From positions 682,001-746,000 of the forward strand of contig JASTWF010000070.1 of NCBI GenBank assembly GCA_030390025.1: a DNA stretch of 64,000 bases. Direction: 5' to 3'. Of the stretch, positions 1 through 64,000 are shown piece by piece. Numbering within the stretch: position 1 is the stretch's first letter; each line of letters starts with the position of its first letter. The notes under the pieces are model-generated. The model was not told the DNA's origin. It did not search any database and was given only the letters and a program-made list of their open reading frames with translations. The position numbers were made by a program, and so were the translations under genes. The DNA comes from Squalus acanthias. Its lineage: Eukaryota.

Positions 1-1355
1 GAGTCTATTATAAAGGATGTGATAAAAGGACACTTAGAAAATATCAATGGGATTAGACTAAGTCAACATGGATTTATGAAAGGGAAATCGTGTTTGACAA
101 ACCTACTGGAGATTTTTGAGGATGTAACTGGTAGAATAGATTAGGGAAAACCAGTGGATGTGGTGTATTTGGATTTTCAGAAGGCCTTTGATAAAGTCTC
201 ACATAAGAGCTAATGTGTGCAGAATTAAACCTCGTGGAACTGGGGGTAATATACTGGCATGGATAGAAAATTGGTTAACAGAGCGGAATCAGAGAGTAGG
301 AATAAATGGGTCTTTTTCGGCGAGGCAGGCAGTGACTAGTGGGGTACCACAGGGATCAGTGCTTGTGCTCCAGCTATTCACAATATATATCAATGATTTG
401 GATGAGGGAATCAAATGTAATATTTCCAATATGCTGACGACACGAAACTAGGTAGGATTGTGAGTTGTGATGAGCATGCAATGAGGCTTCAAGGCGATTT
501 AGACAAGTTGAGTGAGTGGGCAAATACATGGCAGATGCAGGTGGATAAATGTGAAGTTATCCACTTCGGTAGGAAAAACAGAAAGGCAGAGTATTATTTA
601 AATGGTGATAGATTGGGAAATGTTGATGTACAAAGGGACCTGGATGTCCTTGTACACCAGTCACTGAAAGCAAACATGCAGGTGCAGCAAGCAGTTCGAA
701 AGGGAAATGGTATGTTGGCCTTCATTGCAAGAGGATTTGAGTAAAGGAACAAGGATGTCTTACTACAGTTATACAGGGCCTTGGTGAGACCACACCTGGA
801 GTACTGTGTGCAGTTTTGGTCTCCTTGTCTAAGAGAGGATATTCTTGCCATAGAGGGAGTGCAGCGAAGGTTCACCAGACTGATTCCTGGGCTGGCAGGA
901 CTGTCGTATGAGAAGAGATTGGGTCGACTAGGCCTGTATTCACTAGAGTTTAGAAGAATGAGAGGGTATCTCATTGAAACGCATAAAATTCTGACAGGGC
1001 TTGACAGACTGGATGCAGGGAGGATGCTTCCCCTGGCTGGGGAGGTCTAGAACGAGGGGTCACAGTCTCAGGATACGGGGTAGGACATTCAGGACTGAGA
1101 TGAGGAGAAATTTCTTCACTCAGAGGGTGATGAACCTTTGGAATTCTCTACCACAGATAGCTGTGGAGGCCAAGTCACTGAATATACTTAAGAAGGAAGT
1201 AGATAGATTTCTAGACACAAAAGGCATCAAGGGGTATGGGGTGAGAGCGGAAATATGGTATTGAGATAGAGGATCAGCCATGATCATATTGAATGGCAGA
1301 GCAGGCTCGAGGGGCCGAATGGCCTACTCCTGCTCCTATTGTTCTATGTTCCTAT
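1..1355 (+). mobile_element. CR1-type LINE 3' fragment (degenerate reverse transcriptase and 3' tail)
   Basis: ORF fragments GVPQGSVL..QLFTIYINDLD, LEYCVQFWSP, RRNFFTQRV; stops and frameshifts; ctatgtt-type tail at about 1340. Confidence 0.9.
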
Positions 1356-1403
1356 TTTCTATGGCCAATAGCCAAGTCAGCGCATCTATTGACACCACTG
1401 TGT

Positions 1404-2340
1404 CATATCTACCTCACCATCACCTCTCTCGACCCATCTACTGTCTCTAAATTGTCACACTGCTTGTCCAATATCCAGCACTGGATGAGCAGAAATTTAC
1501 ACCAACTAAATATTGGGAAGACCGAAGCCATGGTCTTTGGTCCCCGGCACAAATACCGCTTCCTCGCCATGGACTCCATCCCGCTCCCTGGCAGAACCAG
1601 ACTGTTCAGAACCTTGTTGTTATACCTGACCCTGAGATGATCTTCGGACCACATATCTGCACCATAACTAAGACTGCCTATTTCCACCTCTGTAACATCG
1701 CCCATCACCAGCCTTGCCTCAGCTCATCTGTGGCTGAAACCCTCATCCGTGCCTTTGTGACCTCTAGACTTGAATATTCCAAAGCACTTCTGGCCGGCCT
1801 CCCACATTCCATCCTACTTCAACTTGAGGTCATCAGAAACTCGGCTGCCCTTGTCCTAATTCTAACCAATACCTGTTCAATGATCACCCCTGTGCTCGCT
1901 GAATTACATTGGCTCCCGTTTAGGCAACACCTCGATTTTAAATGTCTCATCCTTCTTTTCAAATTCATCCACGGCCTCACTATCCCTTTCTCTATAATTT
2001 CCTCCAGTCCCACAACCCTCCGAGATATCTGTGCTCCTCCAATTCTGGCCTATTGGACATCCCCAATTATAATCTCTCAACCATTGTCGGCTGTGCTTTC
2101 AGCTGCCTGGGCCCGAAGCTCTGGATATCCCTCCCTGAACCTCTCCAACTCCCTATCTTTCTCCCCTCCTCTAACACGCTCCTTAAAACCTACCTCTTTG
2201 ACCAACCTTTTGGTTATCTGCCCTAATATATCGTTAGTTCTTACGTGGCTTGGAGTAATTGTTTTCTGAAAACGCTCTTGTGAAGCACCTTGCGACATTT
2301 ACTACGTTAAAAGCGTTGTATCAATACCAGTTGTTGTTGG
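1404..2340 (+). mobile_element. L2-type LINE 3' fragment
   Basis: Translates as IQHWMSRNLHQLNIGKTEA, AFVTSRLEYS, ITPVLAELHWLP; ends in (GTT)n tail. Confidence 0.85.
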
Positions 2341-2545
2341 AGTTGCATCGGGACTTAAGACAGGACTCACAGGAAACAGACTATTTTACAGCAAGCAAAC
2401 TTTATTTGCTCATCAAACAAACCTTATTTGCTCAGCAAACAGAGTTTATTTAAGCAGCGCAGTATAGCTAACAGTCTGCAGAGTCTATTTAAAAAGAGTC
2501 TGTACGAACTACAGCAAATAGAATTCGTGACGCAAACTGCAGCAA

Positions 2546-2621
2546 CTCTCCCTCTCTCACTGTGTCTCTCTGACACTCTCTTTCTCTCTCTCTCTGTCTC
2601 TGTCTCTTTCTCTTTCTCTCT
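2546..2621. repeat. (CT)n-rich microsatellite
   Basis: Direct inspection. Confidence 0.85.
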
Positions 2622-3359
2622 GATAGCTCAGCAAACATGCGCAGGAAGTACAATGAGACATAGTTCACAATTTTGCTTTGATATTGTGATTCACACACAT
2701 CTAGGAACTTAATCATGATTCTAGAAACAAAAATTGGGGAATACGCATCATTCAATCAAGAATGTTCGTGACAACAAATTTTTCAATTAAATGCAAGCAA
2801 TGGTTACACACAAAACCATCATGAATTAAAAGAAAGGTGTGTTTCGATCATCAGGTAATGCTAAGCAGATCCATTGGATGTAAACCTCCCTTTACAACTG
2901 CCAGTGATGCTAACTAACACATTTCAGAAGAAAAGGTCTCTGGAAATTTCTCCTCAACTCCCTTACACAAGCAAGCTCCAGCAGCACATGGTTACCAACA
3001 ATCCAGTCATACTTAAAATACTTTCGACTGACTGCAATGTGTCATTACTGGATATTTCTTAAATAGTGGAATAGAATAGATTTCTGCAACACTTTCTATT
3101 GTACAAGGTGTAGGTTCTCTTTAAACACACGCGTACAGATACCGGTATGCATTCATTTATTGTGGATTGCATTTTAATCACAAGAACAATTTTTAGAAAA
3201 CTTCTCCCAGGTATCATCGGAGGGGTTCAGGCCTTCCCAAATATGGCCGGGTGTTGGTCGGTTCAGTGGTGGATTTTCTTTCCTCAAATGGCCTTGTGGT
3301 TGATATCTCTGTTTGGAGAGTGTGCAATTCAGCAGTTACAGAATATAACTACCTCTCCT

Positions 3360-3705
3360 GCTCGCGTCTGAGTCAGAAGTTAGTGGGTTCAAGTCCCACT
3401 CCACAGCACATAATCCAGGCTGATAACCCAGTGCCGGTACTGAGGGAGCGCCGCACTGTCGGAGGTGCCGCCTTTCGGATGAGACGTTAAGCCGAGGCCC
3501 GATCTGCCCTCTCAGGTGGACGTAAAAGATCCCACGGCCACTATTTCGAAGAAGAGCTGGGGTTCACCTGTTAAAATTTATCCCTCAACCAACATCACTA
3601 AAACAGATTATCTGGAAACCATAACGTTGCTGTTTGTGGGAGCTTGCTGTGCGCAATATGGCTGCAACGCTTCCTATATTACAACAGTGACGACACTTTA
3701 AAAGT
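3360..3705 (+). mobile_element. tRNA-derived Deu-domain-type SINE (SacSINE1-like)
   Basis: B-box-like gggttcaagtccc head; gtaaaagatccc..gaagaagagc..tatccctcaaccaacatcac core shared with copies at 6350, 16560, 37495. Confidence 0.75.
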
Positions 3706-4261
3706 ACAGCCTTGTCTCTAAACGTTTTGGCACATCCTGAAATCTGGTCTGGGAGTTGGACCCACAAATTTCCAAGTAAAGAGGCGAGAGTGCTAACAAC
3801 TGCACCACTGCTAGCACCTGAACATGCAGTGGTTTACTTATCCCACTTCAGTGTGAATCACGACTGTACTCTGGGGAAGAACATGGTTTCCCAACCTTTT
3901 ATTTCAGAAATATAACGGGCGTGAACAAAACCTCTCAAGAAATAAGCAAAATTAATATCACGTTAATCAATCAGTCCCGTTTACTTAATTAGTCTAAGGT
4001 AAGTTGATCAGAATGCACAGTACTCCGAATGGTGGGCCCTGGTTTTAATAAACACTGAATGGAAACTCGCGACACCGCGCCCCTAGCGGCCAACATAAAT
4101 ATCTACTAAAATCAAGAAATGCTTTGAGGGACCTGATGGCCAATTAGGATGTCGGATGTTTGGACACATATTTATCATATCCAGCATCTCGCTGGGATAA
4201 ATTCTCTTCTCATTCCTAAAAATCATGACAGAATCTAATTACAAAATAACAATTCATAAAT

Positions 4262-4725
4262 TCCAGTGATGAGGGACTTCAGTTACATGGATGAACTGGA
4301 GAAGCTGGGCTTGTTCTCCTTAGAGCAGAGAAGGTTGAGAGGAGATTTGATAGAGCTGTTCAAAATCGTGAGGGGTCTAGACAGAGTAGATAGAGAGAAA
4401 CTGTTCCCATTGGCAGAAGGGCCGAGAACCAGAGAACACGGATTGAAGGTGATTGGCAAAAACAGAGGCGACATGAGGAAAAACCTCTTTACGCAGCGAG
4501 TGGTTAGGATCTGGAATGCACTGCCTGAAAGGGTGGTGGAGGCAGACCCAATCGTGGCTTTCAAAGGGGAATTGGAAAAGTATCTGAAGGAAAGAAATTT
4601 GCAGTTCTATGGGGAAAGGGCGCGGGGAGTGGGACTAGCAGAAGTGCTCTTGTGGAGAGCCGGCACGGGCTCGACGGGCCGAATGGCCACCTTCTGTGCT
4701 GTAACTATTCTATGATTCTGTGATT
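4262..4725 (+). mobile_element. CR1-type LINE 3' end
   Basis: LFSLEQRRLRGDLIE, FTQRVVRIWNALP. Confidence 0.85.
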
Positions 4726-4984
4726 TTAAACTTCTAGTGCATTGTTCTATTTTAGGAAAACTTTTTTAAATTTGCTTGCGGGAAATTTCCAACAAACTTG
4801 TCACTAACTTGCTACAGTGGCATCAGTCAAGGCAGAAAGTGCAGAAAAAAGCGACACCAGAAAGTCCTCGTTGTTTCAAGTTAGTTGCTCACCGCCATCG
4901 TACTGATACACTGGATTATCTTTAGAATACGCTAAACGGTGTTTCAAAAAGCAATACATTCTACGTAAATCCTGGCGAGTGCAC

Positions 4985-6335
4985 AGAGATAGGAACATAG
5001 GAACAGGACGAGGCCATTCAGCTCCTCCAGCCTGTTCCGCCATTCAATGAGATCACGGCTGATCTGTATCTTAACTCCATCTGACCACTCTGGTTCCGTA
5101 ACCCTTAATACCCTTACCCAACAAAAATCTATCAATCTCAGAGTTGAAATTATCAATTGAGCCCCAACCTCAAGGCTTTTGCGGGGAGAGAGTTCCAGAT
5201 TTCCACTGCACTTTGTGTGAAGAAGTGCCTCCTGCCATCACCCCTGAACGGTCTGTCTCTAATTTTAAGGTCAGGATCCTGTTCTGAACTCCCCCCCACC
5301 AGAGGAAATAATTTTTCTCTATCCAAAGGAGAGCCATCTGAGTCAGACAGTGGTTGGATCAAGTTTCGCTCCACAGACTTGAGCACAAAAATCTTGGCTG
5401 ACAATCCCAGTGCAGTATTGAGGGAGCGCTGCTCTGTCAGATCTGCCGACTTTCAGATCAACTACTAAACTGTGCACAATTTTGGTCTCCTCTGCTAAGT
5501 TTTGGTCTCTTTGTCTAAGGAAAGATATACTGGCCTTGGAGGCGGTGCAACGAAGGTTCACTAGATTGATTCCTGGGATGAGAGGGCTGTCCTATGATGA
5601 GAGATTGTGTAGAATGGGCCTATACCCTCTGGAGTTTAGATGAATGAGAGGGGATCTCATTGAAATATACAAGATTCTGAAGGAGATTGACAGGGTAGAT
5701 GCTGAGAGTTTCCCCTGGCTAGAGTGTTAAGAACTAGGGGGCATAGTCTCAGGATAAGGGGTCGGCCATTTAAGACCGAGATGAGGAGGAATTTCTTCAC
5801 TCAGAGGGTTATGAATCTTTGGAATTCTCTACCCCAGAGGACTGTGGATGATCAGTCTTTGAGTATATTCAAGGCTGAGATAGATATATTTTTGGACTCT
5901 AGGGGAATCAAAGGATATGGAGGAGGGCGGGAAAGTGGAGTTGAGGTCGATGATCAGACATGATCTTATTGAATGGAGGAGCAGGCTCGAGGGGCCGTAT
6001 GGCCGACTCCTGCTCTTATTTCTTATGTTCTTATGAGGCCCAGGAGGAGGCCAATCAATGAGATCACGGCTGATCTGTACCTTGACTCCATTTACCCGCC
6101 CTGGTTCCTTAAACCTTAATACCCTTACCCAATAAAAATCTATCAATCTCAGTTTTGAAATTTTCAATTGACCCCCCAGCCTCAACGCTTTTTGGGAGAG
6201 AGAGTTCCAGATTTCCAATGCCCATTGTGTGAAGAACTGCTTCCTGATATCACCCCTGAACGGCCTGGCTCTAATTTTAAGTTTATGCCCCCTTGTTCTG
6301 GACTCCTCCCACCAGAGAAATGTTTTTCTCTCTAT
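4985..6335. mobile_element. Nested CR1 3' fragments (-, +, -) with a SINE fragment
   Basis: CR1 C-terminal motifs on both strands (FFTQSAVEIWNSLP on -, RRNFFTQRVMNLWNSLP on +); SINE piece at about 5335-5460. Confidence 0.8.
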
Positions 6336-6349
6336 TTAAAGGAGAGACA

Positions 6350-6812
6350 GCTGTGGCCGAGTTGGTAGCACCTTCTACTTTGAGTCAGAAGTTTGTGTGT
6401 TCAAGTCTGATTCTAGAGACTTGAGCACAAAAATCTAGGCCGACGCTCCCAGTGCAGTATTGAGGGAGTGCTGCACTGTCAGAGCTGCCGTCTTTCAGAT
6501 GAGGCATTAAACTGAGGGCGTGTCTGCCCTCTCAGGTTGAAGTAAAAGATGCAATGGCAATATTTCAAGGAAACGCAGGGGAGTTCACCCTGGAGTCCTG
6601 GCCAATAGTTATCCATCAAACAGCATCACTAGAAAACAGATGATCTGGTCATTATCACATTGGTCTTCGTGGGAGCTTGCTGTGTGCAAATTTTGCTGCT
6701 GCGTTTCCTACACTACATCAGTGACCACACCTCAGAAAGTACTTCATTGGCTGTAAAGCGCGTTGGGACGTCCGGTGGTGGTGAAAGGCGCTATAGAAAT
6801 GCAAGTCTGTCT
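6350..6812 (+). mobile_element. Deu-domain-type SINE, near full length
   Basis: tRNA-like head, core, and L2-like tail aaagcgcgttgggacgtcc..gaaaggcgctatagaaatgcaag. Confidence 0.8.
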
Positions 6813-7191
6813 ATTTTCTATCAACTTTAATCATCTTAAGCTCCTCAGTTTGAGATAGTTTAGGTGTTTGTTGAGAGTCTCTGTGGCTTTACATTGCAAG
6901 TTAAATTACAGTTTCCGCCTGCTGTGGATTCTTTCGTAAATCTGATAGAACCCATTCGAGTTCGAGTCTCTTCCCCGCCTTCTTTTTTGATGACATTTTC
7001 AATGCAACAAAATCCAACGATGTGTCGAGTCTGGTCACGCGGGCCGCCCCGAGCCTGGAAAACATTTTAAAATAGGGAAATATATTGATATTTAAATCAT
7101 GTTTATATCAGCTTACTCGTTCTCCATAAGACACGGGACTGGCTTCCTGTTTATAGGCAACAGTAGACGGATATTACTCATAAATAATCTC

Positions 7192-7364
7192 GATGCGGAG
7201 ATGCCGGTGTTGGACTGGGGTGGACAAAAGTGAGAAGTCGCACAACACCAGGCTATAGTCCAACAGTTTTATTTGAAATCACCTGACGAAGGGGCAGCAG
7301 CTCCGAAAGCTTGTGATTTCACATAAAACTGTTGGACTATAACCTGGTGTTGTGCGACTTCTCA
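7192..7364 (+). mobile_element. Penelope-like short element: inverted repeat with a minimal hammerhead ribozyme core and 12-bp target-site duplication
   Basis: Arms 7231-7282 and 7313-7364; core CTGACGA..GGGGC-agca-GCTCC-GAAA-GCTT; ATAAATAATCTC at 7180-7191 and 7365-7376. Confidence 0.8.
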
Positions 7365-7699
7365 ATAAATAATCTCAAATTAGAAACCAACAAGATTATT
7401 TTTTAAATCAAAGTATCCATTCAGACAACTGCACAGTTTGATTGGTTGACACGTCGAACCAATCCAATCAGCCGTTTCGTCATGCGCCATCTGCTAGGAG
7501 AAGTGTTTCCAGCGTCAATGGGCATAGTTCCGAATAATGGCCCCAGGTCATTGTTTTCAGAGTATGGAAACCGCTGCTATGGCGCCCCTACCGGTAAGCG
7601 AAGAGTCTGCCTGGGACCTCAATGAAAAAGCTGTTTGCCTGTTTGGAGGGCCAAGCTCGCTGCTTAGTGGTGTAGACAGATTGCAGCAGCGTCTCGTTT

Positions 7700-8300
7700 T
7701 AGCACACAGAAAAGTACAGATACAAAAACACAGACACACAAACACATACACACTTACATAAACACAAACACATGCACACACTTACATACACACATACACA
7801 CAAACACATACACACAAATACATACACACATAAATATACGCCGAGAAGAACAAGGGCACCAGGCGCATGGAAACACTACCACCTTCAAGTTCCCCTCCAA
7901 GTCACGCATCATCCTGACTTGGAAATATATCTACCGTTCCTTCATCGTCGTTGGGTCAAAATCCTGGAACTCCCTCCCAAACAGCACTGTGGGAGCACCT
8001 TCACTACACGGGACAGCCACGGTTCAAGAAGGCGGCTCACCACCACCCTCTCAAGGGCAACTGAGGATGGACAATAAATGCTGGCCTTGCCAGCGATGCC
8101 CACATCCCGTGAATAAAGAGAAATACATTCACACACACACATTATCACACACATATACACATTGGCACATATACACACACACATACACACACACAGACAC
8201 ACACACACAGACACACATAGACGCACACACACACACAGACACGCACAAATAAAAACACAGACTCACCCACATATAAACACAGACATACACACGCACATCA
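7700..8300. repeat. (CA)n-rich satellite interrupted by a non-LTR retroelement 3' end (about 7840-8120)
   Basis: Direct inspection; insert is the same family as 11020-11430. Confidence 0.8.
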
Positions 8301-9559
8301 ATGCATTTTTAAGTCTTGTATATCGACTTAGCATGGAGGCCATTTAGCAACACAGTTTGAGTTATCTTCACAATTATCCAGGAATTTCGTCGCATTTCTG
8401 CATCTCTATCATAATTCCTGTGGCCAAAGTATTAAAATCAGTCACCCCACCAGGGCGGGAGTGGGGGGCGACCTCGACTCCCTGTAGAAATAATAAATCT
8501 GTGTATCTGAAATATAAACTAAAACTGCTGGAATGACACTGCGGATGAATATCTGTCGAGGGCATTATGCCCGAAACATTAACTGATCATTCCTGTCAGT
8601 AGATAGCACTGCGGTTGATGGATTCGCTCTATTTACATTCCGCGCGATAATGGGGATTGGATGGAAATTAATATGACGTAGATGCGGTCTGCTCTCTGTT
8701 CACGGGGCGAAACATTCCTTTGAAGCTAAAACTGTACGCGATCAAAATATGAAACAAGCATTAATTCTGGTAAATCCTTGATCATGTGCCATAAATATTG
8801 AGAATAGAATTGTGGGGTGGTCTTTGAATCAATCTTAAAAGAATGTGGAAAATATAAAAAATATACCATTGAAATCGGAGTTGGGGGTTGACTGGTTTTG
8901 GCACAGTGTTAAATACAGTGTGACTGTTACTGATGAAAAATGATTCAGTTACTTACTTTTCCTTGTGGGTCTCTTGACTCGTTCTTCTGAAACAATTAAC
9001 TGTAATTCGCATTGAAAGCTGCGAGAAGGGAATCACATTAAACAAACATTTATTAAAATAGTCCCGATCAACATCAATTCTCTCCTGATCTGCCGCTGTT
9101 ATGATTCCAAAATGGAAATGAGGATCAATACTCGAACCAGGATCATCGAGACAGTTATTGCAATGGGAAAGGTCGGATGCACCACCCTACAGAGAGAAAC
9201 ACTTAGAAAATGCTGCTGGGTCAAGACATTATTTTCTGGGGTTCTCTGATGAGAAACTTGACCCAGTCACAATGGAGGAGCATCAAACCCGGGGTGTGAA
9301 AGGAGAAACCAGCCATTGCGATTAATATTGGACGAGTAAAAACACATAATGGAATAAATTGCGCTATGTTTGGTGTTTGGGACAAGTTGAAAGACAGGAC
9401 TCAACAAATATAATTCAGCCAAGAGATGCACTTACAGCGGAGAGTTACTATCAACAGTATATTACGCGTAAACTGCTAGGCTCTATGTAAACACCCTGAC
9501 AAAATTGTGTTTCAAAAATTAACAAATGAAGTAATTAGCATTAACATGTCAGACTTAGA

Positions 9560-9800
9560 CGTCTCTCTCTATCTAGCTGTCTCCTTACCTATCTATCTAT
9601 CTTTATCTTTCTATCTCTAACTCTATATATATATCACCATCTCTATCTCTGTCTCTAACTCAATCTCTATCTCCATCTTCATCTCTGTCTTTATATCTGT
9701 CTCAATCTCAATCGCTATCTCCAGGCATTTATCTCCATCTATCTCTATCTCTATATCTCGCAATCTTCATGATCTCTGTCTCCATCTCTATCGCTGGATC
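9560..9800. repeat. Degenerate (TATC/TC)n low-complexity tract
   Basis: Direct inspection. Confidence 0.75.
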
Positions 9801-10084
9801 TAACCTCGAAGAGTTTGCAATAACTCAGTCTTTGTGAAGCCTCATAAACAGAGCGTGACGTTGCAGCCAATTGGTGATCTCAACAATACAAACTGATTCA
9901 AATGAAAATAGCTCTCTTGAGCAAACTGAGCGGGGTTATAGTTTTACAACAGGAAAATTAAAGAAAGCGGGTGTAGTTGGGCCTCCTCCCATGCCAGTAG
10001 TCCCACACTATCAATCAAGTCGAAGCATTTCCGAGCATTAACTCATTTCTCATCAGAAAATCAGTAAACTTATTTTCTATGACA

Positions 10085-10370
10085 AACTTAAAATTAAGAA
10101 ATCCAACTGGGAATTCAGGAGAAATTTCTTTACCGAGAGAGTGGTGAAAAGGTGGAACTCGCTACCACAGGGAGTGGTTGAGGCGAATAGTATAGATGGA
10201 TTTAAGAGGAAGCTAGATAAACACATGAGGGAGAAAGGAATAAAAGAACATGCTGATGGGGTGAGATGGAGAGGGAGTGGGAGGAGGCTGGTGAGGAGCA
10301 TAAAAACCGGCACGGACAAGTTGGGCCGAATGGACTGTGTCTGTGCTGCACATTCTGTGTAATTCTATGA
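10085..10370 (+). mobile_element. CR1 3' end fragment
   Basis: RWNSLPQGVVEANSIDGFKRKLDKHM. Confidence 0.8.
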
Positions 10371-11019
10371 AAGGCGCCTATGGAACCTATGTCAACTTTT
10401 GCCATCTTCAGAAGAATGAAGCGGTATGGAAACTGGCAGATAAGAGAAAGTTACATCAATTTTAATTTTAGGATGAATTACTGGTAGAACTGGTTTTGAG
10501 TTGAGCAGGCCATTTAGTACCTTACTGAATTTCTGAACAGTGATGCAGAAATGCCTGACCTCAACTGACAAAGAAGCGAGTCTGAGCTTGAAGCAGCTCG
10601 TTGGCAGCGAAGAGGCGCTTTGGTTGTGACCGCGCCTATTGCTCTGAATACCACAGATCACGCTGCTCGGGCCGCTTGCGAAGAGATGTGCAAAGTGCAG
10701 CGAGTTGTGCAAACGGCTGGCCGAGATTGTGACTTGAGCTGGAAAATAATGGCCGAGCTAGAAGCTCTCTTTGGTTTTCCTGTTTCTGCAGATTAGCCGC
10801 CCACACACAGAAAGGTCAAACAGTGAGGCACTATGTTCAACCGCACACAGAAGACAGTTGTCACTCAGGGCAGATTCAACTGAACACAGAGCAGACTCGA
10901 GTACATTGACCACATTTACAGCCTCCCCTTCCATGTGACACCGCGTCCTGTTTATCTGCATTGCCCAGTGTTTGCACAGGAGTAATTGATCCTATTCTGA
11001 CCCTCAATATCATTCATTA

Positions 11020-11430
11020 AATATCCACTCCCTCCACCACCGGCGCACCGTGGCTGCAGTGTGTACTTTCTCCATACAAGATGCACTGCAGCAACTCACC
11101 AAGGCTTCTCCGACAGCAACTCCCAAACCCGCGACCTCTACCGCCTAGAAGGACAAGAACAGCAGGCGCATGGTAACACCATCACCTTCAATTTCCCCGC
11201 TCCAGGTCACACACACCATCCTGACTTGGACAAATATCGGCCGTTCCTTCATCGTCGCTGAGTCAAAATCCTGGAACTCCCTCCGTAACAGCACTGTGGG
11301 AGCAGCTTCACCTCACGGACTGCAGCGATTCAAGTAGGAAGTCCATCACCACATTCTCAAGGGCAACTAGGGATGGGCAATAAATGCCGACCTTGCCAGC
11401 GCCGCCTACAGCCAGTGAATGAATTAAATA
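11020..11430 (+). mobile_element. Non-LTR retrotransposon 3' end
   Basis: Shares aaatcctggaactccctcc..ctcaagggcaac..aataaatgc with the copy at about 7840-8120. Confidence 0.7.
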
Positions 11431-11782
11431 CATTCTCAACTTTAACTGCCAAATTTAAAATTCAGAACAATGAAAAAAGGAACACATCCATACAATAACC
11501 TTTCTGTCACCCTCTCCGAACTATAATCGAAAGCTCTTTATAGCCACTCTGCTTTTTGCATTAGACTGACCGCTATGACGCACAGACGCTGCCCACATGT
11601 AAAATGCACCAGGCGTGGGATCCAACAAGATGCTGCATCTAAAGGCTTAGCGCTGAATAGTTTCCACCGTATCTGAAGGGGGTGTAACCAACAGTGTGTG
11701 CGCTCGGGTCACTCGGGGCCCACTCCGAATGCAGAATGTTGAGAGCGAGCACGGGAATAACTGAGCGCGGTCCGGCCTCAAG

Positions 11783-14700
11783 ATGTTCAAGGCAGCTTTT
11801 TCCCTGATCCTCATTGTCCACGTGTTCTGGCCTTACGGTGAGTGAGACACGGTTCCAAACTCCTAAATGGAATCAGCCAAAAACTGGAAACAATGGACTG
11901 TGTTTACTAAGTTGAAAATGTGACCGAGCTAACAACTTTTGGGCTGATATTTTCTTCCCCTCCCTATCTCTGTAACCTCCTCCAGCCCTGCAACCCTCCG
12001 AGATTTCGGCGCTCCTCCAATTCTGCCCTCTTGCGCAACCCCGATTTCCATCGCTCCACCATTGGCGGCCGTGCCTTCAGCTACCTGGACACTAAGCTCT
12101 GAAATTCCCTCCTTAAACCTCTCCACCTCTCTCTCCTCCTTTAAGACGATCCTCAGCACTTAGCTCTTTGACCAAGCTTTTGGTCACCTGTCCTAATATC
12201 TCTTTCTGTGGCTCGGTATCAAATTTGTGTAAAGCGCCTGGGGTCCTTTAATTACGTTAAAAGCGCTGTATCAAAGAAAGTTGTTGTTGATAATGTCGGT
12301 TTACTTTCTGGTTCTTCTATAAGGCGAAGTAAAGGCAAACTAGAGAATGGATATAACAAGCAATAACTGAAGGCAATAATGATGCTGTTCTTAAATTACA
12401 GGCGAGGTGTTTCAACGCGGCTTCTTTCTATCGCTCAATAATCAGTTCTAATGTAAAAATAATCCCTCTAGTTACAGAATCCCAGCCCATCCTGTCCCGG
12501 AGCCCCTTCACAGTGACAGCCGGAGTCGGCCAGTCGGTTGAATTGGAATGTCACCAGATTTCTGAAGTGGAATTTGTGAATAGCTATTTCTGGTACAAGC
12601 AGCGTGTGGGTGAAGCCCCGAGACTAATCGATATCCCATCCTGTAATCGGACCGATTGCAAGTTTACTTCTAAAAAAGGACACACCGAATATATACTGAT
12701 CCTGGAAATCCGCAATTTGCAGGTGGCTGACACCGGCTCCTATTACTGTGTTGATAGGGATAGCAATGCACCGCTCGGGAATGGATCCACACTGCTGGTT
12801 GGAGGTAAGAGCAAAACCAAATTGAATTCAGATCATGCACAGCAATATCATTCGGTGTAAAGTAAGAGTTAACTGTGTCCCAATCCCTGTCCAGACAGTT
12901 CCACACCCAAGACGGCTGTGCTGGTGTTTGCTCCGCCGGGGGAGCCGCATTTAAGGGGCACCGTCCCCTTGGTGTGTTTGGTCACTGGCATCTCCTCGAA
13001 CCAGATTGCTATTTACTGGAACGTTACCGGACAGTTGGCCGAGGGACCGAGCGATTCCGGTACACTGGACCCGGACGGGACCTACAGCATCAGAAGCCAT
13101 GTGATGGTCTCGGGGGAAGCCTGGAGAAGCGGCGGGGTCTGCACCTGTATTGTTGAGCTGGGTTCCAATGACAAATCTTGGGCCAAGAGCGTGTCGCGCC
13201 CCAAAACAGTGGCAGGTGAGTCTGTGATCTGTATAGCGAAGGTCAGCATTTAGCTTTAGCGTCAGTTGGAGTATTTCACTCGCTCCTAAGCGCCTGAAGT
13301 CTGTAATTAAAGCAACACCACGGGATTAGCATGAATATCTATATATCAGGAGAATAGTGCTGTCAGTTTGTTATAAAACACATTGAAATAAGCTACGGTC
13401 ACCCACCGTCCAAGGTCTTGTAAATACTTCCTCCGCTCTTGGCTGACTTTATATTTCTGCGGGTCATTTTAGAATCATAGAATGATGCTGCACAGAAGGA
13501 GGCCATTCGGCCCATCGTGCCTGTGCCGGCTCTTTGAAAGAGCTCTCCAAATGATCCCACTCTCCAGTGCTCTTTCCCCATAGCCCTTGCAGAATTTTCC
13601 CCTTCAAGTATTTATCCGATTCCCTTTTGAAAGTTATTAGTGAATCAGCTTCCACCGCCCTTTCAGGCAGCGCATCCTGGAATGGATTGGAGTGAACGCG
13701 CTTTCTGACCTGAAACTAGTCAAGAGATGGGGTGAAATAGTTGGCTGAACGCGTCTTCTGGCATCAGATGCTCGCTCATTTCCACCCGTTTATTTTCTCG
13801 TTTCCTGTTTTAAAGACCCGAACCCCACTTATCAACCCCACTTTCCCCGTGAAATATAATTTCATATAATCGGGTTATGAAGCTTCACTGAAATTGGGTA
13901 ATCGTTCCAGTTTATCACTCATAAAACATGTGGGGTGTTTGTGCACAAATCTTTGAAGGTGGCAGGAGAAGTCGAGAAGACTGTTAAAAATACATATGGG
14001 GTGCTTGGTTTATTAATAGAGGAATAGAGTACAGAAGCAAGGAAGTTATGCTAAACATTTATAAAGCAATGGTTGGGCCACAGCTGGAGTATAGTGTCTA
14101 ATTCTGGCCAAAACACTTTAGGAAGGATGTCAATTCCTTGGAGAGGGCAGAGAGGAGATTTCCTAGAATCGTAACAGGGATGAGGGACTTCAGTTATGTG
14201 GAGAGACTGGAGAAGCTGGGATTGATTGTTCTCCTTAGATGAGAGAAGGTTAAGAGGAGATTTCATAGAGGTGTTCAATCATGAATCATGAATGGTTCTG
14301 ATAGAATAAATAAGGAGAAACTTTTCCCATTGGCAGAAGGGTCGGTAACCAGATGACACGAATTTAAGGTGATTGGCAAAAGTACCAGAGACGACATGAG
14401 GCGACATTTTTTTACGCAGCGATTTGTTGTGATCTGGAACGCGCTGCCTGAAAGGGCGGTGGAAGCAGATTCAATAGTAACCTTCAAAAGAGAATTGGAT
14501 AAATACTTGAAGGGGTAACATTAACAGGGCTATGGGGAAAGAGAAGGGGGAGTGGGACTAATTGGGTAGCTCCACCAATGAGCCGGCACAGCCACGATGG
14601 GTTGAATGGTCTCCTTCTGTGCTGTAATCACTCTATGATTCAGTTCTGAAATAGGATGTTTTGATTGTGCGTTATTAAAATTATGGGGCAATACTGAGAT

Positions 14701-17700
14701 TAGCGTTTGTCAATTTACCAAAACCACCAAACTAGTGCAATTTATTCCATTTTGAGCTTTCAATTGACCAATATTAGTCGCATTGGCTGGTTTGTCCTTT
14801 CACACACCGGCTTTGATGCTCCTACATTGTAACTGGTTCAGGTTTCTCATCAGAGAATCCCAGAAAGTAATGAGTTGACCCAGCAGCATTTTCTAAGTGT
14901 TTCTCTCTGTAGGGTGGTGCATTCTGACCCTTCCCGTTGCAATAATTGTCTCGTTGAGCCTGGTTCTTGTATTGATCCTCATTTTCATTTGGAATCGTAA
15001 AAGCGGCAGATCAGGTGAGAATTTACGTTTATCAGGAATATTTTAATAAATGTTTGTTTAATGTGACTCCCTTCTCGAAGATTTCAATACTAATTACAGT
15101 TAACTGTTTCAGAAGAACGAGTCAAAAGACCCCACAAGGAAAGGTGAGTAACTGATCTATTTACAAACTTCCTCAGTAACAGTCTCACTCTAATTAATAC
15201 TGTGTCAGAACCATTCAACCCCAACTCCAATTTCAATATTTTCCAAGTTCTTTTAAGATTGATTCAAAGTCCATTCCACAATTCTGTTCTCGATATTTAT
15301 GGCACGTGACCAAGGACTTACAAGAAGTAATGCTTGTTTCATATTTTTGTTCGCATACAGTTTTAGTTTGAGAGAGAGAACGATAAGAACAGGAAGAAAT
15401 GAGCGACACTCAGGTGAGTTGGACTGAAATGTTGCTGCAGGTAGAACATCAATTGTGGGATATTTCAAAGATCAATCAGTGCATTTCCCGCCATGCAAAA
15501 GTCCTGCCATCGTGCTCATGTCTGCCGGACCTACAGAAAGCCTAATTATTGGTTATTAATGCTGACAATTATGTATCAGATCTACAATAGACGCCAGGCT
15601 CCGGGGGTGTATCATGCATGTCTATCCATTGGCGTATTGGGATACCATTGGCATATTGGGGTATCATTAGCATATTGCTGGACCATTGGCATATTGGTGG
15701 ACCATGGAAATATTAGGGGGCCATTGGCGCATGGTGCCTCTATAATTAATTATACATTAGCCAGAATTGATAATATTTAAATTCATATTCTTAACTGTTA
15801 ATACACAGATGACACCCGTCAAATGGAGGCGAAGCGGACACATCAGGGTGCAATACATGTAAGTAAGTTCATTGAACCTCTTGCAATAATATACAGGAAC
15901 TTGGTGATTTCTGGGATGGGTGCAAAATGCGGGATATTTCACGCAGTTGGCATTGAGCAGGTCATTGTGCAGATCATCTTAATTTGCAGCGAATCCCACT
16001 CGTTGCTCCAACTGGAAACAGAACATATCCCGCAGGCCTCTTCCCATCTGATAATAGAAAGGATTGGTTAATGTTCCGGGTAGAATGCCTTCACCAAAAT
16101 TTACTGCGGATTTTCAGCAGTTTCTGTTTCTATTTCAGATTTCCAGCATTTTGTTATTTTCTATTATTTTTTTCTCTACATTGAGTCCATGTCCACTCAC
16201 CCGACAAACCCCAGCTCCACCCCCCCCCCTCACCCCGCCCCCCGCACACCCCCGCCCCGCCAATCCGGCGGAGATACTGTTTTTAATATATTAGCACTGT
16301 AATTATTATGAAGATTCAGAAATAAGACGACACTCAGGAAAGTTTCACAGTTAAATCAAAATATATTTCTATGGTAAGTCGGCAAAGAAGGAAGCAGTTT
16401 GGATAGAATGTGACTGTGTGTGTGTGCGTATGAGAGTGCGTGTGAGTGTGTAAATGTGAGTGGGTGTGTGTGCGTGTGACTGTGTGTACATGTGAGAGTG
16501 CATGAGTGTGTGAGTGTCTGTGAGTGTGAGCGTGTAAGTGAGTGTGCGTGCGTGAGATTGTCAGCCTGGCTCATTGGGTAGCACTCTCGCCTCTGCGTCC
16601 GTAGGTCATGGGTTCAAGTACCACTCCAAGAGACTTGCGCAAAAAAATCTAGGTTGATGCTCCCAGTGCGGAACTGAGAGAGTGCCGCACTGTCGGAGGG
16701 GCAGTACTGAGGGAGCGCCGCACTGTCGGAGGGGCAGTACTGAGGGAGCGCCGCACTGTCGGAGGGGCAGTACTGAGGGAGCGCCGCACTGTCGGAGGGG
16801 CAGTACTGAGGGAGCGCCGCACTGTCGGAGGGGCAGTCCTGAGGGAGCGCCGCACTGTTGGAGGGGCGGTATTGAGGGAGCGCCGCACTGTTGGAGGGGC
16901 AGTACTGAGGGAGCGCTGCACTGTCGCAGGAGTCGTCTTTCAGATGAGATGTTCAATTGAGGCCGGGATGTGGACAGAAAAGAACTCACGCCACTATCTC
17001 GAAGAAGAGCAGAGAGTTCTCCCTGGTGTCCTGGGCCTATATTTATCCCTCAACCAACATCACTAAAAAACAGATGATCTGGTCATTATCCCATGGCTGT
17101 TTGAGGGAGCTTGCTGTACGCAGTTTGGCTGCCACGTGTCCTTCAGTGACTCCTCTTCAAAAGTGTTTATTTGGCTGTAAAGCGATTTGGGAGGTGCTAA
17201 GGTCATGAAAGGTGCTGCAGAAATGAAAGTATTGCTTTCTTTATGATGTGTGATGGCGTGTGTGTGTGATACTGTATGGGTATGATTGATTGTATGTGTG
17301 TCATTGAGTGTGAGTGTATTTGAGTGTGTTTAATTGAGTGTGTGTGTCTGATTCTGTGTGGGTATGATTGATTGTGTGTGTGTCTATGAGTGTGAATGTG
17401 AGTGTATTTGAGTGTGTGTATCTGTGTGTAATTAAGTGTGAGTGTGTGATTCTGCCTGGGCATGATTGATTGTGTGTGTGTATGTGTGTGTGTGTGATTG
17501 AGTGTCTGTGTGTGTAAATTTGTCTGTGTGTGATTGATTGTGTATGTGTGTGTGTGTGTGTGATTGAGTGTCTGTGTGTATGTGATTATGTCTGGGTATG
17601 GACCGAGACTCCAGGATGGTATGTTGCCTCCGTGGTGCAAGGGTCAAGGATGTCTCGGCGCGGGTGCAGAACATTCTGGAGGGGGAGGGGGAACAGCCAG

Positions 17701-20700
17701 TTGTCGTGATACATGTTGGTACCAACGACGTAGCTAAAAAAAGGGAAGAGGTCCTACAAGTAGAATTTAGGGAGTTAGGAGCCAAGCTAAAAAGTAGGAC
17801 CTCGAAGGTAGTAATCTCTGGATTACTACCAGTGCCACGTGCTAGTAAGAGTACAGAGAACAGGATAGTTAGGCTAAATACGTGGCTTGAGCAGTGGTGT
17901 AAGAGGGAGGGTTTTAAATTTTTGAGGCATTGGAACCAGTTTTGTGGTAGGTGTGACCTATACAAAAGGGACGGTCTACACCTGTGCAAAGATGGAACTG
18001 ATGTTCTCGGGGTAATTTTTGATAAAGCAGTTCGGGAGCATTTAAACTAGTATGGCAGGGGGCTAGAAACCTATGTAGTGAAATAGAGGAAAGTGAAAGG
18101 CAGACAGAAATAAATGGTAAAAGGGTGAGGAACAAAAAACAAAGGGCCAAACCAATTCATAAAAAATGTGAGCATAAAAAAAGCCTGAGGGTTTTATACC
18201 TTAATGCGAGAAGCATCAGGAACAAGGTAGATGAATTAGCTGTGGAAATAGAGGTTAATAATTATGATCTAATTGGGATTACGGAAACATGGTTGCAGGG
18301 TGAGCAGGGCTGGGAGCTTAACATACAGGGGTATTCAGTATTTAGGAAGGATCGACAAAAAAGAAAGGGAGGAGGGGTAGCATTGCTGGTAAAAGAAGGG
18401 ATAAATGCAATTGAAAGGAAGGATATTAACTCAGTTAATACAGAATCTATATGGGTGGAGCTAAGAAATAGCGAGGGGCGAAAAACATTAATAGGAGTGG
18501 TATATAGGCCTCCAAATAGTAAAATAGAGGTTGGGGAGGGCATCACGAGGGAAATTAGAGAAGCGTGCAATAAGAGCACAGCTGTCATCATAGGTGACTT
18601 TAACTTACATATAGATTGGAATAGCCTAATCAGTAAAAATAATGAGGAGGAGGAATTCCTTGAGTGTTTAAGGGATGGTTATCTGGATCAATATGTCGAG
18701 GAACCAACTCGGGAACAGGCTATATTGGACTGGGTACTGTGCAATGAGAAGGGACTAATTAGTAATCTTGTTGTACGGGGACCCTTGGGTCAGAGCGATC
18801 ATAACATGATCGATTTCTCACTCGAAATGGAGAGCGAAGAAATTGACTCAGATACTAAGGTCCTGAATTTAAACAAGGGGAATTATGATGCCATTAGACG
18901 GGAACTGAGTAGGTCTGATTGGACAACGTTCCTGGGAGGACTGGAGGTAGATAAACAATGGCAAGCATTTAAAGATAGAATGACAAAATTGCAAAAATTG
19001 TTTATACCAATCTGGCATAAAAGGAAATCTAAAAAGGTGACTCAACCGTGGATAACAGGGGAAATTAGAGACAGCATAAAATCCAAAGATAGGGCGTATA
19101 AAATAGCCAAAAAAAGCGCCAGGGCGGAAGATTGGGAACAGTTTAAGATAGAGCAAAGGAGGACAAAGGGCTTAATCAAGAGGGGCAAAATAGCTTACGA
19201 AAGCAAGCTGGCGGAAAATATAAAAACTAACTCCAAAAGCTTTTATAAGTATATCAAGAGGAAAAGACTGGTGAAAACCAAAGTTGGCCCATTGCAGTCA
19301 GATACGGGGGAATATATAACGGGAAATAAAGAAATGGCAGACCAACTAAATGCATACTTTGGGTCAGTCTTTACGAAGGAAGACACAAAAAACCTCCCTG
19401 GGATATCGGGAAAAATAGGGACATTTGCAAAGGAGGAACTGACGCAAGTCAATATCTCTAAGGATATGGTGTTAAGGAAGCTAAAGGGATTGAAGGCGGA
19501 CAAATCCCCAGGGCCTGATAACATGCATCCTAGGGTGCTGAAGGAGGTGGCCCTAGAGATAGCGGATGCACTAAGTATGATTTTTCAGAATTCATTAGAC
19601 TCGGGAACAGTGCCCATGGATTGGAGGGGAGCTAACGTTACCCCACTATTCAAAAAGGGGGGTAGGGAAAAAGCAGATAATTACAGACCTGTAAGCCTTA
19701 CATCAGTTGTGGGCAAAATGCTGGAGTCCATCATTAAGGATGAAATAGCGGAGCACTTAGCAAATGGGGACAGGATAGGACAGAGTCAACATGGATTTAC
19801 AAAGGGTAAATCGTGCTTGACTAATCTATTGGAATTTTTTGAGGGAGTAACTGGTAAAATAGATGGGGGAGAGCCAGTAGATGTGGTGTACCTGGACTTC
19901 CAAAAGGCCTTCGATAAGGTCCCACATAAAAGATTAGCAGGGAAAATTGAAGCTCATGGGATAAAGGGGAAAGTATTGACGTGGATAGAGAACTGGCTGT
20001 CAGATAGAAAACAGAGAGTTGGAATAAACGGCTCATTTTCTGAATGGCAGGCAGTAACAAGTGGGGTACCACAGGGATCTGTCCTGGGTCCCCAGCTGTT
20101 CACAATTTACATTAATGACCTGGATCAGGGAGTCGGATGCAGCATTTCCAAATTTGCAGACGACACTAAACTAGGAGGGGGGGTGGGCTCAGAGGAGGAG
20201 ACCAGGAAGCTCCAGAGCGATTTGGACAGACTGGGTGATTGGGCGGATAAATGGCAGATGCACTATAATGTGGACAAGTGCGAAGTTATCCACCTTGGGT
20301 GCAGGAACGGGAGGGCAAATTATTATTTAAATGGCAATAAATTGGGAGAGGGGGAAGTACAGAGAGACCTGGGTGTTCTTGTACACCAGTCACTGAAGGC
20401 GAGCATGCAGGTGCAACAGGCGGTCAAGAAGGCAAACGGTATGCTGGCCTTCATAGCAAAAGGGTTGGAATACAGGAACAGGGATACCTTGCTGCAGCTG
20501 TACAGGGCACTGGTGAGACCACACCTCGAGTACTGTGTACAGTTTTGGTCGCCTCATCTGAGGAAAGATGTTCTTGCCATGGAGGGGGTGCAGCGGCGAT
20601 TCACCAGGCTGATACCAGGAATGGCGGGATTGACCTATGAGGAGAGACTATGTAGTTTAGGTATGTACACACTGGAGTTTAGAAGATTGAGAGGGGACCT

Positions 20701-21100
20701 CATAGAAGTGTATAAAATTCTGACAGGTCTAGACAGACTAGATGCAGAAGGAATGTTTCCCTTGGCGGGTGAGAACAGAACTAGAGGACATAATTTAAGG
20801 ATAAGGGCTAAACCATTTAGGACAGAAATGAGGGGGAATTTCTTCACTCAGAGGGTGGTGAACCTGTGGAACTCATTGCCACAGAGGGCAGTGTACGCCA
20901 GCTCATTAAATATATTTAAGAGGGAATTAGATATATTTCTACAGGCAAAGGGGGTTAAGGGTTATGGAGAGAAGGCGGGGACGGGATACTGAATTGGAGG
21001 ATCAGCCATGATCTCATTAAATGGCGGAGCAGGCTCGAAGGGCCGGATGGCCTACTCCTGCTCCTATCTTCTATGTATCTATGTATCTATGTATCTATGT

Positions 21101-21144
<44 letters not shown>

Positions 21145-24100
21145 TGATTGAGTGTCTGTGTGTGTGTTATTAAGAACACAAGAACATAAGAAATAGGAGC
21201 ATGAGTCGGCCAATTGGCCCCTCGAGCCTGCTCCACCATTCAATAAGATCATGGCTGATCTGATCCCAACCGCCAATCTACTATCACAGAACCATCTCCT
21301 GAACCCAACAGAATTGGACACACGAAATAGGAGCAGGATCAGGCTACACGGCCCCTAGGCCCGCCACGCCACCCACAGGGCCATGACCGATCCGAACCCA
21401 GACTCATGTCCAAATTCCTGCCCGCTCCCCGTAAACCTTAATTCCCTTTACTTCTAGGAAACTGTCTATTTCTCTTTTAAATTTATGTAATGATGTAGCT
21501 TCTTCAGCTTTTTGGGGCAGCATATTCCATGGACCTACCACCCTCTGAGTGAAGTAGTTCCTTCTCATCTCAGTTTTGAAAGAGCAGCCCCTTATTCTAA
21601 GACTATGTCCCCTAGTTCTAGTCTCACCCGTCATCGGGAACATACTCCCCGCATCCACCCGATCCAACCCCTTCACAATCTTATATGTTTCAATAAGATC
21701 GCCTGTCATTCTTCTGAACTCCAATTGTCATTCTTCTGAACTCCAATGAGTAGAGTCCCAATCTACCCAAACTCTCCTCAAATGTCCATCCACTCATCCC
21801 CGGGATTAACCGAGTCAACCTTCTTTGTACTGCCTCGAGAGCAAGTATGTCTTTTCTTAAGTATGGACACCAAAACTGTATGCAGTATTCCAGGTGCGGT
21901 CTAACCAATACCCTGTACAACTGAAGCAATACCTCCCTATTTTTATATTCTATCCCCCTAGCAATGAAAGCCAACATTCCATTGGCCTTCTTAATCACTT
22001 GCTGCACCTGCATACTAACCTTTTGAGTTTCGTGCACCAGGACCCCCAGATTCCTTTGTACTTCAGTACTTTCCAGTTTCTTGCCATTAAGATAATATCT
22101 TGCTCTACTATTTTTCCTGCCAAAGTGCATAACCTCACACTTTCCAGCATTGTATTCCATCTGCCAAATCTCTGCCCACTTACTTAGCCTGTCTATGTCC
22201 CCTTGCAGATTTTTTATGGCCTCCTCACTCACTACTTTCCCTCCCATCTTAGTATCATCTGCAAACTTTGATATGTTACACTCGGTCCCCTCCTCCAAAT
22301 CGTTAATATAGATTGTAAAGAGTTGGGGACCCAGCACTGACCCCTGCGGAACACCACTAGTTACTGATTGCCAGTCTGAGAATGAACCATTTATCCCAAC
22401 TCTCTGCCTTCTGCTAGATAGCCAATCCTCTATCCATGCCAGAATATTACCCCCAATCCCGTGATTTTTTATCTTAAGCAATAATCTTTTGTGTGGCACC
22501 TTGTCAAATGCCTTTTGGAAGTCTAAATACGCCACATCCACTGGTTCCCCTTTATCCACCCTGTATGTTACTTCCTCAAAGAACTCCAGCAAATTTGTCA
22601 AACATGATTTCCCTTCATAAAACCATGCTGACTTTGTCCTCTTAAATTATGATTATCCAAATGTCCCGTTACTGTCTCCTTAATAATGGACTCCAAAATT
22701 TTACCTACCACAGATGTTAGGCTAACCGGTCTATAGTTTCCAGCCTTCTGTCTACTGCCCTTTTTAAATAAGGGTGTTACATTAGCAGTTTTCCAGTCTG
22801 CTGGGATCTTTGCTGAGTCCAGGGAGTTTTGGAAACTTATTACCAATGCCTACCGCCACTTCCCTCAAGACCCTAGGATGTAAGCCATCAGGTCCAGGTG
22901 ATTTATCCGCCTTGAGTCCCATTATTTGACCGAGTACCACTTCCTTAGTGATTTTGTTCGTGTTTAGCTCCTCTCTCCCTATAGCCCCCTGTTTGTCCAG
23001 TGTTGGGTTATTCTTAGTGTCCTCTACTGTAAAGACTGATACAAAATATCCATTCAGTGTATTCGCCATCTCCATATTTCCCACCATTAATTTCCCGGTC
23101 TCATCCTCGAGACACCCTTTTTCTTTTTATATAACTATAAAAACTCTTACTATCTGTTTTTATATTTTTTGCTAATTTGCTTTCATAATCTATCTTCCCT
23201 TTCTTAATCAATCTTTTTGTTATTTTTTGCTGTCTTTTAAAGTTTTCCCAATCCTCTATCCTCCCACTAGATTTGGCTACCTTATAGACCCTTGTTTTCG
23301 TCGAATACTATAATTAATTTATTTACTTAGCCACGGATGACTGTCTTTTCTTTTGCACCCTTTTCTTCTCAGTGGAATATATATTTTTTGGAAGTTGTAA
23401 AATAACTCCTTAAATGTACACCACTGATCATGTATCGTCTTACCCTTTAATCTATTTTCCCAATCCACTCTACTCAATTCTGCTCGCATACCTTCATAGT
23501 CTCCTTTATTCAAGCTTAGCACGCTTGTTTGAGATCCAACCTTCTCACCCTCTAATTGAATATGGAATTCAACCATGTTATGGTCACTCATTCCAATGGG
23601 ATCCTTTACTAGGACATTTTTTATTAATCCTGTCTCGTTGCACAGGACCAGATCTAAGGTTGCTTGCCCCCTGGTCGGTTCAGTTACATACTGCTCAAGA
23701 AACCCATCCTAATACACTCAATGAACTCATCCTCAAGGCATCCCTGCCCAATTTGATTTGTCCAATGAATATGATAGTTAAAATCCCCCATAATTAAAGA
23801 TGTTCCCTTATTACAAGCCTCAACTATTTCCTGATTGATACTCCGTCCAACAGAGTTGCAACTGTTCGGAGGCCTATAGACTACGCCCACTAGTGTTTTT
23901 TCCCCTTATTATTCCTTATCACCACCCAAACTGTTTCATTATCCTGATCTTTTGACCCAATATAATTTCTCTGTATTACAGTGATTCCTTCCTTTATTAA
24001 CATAGCCACCCCACCTCCCCTTCCTTCCTGCCTGTCCTTCCTGATCGCTAAATAACCTGCTATGTTTAAGTCCCAGGCATTGTCACCCTGCAGCCATGTT

Positions 24101-24583
24101 TCCGTAATGGCCACAAGATCATACCCATATGTAATCATTTGTGCCATTAACTCGTCTATTTTGTTACGAATGCTACGTGCATTCAGACAGAGAACTTTCA
24201 AATATGTTTTGTGACACTTAGTTCCTGCTTTTGCCCTTTTTATTACTTTACCTTTTACTCCATATCTTCTGCCCCTTCCTGGCACACTCTGGTTTTTAAT
24301 TTCTCCACTGCTACCTACGTCTATGACCTTCTCTGTTGTCATTTTTTATTATTTGCTCTCTAGGAACCTCACCCCAACTAGTTAGTTTAAAGCCCTCTCT
24401 ACAGCCCTAGTTATATGATCCGCCAGGACTCTAGTCCCAGCACTGGGCAAGTGAAGCCCGTCCCAATGGAACAGCTCCCTCCTGCCCCAGTACTGGTGCC
24501 AGTGTCCCAGGAAGCAAAACCCATTTCTCCCACACCAGTCTTTCAGCCACTCATTTAACTCTCTATTCTGTCTGGGTGTGATT

Positions 24584-24654
<71 letters not shown>

Positions 24655-26187
24655 TGTTATTCTGTCTGGGTATTATTGATTGTGTGTGTGTGTCTGATTG
24701 AGTGTCTGTGTGTGTGTGATTCTGTCTGGGTATGATTGATTGTGTGTGAGTGATTGTGATCTGTGTAATCTTGTATGGCGCATGGCAAAACATGACCGTC
24801 TGATTGGATTCTTTTGATGTGTCTATCCTATCAAACAGATAGACTCATCATCCCAGTTTCCTGATTAAATGTTGGTGATTTCTGGGTTCAGCTGCTTTAA
24901 GAGTTGTGCTCCTCTGTGTGTTAAAACATTAATTCAGACAGTTCTTGTGTGGACATATTAAGCAAATTCTCAAATTTAGAAAGCGGGTGATGGAAGCAGA
25001 TTCAATGCTTAATTTCAAAAGCGAATTGGATAAATACTCGAAGGATAAAAATGTGCAAGTCTGTGGGGAAAAGCAGGGAGAGTGGGACTAATTGGATAGA
25101 GTGGGCAGTAAGGTGGCAGATGAAGTATAATGTAGGGAAATGTGAGGTTATTCACTTTGGTAGGAAGAATCGAAAAACAGTATATTTTTTAAATGGTGAG
25201 AAACTTTTAAATGTTTGTGTTGAGAGAGAATTGGATGTCCTCGTGCAAGAAACACAGAAAGCTAGCATGCAGGTATAGCATGTAATAAGGAAGGCAAATG
25301 GCATGTTGTTTTTACTGCAAGGGAGTAGGAGTATAAGAGTAAGGAGGTCTTGCTACAATTATACAGGGCCTTCGTGAGACAACACCTGGAGTACTGTGCA
25401 CAGTTTTGGTCTCCTTATCTTAGGAAAGATGTACTTGCCTTGGAGGCGGTGCAACAAAGGTTAACTAGATTGATTCCTGGGATGAGAGGGCTGTCTTATG
25501 ATGAGAGATTGTGTAGATTGGGCCTATTCTCTCTGGAGTTTAGAAGAATGAGAGGATATCTCATTGAAACATACAAGATACTGAAGGGGGTTGAAAGGGT
25601 AGATGCTGAGAAGCTGTTTCCCCTGGCTGGCATGTCTAGAACTAGGGGACATAATCTCAGGATAATGGGTAGGCCATTTAAGACGAAGATTAGGAGGAAT
25701 TTCTTCACTCAGAGGATTGAGAATCTTGGAATTCTCCGTCCCAGAGGCCTGTGGATGCTCAGTCTTTGAGTATATTCAAGACTGAGATAGATAGATTTTT
25801 GGACTCTAGGGGAATCAAGGAATATGGCGATCGAGTAGGAAAGAGGAGTTGAAGTCGATGATCAGCCATGATCTTATTGAATGGCGGAGCAGGCTCGAGG
25901 GGGCGTATGGCATACTCCTGCTCCTAATTCCTATGTTCTTATGATCTTTCAAAGAGCCAGCACAGGCACGATGGACCGAATGGCCTGCTTCTGTGCTGCA
26001 TCGTTCTATGATTCCATGAAACGCGACTGCAGGACGAGACAGTTTGAACTACCTTTAAATATCTTGAAATGTCAATGTTTAATATATTTTCCTGTCTCAG
26101 GGCGGCCCTCGAGACCAGATACTTTACGCCTCTCTGGAATTTGCTGCCTCGGAAAAGTCATCAAAAAAGAAGGCGGGTCGCGGATGA
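11783..26187 (+). CDS. Gene A: non-rearranging VJ-C1 transmembrane IgSF receptor with ITIM (PRARP/VJC1-like), 343 aa, 8 exons
   Basis: Exons 11783-11837 (MFKAAFSLILIVHVFWPY), 12472-12804 (V with J-like LGNGSTLLVG), 12895-13215 (C1), 14913-15014 (TM GWCILTLPVAIIVSLSLVLVLILIFIWNRK), 15113-15143, 15361-15413, 15809-15858, 26101-26187 (GGPRDQILYASLEF..stop). All AG/GT; total 1032 nt, open frame; AATAAA at 26522. The small cytoplasmic exons are the least certain. Confidence 0.8.
11955..12290 (+). mobile_element. L2 3' end fragment in gene A intron 1
   Basis: PPYLCNLLQP..IGGRAFS; (GTT)n tail. Confidence 0.75.
12472..12804 (+). CDS. Gene A VJ exon (V-set Ig domain)
   Basis: LEC..WYKQ..DTGSYYC..LGNGSTLLV; phase-1 splice sites; no RSS. 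Confidence 0.92.
12895..13215 (+). CDS. Gene A C1-set Ig domain exon
   Basis: VLVFAPP..LVCLVTG..IYWNV..DGTYSIRSHVMV..W..VCTCIV. Confidence 0.92.
13465..14640. mobile_element. CR1 3' fragments (- about 13465-13680, + about 13935-14640) in gene A intron 3
   Basis: CR1 C-terminal coding and 3' UTR motifs. Confidence 0.75.
15625..15740. repeat. About 19-bp minisatellite (ccattggcatattggggta-like), about 6 degenerate copies
   Basis: Direct inspection. Confidence 0.7.
16560..17235 (+). mobile_element. Deu-type SINE with an internal 33-bp tandem array (about 8 units)
   Basis: Unit gtactgagggagcgccgcactgtcggaggggca repeated about 16671-16930 between SINE head and core. Confidence 0.85.
17245..17597. 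repeat. TG-rich minisatellite (continues at 21100-21170 and 24565-24765)
   Basis: Recurring gattctgtctgggtatgattgattgtgtg units split by two LINE insertions. Confidence 0.8.
17598..21100 (+). mobile_element. Young 5'-truncated CR1 LINE with partial ORF1 (SGNH esterase-like) and intact ORF2
   Basis: ORF1 part GARVKDV..VVIHVGTNDV..DGLHL (17598-18050); ORF2 18125-20992; (CTATGTAT)n tail. Confidence 0.95.
18125..20992 (+). CDS. CR1 ORF2: AP endonuclease plus reverse transcriptase (955 aa, uninterrupted)
   Basis: YLNARS, ITETWL, GDFN, SDHN endonuclease motifs; NYRPVSL, GVPQGSVLGP, FADD RT motifs. Confidence 0.95.
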   Translation: MRNKKQRAKPIHKKCEHKKSLRVLYLNARSIRNKVDELAVEIEVNNYDLIGITETWLQGEQGWELNIQGYSVFRKDRQKRKGGGVALLVKEGINAIERKDINSVNTESIWVELRNSEGRKTLIGVVYRPPNSKIEVGEGITREIREACNKSTAVIIGDFNLHIDWNSLISKNNEEEEFLECLRDGYLDQYVEEPTREQAILDWVLCNEKGLISNLVVRGPLGQSDHNMIDFSLEMESEEIDSDTKVLNLNKGNYDAIRRELSRSDWTTFLGGLEVDKQWQAFKDRMTKLQKLFIPIWHKRKSKKVTQPWITGEIRDSIKSKDRAYKIAKKSARAEDWEQFKIEQRRTKGLIKRGKIAYESKLAENIKTNSKSFYKYIKRKRLVKTKVGPLQSDTGEYITGNKEMADQLNAYFGSVFTKEDTKNLPGISGKIGTFAKEELTQVNISKDMVLRKLKGLKADKSPGPDNMHPRVLKEVALEIADALSMIFQNSLDSGTVPMDWRGANVTPLFKKGGREKADNYRPVSLTSVVGKMLESIIKDEIAEHLANGDRIGQSQHGFTKGKSCLTNLLEFFEGVTGKIDGGEPVDVVYLDFQKAFDKVPHKRLAGKIEAHGIKGKVLTWIENWLSDRKQRVGINGSFSEWQAVTSGVPQGSVLGPQLFTIYINDLDQGVGCSISKFADDTKLGGGVGSEEETRKLQSDLDRLGDWADKWQMHYNVDKCEVIHLGCRNGRANYYLNGNKLGEGEVQRDLGVLVHQSLKASMQVQQAVKKANGMLAFIAKGLEYRNRDTLLQLYRALVRPHLEYCVQFWSPHLRKDVLAMEGVQRRFTRLIPGMAGLTYEERLCSLGMYTLEFRRLRGDLIEVYKILTGLDRLDAEGMFPLAGENRTRGHNLRIRAKPFRTEMRGNFFTQRVVNLWNSLPQRAVYASSLNIFKRELDIFLQAKGVKGYGEKAGTGY
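21175..24565 (-). mobile_element. Disrupted CR1 LINE (ORF1 tail, fragmented ORF2, 3' UTR)
   Basis: Minus-strand ORF pieces with LNARS, SDHN, NYRPVSL, FADD motifs; frameshifts; small tandem duplication at 21705-21746. Confidence 0.92.
24980..26015 (+). mobile_element. Nested CR1 3' fragments
   Basis: LEYCAQFWSP, RRNFFTQR. Confidence 0.85.
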
Positions 26188-27419
26188 GAACCCGGAGGGT
26201 TTCTATCGGATGGATGCGGGAGGAGATCAGGACTTACAAAAGAACCCACAGCCGGCGGGAAAAAGAATGGAGCCACGGAGACTCCCGTCAAACATCCAAA
26301 CTATCTCCCTGCACTCGCCAGAGTTTGCAAAGACTCTTTCTATTCAATGTAAACGAACGTGCTTTGAGTATTGTAAAGATATTCCACTGCATTAGTGTAA
26401 TTCAAGTGTGAGACCAACATTAAGAGCAGGGACTTCTCGGTTTGGTCTTTCTCTGAACCTTTCCTGCTCATCCTGCAGCTCCAGTTAGTAACAACATTTT
26501 TTTTCCAAATGCTTGTGTATAAATAAAATAAATTATTCTTCGAATGTAACGATGCACGAGAGGTTCCTATCGATCAATACTTCGCTTATAATAAAATGTG
26601 ATCAGGATAAAACTTCAATGACTATTGAACTGACAATATCGGTCCTGAATTGAGATATTGTTAGTGGTGATATCCTCTGTCTGAGAAGCCAGAGGCTTAA
26701 TCATTTACAGACTAAGAGCACCACAGGAGAGAATCGCGGGCAGAGATGCGGGGAATTCTGTCTGGTTCCATTTTACCTTTGGGGTAGTGTGTTTTGTTAT
26801 GTGTAGTAATGTCAAAACTACATGTCAGAGACAGATGGTGAGTGTAGCGTGGCTTGGGAGGAATGGGTGACTTTGGACCTGTGGTTTCCCAAAGCTCTCC
26901 ACCACTGGGGTTTGCTCACGTCAGATCTGGGTCTCTTGTAGATTCGTGGATAGGGATGGATTGCCATGACAACCGCATTATCATTGTATCATGCGATTAC
27001 CAGGATGGTAGAAGGTATGGCAACTGGCATGTTGGCCTTTATTGCACAGGGGTTGGAGTATAAGAGTAAGGAAGGACCTTGGCCCCTTCTCGTCTAGCAA
27101 TTCCTATGTTCAAGATCCCAGGTTTGCACAATTTTGGGAGAAGATATTCAACCAGAGACAGGATTGCATCATAGGTGGTTATTTTGCTTTATCCATCAGG
27201 GTCAGATCAGTCTAAGTATTCCCCTTCTGATTACTTTGGAATCAGCATGTACAACCGAATGAGATTCAGGAGCAACAAAAACAGTTCCTGACAAAGACCC
27301 TTTCAAATCAATCTCTCAGAAACTGTCCAATAAATTACATGAGGATTTGAATAAATTCCTAACAACCGTTTTCTAATTAATGTTAATTTATATTGTAGGG
27401 TTCTATAAAACTGATCTAA

Positions 27420-28790
27420 GTTCACCAGGACGATACTGGGGCAAAAATGGTAACATTCTAAGGGCAGGTTCCATAGACAAGCCTTATATTCTCCAGAGTT
27501 GAGAAGATTAAGGGGTGATCTATTTGAGGTGTTTAAGATGATTAAATGATTCGATGGGGTCGATAGAGAGAAACTATTTCCTCTGGTGGGGGGAGTCCAG
27601 AACAAGGGGCCGTCACCTTAAAAGTAGATCCAGGCCATTCAGGGGTGATGTCAGGAAGCACTTCTTCACACAAAGGGTGGTGGAAATCTGGAACTCTCTC
27701 TCCATAAAAGGTGTAGAGGCTGGGGGTCAATTGAAATTTTCAAAAATGAGGTTGATAGATTTTTGCTGGGCAAGGTTATTAAGCGTTATGCAACCAAGGC
27801 GGGTAGATGGAGTTAACCTACAGGTCAGCTTAAAGGCCTCTATCAAGTCACCACTCTGTCTTCTCTTTTTAAGAGAAATGTGACTCTGCCTGTTCAATCT
27901 TTCCTGATGTGTATAACGCCTTAGTTCTGTATCATCCTTGTACAGCTTTTTTGCACCTTCTCCAGTGCCTCTATATCCTTTTTATAATATGGAGACCAGA
28001 AATGTGCGCAGTGCTCCAAGTGTGGTCTAACCAAGGTTCAATACAAGTTCAACACAACTTCGCTGCTTTTCAATTCTATCCCTCCAGAAATTAACCCCAA
28101 TGCTTCTTTTGCTTGTTTTAATGGCCTTATTAACCTGTGTCGCTAATTTTAGTGATTTGTGTACCTGCACCCAAGATCCTCTACCCCATTTGAAAACTTA
28201 TTTTCTAAGAACTAACAGATACTAATTGTGGGCAAAAGCCACCATAAATTTGCTGAAGAAATCACTTAACTGCATTATTAAAAAAGAGCAGATGGAATTA
28301 AAATAATTTACTTTCAGCGGTAAATGTGACAGAGTTCACTCCCAGATCAGAAACAGAGAAAGCTCGGGGTACATTTACACAAGAACGTAAGAAATAGGAG
28401 CAGGAGTCGGCCAAGCGGCCCTTCGAGCCGGCTTCGCCATTCAATATGATCATGGCTGATCTTCTACCTCATCTCCACTTTCCTGCACTATCCCCATATC
28501 CCTTGATTCCCTAGAGTACAAAAATCTATCGCTCTCTGTCTTGAATATACTCAACGACTGAGCCTCCACAGCCCTCTGGGGTAGAGAATTCCAAAGATTC
28601 ATCACCCTCTGAGTGAAGAAGTTTCTCCTCATCTCAGTCCTAAATGGCCGACCCCTTATTCTGAGACTGTGACCCCTGGTTCTAGACTCCCCAGCCAGGG
28701 GAAACATGCTCCCTGCATCTACCCTGTCAAGCCCTGCAAGAATTTTGTATGTTTCAATGAGATCACCTCTCATTCTTCTAAACTCCAGCT
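27420..28790. mobile_element. CR1 fragments between genes A and B (+ about 27420-27825; - about 27830-28200 and 28380-28790)
   Basis: CR1 C-terminal motifs on both strands. Confidence 0.8.
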
Positions 28791-29714
28791 TTAATATCAA
28801 TGCAGCCTAAATCCGGAGGCAGTGCCTAAGCTACCCAGTCGGTCCTGAGCCCCACTTTTGAACGGCACACATTTACTCTATAAATGTGCATTGTAAAATG
28901 CCATTAAAGGTACTGAACATTAAAGGCGCATCTGGACTGAAGGATCAAAGGGCTGGAATCACAAACACAATGCTGGAGTTTGAAAACCTGTTTTATTGTA
29001 TTTGTAACTTGAACACTGATGCATTGTAAAGATTATTTGAATTATATCGTGCTCTCATACAAATACGCAAAATAAATCTATAAACGTCAATACAAGAGAG
29101 GAGAAACATGTCGAGATTGAACCGAAACTGCAGGCGGTGTGTCATCTTAAGAATAGCAGACGATGCGTAAGAGAGAATTTAAATATGTTTAGAATTTCCT
29201 CTTTGGGACAAATTTCCCATTTGCAAAATGCGCTTGAAATTGCGCCGGTTACGTTCGGCGTTAAGACTCTCCAGTAGGCGATATGCCACTTCTGCATTGG
29301 TCAGTCTCTCTTCCGAATGAGGGTTAATTATTGATAAATGCGCATAAAGTCGATAAGAGAACGTGAGATCGCCGCAGTGAGATGTCAACGAAGATAGCAG
29401 TTGAACCCTTTAGCTGCACGCCACTGCTTCCAATAGTCGAATTTCTGTGGTGCTTTGGGACTTGAACCCGGCGTATCAAAGTCTCTGGGAAGGGTTCACA
29501 CCTCAGGGCTCTACTGCGCCGGTTGGTCTTCTGAATCAGATTGCCAATTTCCTGTCAATGGATCCCAAAAGCACGCGGAAGCGGCACACAATTGTGCAAC
29601 AGGAGGCTTGAATTGTTACTGAGCAGCGGGTCTAACTGATCCCACAATGAGAGCAAAGCAGAGGGAACTTTCCACAACAGGTCATTTCCGGCAGGCGCTC
29701 GCTTTCTTTTCCCG

Positions 29715-32700
29715 TCAGAGGGTCGGAACCGCATTAAACGCCAGGTGGGCGTAAAGAGTCTATGAGAGAAAACAGAAACCATTATCATGGCCCACATCAT
29801 CATCATAGGAACAGAGGGACAGGAGGAGGCTGTTCAGCCCATCGAGCCTGTTCCGCCATTCAGTCAGATCATGGCTGATCTGTATCTTAACTCCATCTAC
29901 CCGCCTTGGTTGCCTACCCCTTAATCCCCTTACCCAACAAGAATCTATCAAAATTCTCTCAGTTTTGTAATTTCCAATTTACCCCCCCAGCCTCAGCAGC
30001 TTTTGGGGGGAGAGAGTTCCAGATTTCCACCGCCCTTTGTGTGAAGAAGTGTTTCCTCACATCACCCCTGAACGGCCTGGCTCTAATTTTAAGGTGATGC
30101 CGCACTTGTTCTGGACTCCCCCCACTAGAGGAAATTGTTTCTCTCTCTCTACCCCATCGAATCTTTAATCATCTTAAACACCACAATTAGATCACCCCTT
30201 AATATTCTATACTTGAGGGAATACAGCCCGAGTCTGTGCAACCTGTCCTCGTAATTTAACCCTTTTAGTCCCGGGTATCATTCTGCTGAATCATCATTCT
30301 GCAATTTCAAATATCCAGATCTATATTTTTTTAATCTCCGTTCGCAGTTTTACATAAAAGGAAAACAGTGCTATTCTGTAATTCTCACTATGCAATGTTT
30401 TATAGACTAGTTTACTATGAATCTTAAACATTGGTTTAAAATAAGTGCAAGGTATCAACATTTAAAGATCGCATGGATGAACTACAGAATTTGTTCATAA
30501 CTGTCTGGCATAAAAATAAAACAAAACAGGTGGCGCACCGTGGCTAAGAAGGGAAATTAGGGATAGCATAAGATCCAAGGAGAGGACATATAAATTAGCC
30601 AGAAAAAGCAGCAAAACTGAGGATTGGGAGCAGTTTAGGATTCAGCAAAGGAGGACAAAAGGATTAATTAAGAGGGGGAAAATAGAGTATGAGAGTAAGC
30701 TTTCTGGGAACATAAAAACTGACTGTAAAAGCTTCTATAGAAATGTGAAGAGAAAAAGATTGGTGAAGTCAAGCGTAGGTCCCTTGCAGTCAGAATCAGG
30801 GAAATTTATAATGGGGAACAAAGAAATGGCTGACCAATTAAATACATACTTTGGTTCTGTCTTCACAAAGAAGGACACAAATAACCTCCCAGAGATGTCG
30901 GGGAACATAGGATCTAATGAGAGGGAGGAACTGAATGAAATCAGTATTTGTAGGGACATGGTGTTAGGGAAATTGATGGGATTAAAGGCCGATAAATCCC
31001 CAGGGTCTAATAATCTACATTCTAGGGTACTTAAGGAAGTGGCCCAAGAAATAGTAGATGCATTGCTGGTCATCTTCCAAAATTCTATAGACTCTGGCAC
31101 AGTTCCCATGGATTGGAGGGTAGCTAATGTAACCCCACTATTTAAAAAAGGTGGCAGAGAGAAACCGTGGAATGGTGAGCCTGACATCAGTAGTGGGGAA
31201 AATGTTAGTGTCCATTATAAAAGATGTAATAGCAGAGCACTTGGAAAACAGTGACAGGGTCGGACAAATCAATATGGATTTACAAACGGTAAATTGTGCT
31301 TGACTAATCTACTGGAATTTTTTGAGGATGTAACTGGTAGAATAGATAAGGGAGAACCAGTGGATGTGGTGTATTTGGACTTTCAGAAGGCTTTCGATAA
31401 CGTCCCGCATAAGAGATTAGCGTGTAAAGTTAAAGCACATGGAATTGGGGGTAAGGTACTGATTGGATAGAGAACTGGTTGGCAGACAGGAAGCAAAGAG
31501 TTGGAATAAACGGGTCTTTTTCCGAGTGGCAGGCAGTGACTAGTGGGGTACCGCAGGGATCGGTGCTAGGACCCCAGCTATTCACAATATATATGAATGA
31601 TCTAGACGAGGCAACTAGATGTAATATCTCCAAGTTTGCAGACGACACAAAGCTGGGTGGACGTGTGTGCTGTGAGGAGGATGCCGAGAAACTCCAGTAT
31701 GATTTGGACAGGTTGGGTGATTGGGCAGATGCATGGCAGATGCAGTATAATGTGGATAAATTCGAGGTTATCAACTTGTGGCAAAAACAGGAAGGCAGAT
31801 TATTATCTGAACGGCAATAGATTGGGAGAAGGGGAAGTGCAACGAGACCTGCGAGTCCTTGTGCACCAGTCGCTGAAGGTAAGCATGAAGGTGCAGCAGG
31901 CAGTTCAGAAGGCAAATGCTATGTTGGCCTTCATCGCGAGAGGATTCGAGTACAGGAGCAAGGATGTCTTGCTGCAGTTGTACAGGGCCTTAGTGAGAGC
32001 ACACCTTGAGTACTGTGTGCAGTTTTGGTCGCCGTATCTGAGAAAGGATGTTCTTGCCATGGAGGGAGTGCAGCGACGATTCGCCAGACTGATCCCTGGG
32101 ATGGCAGGAATAACGTATGAAGAGAGATTGGGTCGTTTGGGCTTCTATTCGCTGGAGTTTAGAAGAATGAGAGGGGACCTCATTGAAACTTATAAAATTC
32201 TACCAGGACTATACAGACTAGATGCAGGAAGGATGTTCCCGATGGCGTGGGAGCCCAGAACCAAGGGTCACAGTCTAAAGATAAGGGGAAAGCCATTTAG
32301 GACAGAGATGAGGAGGAATTTCTTCACCCAGAGAGTGGTGAACCTGTGGAATTCTCTACCACAAAAGGCGGTTGAGGCCAATTCATAAAATATATTCAAG
32401 AAGGAGTTAGATATATTTCTTAAGGCTAAAGGGATCGAGGGATATGGGGAGAAAGCAGGGACAGTGTACTGAATTTGGATGATCAGCCATGATCTCATTG
32501 AATGGTGGAGCAGGCTCGAGGGGCCGAATGGCCTACTCCTGCTCCTATCTTCTATGTTTCTATGTTTCTATGTTAAGCAAAAACAATTCTTTTCATATCT
32601 ACCTCCTTGTCTTGTGCACGTGGTCTCGAATCGGTCAATTTCTGATCGCTGTTCGTGTTGCCTGATATAAAGAGAAACTTAATCTAAGTCTAAATGCACA

Positions 32701-35700
32701 CATTTCACGCTGAACGGGCCAACTAACATGTAATGAGCCAATGACACAATAAATGGATTGATTGGGAGCGCCGTGGAGTTGGAGCGCCTCCCGACAACCG
32801 CTACCTGACCGCCGGTTCCTGCAGCTCCTTCCCGCGGCGACAATAACCATCAGCAGTAGGAGAAGCGCCGCCGCCGAAGTCCCGTAAAGCAGTACTCTGC
32901 AGTTGGTTTGTAGCGGGGACACTGAAGAAAGAAAAAAAAAACTTTTATTTTTTTTAAATCCCGTAACCCGAGCTTTCTCTTTCTCGCAGAAGGTTCAAGG
33001 AGGCCCAACACCATCTTCTCAACCGCTAGGGATGGCCAAGCAATGCCAGACTTACCAGCGTCACCCACATCACGAGAACACATTAAAAATGTTGCTGGAA
33101 ATCATTAGATNNNNNNNNNNNNNNNNNNNNNNNNNNNNNNNNNNNNNNNNNNNNNNNNNNNNNNNNNNNNNNNNNNNNNNNNNNNNNNNNNNNNNNNNNN
33201 NNNNNNNNNNNNNNNNNNNNNNNNNNNNNNNNNNNNNNNNNNNNNNNNNNNNNNNNNNNNNNNNNNNNNNNNNNNNNNNNNNNNNNNNNNACAGGCAGAC
33301 AAATAGACAGACAGAACTATATAACCATGAACCTATCGAAGGGTAGTGCAGAGAAGGAGACTATGAGGCCCTCCATGTTTGTGCCGGCTCTATGCTAGAT
33401 GGATCCAAAACTAATCCCATTACCCGGCTCTCTCTCCATATTCCTGTATCAATCCAAAACGAATCCCAAAGAAGACTCAGTCCCCTGGGATGCACCACTT
33501 CCAATCCTTCGCCAATCCGAGGAATACCCATTTACCCTATCTCCTTATGTTTTGAATGTCACCTAACTTTCCATCCATGCTGACACATCTCCTTCACACC
33601 AAACCCCTAAATTGTTTCCCAACAGCCTTCTTGTGCGACACTTTATCAAACGCCTCCTGGAATTCCATACACGTTACATCTACTGCAATCCCTTTAACTA
33701 TCCAATCGGTCCGTTCCACGAAAGCTCTTTTAAATTTGTTAAACACGACTCCACTTTCCAAATCGCTGCTGGTTGTCCTTAACTAGCCCAGACATTTTTA
33801 ACTGCTCACCACAGTCAGTTCAAATTACGGATTCTAAGTGTTTGTCCGCAACTCATCTGATATATGGTAGCCAAAGTGACACCTTTCTCCTCTCTTAGAT
33901 GAAACGTTAGATAGAAACCGTTTGGGTCGGAAGAATAAGGAGGTCACATACTCCTTGGAAAATAAGTATCTAAATGGAGCAGAGGAGCAGTGGGATCTGG
34001 AGGTACAGATACACAAATCACTAAAAGTAGCGACGCAGGTTAATAAGGCCATAAAAGCAAACCAAGAACTGGGGTTCATTTCTAGAGGGATAGAATTGAA
34101 AAGCAGAGAAGTTATGTTAAATTTCTGTAGAACCTTGGTTGGACCACACTTGGAATACTGTGAAAATTTCTGGGTTCCATATTATAAAGAGGATATAGAG
34201 ACACTGGAGAAGATACAAAAAGATTTACTAGGATGATACCAGAATTGAGACGTTATGCCTATCAGGAAAGATTGAACAGGCTGGGCTCCTTTCTCGACAA
34301 AAGTGAGGACTGAGAGGTGACCTGATAGAGGACTTTAGATTATGAAAGGGTTTACATAGAATTACATAGGATATACGGCACAGAAACAGGCCATTCGGCC
34401 CAACCAATCCATTCCGGCGTTTATGCTCCACTCGCGCCTCCTCCCGTCTTTCCTCATCTAAATCAATCAGCTTATGCCTCTATTCCCGACTCCCTCACAT
34501 GCTTGTCCAGCCTCCCCCTTCAAATGCATCTATACTATTCGCTTCAACCACTCCCTGTGGTAGCGAGTTCCACATTCTCACCACTCCCCGTGTAAAAAGT
34601 TTTGTCCTGAATTCCCTATTGAATTTCTTGGTGACTATTTTATATTGATGGCCTCTAGTTATGCTCTACCCCACAAGTGGAAACATTCTCTCTCTATCTA
34701 CACTGTCAAAACCTTTGATAGGGTCGACGTAGAGAAGATCTTTCCAATTGTGGGGGGGAGGGGGCGCTTTGGATCAGAACTAGGCGCCACAACTAAAAGA
34801 TAGTTACTATTAAAACCAATTGGGAATTCAGGAGAAACTTCTTTACCCAGAGAGCGGTGAGAATGTGGAACTCGCTACCACAGGGAGTGGTTGAGGCGAA
34901 TAGTATAGATGCATTTAAGGGGAAGCTGGATAAACACATGAGGCAGAAACGAATAGATGGATATTGATGGGTTTATAATGAAGTGGGATGGGTGGGGACT
35001 CGTGTGGAGCATAAACACCGGCACGGACCTGTTGGGCCGAATGGCCTGTCGCTGTGCTGTACATACTGTGTAATACAGATACCTACATGCAGGCATCGAG
35101 AGAGAAAGTGATAAACTGGAAATGGCAATTATATGTTCCAATTTTACGCATGGACAGCTCAGACAGATTCCTTCTCTCCCACCATATACGTATGGCCTAG
35201 CTAGACAGATGGACTTTATAATTCAGAAAGCTCAAGACTGTAACATTGAGAGGGATAAATGATTGAGTAATTCTACATGGACACGCAGAAAGGGAGAGAC
35301 TTTGAATGTATAAAGTGATATTGCGAACAATTAACTCTTACATCAGCACGGAAGATATTAGTAAAGTGTCACTGCCAATAGTTACCTCTCTGAGATGAGA
35401 CACTTTCACTGATCAGATCCCCACTGGAGTTGATTGGAACGGCGCAAGTACAGACAGCGCCGCTGCTCCAAGTTTCCGCCGAGACGCTGATGTGACTCCT
35501 TACACTGTAGGTCCCGTCCGGGTCTATTGTCCCGGAATCGCTCGGTTCCTCGGTAACCTGTCCGGAAACATTCCAGCGAACGGGAAGGGAATCGAGAGAC
35601 ATGCTTTTCACCAAACACATCAATGGGACCCTTTCCAGCGAGGGAATTTCATCCGGCGGTGGAGCTAAGAGAAAGATTTCCGGAGACCCTGGCGAGTTTG

Positions 35701-36793
35701 GGGGGTTAAGATACCATTAATATTCGACGTAAATTGGTCGTTATTTATGATGAAATGAGTAAAACAATCGCAATTCTTACCTGCAATGAGCAATTTCGGG
35801 CCGTTTCCGAATATCAAGGGCATTCCGCTATATTTCTTAGCTGCGCAGTAATACACCCCCGAATCATTCCTCTGGACATCTTTCACAAACAGAGAGTAAA
35901 TACTGGATTCGTTGTTAACTTCTCCGGAAAATCTTCCTTCAGGAGGCATGTACTTCCCCACGCTGTAAACTAGCTGCAGATGCTCTCGGTGCTGCTGCTT
36001 ATACCACTGTACAGCTTCTACTGCTAACCAACCCGTGTGACAATCCATCTTAAAGATACTTCCAACGGAGACAGTCAGAAACGGCGGATTCTGGCGGAAA
36101 ACTTCCTGAGAGACAATAACTGAGAGAACAACATATTCACAAGAGGGTCTGTTACACGGCAGAAAAAAACACCGTTTCCTATAAAGAAACGGGCACAGTA
36201 GTAAACTGTGAATAGGACCATCCGATCATTAATGATCATGGATACCAATATCTAAATGAGTCAAATGATGGGGGTTAAAATTGAGTCTATAACAGGAGAA
36301 AGAATGAAAGGAAGAAAGAAAGAAAGAAAGGAAGAAAGATCTTTACAGCCAATGCATTACCTTTTGCAGTGTAGTCGCTGTTGGAATGTAAGAAACGCGG
36401 CAGCCAAATTGCGCACAGCAAGCTCCCACAAACAGCAATATGATAATGACCAGGTAATCTGTGATGTTGATTGAGGGATATAATATTGACCCCAGGATAC
36501 CGGGGAGAACTCCCCTGCTCTCCTTCCAATAGTGGCCGTGGGATCTTTTCCCTACACCTGAGAGGGCAGACGGGACATCCAATAGATGGAAAATATTGAC
36601 ATTTGGTCGAATTTCATTCGCCTGAGATAATCCAGTCCATCAACATGACACTAATATTACAGAATACAGCGCGCTATCTTCTACTTGTCTGATTAGCTCA
36701 ATGATCTTACGCTTGAACTCCGCCATGTATTAGAAGCACATAAGACTGACCTGGAAAGAGATGGAACAGCGCGCAGGGAGTTAAGAAGCTCAT
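29715..36793 (-). CDS. Gene B: non-rearranging VJ-C1 transmembrane IgSF receptor with ITIM/ITSM-like tyrosine motif (PRARP/VJC1-like), 301 aa, 6 exons
   Basis: Exons 36793-36751 (MSFLTPCALFHLFP), 36119-35781 (V with FGNGPKLLIA), 35688-35386 (C1), 32921-32805 (TM NCRVLLYGTSAAALLLLLMVIVAAGR), 32661-32603, 29759-29715 (TLYAHLAFNAVPTL stop). Total 906 nt, open frame; AATAAA on - at 28997-28992. An N gap lies in the C1-TM intron. Confidence 0.82.
29805..30290 (-). mobile_element. CR1 3' end
   Basis: Same family as 4985-5330. Confidence 0.75.
30440..32575 (+). mobile_element. CR1 LINE ORF2 fragment (frameshifted) in gene B last intron
   Basis: Close similarity to the 18125-20992 ORF; (CTATGTTT)n tail. 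Confidence 0.92.
32805..32921 (-). CDS. Gene B transmembrane exon
   Basis: Polypyrimidine plus CAG acceptor; hydrophobic run with no charged residue, then RSCRNRRS; GT donor. Confidence 0.85.
33111..33290. other. Assembly gap (180 N)
   Basis: Run of n. Confidence 1.
33330..35075. mobile_element. Nested old CR1 fragments, both strands
   Basis: LGFISRGIELKSRE, LEYCENFW and CR1 3' UTR motifs. Confidence 0.75.
35386..35688 (-). CDS. Gene B C1-set exon
   Basis: IFLLAPP..LMCLVK..VRWNV..DGTYSVRSHISV..W..VCTCAV. Confidence 0.92.
35781..36119 (-). CDS. Gene B VJ exon
   Basis: MDC..WYKQ..DSGVYYCAAKKYSGMPLIFGNGPKLLIA; no RSS. Confidence 0.92.
36325..36580 (-). mobile_element. Deu-type SINE 3' half in gene B intron 1
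   Basis: Reverse complement of SINE core. Confidence 0.75.
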
Positions 36794-37494
36794 TGTCTGC
36801 GACCGAGACGCTTGCTGTGAGCTGCACACTGAACACTTTGCTGGGATATCTTTGCGCTGGGCCCGGCTCGCAAGAGATGTGAAAGGCAGAGCTGCGGAAA
36901 TTGCGTGCTTGCGTTTTAAAAATAGCAAGGCTGGAAAATACAGCGCAATGTCAAGGCTCGCTGCGGGTTTCCTGTTGACACATTAAACGCCCACGCAAAG
37001 GTTTGACTGCAAAGGGCAATGCATTCCAGCTCGTGTTAAACAGGCGTGAAAGGCGGCGAGCAGTGCAGGCTGATTAAACTGTGAACTGAAGGCAGGCAGT
37101 GCTGAATTGCATGCACCGGATTGGTTGTGTCACTCTTGTGGGCGCGAGGATATGATTCTATTCCGAGTGTTGCTTTTTATAGCTCCAGAACGCATTCATT
37201 CATACACCCTTACTTGTACCAACAAAAATAGACCAGATTGAAGAAAGGTGCAATCATCTCTTATTATACCAGCCGCGGCTCAGTGGGCAGCACTCTCGCC
37301 TTCGAGTCAGAAGGTCGTGGGTTCATGATTCCTCTCCAAAGACTTGAGCACAAAAATCTATGCCGACACGCCAGTGCCAGTATTGGGACGTGCTATAACA
37401 GGTGACAGTCTTTCTTTCTTTAACTGTTTCACCCAGTATCTGAATGCCGCCTGTGTCTTTGTTGCAGGATTTGATTCTGTTACTCATCCTGTGT

Positions 37495-38192
37495 CAGCCG
37501 TGGCTCAGTGGGTAGCACTCTCGCTCTGAGGCAGAAGGTCAGACATTTGTTCAGGTCCCACCCCAGAGACTTCAACACATAATCCAAGCCGACACTCCCA
37601 GTGCGGTACTGAGGGAGTGCTGCACTGTCGGAGGGGCAGTACTGAGGGAGCGCCGCACTGTCGGAGGGGCAGTACTGAGGGAGCGCTGTACTGTCGGAGG
37701 GGCAGTACTCAGAGAGTGCTGCGCTGTCGGAGGGGCGGTACTGAGGGAGCGCCGCACTGTCGGAGGGGCGGTACTGAGGGAGCGCCGCACTGTCGGAGGG
37801 GCGGTACTGAGGGAGCGCCGCACTGTCGGAGGGGCAGTACTGAGAGTGCGCCGCACCGTCGGACGGGCAGAACTGAGGGAGCGCCGCACTGTCGGAGGGG
37901 CAGTACTGAGGGAGCACCACACTTTCGGAGGAGCAGTACTGAGGGAGCGCTGCACTGTCGGAGGAGCAGTACTGAGGAGGCGCTGTACTGTTGGAGGGGC
38001 CGACTTTTGTATGCACCGTTAAACCGAGGCCCCGTCTTCTCTCTCAGGTAGCTGTGAAAGATCCCAGGGCCACTATTGGAAGAAGAGCAGGGGAGTTCTC
38101 CTCGGTGTCCTGGGCCAACATTTATACCTCAGTCAACATCAATAAAAGAGATGTCCTCATGATTATCATACTGCTGTTTGTGGGAGCTTGAT
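37495..38192 (+). mobile_element. Deu-type SINE with an internal 33-bp tandem array (about 12 units)
   Basis: Same unit as 16671-16930; head gccgtggctcagtgggtagcactc. Confidence 0.85.
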
Positions 38193-38629
38193 TGCATTCA
38201 ATGTTTTGCAACACTTTCTTGTTGTATCAGATACTGTGTCTGAGCAATCAAACACTGCATTACTATAGAATACCTTAACTTTGATAAAGATTGAAGCAAA
38301 GTTGACAATATTATATTTGGTGTGTAAAACAATTTTGAGGTTTGACCCTTTGGTATTTTGCACATAGGTAGTTAATGATCATCCTCCTTCGAATGGGATG
38401 AATGGGAAAGGGTTCAGCCACTGGAATTGTGCAAAATGAGAATTAACTGAGAGTTTTTCCCGTTGCATACAAAAGCATTCAATTAAAAAGACTTGCGTCC
38501 ATCGGAGTTCCTTGTAATAGGAGTGAATGCGGGGAGGGGTCGCTCCCTTTGAATTCTATACATGTAAAATGAGCAGAAAGAGGGTTTCAGCATTCAGGTT
38601 CTATATAATTACAACGAATGGACAGTTTG

Positions 38630-39290
38630 TTAATTAAGTTAGAGTCAGGCCGTTCAGGAAGCACTTCTTCACACAAAGGGTAGTGAAAATCTGGAACTCT
38701 CTCCCCCAAAAAGCTGTCGAGGCTGGGAATCAATTGCAAGTTTCAAAACTGAGATCGATAGATTTTTGTTGGGTGAGGGTATTCAGGGTCACAGAACCAA
38801 GGCAGTTAAATGGAGTTCAGATACAGATCAGCCATGATCTCATTGGGTTGTGAGACAGGCTCGAGGGGCTGAATGGCCTCCTCCTGTTCCTGACTTTAAT
38901 CTTTGTATCGATATATTTTTTTAAAGAACAACTTATGCCAGAAAATAGCAGTAAGAGTGTATACCTCTTGGCTGGGGAGTCTCGAACCAGGGATCACAGT
39001 CTCAGAATAAGGGGTTGGCCATTTAGGACTGAGATGAGGAGAAATTTCTTCACTCAGAGAGTGGTGAATCTTTGGAATTCTCTACCCCAGAGGGCTGTGG
39101 AGGCTCGGTCGTTGAGTATATTCAAGATAGAGATCGACAGATTTGTGAATATTAAGGGGATCAAGGAATATGGGGATAGTTCAGGAAAGTGGAGATGAGG
39201 TAGAAGATTAGCCATGATCTTATTGAATGGCGGAGCAGGCTCAAAGGGCGGACTGACCTACTCCTGCTCGTATTTCTTATGATCTTATGT
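38630..39290 (+). mobile_element. Two CR1 3' ends
   Basis: RRNFFTQRVVNLWNSLP and tails. Confidence 0.8.
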
Positions 39291-39491
39291 ACCACGCAAT
39301 AATTCACAAACTCCCACCATCAGTGTACTTGAATATTTCATAATAACAATGTGAAACAACATTCATTTTATCGCTCTGACATCCCATCGACTCATTAACT
39401 ATTTCCAATCAATTAGACTCAAAATAGATTAATGTTTCAATTTTTATATGGCTGAAACTTAAATCTGAATGGGGTCGTTCATTTAACCAAA

Positions 39492-39560
39492 CGCCCCCTG
39501 GAGGCAACATGTGATCAGGGTGTGTGTGTCTGATGGCGTTTCTCTGTCACCCCCTGGCGA
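39492..39560 (-). promoter_or_regulatory. Two tandem CTCF-like motifs (possible insulator)
   Basis: Reverse complements GCCTCCAGGGGGCG and TCGCCAGGGGGTG resemble the CTCF core CCASYAGRKGGC. Confidence 0.45.
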
Positions 39561-40184
39561 ATCCTTTTCACACTTCAGAGCTGAGGTTTGGAAGCAGCGT
39601 GAGCACCACTTCCTTCCTGTGAATACCCAGATATATTGCAATGTTCAATGGACAATGATACCCACAATGCACAATCAATTCACGACTTCAGTGGAGCCCG
39701 TAGTGGTAGAGCGGTCGTTCGGGGTAAATTTGATTCTGGGATGCTGCTATCCCAGTCTCTGTAAAGGAGAATAATCAGGGGTGTAAACTCTGCTGGTCTG
39801 TGTCCCAACTCGCACCAAGTCCCGTTCACACATCACCCCCTGTGCTCGCTGACCTACATTGGCTCCCAGTCCGGCAAAACAGCACTCCTCGCAGGGGTCC
39901 GGTTCGGCCAGAATTCCCGATTAGTATTACACGTTACTGCGAGATGGAAACTGATTTGTAGTCTGCCTAACTTTTGAGTATAGAAGCGCCCCATAACATA
40001 TGGGAGATATCCCAGCCCGAGGCCAGCTTCAGAGTAGAGTCACAAACCTTCAGGAGATGGAATTAGCATTAACGACTGGAGAAATCTGGAGAGATTGGAG
40101 TAAAATCACTCACTGTTGACCATATGGAAGCAAATACACTAAACGGCACAAGAAACCAAACCAAACGCTACTGCGGACAAAAAG

Positions 40185-40700
40185 GTGAGATTTGCACAGA
40201 CTAGCCTAGGATCCCCTTGAGTATAAAAGATTAAGTGGTGATCTAATTGAGCTGCTTAAGATGATTAAAGGATTCGACAGGGTAGAAAGAGAGAACCTAT
40301 TTCCTCTGGTGGGGGGTGCCCAGAACAAGGGGGCATCACCTTAAAATTAGAGCCAGGCCGTTCAGGGATGATGTCAGAAAGCACTTCTTCACACAATAGG
40401 TAGTGGAAATCGGGAACTCTCTCCCCCAAAAAGCTGTTGAGGCTGGGGGTCAATTGCAAATTTCAAAACTGAGATTTGATAGATTTTAGTTGGGTAAGGG
40501 TATTAAGGGTTACGGAACCAAGAAAATTAGATGGAGTTAAGATACAGATCAGCCATGATCTAATTAAATGGAGGAATAGGTTCGAGGGGCTGAATGGCCA
40601 CTTCCTGTTCCTATGTAACAGGCTCGAGGGGCTGAATGGCCTGTTCCTGTTCCTGTGTAACAGGCTCCAGGGGCTGAATGGTCTCTTCCTGTTCCTGTGA
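40185..40700 (+). mobile_element. CR1 3' end with a triplicated terminal unit of about 40 bp
   Basis: aggctcgaggggctgaatggc..cctgttcct repeated three times at about 40575-40700. Confidence 0.75.
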
Positions 40701-41574
40701 TCCGAACCGGGAAAATAAGATGCACGACTCTCTGCCTGAACTATGGGTTGTGTTGATTCTGAGGCAATCTCTTATGTAGCACTGTTACCGTCTGTCGTGC
40801 GGATTATCTCACTGACCGTAACTGTACATGTACCGGTGGGAGGGGTGAGGTGGGAGGGGTACCGACTAGTAACGCCTCTACTGAGCTCTCCCCCAGACCG
40901 AATTAAAATAGCGCCAAACCGTGTGTAGCTGGGAAATGCCAGGATGACCCCTCTCTGCTGGCTCCAGATCACATCTGGCTGAAGCTGACAACATCTGAAA
41001 GCGAGGTGGCGGAGCTGGTCACCTGTACCTGAATGTGCTCTCCATGTAGTGTTTTGGAACTTTATACTAGAGAATCTTTTCCCCGGGAGAGCACACTCTC
41101 TCTCGCCACAGACTCGCCACCCTCGACCCAGACTGTTCGCAATCTCAGGGCCCTATTCCACTCGTATCTGAGTTTCTCGGCCCATGACCTGTCCGCCTCA
41201 AAGGTCACCTACATTCAACTAGCTTACCTTTCCTGCCTTCCCCGCTAACTCAGTCCACCTGCCGTTAAACCCTCATCGAAGCCTTTGTTACCACCTAACG
41301 TGACTTGTCCAATGCTCGCGGCACCCCTACCTAAGACTCTTGGTAGTCTTGAGCTCATCCAAATCTCTTCCGCCCGTAGCCCATCCCCCACAAGTCCCAC
41401 TCACTCACCATCCACGGTCTTGCTGAACTGCAGGGACTCCTCATCCCCCAAGGCCCCCAATTTAATATTGTCATCCCCTTGTTCAAATACGTTCATGGCT
41501 TCGCCCCTCCTTATCTCTGTAACACCCCCATCCCTATCTACCCCCAGCACTCTGTGCCCCCCGAATCTGGCACT

Positions 41575-42065
41575 AGAGAAGATGCAATGAAAGATTACAA
41601 GGATGATACAGAACTGAGAGGTTATAACTAACAGGAAAGATTGAAAAGGCTGGAGCTCTTCTGTATCGAAAAGAGAAGGCTGGGGGTGACCTGATAGAGG
41701 TCTTAAAGATTATGAAAGGGTTTCATAGGGTAGACGTAGAGAAGATGTTTCCACTTGTTGGGAAGACCCAGAACTAGGGGCCATCAATATAAGATAGTCA
41801 CTAATAAATCCAATGGCGAATTCAGGAGAAACTTCTATACCCAGAGAGTGGTGAGATTATGGAACTCGCTCCCACAGGGAGTGGTTGAGGCAAACAGTAT
41901 AGATGCATTTAAGGGGAAGCTAGATAAACACATGAGGGAGAAGGGAATAGAGGTTTATGCTGATAGTGTTAGATGAGCAAGGATGGGAGGAGGCTCGAGT
42001 GGAGCATAAACACTGGCATGGGCCAGTTGGGCTGAAAGGCCTGTTTGTGCTGTACATTCTATGTA
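41575..42065 (+). mobile_element. CR1 3' end (shared with 58480-58990, part of the duplicated IgL unit)
   Basis: Identical tail-flank junction tacattctatgtaatccactcaatg in both copies. Confidence 0.8.
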
Positions 42066-42443
42066 ATCCACTCAATGTCCCTTTATGTGCTGAGTAAAGA
42101 CGGACCACTTTAAGCTCGTGGCAGCATTTCATGTTTATTAAGAGCTGTGTTACACAAGTTCCCAATCACAATATGGTCACCGAATAAAGGGAAATCTATT
42201 CTCATTCTACACACAGCGAAATTTTACACACAAGATATTGCGTACAATTGTTCAGAAAGGTCCATCTCACAAAGCTGGACAATCATTTCGTTCCCTTCTA
42301 ATATTAGATAACCTTCGGATTGTTTGCCGAAATATGACATTGCTACAGCGATTACATTGCATAAAAAGGTGGATTGCATACATTGAATGATTTGTTTCAT
42401 GAGATTAAACACGAGCAAAAATCCGCTGACAACTTGCACCGCC

Positions 42444-42767
42444 TCAGTCGGAACACGAGGAGGCGCTGATGGTCTTGAGAAGAGGCGACCTCAGGGAGCC
42501 GTGGCTGACGCTGCAAGAATAGCTGCAGCCCTTGTTCCAGGCGGCGGCGGGGACTCTCAGGTAACTGCTCAGGCTGTAGGTTTGATCGCTGTCCGGGGAC
42601 ACGGCGCCTGTCGTCACCCCGCTGTCTGTCTCTTGGTCATCCACGCTCCAACGGAGCCGCACCAAGCCCGGCTAAAAGCGACTCACCAGGCAGGACAGAG
42701 TGGCCGATCCCGAGCCGATTTCTTCCGAGGAGGGAGGGAGGACAAGATGGGCTACGATCCTCGCTGC
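42444..42767 (-). pseudogene. Ig light-chain C exon 1 (sigma-cart/type I), inactivated
   Basis: SSEDRSP..WSVDDQETDSGVTTGAVSPDSDQTYSLSSYLRVPAAAWNKG..HGSL..SCSD; 4-nt deletion near the start and in-frame TAG (CGC TTT TAG); AATAAA on - at 42139-42134. Confidence 0.88.
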
Positions 42768-45748
42768 CTGTGTGTGGGGGGAAAGAAAATTCATTAGTTT
42801 ATGGAATCCGTCAGCAGTGGGACTCTCTGATCTGAAATCAAAGACGACAAAGAACCCCGAACAACATTCACTTTAAAATAAATTACTGATTAATACAGGA
42901 GTTCCAATAAATTCTTAAATCTCTAATTCCTCTGCTCCTCTGCCAATTCTTTTGCCGACATTACAAAAGTGACTTGGTTCAAAATTACTTCATTGGCTGT
43001 AAAGCGCTTTGGGACGTCCTGAGGTCGTGAAAGGAGCTGTAGAAATACAAGTCTTCCTTTAATCCTTTCTTTCTTTGTTACTTTCCTTCAACAGAAAATG
43101 CTGGAAATACAGACCGGGTCAGTAAGCCTGTGAGAGGCGGAAAGATCAGTAACTGACCAGTTCAGGTGCAGGTTACACCCCCGGAACCGCACTAACCTGT
43201 CTGTTCCCGTTACAGACACTGACCGACCGGCCGTGTAGTCCCAGCATTGTCTGTTTTTATTTGATTTCCTAAAATTGCAGTTTTTTCCTTTGTACTTCAA
43301 TATAATAAAGCGTTTGATTGTCTTAAAATGCGGTCGGTGTTAACTTTAAAGAGGTGAATTCACGGAGCTGTGACCCGCTTTCCACCGAGAGTCCACATAT
43401 GTTCTGATATCTCAAACTGATGCAGCCCTTTCAAAGAGCCGCCACAGGCACGATGGACCGAATGGCCTCCTTCTGTGCTGTATCATTCCATAAGATTCCG
43501 GAAGGTATTTTGGGGATTCATATTATTTTAGAATTGCGAGTTAGAAACTGATCGGCTTTAAATGTTGCGGCGATAATGATTGAGCCGGGTCTGTTACCAG
43601 GTATTGAAGAGCTCACTGAATAAAGAGAGGACATTGTACACGGGCTGGCAATTAATGTAGTGACTCTGCCTAGCAATATTGAAAATGCTTTACGTAGAAT
43701 TACACAGAATATGCAGCACAGAAACAGACAATCGTCCCAACCAATCCATGTCGGCGTTTATGCTCCACTCCAGCCTCCTCCCATCCTTCCACATCTAACT
43801 CTATCAGCATATCCCTGTGTTCCCTTCTCCCTCATGTGCTTATCTAGCCTCCCCTTAAATCTGTACTATTCGCCTCAATCAATCCGTGTTGTAGCGAATT
43901 CCACATTCTCACCACTCTCTGGGTAAAAAAATCCCTATTTGATTTCTTGGTGTTATCTTATATTGATGGCTCCTAGTTTTGATCTTCCGCACCAGTGGAA
44001 ACATTCTCTCTGTGTCTACTCTATCAAAACGTTTCATAATTTTAAAGACCTGTATTCGGTCACCCTTCAGCCTTCTCTTTCCCCGGTTTGATGAAGGGTT
44101 TTCACTGTTCTATATTTCTAGTAAAAAGGGAACCAAGGAATGTAAAAGATTCTCGCTACAGAGGCAAGGAAGGATTCCTGCGGGTGAATTGATTTCTATG
44201 TCGGGATCAGCTCACTCTCGCTGATCCCAGAGCGATCCGGTCAACACTGGGCGGTAGCGGGACCCGACAGATCAACACAGGAGAATCGGCGCTATCCCCG
44301 GGGGGACACTGGACAGGGAGAGTCTGCAGACACAGTCTGGGGAGGGAGAGGGTCAGCAGCGAGAGAATCAGATGGAGAGAAAGTTCCCTTCAACAAGCAT
44401 TACCCAGTCTCACTCACACACACAGGGCTGGTCAGTAATTGTCACTGCGCCGCTCCATGGTAAAGCGCCGGTTCTGCTCTATAAACAGCGGGGAGATTGC
44501 AAATAATGAGCTCAGACTGATTAAATATCGGAACAGGTAATTCAGAATTAAATCAGTCCCGTTAAACGAATACAATCCCGACTAGTCCCGGTGTTGCTGG
44601 CGACAGGGAGTCGATCCAACCGGTTGTGTGCTGGGACAGCGGGTCTCGGGAGGGTCCTCTCTCTCTCCCAGCCCAGAGCCGGACACCCGACGGCTGCGGT
44701 CAATGGGACAATACGCCACAGGAATAAAACCAGCAGCAACATTGAATGTTGTAAATGACGGTAATTGGGTTGGGATTCCCCCGGGGACTATCCCGCCGGC
44801 TCCGGGCAATCTATTTCAAATCGGGCGGTGCCGACTCTTTGAAAGTGCTATCCAATTAGTTCCACTCCACAGAGCCCTGCAATTTTCTCCCTTCAAGTCT
44901 CAGTGTAACATAGTGACATATTCAGTGTCCACTGTCAGAACTTCACAGTGTAGCTCACAACTTTCCTCTCTCTCTCTTTATCTCTTGCTGCACCAGAATG
45001 ATACCGGGGCTTAGAGGGTTAAATTACGAGGACGGGTTGCATAAACTTGGCTTGTATTCCCTTGAGTTTAGAAGATTCAGGGGTGATCTGATCGAGGTGT
45101 TTAAAATGTGAAAAAGGATTCGATCGGGTAAACACAGAGAAACGATTTCCTCCGGTCGCGGAATCAAGAATCAGGGAAGATCAACTGAAAATTAGAGCCC
45201 GGCCATTTAGGAGGGAAGCACATTTTCACACAGGCTCGAGCGGCTGAATGACCTCCTCCTGTTCCTCTGTCACTATTTTATCAATCAGTGCTCCTGTGAG
45301 GACATTCAGCCCATCGTGCTTGTGCCGGCTCTTTGAGTAGAGCTATACAATTATTCCCACTCTCCTGCTCTTTCCACGCAGCCCTGCATTTATCCTTTTC
45401 ATGTATTTATCCAATTCCCTTTTGAAAGTTACTATTGAATCTGCTTTCACCGCCCTTTCAGGCAGCGCATTCCAGATGACAGCAACTCGCTGCGTAAAAA
45501 GAACAATTCTCCTCATCTGCCCTACTGAATGGAAGCAGGAAATGGTGTTAAACTTCATTTCAGCGCAGTATTATTCCCCGAGGCGCTTCAATAATTCCAA
45601 TTCTGATCAGTTTAACATTTTCGGGGTATAAATAGATCCAACATCAAAATTCACAGCATCGAGATTTCACTGGCGCCCGGGAATGAAAACGACTGTAAAT
45701 TAATAATAATTGAAACAATGTGAATGACAGAATGAGAGAGTCACTTAC

Positions 45749-46304
45749 TCTTTATACTCAGGACGGTCCCCGGTCCGAAGATGAATCCCGAGTCCCACAC
45801 AGCACAGTAATAGACGGCGGAGTCACCGGGCACCAGGGTTCCGATGGTCAGAATGTAACTGTTACCGGAGGCGTCTCTGGAAGGTAGAAAACGGCCTGTG
45901 AAGCCGGTGGCTCGGTATATCGATCCATCGGTGTTATATCTTAGCACCCAGACCGGAGCTTCCCCGGGTCGCTGTCGGAACCAGTTCATATCCTCGCTGC
46001 CCACAGCCCCGTTCTGCATCGCACATTGTAACCGGGCGGTCTGACCCGCGGAGACAGGATCGGATATTGGGAACTGATTGAGGACGGGAGCCGCCAGGAC
46101 ACCTTCAATAAAAGAAAAAAATCAAACCATTCAGAGACTTGGAGCAAATAGGATGTTAATACGTCAATAAACACGGAAAGAAAACAGGCCGATTCTCGGT
46201 ATTGAACCGATTTAATTGCGGATAAAACCCTTGACTAAAATCATCCGTCTCTCACCTGTTAAATGGATCAGCAGAGCCCACAGGAGATGCATCGCTGGAG
46301 CCAT
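45749..46304 (-). CDS. Ig light-chain leader (46304-46256) and germline-joined VJ exon (46102-45749), cluster 1
   Basis: MAPAMHLLWALLIHLT/GVLAAPVLNQ..QCAMQNG..WFRQRPGEAP..DSAVYYCAVWDSGFIFGPGTVLSIK; intact splice sites. Confidence 0.93.
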
Positions 46305-46421
46305 TTCCTCCGGAGATGCGCCAACAGTCACCGCTCAAATTTCCGACTGAACCGTGCGTTGTTCCTGTAAACTCCGGGACCTGGTCCGGTTACAGTGTCT
46401 GCAAACCCGAGACTCCGGGTG

Positions 46422-46444
46422 TATTTATTACCCGATATGCTAAT
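46422..46444 (-). promoter_or_regulatory. IgL promoter 1: variant octamer (ATTAGCAT) and TATA-like TAATAAATA
   Basis: Same position as the canonical octamers in clusters 2 and 3. Confidence 0.65.
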
Positions 46445-47804
46445 GGATGGGAGGGGCCAGGAAAAGGAAGGAGGCAGATTTTTAATTCGGGATTTTTATT
46501 TAAATCTATTTGTGCCTGATTAAATTATTACAATCTTAAACCTTTAATATACAAATGTTTAAAGGCTAATTGGAGTTTCTGTTCAGGGAAGGTTCCAAGA
46601 TTCCGAAGATTTTTGCGATAATGAATATTTAGTCTGTGTTCTACCTCAGAAAAATGAGGGGCGGTTTGTAGAGATACGGATCAGCTGTTGCAATTCGGCC
46701 GGAATCGTTCTGATAACGCGCTGTTACTCTCTGATATACTGCATCAGATATTAAAATAATCTTTTCCCACTAAAATAAATATTTCATAATAGACTGCCGT
46801 CCGCTACTCTAAATCAGCAGCAAGACAACCCTGGATTCGTCAATCCCTTTAAAATTGAGGTTTCAATTGACAAATATGATTTGGGCTTCAGTCTTTAAAG
46901 AATTTCTGATGGGAATATTCCTGAGGCGGAGTAAAGAGCTAATTAGGTGAATGAGAAAGAGGGAAAGAAAGCGGCATTTTACACCCTGCCACAGATTAAA
47001 GAGACGTTGTTCTGTTATAGACTGAATCATCCCCTTTAAAACTAACGAGAGCAAATAAAACTCGGCACAATATTAATAAAATGACACCTTGCCTTTAATT
47101 TGCTGCGGGTCCGATGAATGCGCGCAGTTCCCGTTTTAAACCCTGTTCCAGTTGAATTATTAAGCAGCGGGGTCAGTTGTTTCTGGGGCTCTGTGATGTT
47201 GAACACTTCCCCTGTTTGGAGTCAATCCCTAACTCGCCACACTGAGTCTTGGTTCATATTTTTAAAAGTCAGATTGAAGCTGGTTGGTGTCAGTTACTTG
47301 AGGGCGAAAGAAAAATGTAGCAATTTGTTTATACATGTGTTGGCTCCAGATATTAGCGTGAATAATATTTTCTGTTTAATAAATATCTGAATTGTGTATC
47401 TGTGAAGTTAGGTATTCCCCTGTTTCTTAGAAAAACACACAGAGCGGCCGGAGGGATCCTCGTCCCCTGGAGTAGCCGGCATTGAATTCGGGCAGGGATT
47501 GGTTCTCACCTGGACAAGGGGCTTTTCATTAAAGCCCAGGTGCTTTGTTCTGTTTCTGCGCTTGAACTGATCACTGATTCCTCTGGTCTGTTAGAATTAT
47601 TAAAGGGGCTTTGGTGCTGTGACTGGAGCTGCTCTCTCAACCTTGCACAGTTCCCAAGAGCTTTGTCACTGCTGACCATGACACGGCTGACTGGAGAACC
47701 AATCATTGCAGTGCACTGGCCACACCGCGCACTGCACCTTGGGAACTGTAGTTCCACATTGGGCAATAGTCAAGATCAGCGTGTCTATTGACACCACTGT
47801 GTCA

Positions 47805-48405
47805 GCTCTACCTCACCACCACCTCCTCGACTCCTCCAATCTCTCTAAATTGTCACACTGCCTGTCCAGCATCCAGTACTGGATGAGCAGAAATGTCCTC
47901 CATTGCCTTTGGTCCCCGCCACAAATTGCGGTCGCTCACCACTGACTCCATCCCTCTCCCTGGTAAATCTCTGAGGCTGAACCAGACAGTTCGCAAACTT
48001 GATGTCATATCTGAGATGAGCTTCCGACCACATATCTGCGCCATCACTAAGACAGCATATTTCCACCTCCATAACATCGCCCAACTCCGTCCTGCCTCAG
48101 CTCACCTGCTGCTGAAAGCCTCATCCATGCCTTTGTTACTTCCAGACGTGACTATTCCAATGCACTCTTTGGACTCCTCCCACTTTCTACACTCCATCAA
48201 CGTGAGGTCCTTCAAAACTCTGCTGCCAGTGTCTGAACTCGCAACAAGTCCCCTTCACCCATCATCCCTGTGCTCACTGCCCTACATTGGCTCCCGGAGA
48301 AGCAACTTCTCAATTTTAAAAATCTGGTCTTTGTTTTCAAATCCCTCCATGATCTCGACCCCCTCCCTAGCTCGGTAACCTCCTCCAGCACTACAACCCT
48401 CCGAG
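47805..48405 (+). mobile_element. L2 fragment, 3' side truncated at a deletion junction with C exon 2
   Basis: Same L2 region as 1404-2025. Confidence 0.85.
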
Positions 48406-48424
48406 GGGCTTCGATCCTCGCTGA
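48401..48424 (-). pseudogene. Relic of Ig light-chain C exon 2 (first 24 nt only; acceptor mutated)
   Basis: ccgaggggcttcgatcctcgctga matches the start of C exon 3; flanking intron matches 42770+ and 59705+. Confidence 0.85.
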
Positions 48425-49799
48425 TTGTGTGTGCGGGGAGAGAATATTCATTAGTTTATGGAATCCGTCAGCAGTGGGACGCTCTGATCTGAAATGAAAG
48501 ACGCCTAAGAACCCCGAACAACATTCACTTAAAAAAAAATTACTGATTAATACAGGAGTTCCAATAAATTCTTAAATCTCTAATTGCTCTGCTCCTCAGC
48601 CAATTCATCTGCCTACATTAAAAAAGTGACATGGTTCAAAAGTACTTCATTCTTTCTTTATTTCATTCTCCATTAATTTTTTGTAAACTAAACGCAGAAA
48701 ATTCTGGAAATACAGACCGGGTCAGTCAGCATGTGTGAGGCGGAAAGATCAGTAACTGACCAGTTCAGGTGTAGGTTACACCCCCGGAACCGCACTAACC
48801 GCTCTGTTCCCGTTACAGACACTGACCGACCGGCCGTGTATTCCCAGCATTGTCTGTTTTTATTTAATTTCCTATAATTGCATTTTTTTTTGCTTTTTAC
48901 TTGAATATAATAAAGCGTTTGTTTATCTTAATATCCGTTCAGTGGTAACTTTAAAGCGGTGAAATCACGGAGCTGTGACCCGCTTTTCACCGAGAGTCCA
49001 CATATGTTCTGATATCTCAAACTGATGCAGCCCTTTCAAAGAGCCGCCACAGGCACGATGGGCCGAATGGGCTCCTTCTATCATTCTATAAGATTCGGGA
49101 GTTTTTTTAGCAATTCGTATTTTTTTTAGAATTGCGAGTTAGAAACTGATCGGTTTTAAATGTTGCGGCGATGATAATTGAGCCGGGTCTGTTACCGGGT
49201 ATTGAGGAGCTTACTGAATAAAGAGAGGACATTGTACACGGTGTGGGATTTAATGTAGTGACTCTGCCCAACAATATTGTAAATGATTTACACATAATTA
49301 CACGGAATATACAGCACAGAAAGAGTTCATTCGGCCCAACCAGTCCGTGCCGGTGTTTATGCTCCACTCGAGCCTCCTCCCGTCCTTCCTCATCCAACTG
49401 TATCAGCATAACCCTCTATTCCCTTCTCCCTCATGTGCTTATCTAGCCTCCCCTTAAATGCATCTATACTATTCGTATCAACCTCTCCCTGTGGTAGCGA
49501 GTTCCACATTCTCACCACTCTCTGGGTGCAGAAGTTTCTCCTGAATTCCCGATTGGATTTCTTGGTGACTATCTTATATTGATGGTCTCTAGTTATCCTC
49601 TTCCCCACAAGTGGAAACACTCTCTCTGTGTTTACTCCATCAAAACCTTTCTTCATGTTAAAGACCTCTATTCGGTCACCCCTCAGCCTTCTCTTTGATG
49701 AATGGTTTTCACTGTTTGGTATTTCTAGTGAAATGGGGAACAAGGATTGTAAAAGATTCTCGCTGCAGAGGCAAGTAAGGATTCCTCCCCGCGCGGGTG

Positions 49800-49930
49800 A
49801 ACTGATGAAAGGTCATCGATCTGAAACGTTAACTCTCTTTCTCTCTCCACGGATGCTGCCTGGCCTGCTGAGTTTTTCCAGCGTTTTCTGTTGTTATTTC
49901 GGATTTCCAGCATCCGCAGTATTTTGCTAT
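49800..49930 (+). mobile_element. Penelope-like terminal fragment with minimal hammerhead core
   Basis: CTGATGA-a-AGGTC-atc-GATCT-GAAA-CGTT followed by gatgctgcctggcctgctgag..gatttccagcatc. Confidence 0.7.
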
Positions 49931-50763
49931 CGTAATAGTAATATATTCAGTGTCCACTGTCAGAACTTCACAGTCTAGCTCACAACTTTCCTCTCTCTCT
50001 CTCTCTCTGTCTCTTGCCGTCCACGAATGATACCGGGGCTTACAGGTTTAAATTACGAGGACGGGTTGCATAAACTTGGCTTGTATTCCCTTGAGTTCAG
50101 AAGATTCAGGGGTGATTTGATCGAAGTGTTTAAAATGTGAAAAAGGATTCGATCGGGTAAATACAGAGAAACGATTTCCTCTTTTCGGGGAGTCAAGAAA
50201 CAGGGGAGTTCAATTAAAATTAGAGCCCGGCCATTTCGGAGGGAGGCACTTTTTCACATAGGCTCGAGTGGCTGAATGGCCTCCTCCTGTTCCTATGTCG
50301 CTATTTTATCAATCAGAGTGCGTTCAACCCAGCCTGCCCGTGCCGGCTCTTTGAAAGATCTATCCAATTATTCCCACTCCCCCTGGTCTTTCCACAGAAA
50401 CCTACATTAATCCTCTTCAAGTATTTATCCAATTCCCGCCTGAAAGTTACTATTGAATCTGCTTCCACCGCCCTTTCAGGCAGCGCATTTCAGATCACAA
50501 CAACTCGCTGAGTAAAAAGAACACTTCTCCTCATCTCCCCTATTGAATGGGAGCAGGAAATGGTGTCAAACTTCATTTCAGTGCAGTATTATTCCCCGAG
50601 GCGCTTCAACAATTCCAATTCTGACCAGTTTCACAGTTTTCAGGTATAAATTGATAAAACATCAACATTCACTGAATCGAGAATTCTCTGGCGCCCGGGA
50701 ATGAAAGCGATTATAAATTAATAATTGAAACAATGTGAATTATAGAATGAGAGAGTCACTTAC

Positions 50764-51319
50764 TCTTTATGCTCAGGGCGGTCCCCGGTCCGAAGATGAA
50801 TCCCGTGATCCACACAGTACAGTAATAGACAGCGGAGTCACCGGGCACCAGGGTTGCGATGGTCAGAATGTAACTGTTACCGGAGGGATCTCTGGAAGGT
50901 TGAAATCGGTCTGTGAAGCCGGTGCCTCGGATGATAGTGCCATCGGTACCGTGATAGAGCACCCACACCGGATCTTCCCCCGGTAGTTGTCGGTACCAGT
51001 TCACGTAAAAGCTGCCCACAGCTCCGTTCTGCATCGCACACTGTAGCCGGGCGGTCTGTCCCGCGGAGACATGATCGGATATTGGGGACTGATTGAGAGC
51101 GGGAGCCGCCATGACACCTTCAATAAAAGAAAAAAATCAACCCATTCAGAGCCTTGGAGCTAATAGGACGTTAATGCCTCAATAAACACGAAGAGAAAAC
51201 CGCCCGATTCTCCAGATTGAACCGTTTTTAGTTACAGATAAATCCGTGACTAAAACCTTCCGTCTCTCACCCGTTAAATGGATCAGCAGAGCCCACAGGA
51301 GATGCATCGCTGGAGCCAT
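50764..51319 (-). CDS. Ig light-chain leader (51319-51271) and germline-joined VJ exon (51117-50764), cluster 2
   Basis: ..QCAMQNGAVGSFYVNWYRQ..YYCTVWITGFIFGPGTALSIK; intact, but its own C exon is deleted. Confidence 0.93.
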
Positions 51320-51436
51320 TTCCTCCGGAGAACCGCCAACAGCCACCGCCCAAATTTCCGACTGAACCGTGCGCTGTTCCTGTAAACTCCGGGACCCGGT
51401 CCGGTTAGAGTGTCTGCAAACCCGAGACTCCGGGTC

Positions 51437-51459
51437 TATTTATTACCCGGTATGCAAAT
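51437..51459 (-). promoter_or_regulatory. IgL promoter 2: octamer ATTTGCAT (51459-51452) and TATA-like element
   Basis: Perfect octamer in light-chain orientation about 135 bp upstream of the ATG. Confidence 0.85.
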
Positions 51460-53099
51460 GTCTGGGTGGGGCCAGGAAAAGGTTGAAGGTAGATTTTTAA
51501 TTCGGGTATTTTTAACTCTATTTGTGCCTGATTAAATTATTAATACTTAAACCTTCGATTCACAAATGTTTAATCTCCTATTTGAGTTTCTGTTAAGGGA
51601 AGGTTCAAAGATTTCGAATATTTTTGCGTTTAATGAAAATTTAGTCTGTGTTCTACCCCAGAAAAATGAGGGGCGGATTGTAGAGATACGGATCAACTGA
51701 TGCACTTCGGCCGGTATCTTTCTGATAACGCGCTGTTACTCTCTGATATACTACATCAGATTTTAACATAATCTTTTCCCCGTAAAATACACATTTCGTA
51801 ATAGACTGAAGTCCCTTTCTCTAAATCATTAGCCAGTCATCCCCGGATTTGTCAATCCCTTTAAAATTGGTGTTTCAATTCACAAATATGATTTGGGCTT
51901 CAGTCTGTAAATACATTTCTGATGAGAATATTCCTGAGGCGGAGTAAAGAGCTGTTTAGATGAATGAGAAAGAGGGGAAGAAAGCGTCATTTTACAGCCT
52001 GCCCCGGATTAAAGAGAAGTTGTTCTATTATAATCTGAGTCATCCGCTTTAAAACTCAGGTGGGCAAATAAAACTCGGCACAGTATTAATAAAATTACAC
52101 CTTGCCTTTAATTTGCTGCGAGTCCGATTAATGCGCGCAGTTCCCGTTTTAAACCCTGTTCCAGTTGAATTATTAAGCGGCGGGGTCAGTTTTTTCTGGG
52201 GCTCTGCGATGTTGAACACTTCCCCTGTTTGGAGTCAATCCCTAACTCCCCTCACTGAATCTTGGTTCATGTTTTTAAAAGTCAGATTGAAACTGGTTGG
52301 TGTCAGTTACTTCAGGGCGAAAGAAAAATGCATCAATTGTTAATAATTGGGTGGTCTCGAGATATTAGCGTCAAAGGAATAATATTTTTTGTTTACTAAA
52401 CATCTGAATTGTGTAACTGTGTAGTTAGGTATTCCCCTGTTCCTTAGAAAAACACACATAGCGGCCAAAGGGATTCTCGCCCCCTGAATTCGGGCAGGGG
52501 TTGGTTCTCACCTGGACAAGGGGCTTTTCGGTGAAGCCCAGGTGCTTGGTTCTGTTTCTGCGCTTGAACTGATCACTGATTCCTCTGGTCTGTTAAAATT
52601 ATTAAAGGGGCTTTGGTGCTGTGACTGGAGCTGCTCGCTCAACCTTGCACAGAGACCAAGAGGTTTGTCACTGCTGACACTGACACGGCTGACTGGAGAA
52701 CCAATCATTGCAGAGCACTGGCCACACCGCGCACTGCACCTTGGGATGTGTAGTTCCACATTGGGCAAAAGCCAAGATCAGCGTGTCTATTGACACTACT
52801 GTGTCAGCTCTACTGCACCACCACCTCTCTCGACCCCTCCACTCTCTCTAAATTGTCACACTGCTTGTCCGACATCCAGGTTTCCCGCCTGAGAGCTTAA
52901 ATATGGCGGCAGGAGCTGATGCAGTGGGTTTGGGTGAGGTTACCCCATTTATATATTTAAATACCCCACCCCCACCCTCACCCGACCATCGTATTCCCAT
53001 CCAAGCCCCCAGTACGTTTCGCAGATCCCATTGGGGTACAGGAATCAATTGCTGGCTCAATAAAGTATTCTAAGAGCACTATATGTAGTTTACACAGCA

Positions 53100-53320
53100 C
53101 CAACAACAACCTTCATTTATATAGCGCCTTTAACGTTGTACGACGTCCCCAAGGCGCTTCACAGGAGCGTTAATCAGACAACATTTGACACCGAGCCACA
53201 TAAGAAAATATTAGGAAAGGTGACCAAAAGCGTGGTCAAAGAAATAGGTTTTAAGGAGGGTGTTAAAGGTGGAGAGAGCGGTGGAGAGGTTTAGCGAAGG
53301 GCTTGGGAAAGATTGGGTTC
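53100..53320 (-). mobile_element. L2 3' end fragment
   Basis: (CAA)n followed by reverse complement of the L2 tail. Confidence 0.7.
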
Positions 53321-53399
53321 CCAAAAGTTAAAATTTGAAATGTTCAGAAATTTGCGGGGAATCGAACAATTGGAGCCCTTTAAATGTCCATTAGTACCT

Positions 53400-56300
53400 C
53401 CCGGATTCTCCTTTCGCTTTGGAGTCAAGGCCGGTACTTTGCTTATCTGGGCTGGACCGGTGCGGGCAGTGTCCATGGCAGGTCGCAACCCCGCTGTTGG
53501 CTCCACCCGCTCTTGAAAATGAACTTACCTTAACGGGTCCTATTTAACCAGCGCGTTAGCCGGCCTAATGAGTTGTCGCAGGTCTGTTCACGTCGCTGAT
53601 GACGCGTTTTCACCCGGGATCTTTAAAGGGACTTAGGCCACATTTGAAGTTTAATCTAACATAGTTCTGTCGGTGTACTACAGCATTGGAGTGCTGCAAA
53701 CACTGACAATGACTGCACAGAGGCAGAGGGCTGCTCCCTCCGATAACTCCCTCCATATGCATTTTCATGGAGTCAGAGCCCGCAGGGAGATCCTCTTCCC
53801 TTCCGATTGGTGGAGGAGACCTCGCCAGGACACCAAGACAGCCTGGCGGCAGATTGCAGAGGAGGTCACGAACATGGATGTGGTCAGGAGGACCTGGGTG
53901 CAGTGCCGCTAACATTTCAATAGTCTGATTAGATCAAAAACGTTAGTACAAAGCCATATTCAACTGCACGTTGCTTTAACTCTCATCACATCCCCATCAC
54001 TCTGCCTTCCCTACCCTATGCCTGCACATCCTTACTCACACCTACAAACATTGTACCTCCACCTATCCCTCTCTCTCTATCTACATTATCACAACCCCAT
54101 CTCACTAGCCACCGCTCTGACTCACCCTCATCCTAATACAATCATTCCAACTAAAAAAATACAAGGGCTATATTATCCAATGTTTATGCAAAGTTTCTGT
54201 TCATGTGGTGTCAAACATAAAAATCTTTAATGTTAACACTTTCCGATCTTGTGCAGCTGTATGTGCATCTTTGGAAGTGGTTTAGTTAGTTGTAGTGAAT
54301 GGTGAGACATTAGGCCCAGCAATGGTGATGAGTATGAAAGGACTGGCTGGGTCATTGCAGGGATGCTTACTGGTGTTGCTTTGGGGTGGTGCCAACCTGG
54401 CGCATCATGTGGCTGCCATATTGGTGTACAGCGTAAAGGTAACTAAATGAGGCCATAATGAGGCCATAATGAGGCCATCCCTGGCCGACTGGGCAGCAAT
54501 GTGGTCGGGTGCTGATGTCCTGTGCAACATCGGGTGAATGTGGAGATGGTTGGCGTTGTTGTTGGTGCTGCTGGTGTTGGGGATCATCGGGTTCCAATTC
54601 TGTGGACCAAGGTGAGACAGTATAAACGAAGCCATGTTGATGGAATAGATGGCAGGTGAAGTGCAGATGACAGAAGCATTCTGTCAATGGTGAGAGAGTT
54701 CTTCCACTGAGGTGACACTGGATGGAGACTTTGCTGTAAACACTTGCAGTCTGCAGAATCTGTGCCTGAAATGGACTGAGCAACAGCTTCTGCCTGAGGA
54801 AAGTGATCATCTGTCATGTGGGAGTTGTTACTGTACATTTCATGCTCTCAAGTAATCAGCTGGAGCAATGGTCACGGAACTCCCGCTTCAGATTGACAGA
54901 CGAGGTAACCGAGCTGTGTGAATCCCATGGCCATGTAGGGTAATTTAAAATATAAGTGATAAAACGCTCTTAAGTGCCTGTAAACTAACCGATAATCATC
55001 TCAATTGGGTCCCCCGCCGCTGCCGGTCGGGTCGGAACCGTGATGACAGACGCGCCTAGGCGAAAGGAGCGTTGGAGCGAGATGACAGCGGGACCCTGAC
55101 CCGCTGCCAAAAATATCAACTTTCTCACCCGACCTGCTACCGATCTCGCCCGGTATCACCCCGGAGAATTCCGGCTGTGTCTCCAGCTCGCTCTAACTGA
55201 CTCCAAACTAAAGTCTAACTGCGCTCTTAGGGGAAGTTTCCTGGGGTCAGCGGGCGGGATCGGTGGCGGGTCAGGAGGGAAAGTGTGTTTTTTTACAGTG
55301 GTCGGGACCCCGCTGTCAACCAGCCAACACGCACCTTTCCCCAATGTCGGGTCTGTCAGCGCTGAGCAGACCCGACAGGCAGCGGCAGGGGAGGCAATTC
55401 AGCTCATGATGACCTTGTTAACTGAGGAATAACAACAATTTTGAGCTCAACTTTAAAATTTACCAGCTCGCCAACGGGGTCCACGCTGCTCGTCGATCAC
55501 ATCTGTTAGCTAACCGTGAGTTGAATGGTCATGGAATCATCTCAGTACTTGACATCTGGAAATGTGCTATAAATGCTCCCATCACAGCTGTTCACTTTCC
55601 AAGCACAGAAGCTGTTGCTTACTGCATTTGGAAGACAATTGAGCTTTATGCAGATTGTAAGTGTTTGGAGCAAACTCTCTATCCAGTGTCACCTCATTGG
55701 AACAACCAATCTCATAATTGACAGATTGCTTCTGTCATCTCAAGTTCACCTGCTATCTATTCTATCAGCATGGGTATGGTTTATGTCCTTTCAACCTGGT
55801 CCTCAGAGCCTGACTACGATCAGCTGCAACACCAGCATTACGAGACAGAGCAGCAGCACCAACAAACACACCAACCTTCTCCGCAATCACCTGATGCTGT
55901 GCAGGACAGATGGCATCAGCACCCGACCACATTGCTGCCCGGTACTTAAGGAATAGGTTGATCGTACCATGGCCAGATTTACTTCACTTCATGCTGCATA
56001 CCCTGGCTGCCACATGATGCGCCAGGTTGGCACCACCCCACACCAACAACATAAATCATCCCCACAATGCCCAAGCCATTCTTTTCACACTCATCAGCAT
56101 CGTAGGGCTACCGTTATGTCCCACCATTCACTGCAACCCACAAAGCCACTTCCAAAGCTGCACACCAATCTGTCGAAGAACGGAAACTGTTGAAAATAAT
56201 GATTTCAATGTTTGACAGCACATTAACAGAAACTTCACATAAACATTGGCTAAAACGCACAAGTGCCGACACTTGTGTGCTCTTATTTGTTGTGAATTGA

Positions 56301-56990
56301 ATAGGATAAAGGTGAGTATGAGATGTGGCAAGTGAGATGGGGGACTGAAATTTTGATAGAGAGGGATGGGTGGAGGTGCAATGTAAGTTGGTGTGAGTAA
56401 GGATGTGCAGGAGTCGGATAGAGAAGGCAGAATGATTGGGAAGTGATGATTCGCACTGCAGGATGAGGTTGAGTGTGGCTTTGCAGTAACGTTTCATGAT
56501 CTACTGAGATCATTGAAAGGTTTGCACCAGTGCAGCCTGGTCCTCTTAACGACAACCCTGCTTGTGCCCTCCTGTGCAAAGTGCAACAGGGCTGCGTTGG
56601 TCTCCTCGGGAGGCCTCTTCAGCCCATTGGAAGGGAAGAGAACCTCCCTGCTTGATGCGGAGGGAGTCACGGGAGAGCCTGGTTCCAGCTGTGCACCTCT
56701 GTGCAGCGCTTGTCAGAGTTTACAGCACCTCAGAGCTGTAGAATACTGACAGCACAAATGCCAAAGTAAATTTGCGCATGGTCAATTTAGGGAAACCGGC
56801 TGTTGACGCGTCATCAATTGACATAATCAGAACCGCCTCAGTCAATTGGCCGGGAATCTCGCTGGGCGGGCTAAACAAGCCCAATCAGAGGAAAGTCATG
56901 TCGCAGGCCGGGATTGAGCCAGAAGCGAGGCCGCGACCCGCCAGCGACCTCGCCCGCCACGGACCCACCCAGTTTGGCGCAATCGCGGCC
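53400..56990. mobile_element. Two related decayed PIF/Harbinger-like elements in inverted orientation (about 53400-55176 and 55230-56990)
   Basis: Myb/SANT-like remnant VRARREILFP..KTAWRQIAEEVT..RRTWVQCR on + (53673-53912) with a counterpart on - (about 56480-56720); long inverted homology; TTA/TAA next to the second element's ends. Confidence 0.65.
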
Positions 56991-57749
56991 TAAGTGTCTC
57001 CACAGCGAGTCTTTGGCAACGATCTACTATACTGTGTGGGAATTGTTCATATTTTCCTCTTTTGCTGCCCCGCGTGTAGTTCATTAGTTATCCTCCAGTT
57101 CCTCGTTCACAGCCCAGCCCAAAGAACCTGAACATACGTTCATTATCTGTGATTTTCCGACCTGGATGATGTCCCCTTTCAATACTTGATTGAGCAACGA
57201 ACCAGACTGAGTTTTAGCAATCTCTTTCGTAATCTAATCCCGGAATGATGCGTGGCGCTCTTTAATGAATGGCCTGCAATGGATCAATTTCACTTTTGAA
57301 GCTTGGGCGCCAAAAGTGACACATGTGGTCTCAGCACCGATCTACAGAAGCTTAAGGTTTGGAAATCAAGCAGCCACGTGATGTGTGGTGCCAGAATAAT
57401 CCTTATCCTTCACTTTAATATAGGCTGGTGGATTCAACAGATAGAGAGATTAATAATCTTTATTTATCAATACAATTATACAAACTTAGCAGCTCCAATG
57501 CTATGAGCATGACCTCAATTGTTCCCACAAGCACAGCTATTTAATTATGCAAGGTAAACATGGTGCTAGTACGTCAGCACGTTCATAGTACGTGCGGTTA
57601 TTACGTAAGCACGCAGGGTTAATATGAAAGCGCGTTCGTGGTCACGCAGGCAATCGCCCCCTTCTCCCCCCACCACCCTTGCACAAGCTCATTGGCGACA
57701 CTATCTGCCTATTGTGCTCGGGACATTTCACATGCATGATTAACCATAT

Positions 57750-58990
57750 TCAGAATCTTCACTTGCTTATCAAGGAGCACAGCAACAGGAGCAGATCCAA
57801 AGTGGATTACCTCACACTCCCCCACGTTGAGCTACATCTGTCATATTTCACTCCGCTCACAACCTGTGCATATCCGCTTGTAACTTCCTGCTTCCATCTG
57901 CACAAGTTATTGTGCCTCCTAACTAAACACCTGAAAACTTGGATATACAACTCTTATTCCTTCATCCAAGTCATTGATAAATATGGTGGAAAGATTGGGC
58001 CCCAGATCAGATCCCTGGATAACAGCACTTGTCACATCCTGAAAATCTGAGTACCTACACATTATCCCCACTCTCTGTCTCCTACCTCCCAACCAAACTC
58101 CAACCAGATCAAAAGGCTCCCCCAATTCCATGCGGACTCGTTTTGGCCAATAATCTTTTGTGTGGAACCTTATTGAATGCATTCTGGGAGTCAATATAGA
58201 TAACATCCATAGACACTCCTTTGTCAATCTGATTAGTGACCTCCTCAAGAAATGTAACTGGATTAGTCAGATATGATTTAGCTTTAAGCAAAGCCATGCT
58301 GGCCCCCTCTGACCAGCTCATATTGGCTTCAGTGTTCAGTCACTCTATCCTTAATGACAGATTCTATTAATTTCCCCACAACTGACGTTAAACTGACAGG
58401 CCGGTAGTGACCTGGTTTATCTCTCCCACCCTACTTAAATAATCCAGTATCTGGAGCAGTGAGTAAAGGTTCTGGACACAGCATCTCAGAAAGGATATAT
58501 TGGAGGGAGTTCAGCGCAGATTCACCAGAATGTTATCAGGGATCCACAGGTTAAAATACGAAGATAGATTATATAAACTAGGCTTGTATTCCCTGGAATA
58601 TAGAATGTTAAAGAGTGATTTATTGAGGTTTTAGGATTTTGTGAGGGATTGATAGGGTAGATACAGCGAAACTACAACTCTGCTGGGGACGGGGAGGGAA
58701 CGTTCAGAACAAGAGGGAATAACCTGAACGTTAAGAAGTCCAATAGGGAATTGAGGAGAAACGTCTTTACCCAGAGAGTGTGAAAATGTGGAACTTGCTG
58801 CACTTTGGAATATTTCAGGTGAATAGCATAGATGCATTTAAGGGGAAGCTAGATAATCACATCAGGGAGAAAGGAATAGAAGGATATGCTGATGGGTGAA
58901 ATGAAGAGGGGTGGGAGGAGGCTCATGTGGAGCATAAACACTGGCATAGACCAGTTGGGCTGAATGTCCTGTTTCTGCTGTACATTCTAT
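57750..58990. mobile_element. Old CR1 fragments (- about 57750-58440; + about 58480-58990)
   Basis: AFNKVPHKRLL, IFINDLDEG on -; CR1 3' end on +. Confidence 0.75.
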
Positions 58991-59376
58991 GTAATCCACT
59001 CAATGGCCCTTTAAGTGTTGAGTAAAGACGGACCACTTTAACTTGGTAGCAGCATTTCATGTTTATTAAGAGCTGTGTTACACAAGTTTCCAATCACAAT
59101 ACGGTCACAGATAAAGGGAAATCTGTCCCCATTCTACACACAGCGAAAGTTTACACACATGATATTGGGGACAATTCTACAGAAAGTTCCATCTCACAAA
59201 GTCGGACAATCATTTCACTCACTTCTGTTATTATTTAACATTCCCATTGTTTACCAAAAACTGAAATTGCTACAGCGATTACATTGCAAAAAAAGGCGGA
59301 CTGCACACATCGAATGATCTATTTCATTATATTAAACACCAGCAAAAATCAAAATCCACTGCCAACTCGCACCGCC

Positions 59377-59702
59377 TCAGTCTGAACACGAGGTGGCGCT
59401 GATGGTCTTGAAGAGAGGCGAGCTCAGGGAGCCGTGGCTGACGCTGCAGGAATAGCTGGAGCCCTTGTTCCAGGCGGCGGCGGGGACTCTCAGGTAACTG
59501 CTCAGGCTGTAGCTTTGATCGCTGTCCGGGGACACGGCGCCTGTCGTCACCCCGCTGTCTGTCTCTTGACCATCCACGCTCAGCGGAGCCGCACCAAGCC
59601 CGGCTTAAAGCGACTCACCAGGCAGGACAGAGTGGCCGTCCCGAGCCGATTTCTTCGAGGAGGGAGGGAGGAGAAGAACCGAGGGGCTTCGATCCTCGCT
59701 GC
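59377..59702 (-). pseudogene. Ig light-chain C exon 3 (sigma-cart/type I), frameshifted as assembled
   Basis: SSEDRSPSVLLLPPSS, then three 1-nt deletions relative to C exon 1 giving a premature TAA; 3' part (DGQETDSGVTTG..SCSD) intact; AATAAA on - at 59067-59062. Confidence 0.8.
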
Positions 59703-60674
59703 CTGTGTGTGGGGGAGAGAAAATTCATTAGTTTATGGAATCCGTCAGCAGTGGGACGCTCCGATCTGAAATCAAAGACGCCAAAGAACCCCGAACAACA
59801 TTCACTTTAAAATAAATTACTGATTAATACAGGAGTTCCAATAAATTCTTAAATGTCTAATTCCTCTGCTCCTCTGACAATTCTTTTGCCGACATTACAA
59901 CAGTGACTTGGTTCAAAAGTATTTCATTGGCTGTAAAGCGTGTTGGGACGTCCTGAGGTCGTAAAAGGAGCTGTAGAAATACAAGTCTCCCTTTCTTTCT
60001 TTCTTCCTTTCTTTCTTTCGTTCTTTCATTCTTTCTTTCTTTCTCTCTTTCTTTCTTTCTTGTAAAATATGAACAGAAAATGTAGGAAATACAGACCGGG
60101 TCAGTCAGCATGTGTGAGGTGGAAAGATCAGTAACTGACCAGTTCAGGTGCAGGTTACACCCCCGGAACCGCACTAACCTGTCTGTTCCCGTTACAGATA
60201 CTGACCGACCGGCCGTGCATTCCCAGCATTTTCTCTTTTTATTTGATTTTCTATAATTGCAGTTCTTTCCCTTTTTACTTGATTATAATAAAGGGTTTGA
60301 TTGTCTTAAAATGCGGTCAGTGTTAACTTTAAAGACGTGAATTCACGGAGCTGTGACCCGCTCTTCACCGAGAGTCCACATATGTTCTGATATCTAAACT
60401 GATGCAGCCCTTTCAAAGAGCCGTCACAGGCACGATGGGCCGAGTGGCATCGTTCGGTGCTGCATCATTCTATAAGATTTCGGAAGTTTTTTTAACAATT
60501 CATATTTATTTAGAATTGCGAGTTAGAGACTGATCCGCATTAAATGTTGCGGCGATGATAATTGAGCCGGGTCTGTTACCGGGTATTGAAGAGTTCACTG
60601 AATAAAGAGAGGACATTTTACACGGGCTGTGAATTAATGTAGTGACTCGGCCTAACAATATTGTAAATGGTTTA

Positions 60675-61085
60675 CAGAGAATTACACAGAATATACAGCA
60701 CAGAAACAGTTCATTCGGACCAACCAGTCAATGTTCGCGCGTTTATTCTCCACTCGAGCCTCCTCCCATCCTTCCTCATCTAACTCTATCAGCATAACCC
60801 TCTATTCCTTTCTCCTTCATGTGTTTATCTAGCCTTCCCTTAAGTGCATCTATACTGTTCGCCTCAACCATTCCCTGTGGTAGCGAGTTCCACATTCTCA
60901 CCACTCTCTCGGTAAAGAAGTTTCTCCTGAATTCCCGATTGGATTTCTTGGTGACTATCTTATATTGATGGCCTTTAGTTTTCCTCTTCCCCACAAGTGG
61001 AAACATTCTCTCTGTGTCAACTCTATCAAAACCCTTCATCATTTTAAAGACCTCTATTCGGTCACCCCTCAGTCTTCTATTTTCC
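60675..61085 (-). mobile_element. CR1 3' end in the J-C intron (orthologous copies at about 43695-44085 and 49295-49700)
   Basis: RRLRGDRIEVF..RRNFFTERVVRMWNSLP; same position in all three units. Confidence 0.85.
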
Positions 61086-62881
61086 CCGGTTTGATGAAGG
61101 GTTTTCACTGTTCGATATTTCTAGTAAAAGGGGGAACAAGGATTGTAAAAGTTTCTCGCTACAGAGGCAAGTAAGGATTCCTCCCCGCACGGGAGAACTG
61201 ATTTCTCTGTCGGGATCAGGTCAGTCTCGCTGGTCCCGGAGCGATCCGTTCAACACTGGGCAGTAGCGGGATCGGACAGATCAACCCAGGAGAATCGGCG
61301 CTATCCCCCCCGGGGGACACTGGACAGGGAGAGTCAGCAGACACAGCCTGGGGGAGGGGAGAGGGTCAGCAGCGAGAGAATGAGATGGAGAGAAAGTTTC
61401 TTCAACAACCATCACAGTCCCACTCACACACACGGGGCTGGTCAGTAATTGGCACTGCGCCGCTCCATGGTAAAGCGGCGGTTCTGCTCTAGAATCAGCG
61501 GGGAGATTGCGAATAATGAGCTCAGACAGTTTAAATATCGCAGCACGAAATTCAGCATAAAAGCGGTCCCGGCAAACGAATACAATCCCGAGAAGTCCCG
61601 GTGTTGCTGGCGACAGGGAGTCGATCCAACCGGTTGTGTGCTGGGACAGCGAGTCTCGGGAGGGTCCTCTCTCTCTCCCAGCCCAGAGCCGGACACCCGA
61701 CGGCTGCGGTCAGGGCGACAATACGCCACAGGAATAAAACCAGCAGCAACATTGAAAGTTGCAAATGACGGTAAATGGGTTGGGAAATCCCCCGGGGTCT
61801 CTCCCGGGGGCTCCGAGAAATCTATTTAAAATCGGGCGGTGCCGCCAAAAGGAATAATTCCAGCATACACCAAGGGAAAATGTAAGGAATAACAAAGAAT
61901 CATACAGCGCAGAAGGCGGCCATTCGGCCCATCGTGCCTGTGCCGGCTCTTTGAAAGAGCTCTCCAATTAGTCCCACTCCCCTGCTCTTTCCCCACAGCC
62001 CTGCAAGTTTCTCCTGTTCAAGTCTCAGTGTAACATAGTGACATATTCAGTGTCCACTGTCAGAACTTCACAGTGTAGCTCACAACTTTCCTCTCTCTCT
62101 CTCTCTCTCTCTGTCTCATGCCGCATCCGAATAATACCGGCGCTTAGAGGGTTAAATTACGAGGACGGGTTGCATAAACTTGACTTGTCTTCCCTTGAGT
62201 TTAGAAGATTCAGGGCTGATCTGATCGAAGTGTTTAAAATGTAAAAAAGGATTCGCTCCGATAGGGACAGAGAAACGATTTACTCCGGTCGTGGAATCAA
62301 GAACCAGGGCACACCAACTTAAAATTAGAGCCTGGCCATTTAGGAGGGAAGCACTTTTTCACACAGGTTCGAGTGGCTGAATGGCCTCCTCCTGTTCCTA
62401 TGTCACGATTTTATAAATCAGTGCTCCTGTGAGGACATTCGGCCCATCGTGATTGTACCGGAGCTTTGAATAGAGCCATCCAATTATTTCCACTCCCCTA
62501 CTCTTTCCCTAAAGCCCTGCATTTATCCTTTTCAAGCATTTATCCATTTCACTTTTGAAAGTTACTATTGAATCTGCTTCCACCGCCCTTTCAAGCAGCG
62601 CGTTCCAGATCACAACAACTCGCTGCGTAAAAAGAACACTTCTCCTCATCTCCCCTATTGAATGGGAGCAGGAAATGGTGTCAAACTTCATTTCAGCGCA
62701 GTATTATTCCCCGAGGCGCTTCAACAATTCCAATTCTGACCAGTTTAACATTTATAGGGTATAAATACATCCAACATCACAATTCACTGAATCGAGATTT
62801 CTCTGGCGCCCGGGAATGAAAGCGACTGAAAATTAATAATAATTGAAACAATGTGAATGATAGAATGAGAGAGTCACTTAC

Positions 62882-63436
62882 TCTTTACACTCAGGGCGGT
62901 CCCCGGTCCGAAGATGAATCCCGAGTCCCACACACCACAGTAATAGACGGCGGAGTCACCGGGCACCAGGGTTCCGATGGTCAGAATGTAACTGTTACCG
63001 GAGGCGTCTCTGGAAGGTTGCAAACGGTTTGTGAAGAGGGGGCCTCGGTTGATGGTGCCATCGGTACCCTGATAGAGCACCCACAACGGAGCTTCACCGG
63101 GTCGCTGTCGGTACCAGTTCACGTAATATCTTCCCACAGCCGCGTTCTGCAGCGCACACTGTAACCGTGCGGTCTGACCCGCGGAGACAGGATCGGATAG
63201 TGGGGACTGATTGAGGACGGGAGCCGCCAGGACACCTTCAATAAAAGGAAAAAAACAACCCATTCAGAGACTTTGAGCAAATAGGACGTTAATGCGTCAA
63301 TAAACACGGAGAGAAAACAGCCCGATTCTCGGTATTGAACCGATTTAGATGCGGATAAACCCGTGACTAAAACCATCCGTCTCTCACCCGTTAAGTGGAT
63401 CAGCAGAGCCCACAGGAGATGCATCGCTGGAGCCAT
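62882..63436 (-). CDS. Ig light-chain leader (63436-63388) and germline-joined VJ exon (63235-62882), cluster 3
   Basis: ..QCALQNAAVGRYYVNWYRQ..YYCGVWDSGFIFGPGTALSVK; intact. Confidence 0.93.
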
Positions 63437-63554
63437 TTCCTCCGGAGAAGCGCCAACAGCCACCGCCCAAATTTCCGACTGAACCGAGCGCTGTTCCTGT
63501 AAACTCCGGGACACGGTCCTGTTACAGTGTCTGCAAACCCGAGACTCCGGGTCT

Positions 63555-63576
63555 ATTTATTACCCGGTATGCAAAT
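63555..63576 (-). promoter_or_regulatory. IgL promoter 3: octamer ATTTGCAT (63576-63569) and TATA-like element
   Basis: Perfect octamer at the same distance as in cluster 2. Confidence 0.85.
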
Positions 63577-64000
63577 TGCTGGGAGGGGCCAGGAAAAGGA
63601 AGGAGGCAGATTTTTAATGCGGGACTTTTATTCAAATCTATTTGTGCCTGACTAAACTTTTGCAATCTTAAACCTTCGATTTACAAATGTTTAATCTCCA
63701 AATGGAGTTTCTGTTAAGGCCCGGTTCAGGGATTCCGAAGACTTCAGCGTTTAATGAATATTTAATGTATGTTCTACCCCAGAAAAATGAGGGGCGGATT
63801 GTAGGGATACGGATCAACTGATGCACTTCGGCCAGAATCGTTCTGATAACGAGCTGTTACTCTCTGATATACTGCATCAGATTTTAAAATCACCTTTTCC
63901 CCTTCAGTACATATTTCGTAATCCACTGACGTCGCTTTCTCTAACTCAGCAGCAAGACAACCCCGGATTTGTCAATCCCTTGAAAATTGGTGTTTCAATT

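Follow-up and report, generated by a model that had tools for sequence, protein, structure and literature searches.

Germline-joined sigma-2 light-chain clusters alternate with unsplit VJ-C1-TM receptor genes in a 1.4-Mb array of Squalus acanthias

Relatives of the VJ gene invaded by RAG are sought on the strength of linkage, with UrIg located in the MHC and UrIg2 near IgH/TCR. A 64,000-nucleotide stretch of the Squalus acanthias genome (contig JASTWF010000070.1, positions 682,001 to 746,000; hereafter the window) holds two unsplit VJ-C1 genes, A and B, which an initial annotation viewed as hypothetical precursor genes placed between immunoglobulin light-chain (IgL) clusters. This raises the question of whether these genes truly belong to an IgL array, and what such a neighborhood would say about their origin. 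Databases label the genes of this array as ordinary Ig chains. The two genes form a tail-to-tail pair and their reading frames, observed directly, are intact:

11783..26187, + strand: gene A, intact
11783-11837, 12478-12804, 12895-13215 and 14913-15014, + strand: gene A leader, VJ, C1 and transmembrane (TM) exons
15113-15143, 15361-15413, 15809-15858 and 26101-26187, + strand: gene A tail exons (ILYASL, ITIM-like)
29715..36793, - strand: gene B, intact
36751-36793, 35781-36119, 35386-35688 and 32805-32921, - strand: gene B leader, VJ, C1 and TM exons
32603-32661 and 29715-29759, - strand: gene B tail exons (TLYAHL, ITIM-like)

Both genes consist of a split leader, a single-exon VJ and one C1 followed by the TM, with a V-C1 intron of only ~90 bp. 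The TM segments are uncharged, and the tails of 35-75 aa carry ITIM-like motifs (ILYASL, TLYAHL). CDR3 length is constant among A copies and in nearly all shark homologues, and the solved structures that the V domain of B resembles most are TCR alpha and light chains. For gene A, the V-to-C1 splice is present at a depth of ~3 in contigs of a relative, clearly in one of four runs that we presume to be RNA and partially in two of the four. A and B likely serve as inhibitory surface receptors encoded in the germline. They possibly form a disulfide-linked pair, as each has a Cys just ahead of the TM. With respect to selection, dN/dS of the A C1 domain is 1.25 (interval 0.75-3.28) and hence not below 1, and the value for the A loops is 2.6 (crude interval 1.1-7.4, from 10 copies with non-independent pairs and crude loop boundaries), a weak hint that the loops may be under selection.

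The window also contains IgL clusters, all on the opposite strand to gene A:

42444..46304, - strand: sigma-2 IgL cluster V1, broken (leader ~46256-46304, joined VJ ~45749-46102, C ~42444-42767 with a frameshift and a stop)
50765..51110, - strand: sigma-2 IgL VJ V2, C exon missing
59380..63227, - strand: sigma-2 IgL cluster V3, broken (joined VJ 62877-63227, C 59380-59700 with one stop)

Judged by similarity, the IgL clusters of the contig are assigned to sigma-2 (sigma-cart, type I, NS5). Their V and C exons match "type I" chains, with V identities of 84% to Squalus, 72% to Heterodontus and 65% to Leucoraja, and the C exons are 76-100% identical to the Squalus chain. The build is that of a leader-VJ-single C minicluster without a TM, an octamer-like motif is found in 45 of 48 clusters, and one CDR3 length is common to 47 of the 48 VJ exons. 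Split V and J segments were found in none of the 48 IgL, 21 A and 22 B V exons, and no recombination signal sequence (RSS) lies near any of the 48 IgL or 22 B V exons. Three of the 21 A exons have an RSS match, in each case with 3 mismatches and inside the exon; a control sigma V on C19 has an RSS with a single mismatch. B-like matches on C19 were considered as extra receptor copies and proved to be split sigma IgL clusters with RSS. According to PMC4279169 and PMC5192425, germline joining is common in sharks; the latter describes joined sigma-2 genes in skates, as in all 48 cases here, whereas those of the horn shark are split and those of the nurse shark occupy four loci.

A scan of the whole 1.68-Mb contig (C3553) places these genes in a larger setting. 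An array of 1.4 Mb contains 48 germline-joined sigma-2 VJ exons that alternate with VJ-C1-TM genes, of which 21 are A-type and 15 are B genes of the main type, and the window is a single repeat of it. The prevailing gene order, observed directly, is one of IgL-IgL-A-B units ~59 kb apart (the median A spacing is 59 kb), in which A and B lie 9-35 kb from IgL inside a common duplication unit. The proposal that the receptors sit between light-chain clusters is borne out by IgL on both sides of 20 of the 21 A genes. Intact genes number 24/48 for IgL, 11/21 for A and 9/15 for B. The initial annotation had overlooked the repetition of the pair (~20 copies across the array), the germline joining of every IgL VJ on the contig, and the broken state of the four IgL clusters nearest to the window's A/B pair.

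The link between receptors and light chains was originally drawn from the left edge of the window, where an L2 element and its flank were read as the edge (1363-2340) of another IgL unit:

1..1361, + strand: CR1-type LINE fragment, the 3' part of ~2.09 kb that starts ~730 bp left of the window
1362..1376, + strand: unit-specific flank that joined contig 681269 directly until CR1 inserted
1377..1405, + strand: terminus of repeat X (a ~400-bp dispersed repeat), most of the flank once taken as unique
1403..2340, + strand: L2-type LINE, 5'-truncated and nested in repeat X, by alignment to copies
2341..2552, + strand: further repeat X sequence, resuming after the L2
47760..48405, + strand: repeat X/L2 junction upstream of V1, without CR1, ending where the V2 unit starts
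52762..52879, + strand: repeat X/L2 junction upstream of V2, without CR1

The predicted light-chain cluster is indeed present, with its VJ (C3553:679253-679603) ~2.4 kb and its C (676112-676435) ~5.6 kb outside the window, in a unit that is collinear up to contig 681269. This position (window -731) aligns with window 47759, and homology resumes at 1362 = 47760, such that the IgL unit is interrupted by the ~2.09-kb CR1 insertion. The CR1 label comes from an RT-like ORF of related copies, and both it and the L2 label of 1403..2340, which follows the initial annotation, are presumptive. The flank at 1363 appears 40 bp short because CR1 inserted there; a search at the insertion showed no clear target-site duplication. 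The CR1 sits in the IgL upstream region and distinguishes the IgL copies facing gene A.

The claim that the flank and the L2 truncation point at 1404 recur at 47763-47805 and 52765-52806 holds for all three copies (1362-1478 matches 52762-52879 at 86%, and 1362-2024 matches 47760-48405 at 74%, with indels). The supposed uniqueness of the ~40-bp flank does not hold, as 29 bp of it are the terminus of a dispersed repeat. This 29-nt core has 186 genome matches at ≤2 mismatches, with many chromosomes among the matches listed; all 8 dispersed sites examined start at the same base and run on as a common repeat for up to ~400 bp, and only ~15 bp (1362-1376) are unit-specific. Neither is the flank part of the L2 consensus: independent L2 copies read ...GCTGACGACACC followed by CAGCTCTACCTC across the start region, which places the L2 start at ~1403-1405 and the flank outside, and seven such copies align from 1408-1411. 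The repeat X sequence picks up again behind the L2 (window ~2336-2552), which means that the L2 lies inside an older repeat. Although the core is thus common genome-wide, this does not refute the IgL unit, since the junction and kilobases of flanking DNA are array-specific. The exact repeat-L2 junction pattern has 22 matches in the 3.7-Gb genome, all 22 on the window's contig (reversed control, 0), and the array L2 copies are 85-96% identical to that of the window, versus at most 79% for independent copies. Of 49 junction copies on the contig, 44 are upstream of an IgL VJ at a distance of 8 kb or less, and 42 of the 48 IgL VJ exons have one.

These nested insertions, which are directly seen to be shared among units, bear on how the array was built. 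Gene A follows 19 of 20 CR1-marked junctions and 3 of 29 unmarked ones, which argues that IgL and receptors were copied together. Block duplications spanning IgL-A-B-IgL are also seen, including a 38-kb block at 97% identity (239406-277290 versus 687340-649461) that covers two IgL, B and the 3' part of A; another block, 27 kb long at 99%, covers A, IgL and its C. Mantel tests correlate the distances of A with B (rho 0.42, p 0.012, 15 units) and of B with the next IgL (rho 0.37, p 0.045, 14 units). No correlation was found between A and its facing IgL (rho -0.09, p 0.70, 19 units) or between A and the IgL on the far side of B (p 0.17), and those IgL copies that face A do not form one clade; breakpoints or gene conversion inside units would account for this, and the unit was then not always copied whole. 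Copying of an intact unit every time is unsupported by the distance correlations. With respect to mechanism, we envisage an old elasmobranch neighborhood of sigma-2 IgL beside a PRARP-like pair, in which one joined sigma-2 cluster became fixed and the block then would have expanded by birth and death, likely through repeated unequal crossing-over, leaving about half of each gene type broken. The shared nested insertions follow a fixed order, in which repeat X came first, L2 second and CR1 last, the CR1 in the IgL copy that faces gene A.

Overall, we consider it highly probable that the tail-to-tail receptor pair and the joined sigma-2 clusters were duplicated jointly. That the interleaving is instead an assembly artifact of an unplaced, gapped contig strikes us as extremely improbable. 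Near-identical blocks do occur (C3553:1-46 kb against 223-270 kb at 99.5-99.7% identity, and C24:48.84-48.91 Mb against C3553:111-178 kb at 98-99.5%), as do scaffold gaps, and together they may inflate the copy number. Nonetheless, the median divergence between copies is 6-10%, no N run separates the left IgL from the window's gene A, and an IgL-IgL-A-B' order recurs, free of gaps, on scaffold C24, and on C185.

The neighborhood also appears to extend beyond Squalus. Models of sigma-2 and A/B fall on scaffolds of equal length in Heterodontus, Carcharodon, Rhincodon, Stegostoma and two Mobula species, and in Mobula hypostoma the RefSeq numbers are close (XP_062888095 for IgL, XP_062888102 for B); scaffold lengths differ in Chiloscyllium plagiosum (27.9 vs 107.6 Mb). 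Scaffold lengths and accession numbers thus suggest that four other sharks and two rays likely have the same arrangement. Unsplit A/B homologues are found in bony vertebrates (turtles, amphibians, lungfish, coelacanth, sturgeon). In a FastTree analysis that had no labeled TCR or IgH sequences among its entries, each of A and B clusters with proteins from bony vertebrates (turtle, lungfish, sturgeon, lizard, caecilian; support 0.94), which implies that the pair predates the shark/bony split. By Pfam family, the genes flanking the pair are RRNAD1-like, MRPL24 and PAQR-like, a set that we take to evoke the human 1q21-23 region.

In terms of origin, we see about an even chance that a sigma-2 cluster moved beside the pair in the elasmobranch stem, with the receptors carried along as IgL was amplified and the linkage uninformative on origins. 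IgL clusters are scattered in the genome (sigma on C19, another sigma-2 at C24:46.6 Mb), each of the three gene types is broken in about half of its copies and dN/dS of the A C1 domain is not below 1, all of which favor such a move; the hint of selection on the A loops is the sole point against it. It fits all the linkage data and, concerning origin, is compatible with joint duplication. A primordial linkage, in which sigma-2 and the VJ-C1 pair descend from one pre-RAG VJ-C1 locus, seems unlikely to us, even with a V-J-C1 build and split leader common to A/B and IgL, a pair older than the shark/bony split and signs of linkage in sharks as well as rays. The identity of A/B to sigma-2 is only 26-37%, and in the tree A/B stand as a group apart from IgL. 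Moreover, sigma-2 genes flank IgH in gar (PMC5985310) and lie inside the IgH V cluster in bowfin (PMC8423624), which favors a move and leaves ancestral linkage unproven, and a great white model labeled "IgL sigmaprime" lies near PSMB5/IgW (PMC12227049, table S1).

It is quite improbable that A and B are germline-joined relics of formerly rearranging TCR/IgL-like genes. The frequent germline joining in sharks, the joined state of all neighboring IgL and the TCR alpha- and light chain-like V of B would suit such relics, but the fixed CDR3 length, the short V-C1 intron, the ITIM-like tails with uncharged TMs and the unsplit homologues in bony vertebrates would not. The boldest reading, which we regard as unlikely, is that a single pre-RAG locus gave rise, by duplication in cis, to both sigma-2 and the VJ-C1 pair, such that "before" and "after" versions of the antigen receptor adjoin in sharks and rays within an MHC-paralogous (human 1q-like) region. 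Were this true, it would mark a second cradle of antigen receptors besides the IgH/TCR complex. Because A and B share the IgL duplication unit, apparently across sharks and rays, the locus is a place to test antibody gene origins, and even a derived linkage leaves a 1.4-Mb repertoire encoded in the germline, with ~24 light chains that are fixed and ~20 receptors predicted to be inhibitory. A literature search found no published account of this linkage, and Fu 2019, Ohta 2019 or Flajnik 2023 may contain one.

Among known systems, the A/B pair resembles PRARP. Fu et al. 2019 (J Immunol 202:1992) reportedly described PRARP as two paired VJ(-C1)-TM genes that do not rearrange and bear inhibitory tyrosine motifs, and Ohta et al. 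2019 (J Immunol 203:1882) are said to have described VJC1 genes in Xenopus. The single-exon VJ followed by C1 and TM, the cytoplasmic ITIM/ITSM (here ILYASL and TLYAHL) and the adjacent gene pair with bony-vertebrate orthologues are common to both, whereas the array here has not one pair but ~20, alternating with IgL clusters. As unsplit VJ-C1-TM genes, A and B are nearest in build to a single TCR chain, and they lie kilobases from light-chain clusters. A TCR chain has a charged TM residue and a short tail, in contrast to the uncharged TMs and the 35-75 aa tails with ITIM-like motifs of A/B. The supplement of PMC10751288 has no PRARP/VJC1 entry, and the searches gave no protein that bears the name PRARP. 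In PMC12227049, UrIg/UrIg2 genes are defined by at least three C1 domains, which A and B, with one C1 and then the TM, lack. UrIg2 nevertheless shares with them an unsplit VJ exon, a split leader, C1 domains, linkage to antigen receptors and a proposed precursor-like status, but it carries 9+ C domains at a distance of megabases from IgH/TCR (same source), whereas A and B pair a single C1 and ITIM-like tails with a position 9-35 kb from IgL.

Receptor gene pairs resembling the published non-rearranging pair PRARP form, together with fixed sigma-2 light chains, a repeated, co-amplified arrangement on C3553, the 1.68-Mb contig whose positions 682001-746000 are the window. The initial annotation had predicted a further IgL unit left of the window, which would place the tail-to-tail pair of unsplit VJ–C1–transmembrane genes, A and B, between light-chain clusters; this inference was right, and the case is larger than stated. 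Specifically, the unit is present up to contig position 681269, which aligns with window 47759; CR1 occupies the gap between that point and window 1362, where homology picks up again (1362 = 47760). As the unit was found there with both its VJ and C exons, the window's pair is flanked by light-chain clusters.

C3553:679253-679603, left IgL VJ, contains a stop
C3553:676112-676435, left IgL C exon, belongs to the VJ at 679253-679603

With respect to the junction upstream of the IgL VJ exons, window self-comparison aligned 1362-1478 with 52762-52879 and 1362-2024 with 47760-48405, in agreement with the earlier observation that the L2 at ~1404 has its flank and truncation point in common with L2 copies upstream of the IgL copies V1 and V2. 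All 22 genome-wide matches of the exact flank–L2 junction lie on C3553. The flank itself had been proposed to be unique and is not: its 29-nt core has 186 genome matches at two mismatches, and all eight dispersed sites fetched share the start base and run on as one repeat (repeat X) for up to ~400 bp. The continuation of repeat X is found again past L2 (window ~2336-2552), and upstream of ~1403 independent L2 copies differ from the one in the array, showing that the flank is not L2 consensus. The structure is therefore nested, consisting of repeat X, a truncated L2 within it and, in some copies, a 2.09-kb CR1 ~15 bp upstream. Repeat X (window 1377-1405 and 2341-2552), with a sharp, conserved left end and copies on C1, C2, C3, C7, C8, C9, C11 and C12, may be a SINE or some other non-autonomous element such as a transposon. 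Separately, a 988-aa open CR1-type LINE ORF2 frame lies in the last intron of gene A (window 18026-20989).

An inventory of the whole of C3553 except a 463-bp hole revealed, between 10 kb and 1.387 Mb, 48 IgL VJ and 50 C exons, 21 A-type VJ–C1 genes and 15 full main-type B genes, besides several divergent or broken B copies. The prevailing order is two IgL, then A, then B, the last two placed tail to tail. A genes are spaced ~59 kb apart, and the array contains inversions at around 380 kb and 1.28 Mb. These IgL genes are sigma-2/type I, with V and J joined in 48/48 and the same CDR3 length in 47/48; a search for RSS at the 48 found none, and sigma V genes on C19 do carry RSS. Intact models comprise 24 of 48 IgL, 11 of 21 A and 9 of 15 B; the window's own A and B are intact, and V1, V2, V3 and the left neighbour IgL are broken. 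The terminal IgL cluster (C3553:1386773) has the most divergent flanks and is 100% (C) and 95% (V) identical to the Squalus light-chain protein P0002. A second, divergent B lineage, sharing 50-60% V identity with B, has apparent counterparts in Mustelus and Cetorhinus:

C3553:105785-132433, 1066936-1067604, 1215820-1227838 and 1332161-1339876, divergent second B lineage
C24:48886125-48886865, further site of this lineage

CR1 is present at 20 of 49 junction copies (one assigned by distance only), and 19 of these 20 have A as their next gene, versus 3 of the 29 lacking CR1. Duplicated blocks of 27-38 kb (97-99% identity) include both IgL and receptor genes. Distances among A copies correlate with those among B copies (rho 0.42, p 0.012) but not with those among the facing IgL (rho -0.09), and thus crossing-over or conversion also cuts within units.

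In both receptors a split leader is followed by a single VJ exon, an intron of ~90 bp and one C1. A Cys stands ahead of the TM, which is uncharged, and the tail ends in ILYASL in A and in TLYAHL in B. The predicted V-to-C1 splice is present in low-depth contigs from a relative's runs, which we guess to be RNA. Sharks, rays, turtles, a lizard, a caecilian, lungfish, coelacanth and sturgeon have homologues, which carry automatic Ig-like names (30 of the matches were checked by name). A FastTree V+C tree that contained no labelled TCR or IgH placed A and B with these homologues and separately from IgL; A has one bony-vertebrate sister group and B another. These features agree with those of the PRARP pair, of which A and B are putative members. 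Among 10 intact copies on C3553, the loop regions of A-type V exons gave a crude dN/dS of 2.6, which hints weakly at diversifying selection.

Some array copies may be haplotype duplicates, because at 99.5% identity C3553:1-46 kb duplicates 223-270 kb, and C24:48.84-48.91 Mb, beside a scaffold gap, is a reverse copy of C3553:111-178 kb. The right end of C3553 is unique, with a single-copy RRNAD1-like exon, and the array therefore likely belongs at this C24 gap. Dermatopontin-like, perilipin, Ras-family, TLR, RRNAD1-like and MRPL24 exons lie to the right of the array (145 of 190 low-copy ORFs scanned), and a PAQR-like exon comes next on C24 (139 of 166 scanned); in human, RRNAD1, MRPL24 and PAQR6 are located at 1q22-23, near CD1. 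An intact single-exon Toll-like receptor ORF (C3553:1601954-1604566, 871 aa stop to stop) adjoins RRNAD1-like and MRPL24.

Elsewhere in the genome, IgH-like C arrays appear on C29 and C13. Two further sigma-2 clusters lie 2.2 Mb from the array (C24:46637910-46647323), one with a joined, divergent V (56%); the other has a broken V with a decayed RSS-like stretch behind it and may be what is left of a split sigma-2 gene. C19:4614981-4631021 holds two near-identical split sigma clusters with 12-bp-spacer RSS and an assembly gap between them; more copies of IgL, A and B, most of them degraded, are present on C185 and C3349.

Synteny in other elasmobranchs was read from scaffold lengths and RefSeq numbers of gene models. 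Sigma-2 and A/B models share a scaffold length in Heterodontus (22,062,530), Carcharodon (6,011,626), Rhincodon (10,821,110), Stegostoma (9,691,329) and, at chromosome size, two Mobula, and their RefSeq numbers differ by 7 to ~150; in Chiloscyllium plagiosum the lengths do not match. This indirect evidence indicates that the arrangement is probably common to sharks and rays.

Our literature search, which did not reach two key papers, found no description of IgL/receptor-pair linkage. In the accessible portion of PMC12227049, UrIg2, an unsplit VJ gene proposed as precursor-like, lies near IgH/TCR and PRARP is not mentioned; that of PMC10751288 cites PRARP merely in passing. The arrangement might bear on how antigen receptors arose, or sigma-2 might have moved there later; the second is the more likely on present evidence. 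Sigma-2 is located at IgH in gar and bowfin (PMC5985310 and PMC8423624, accessible portions), which suggests that the linkage here may be derived.
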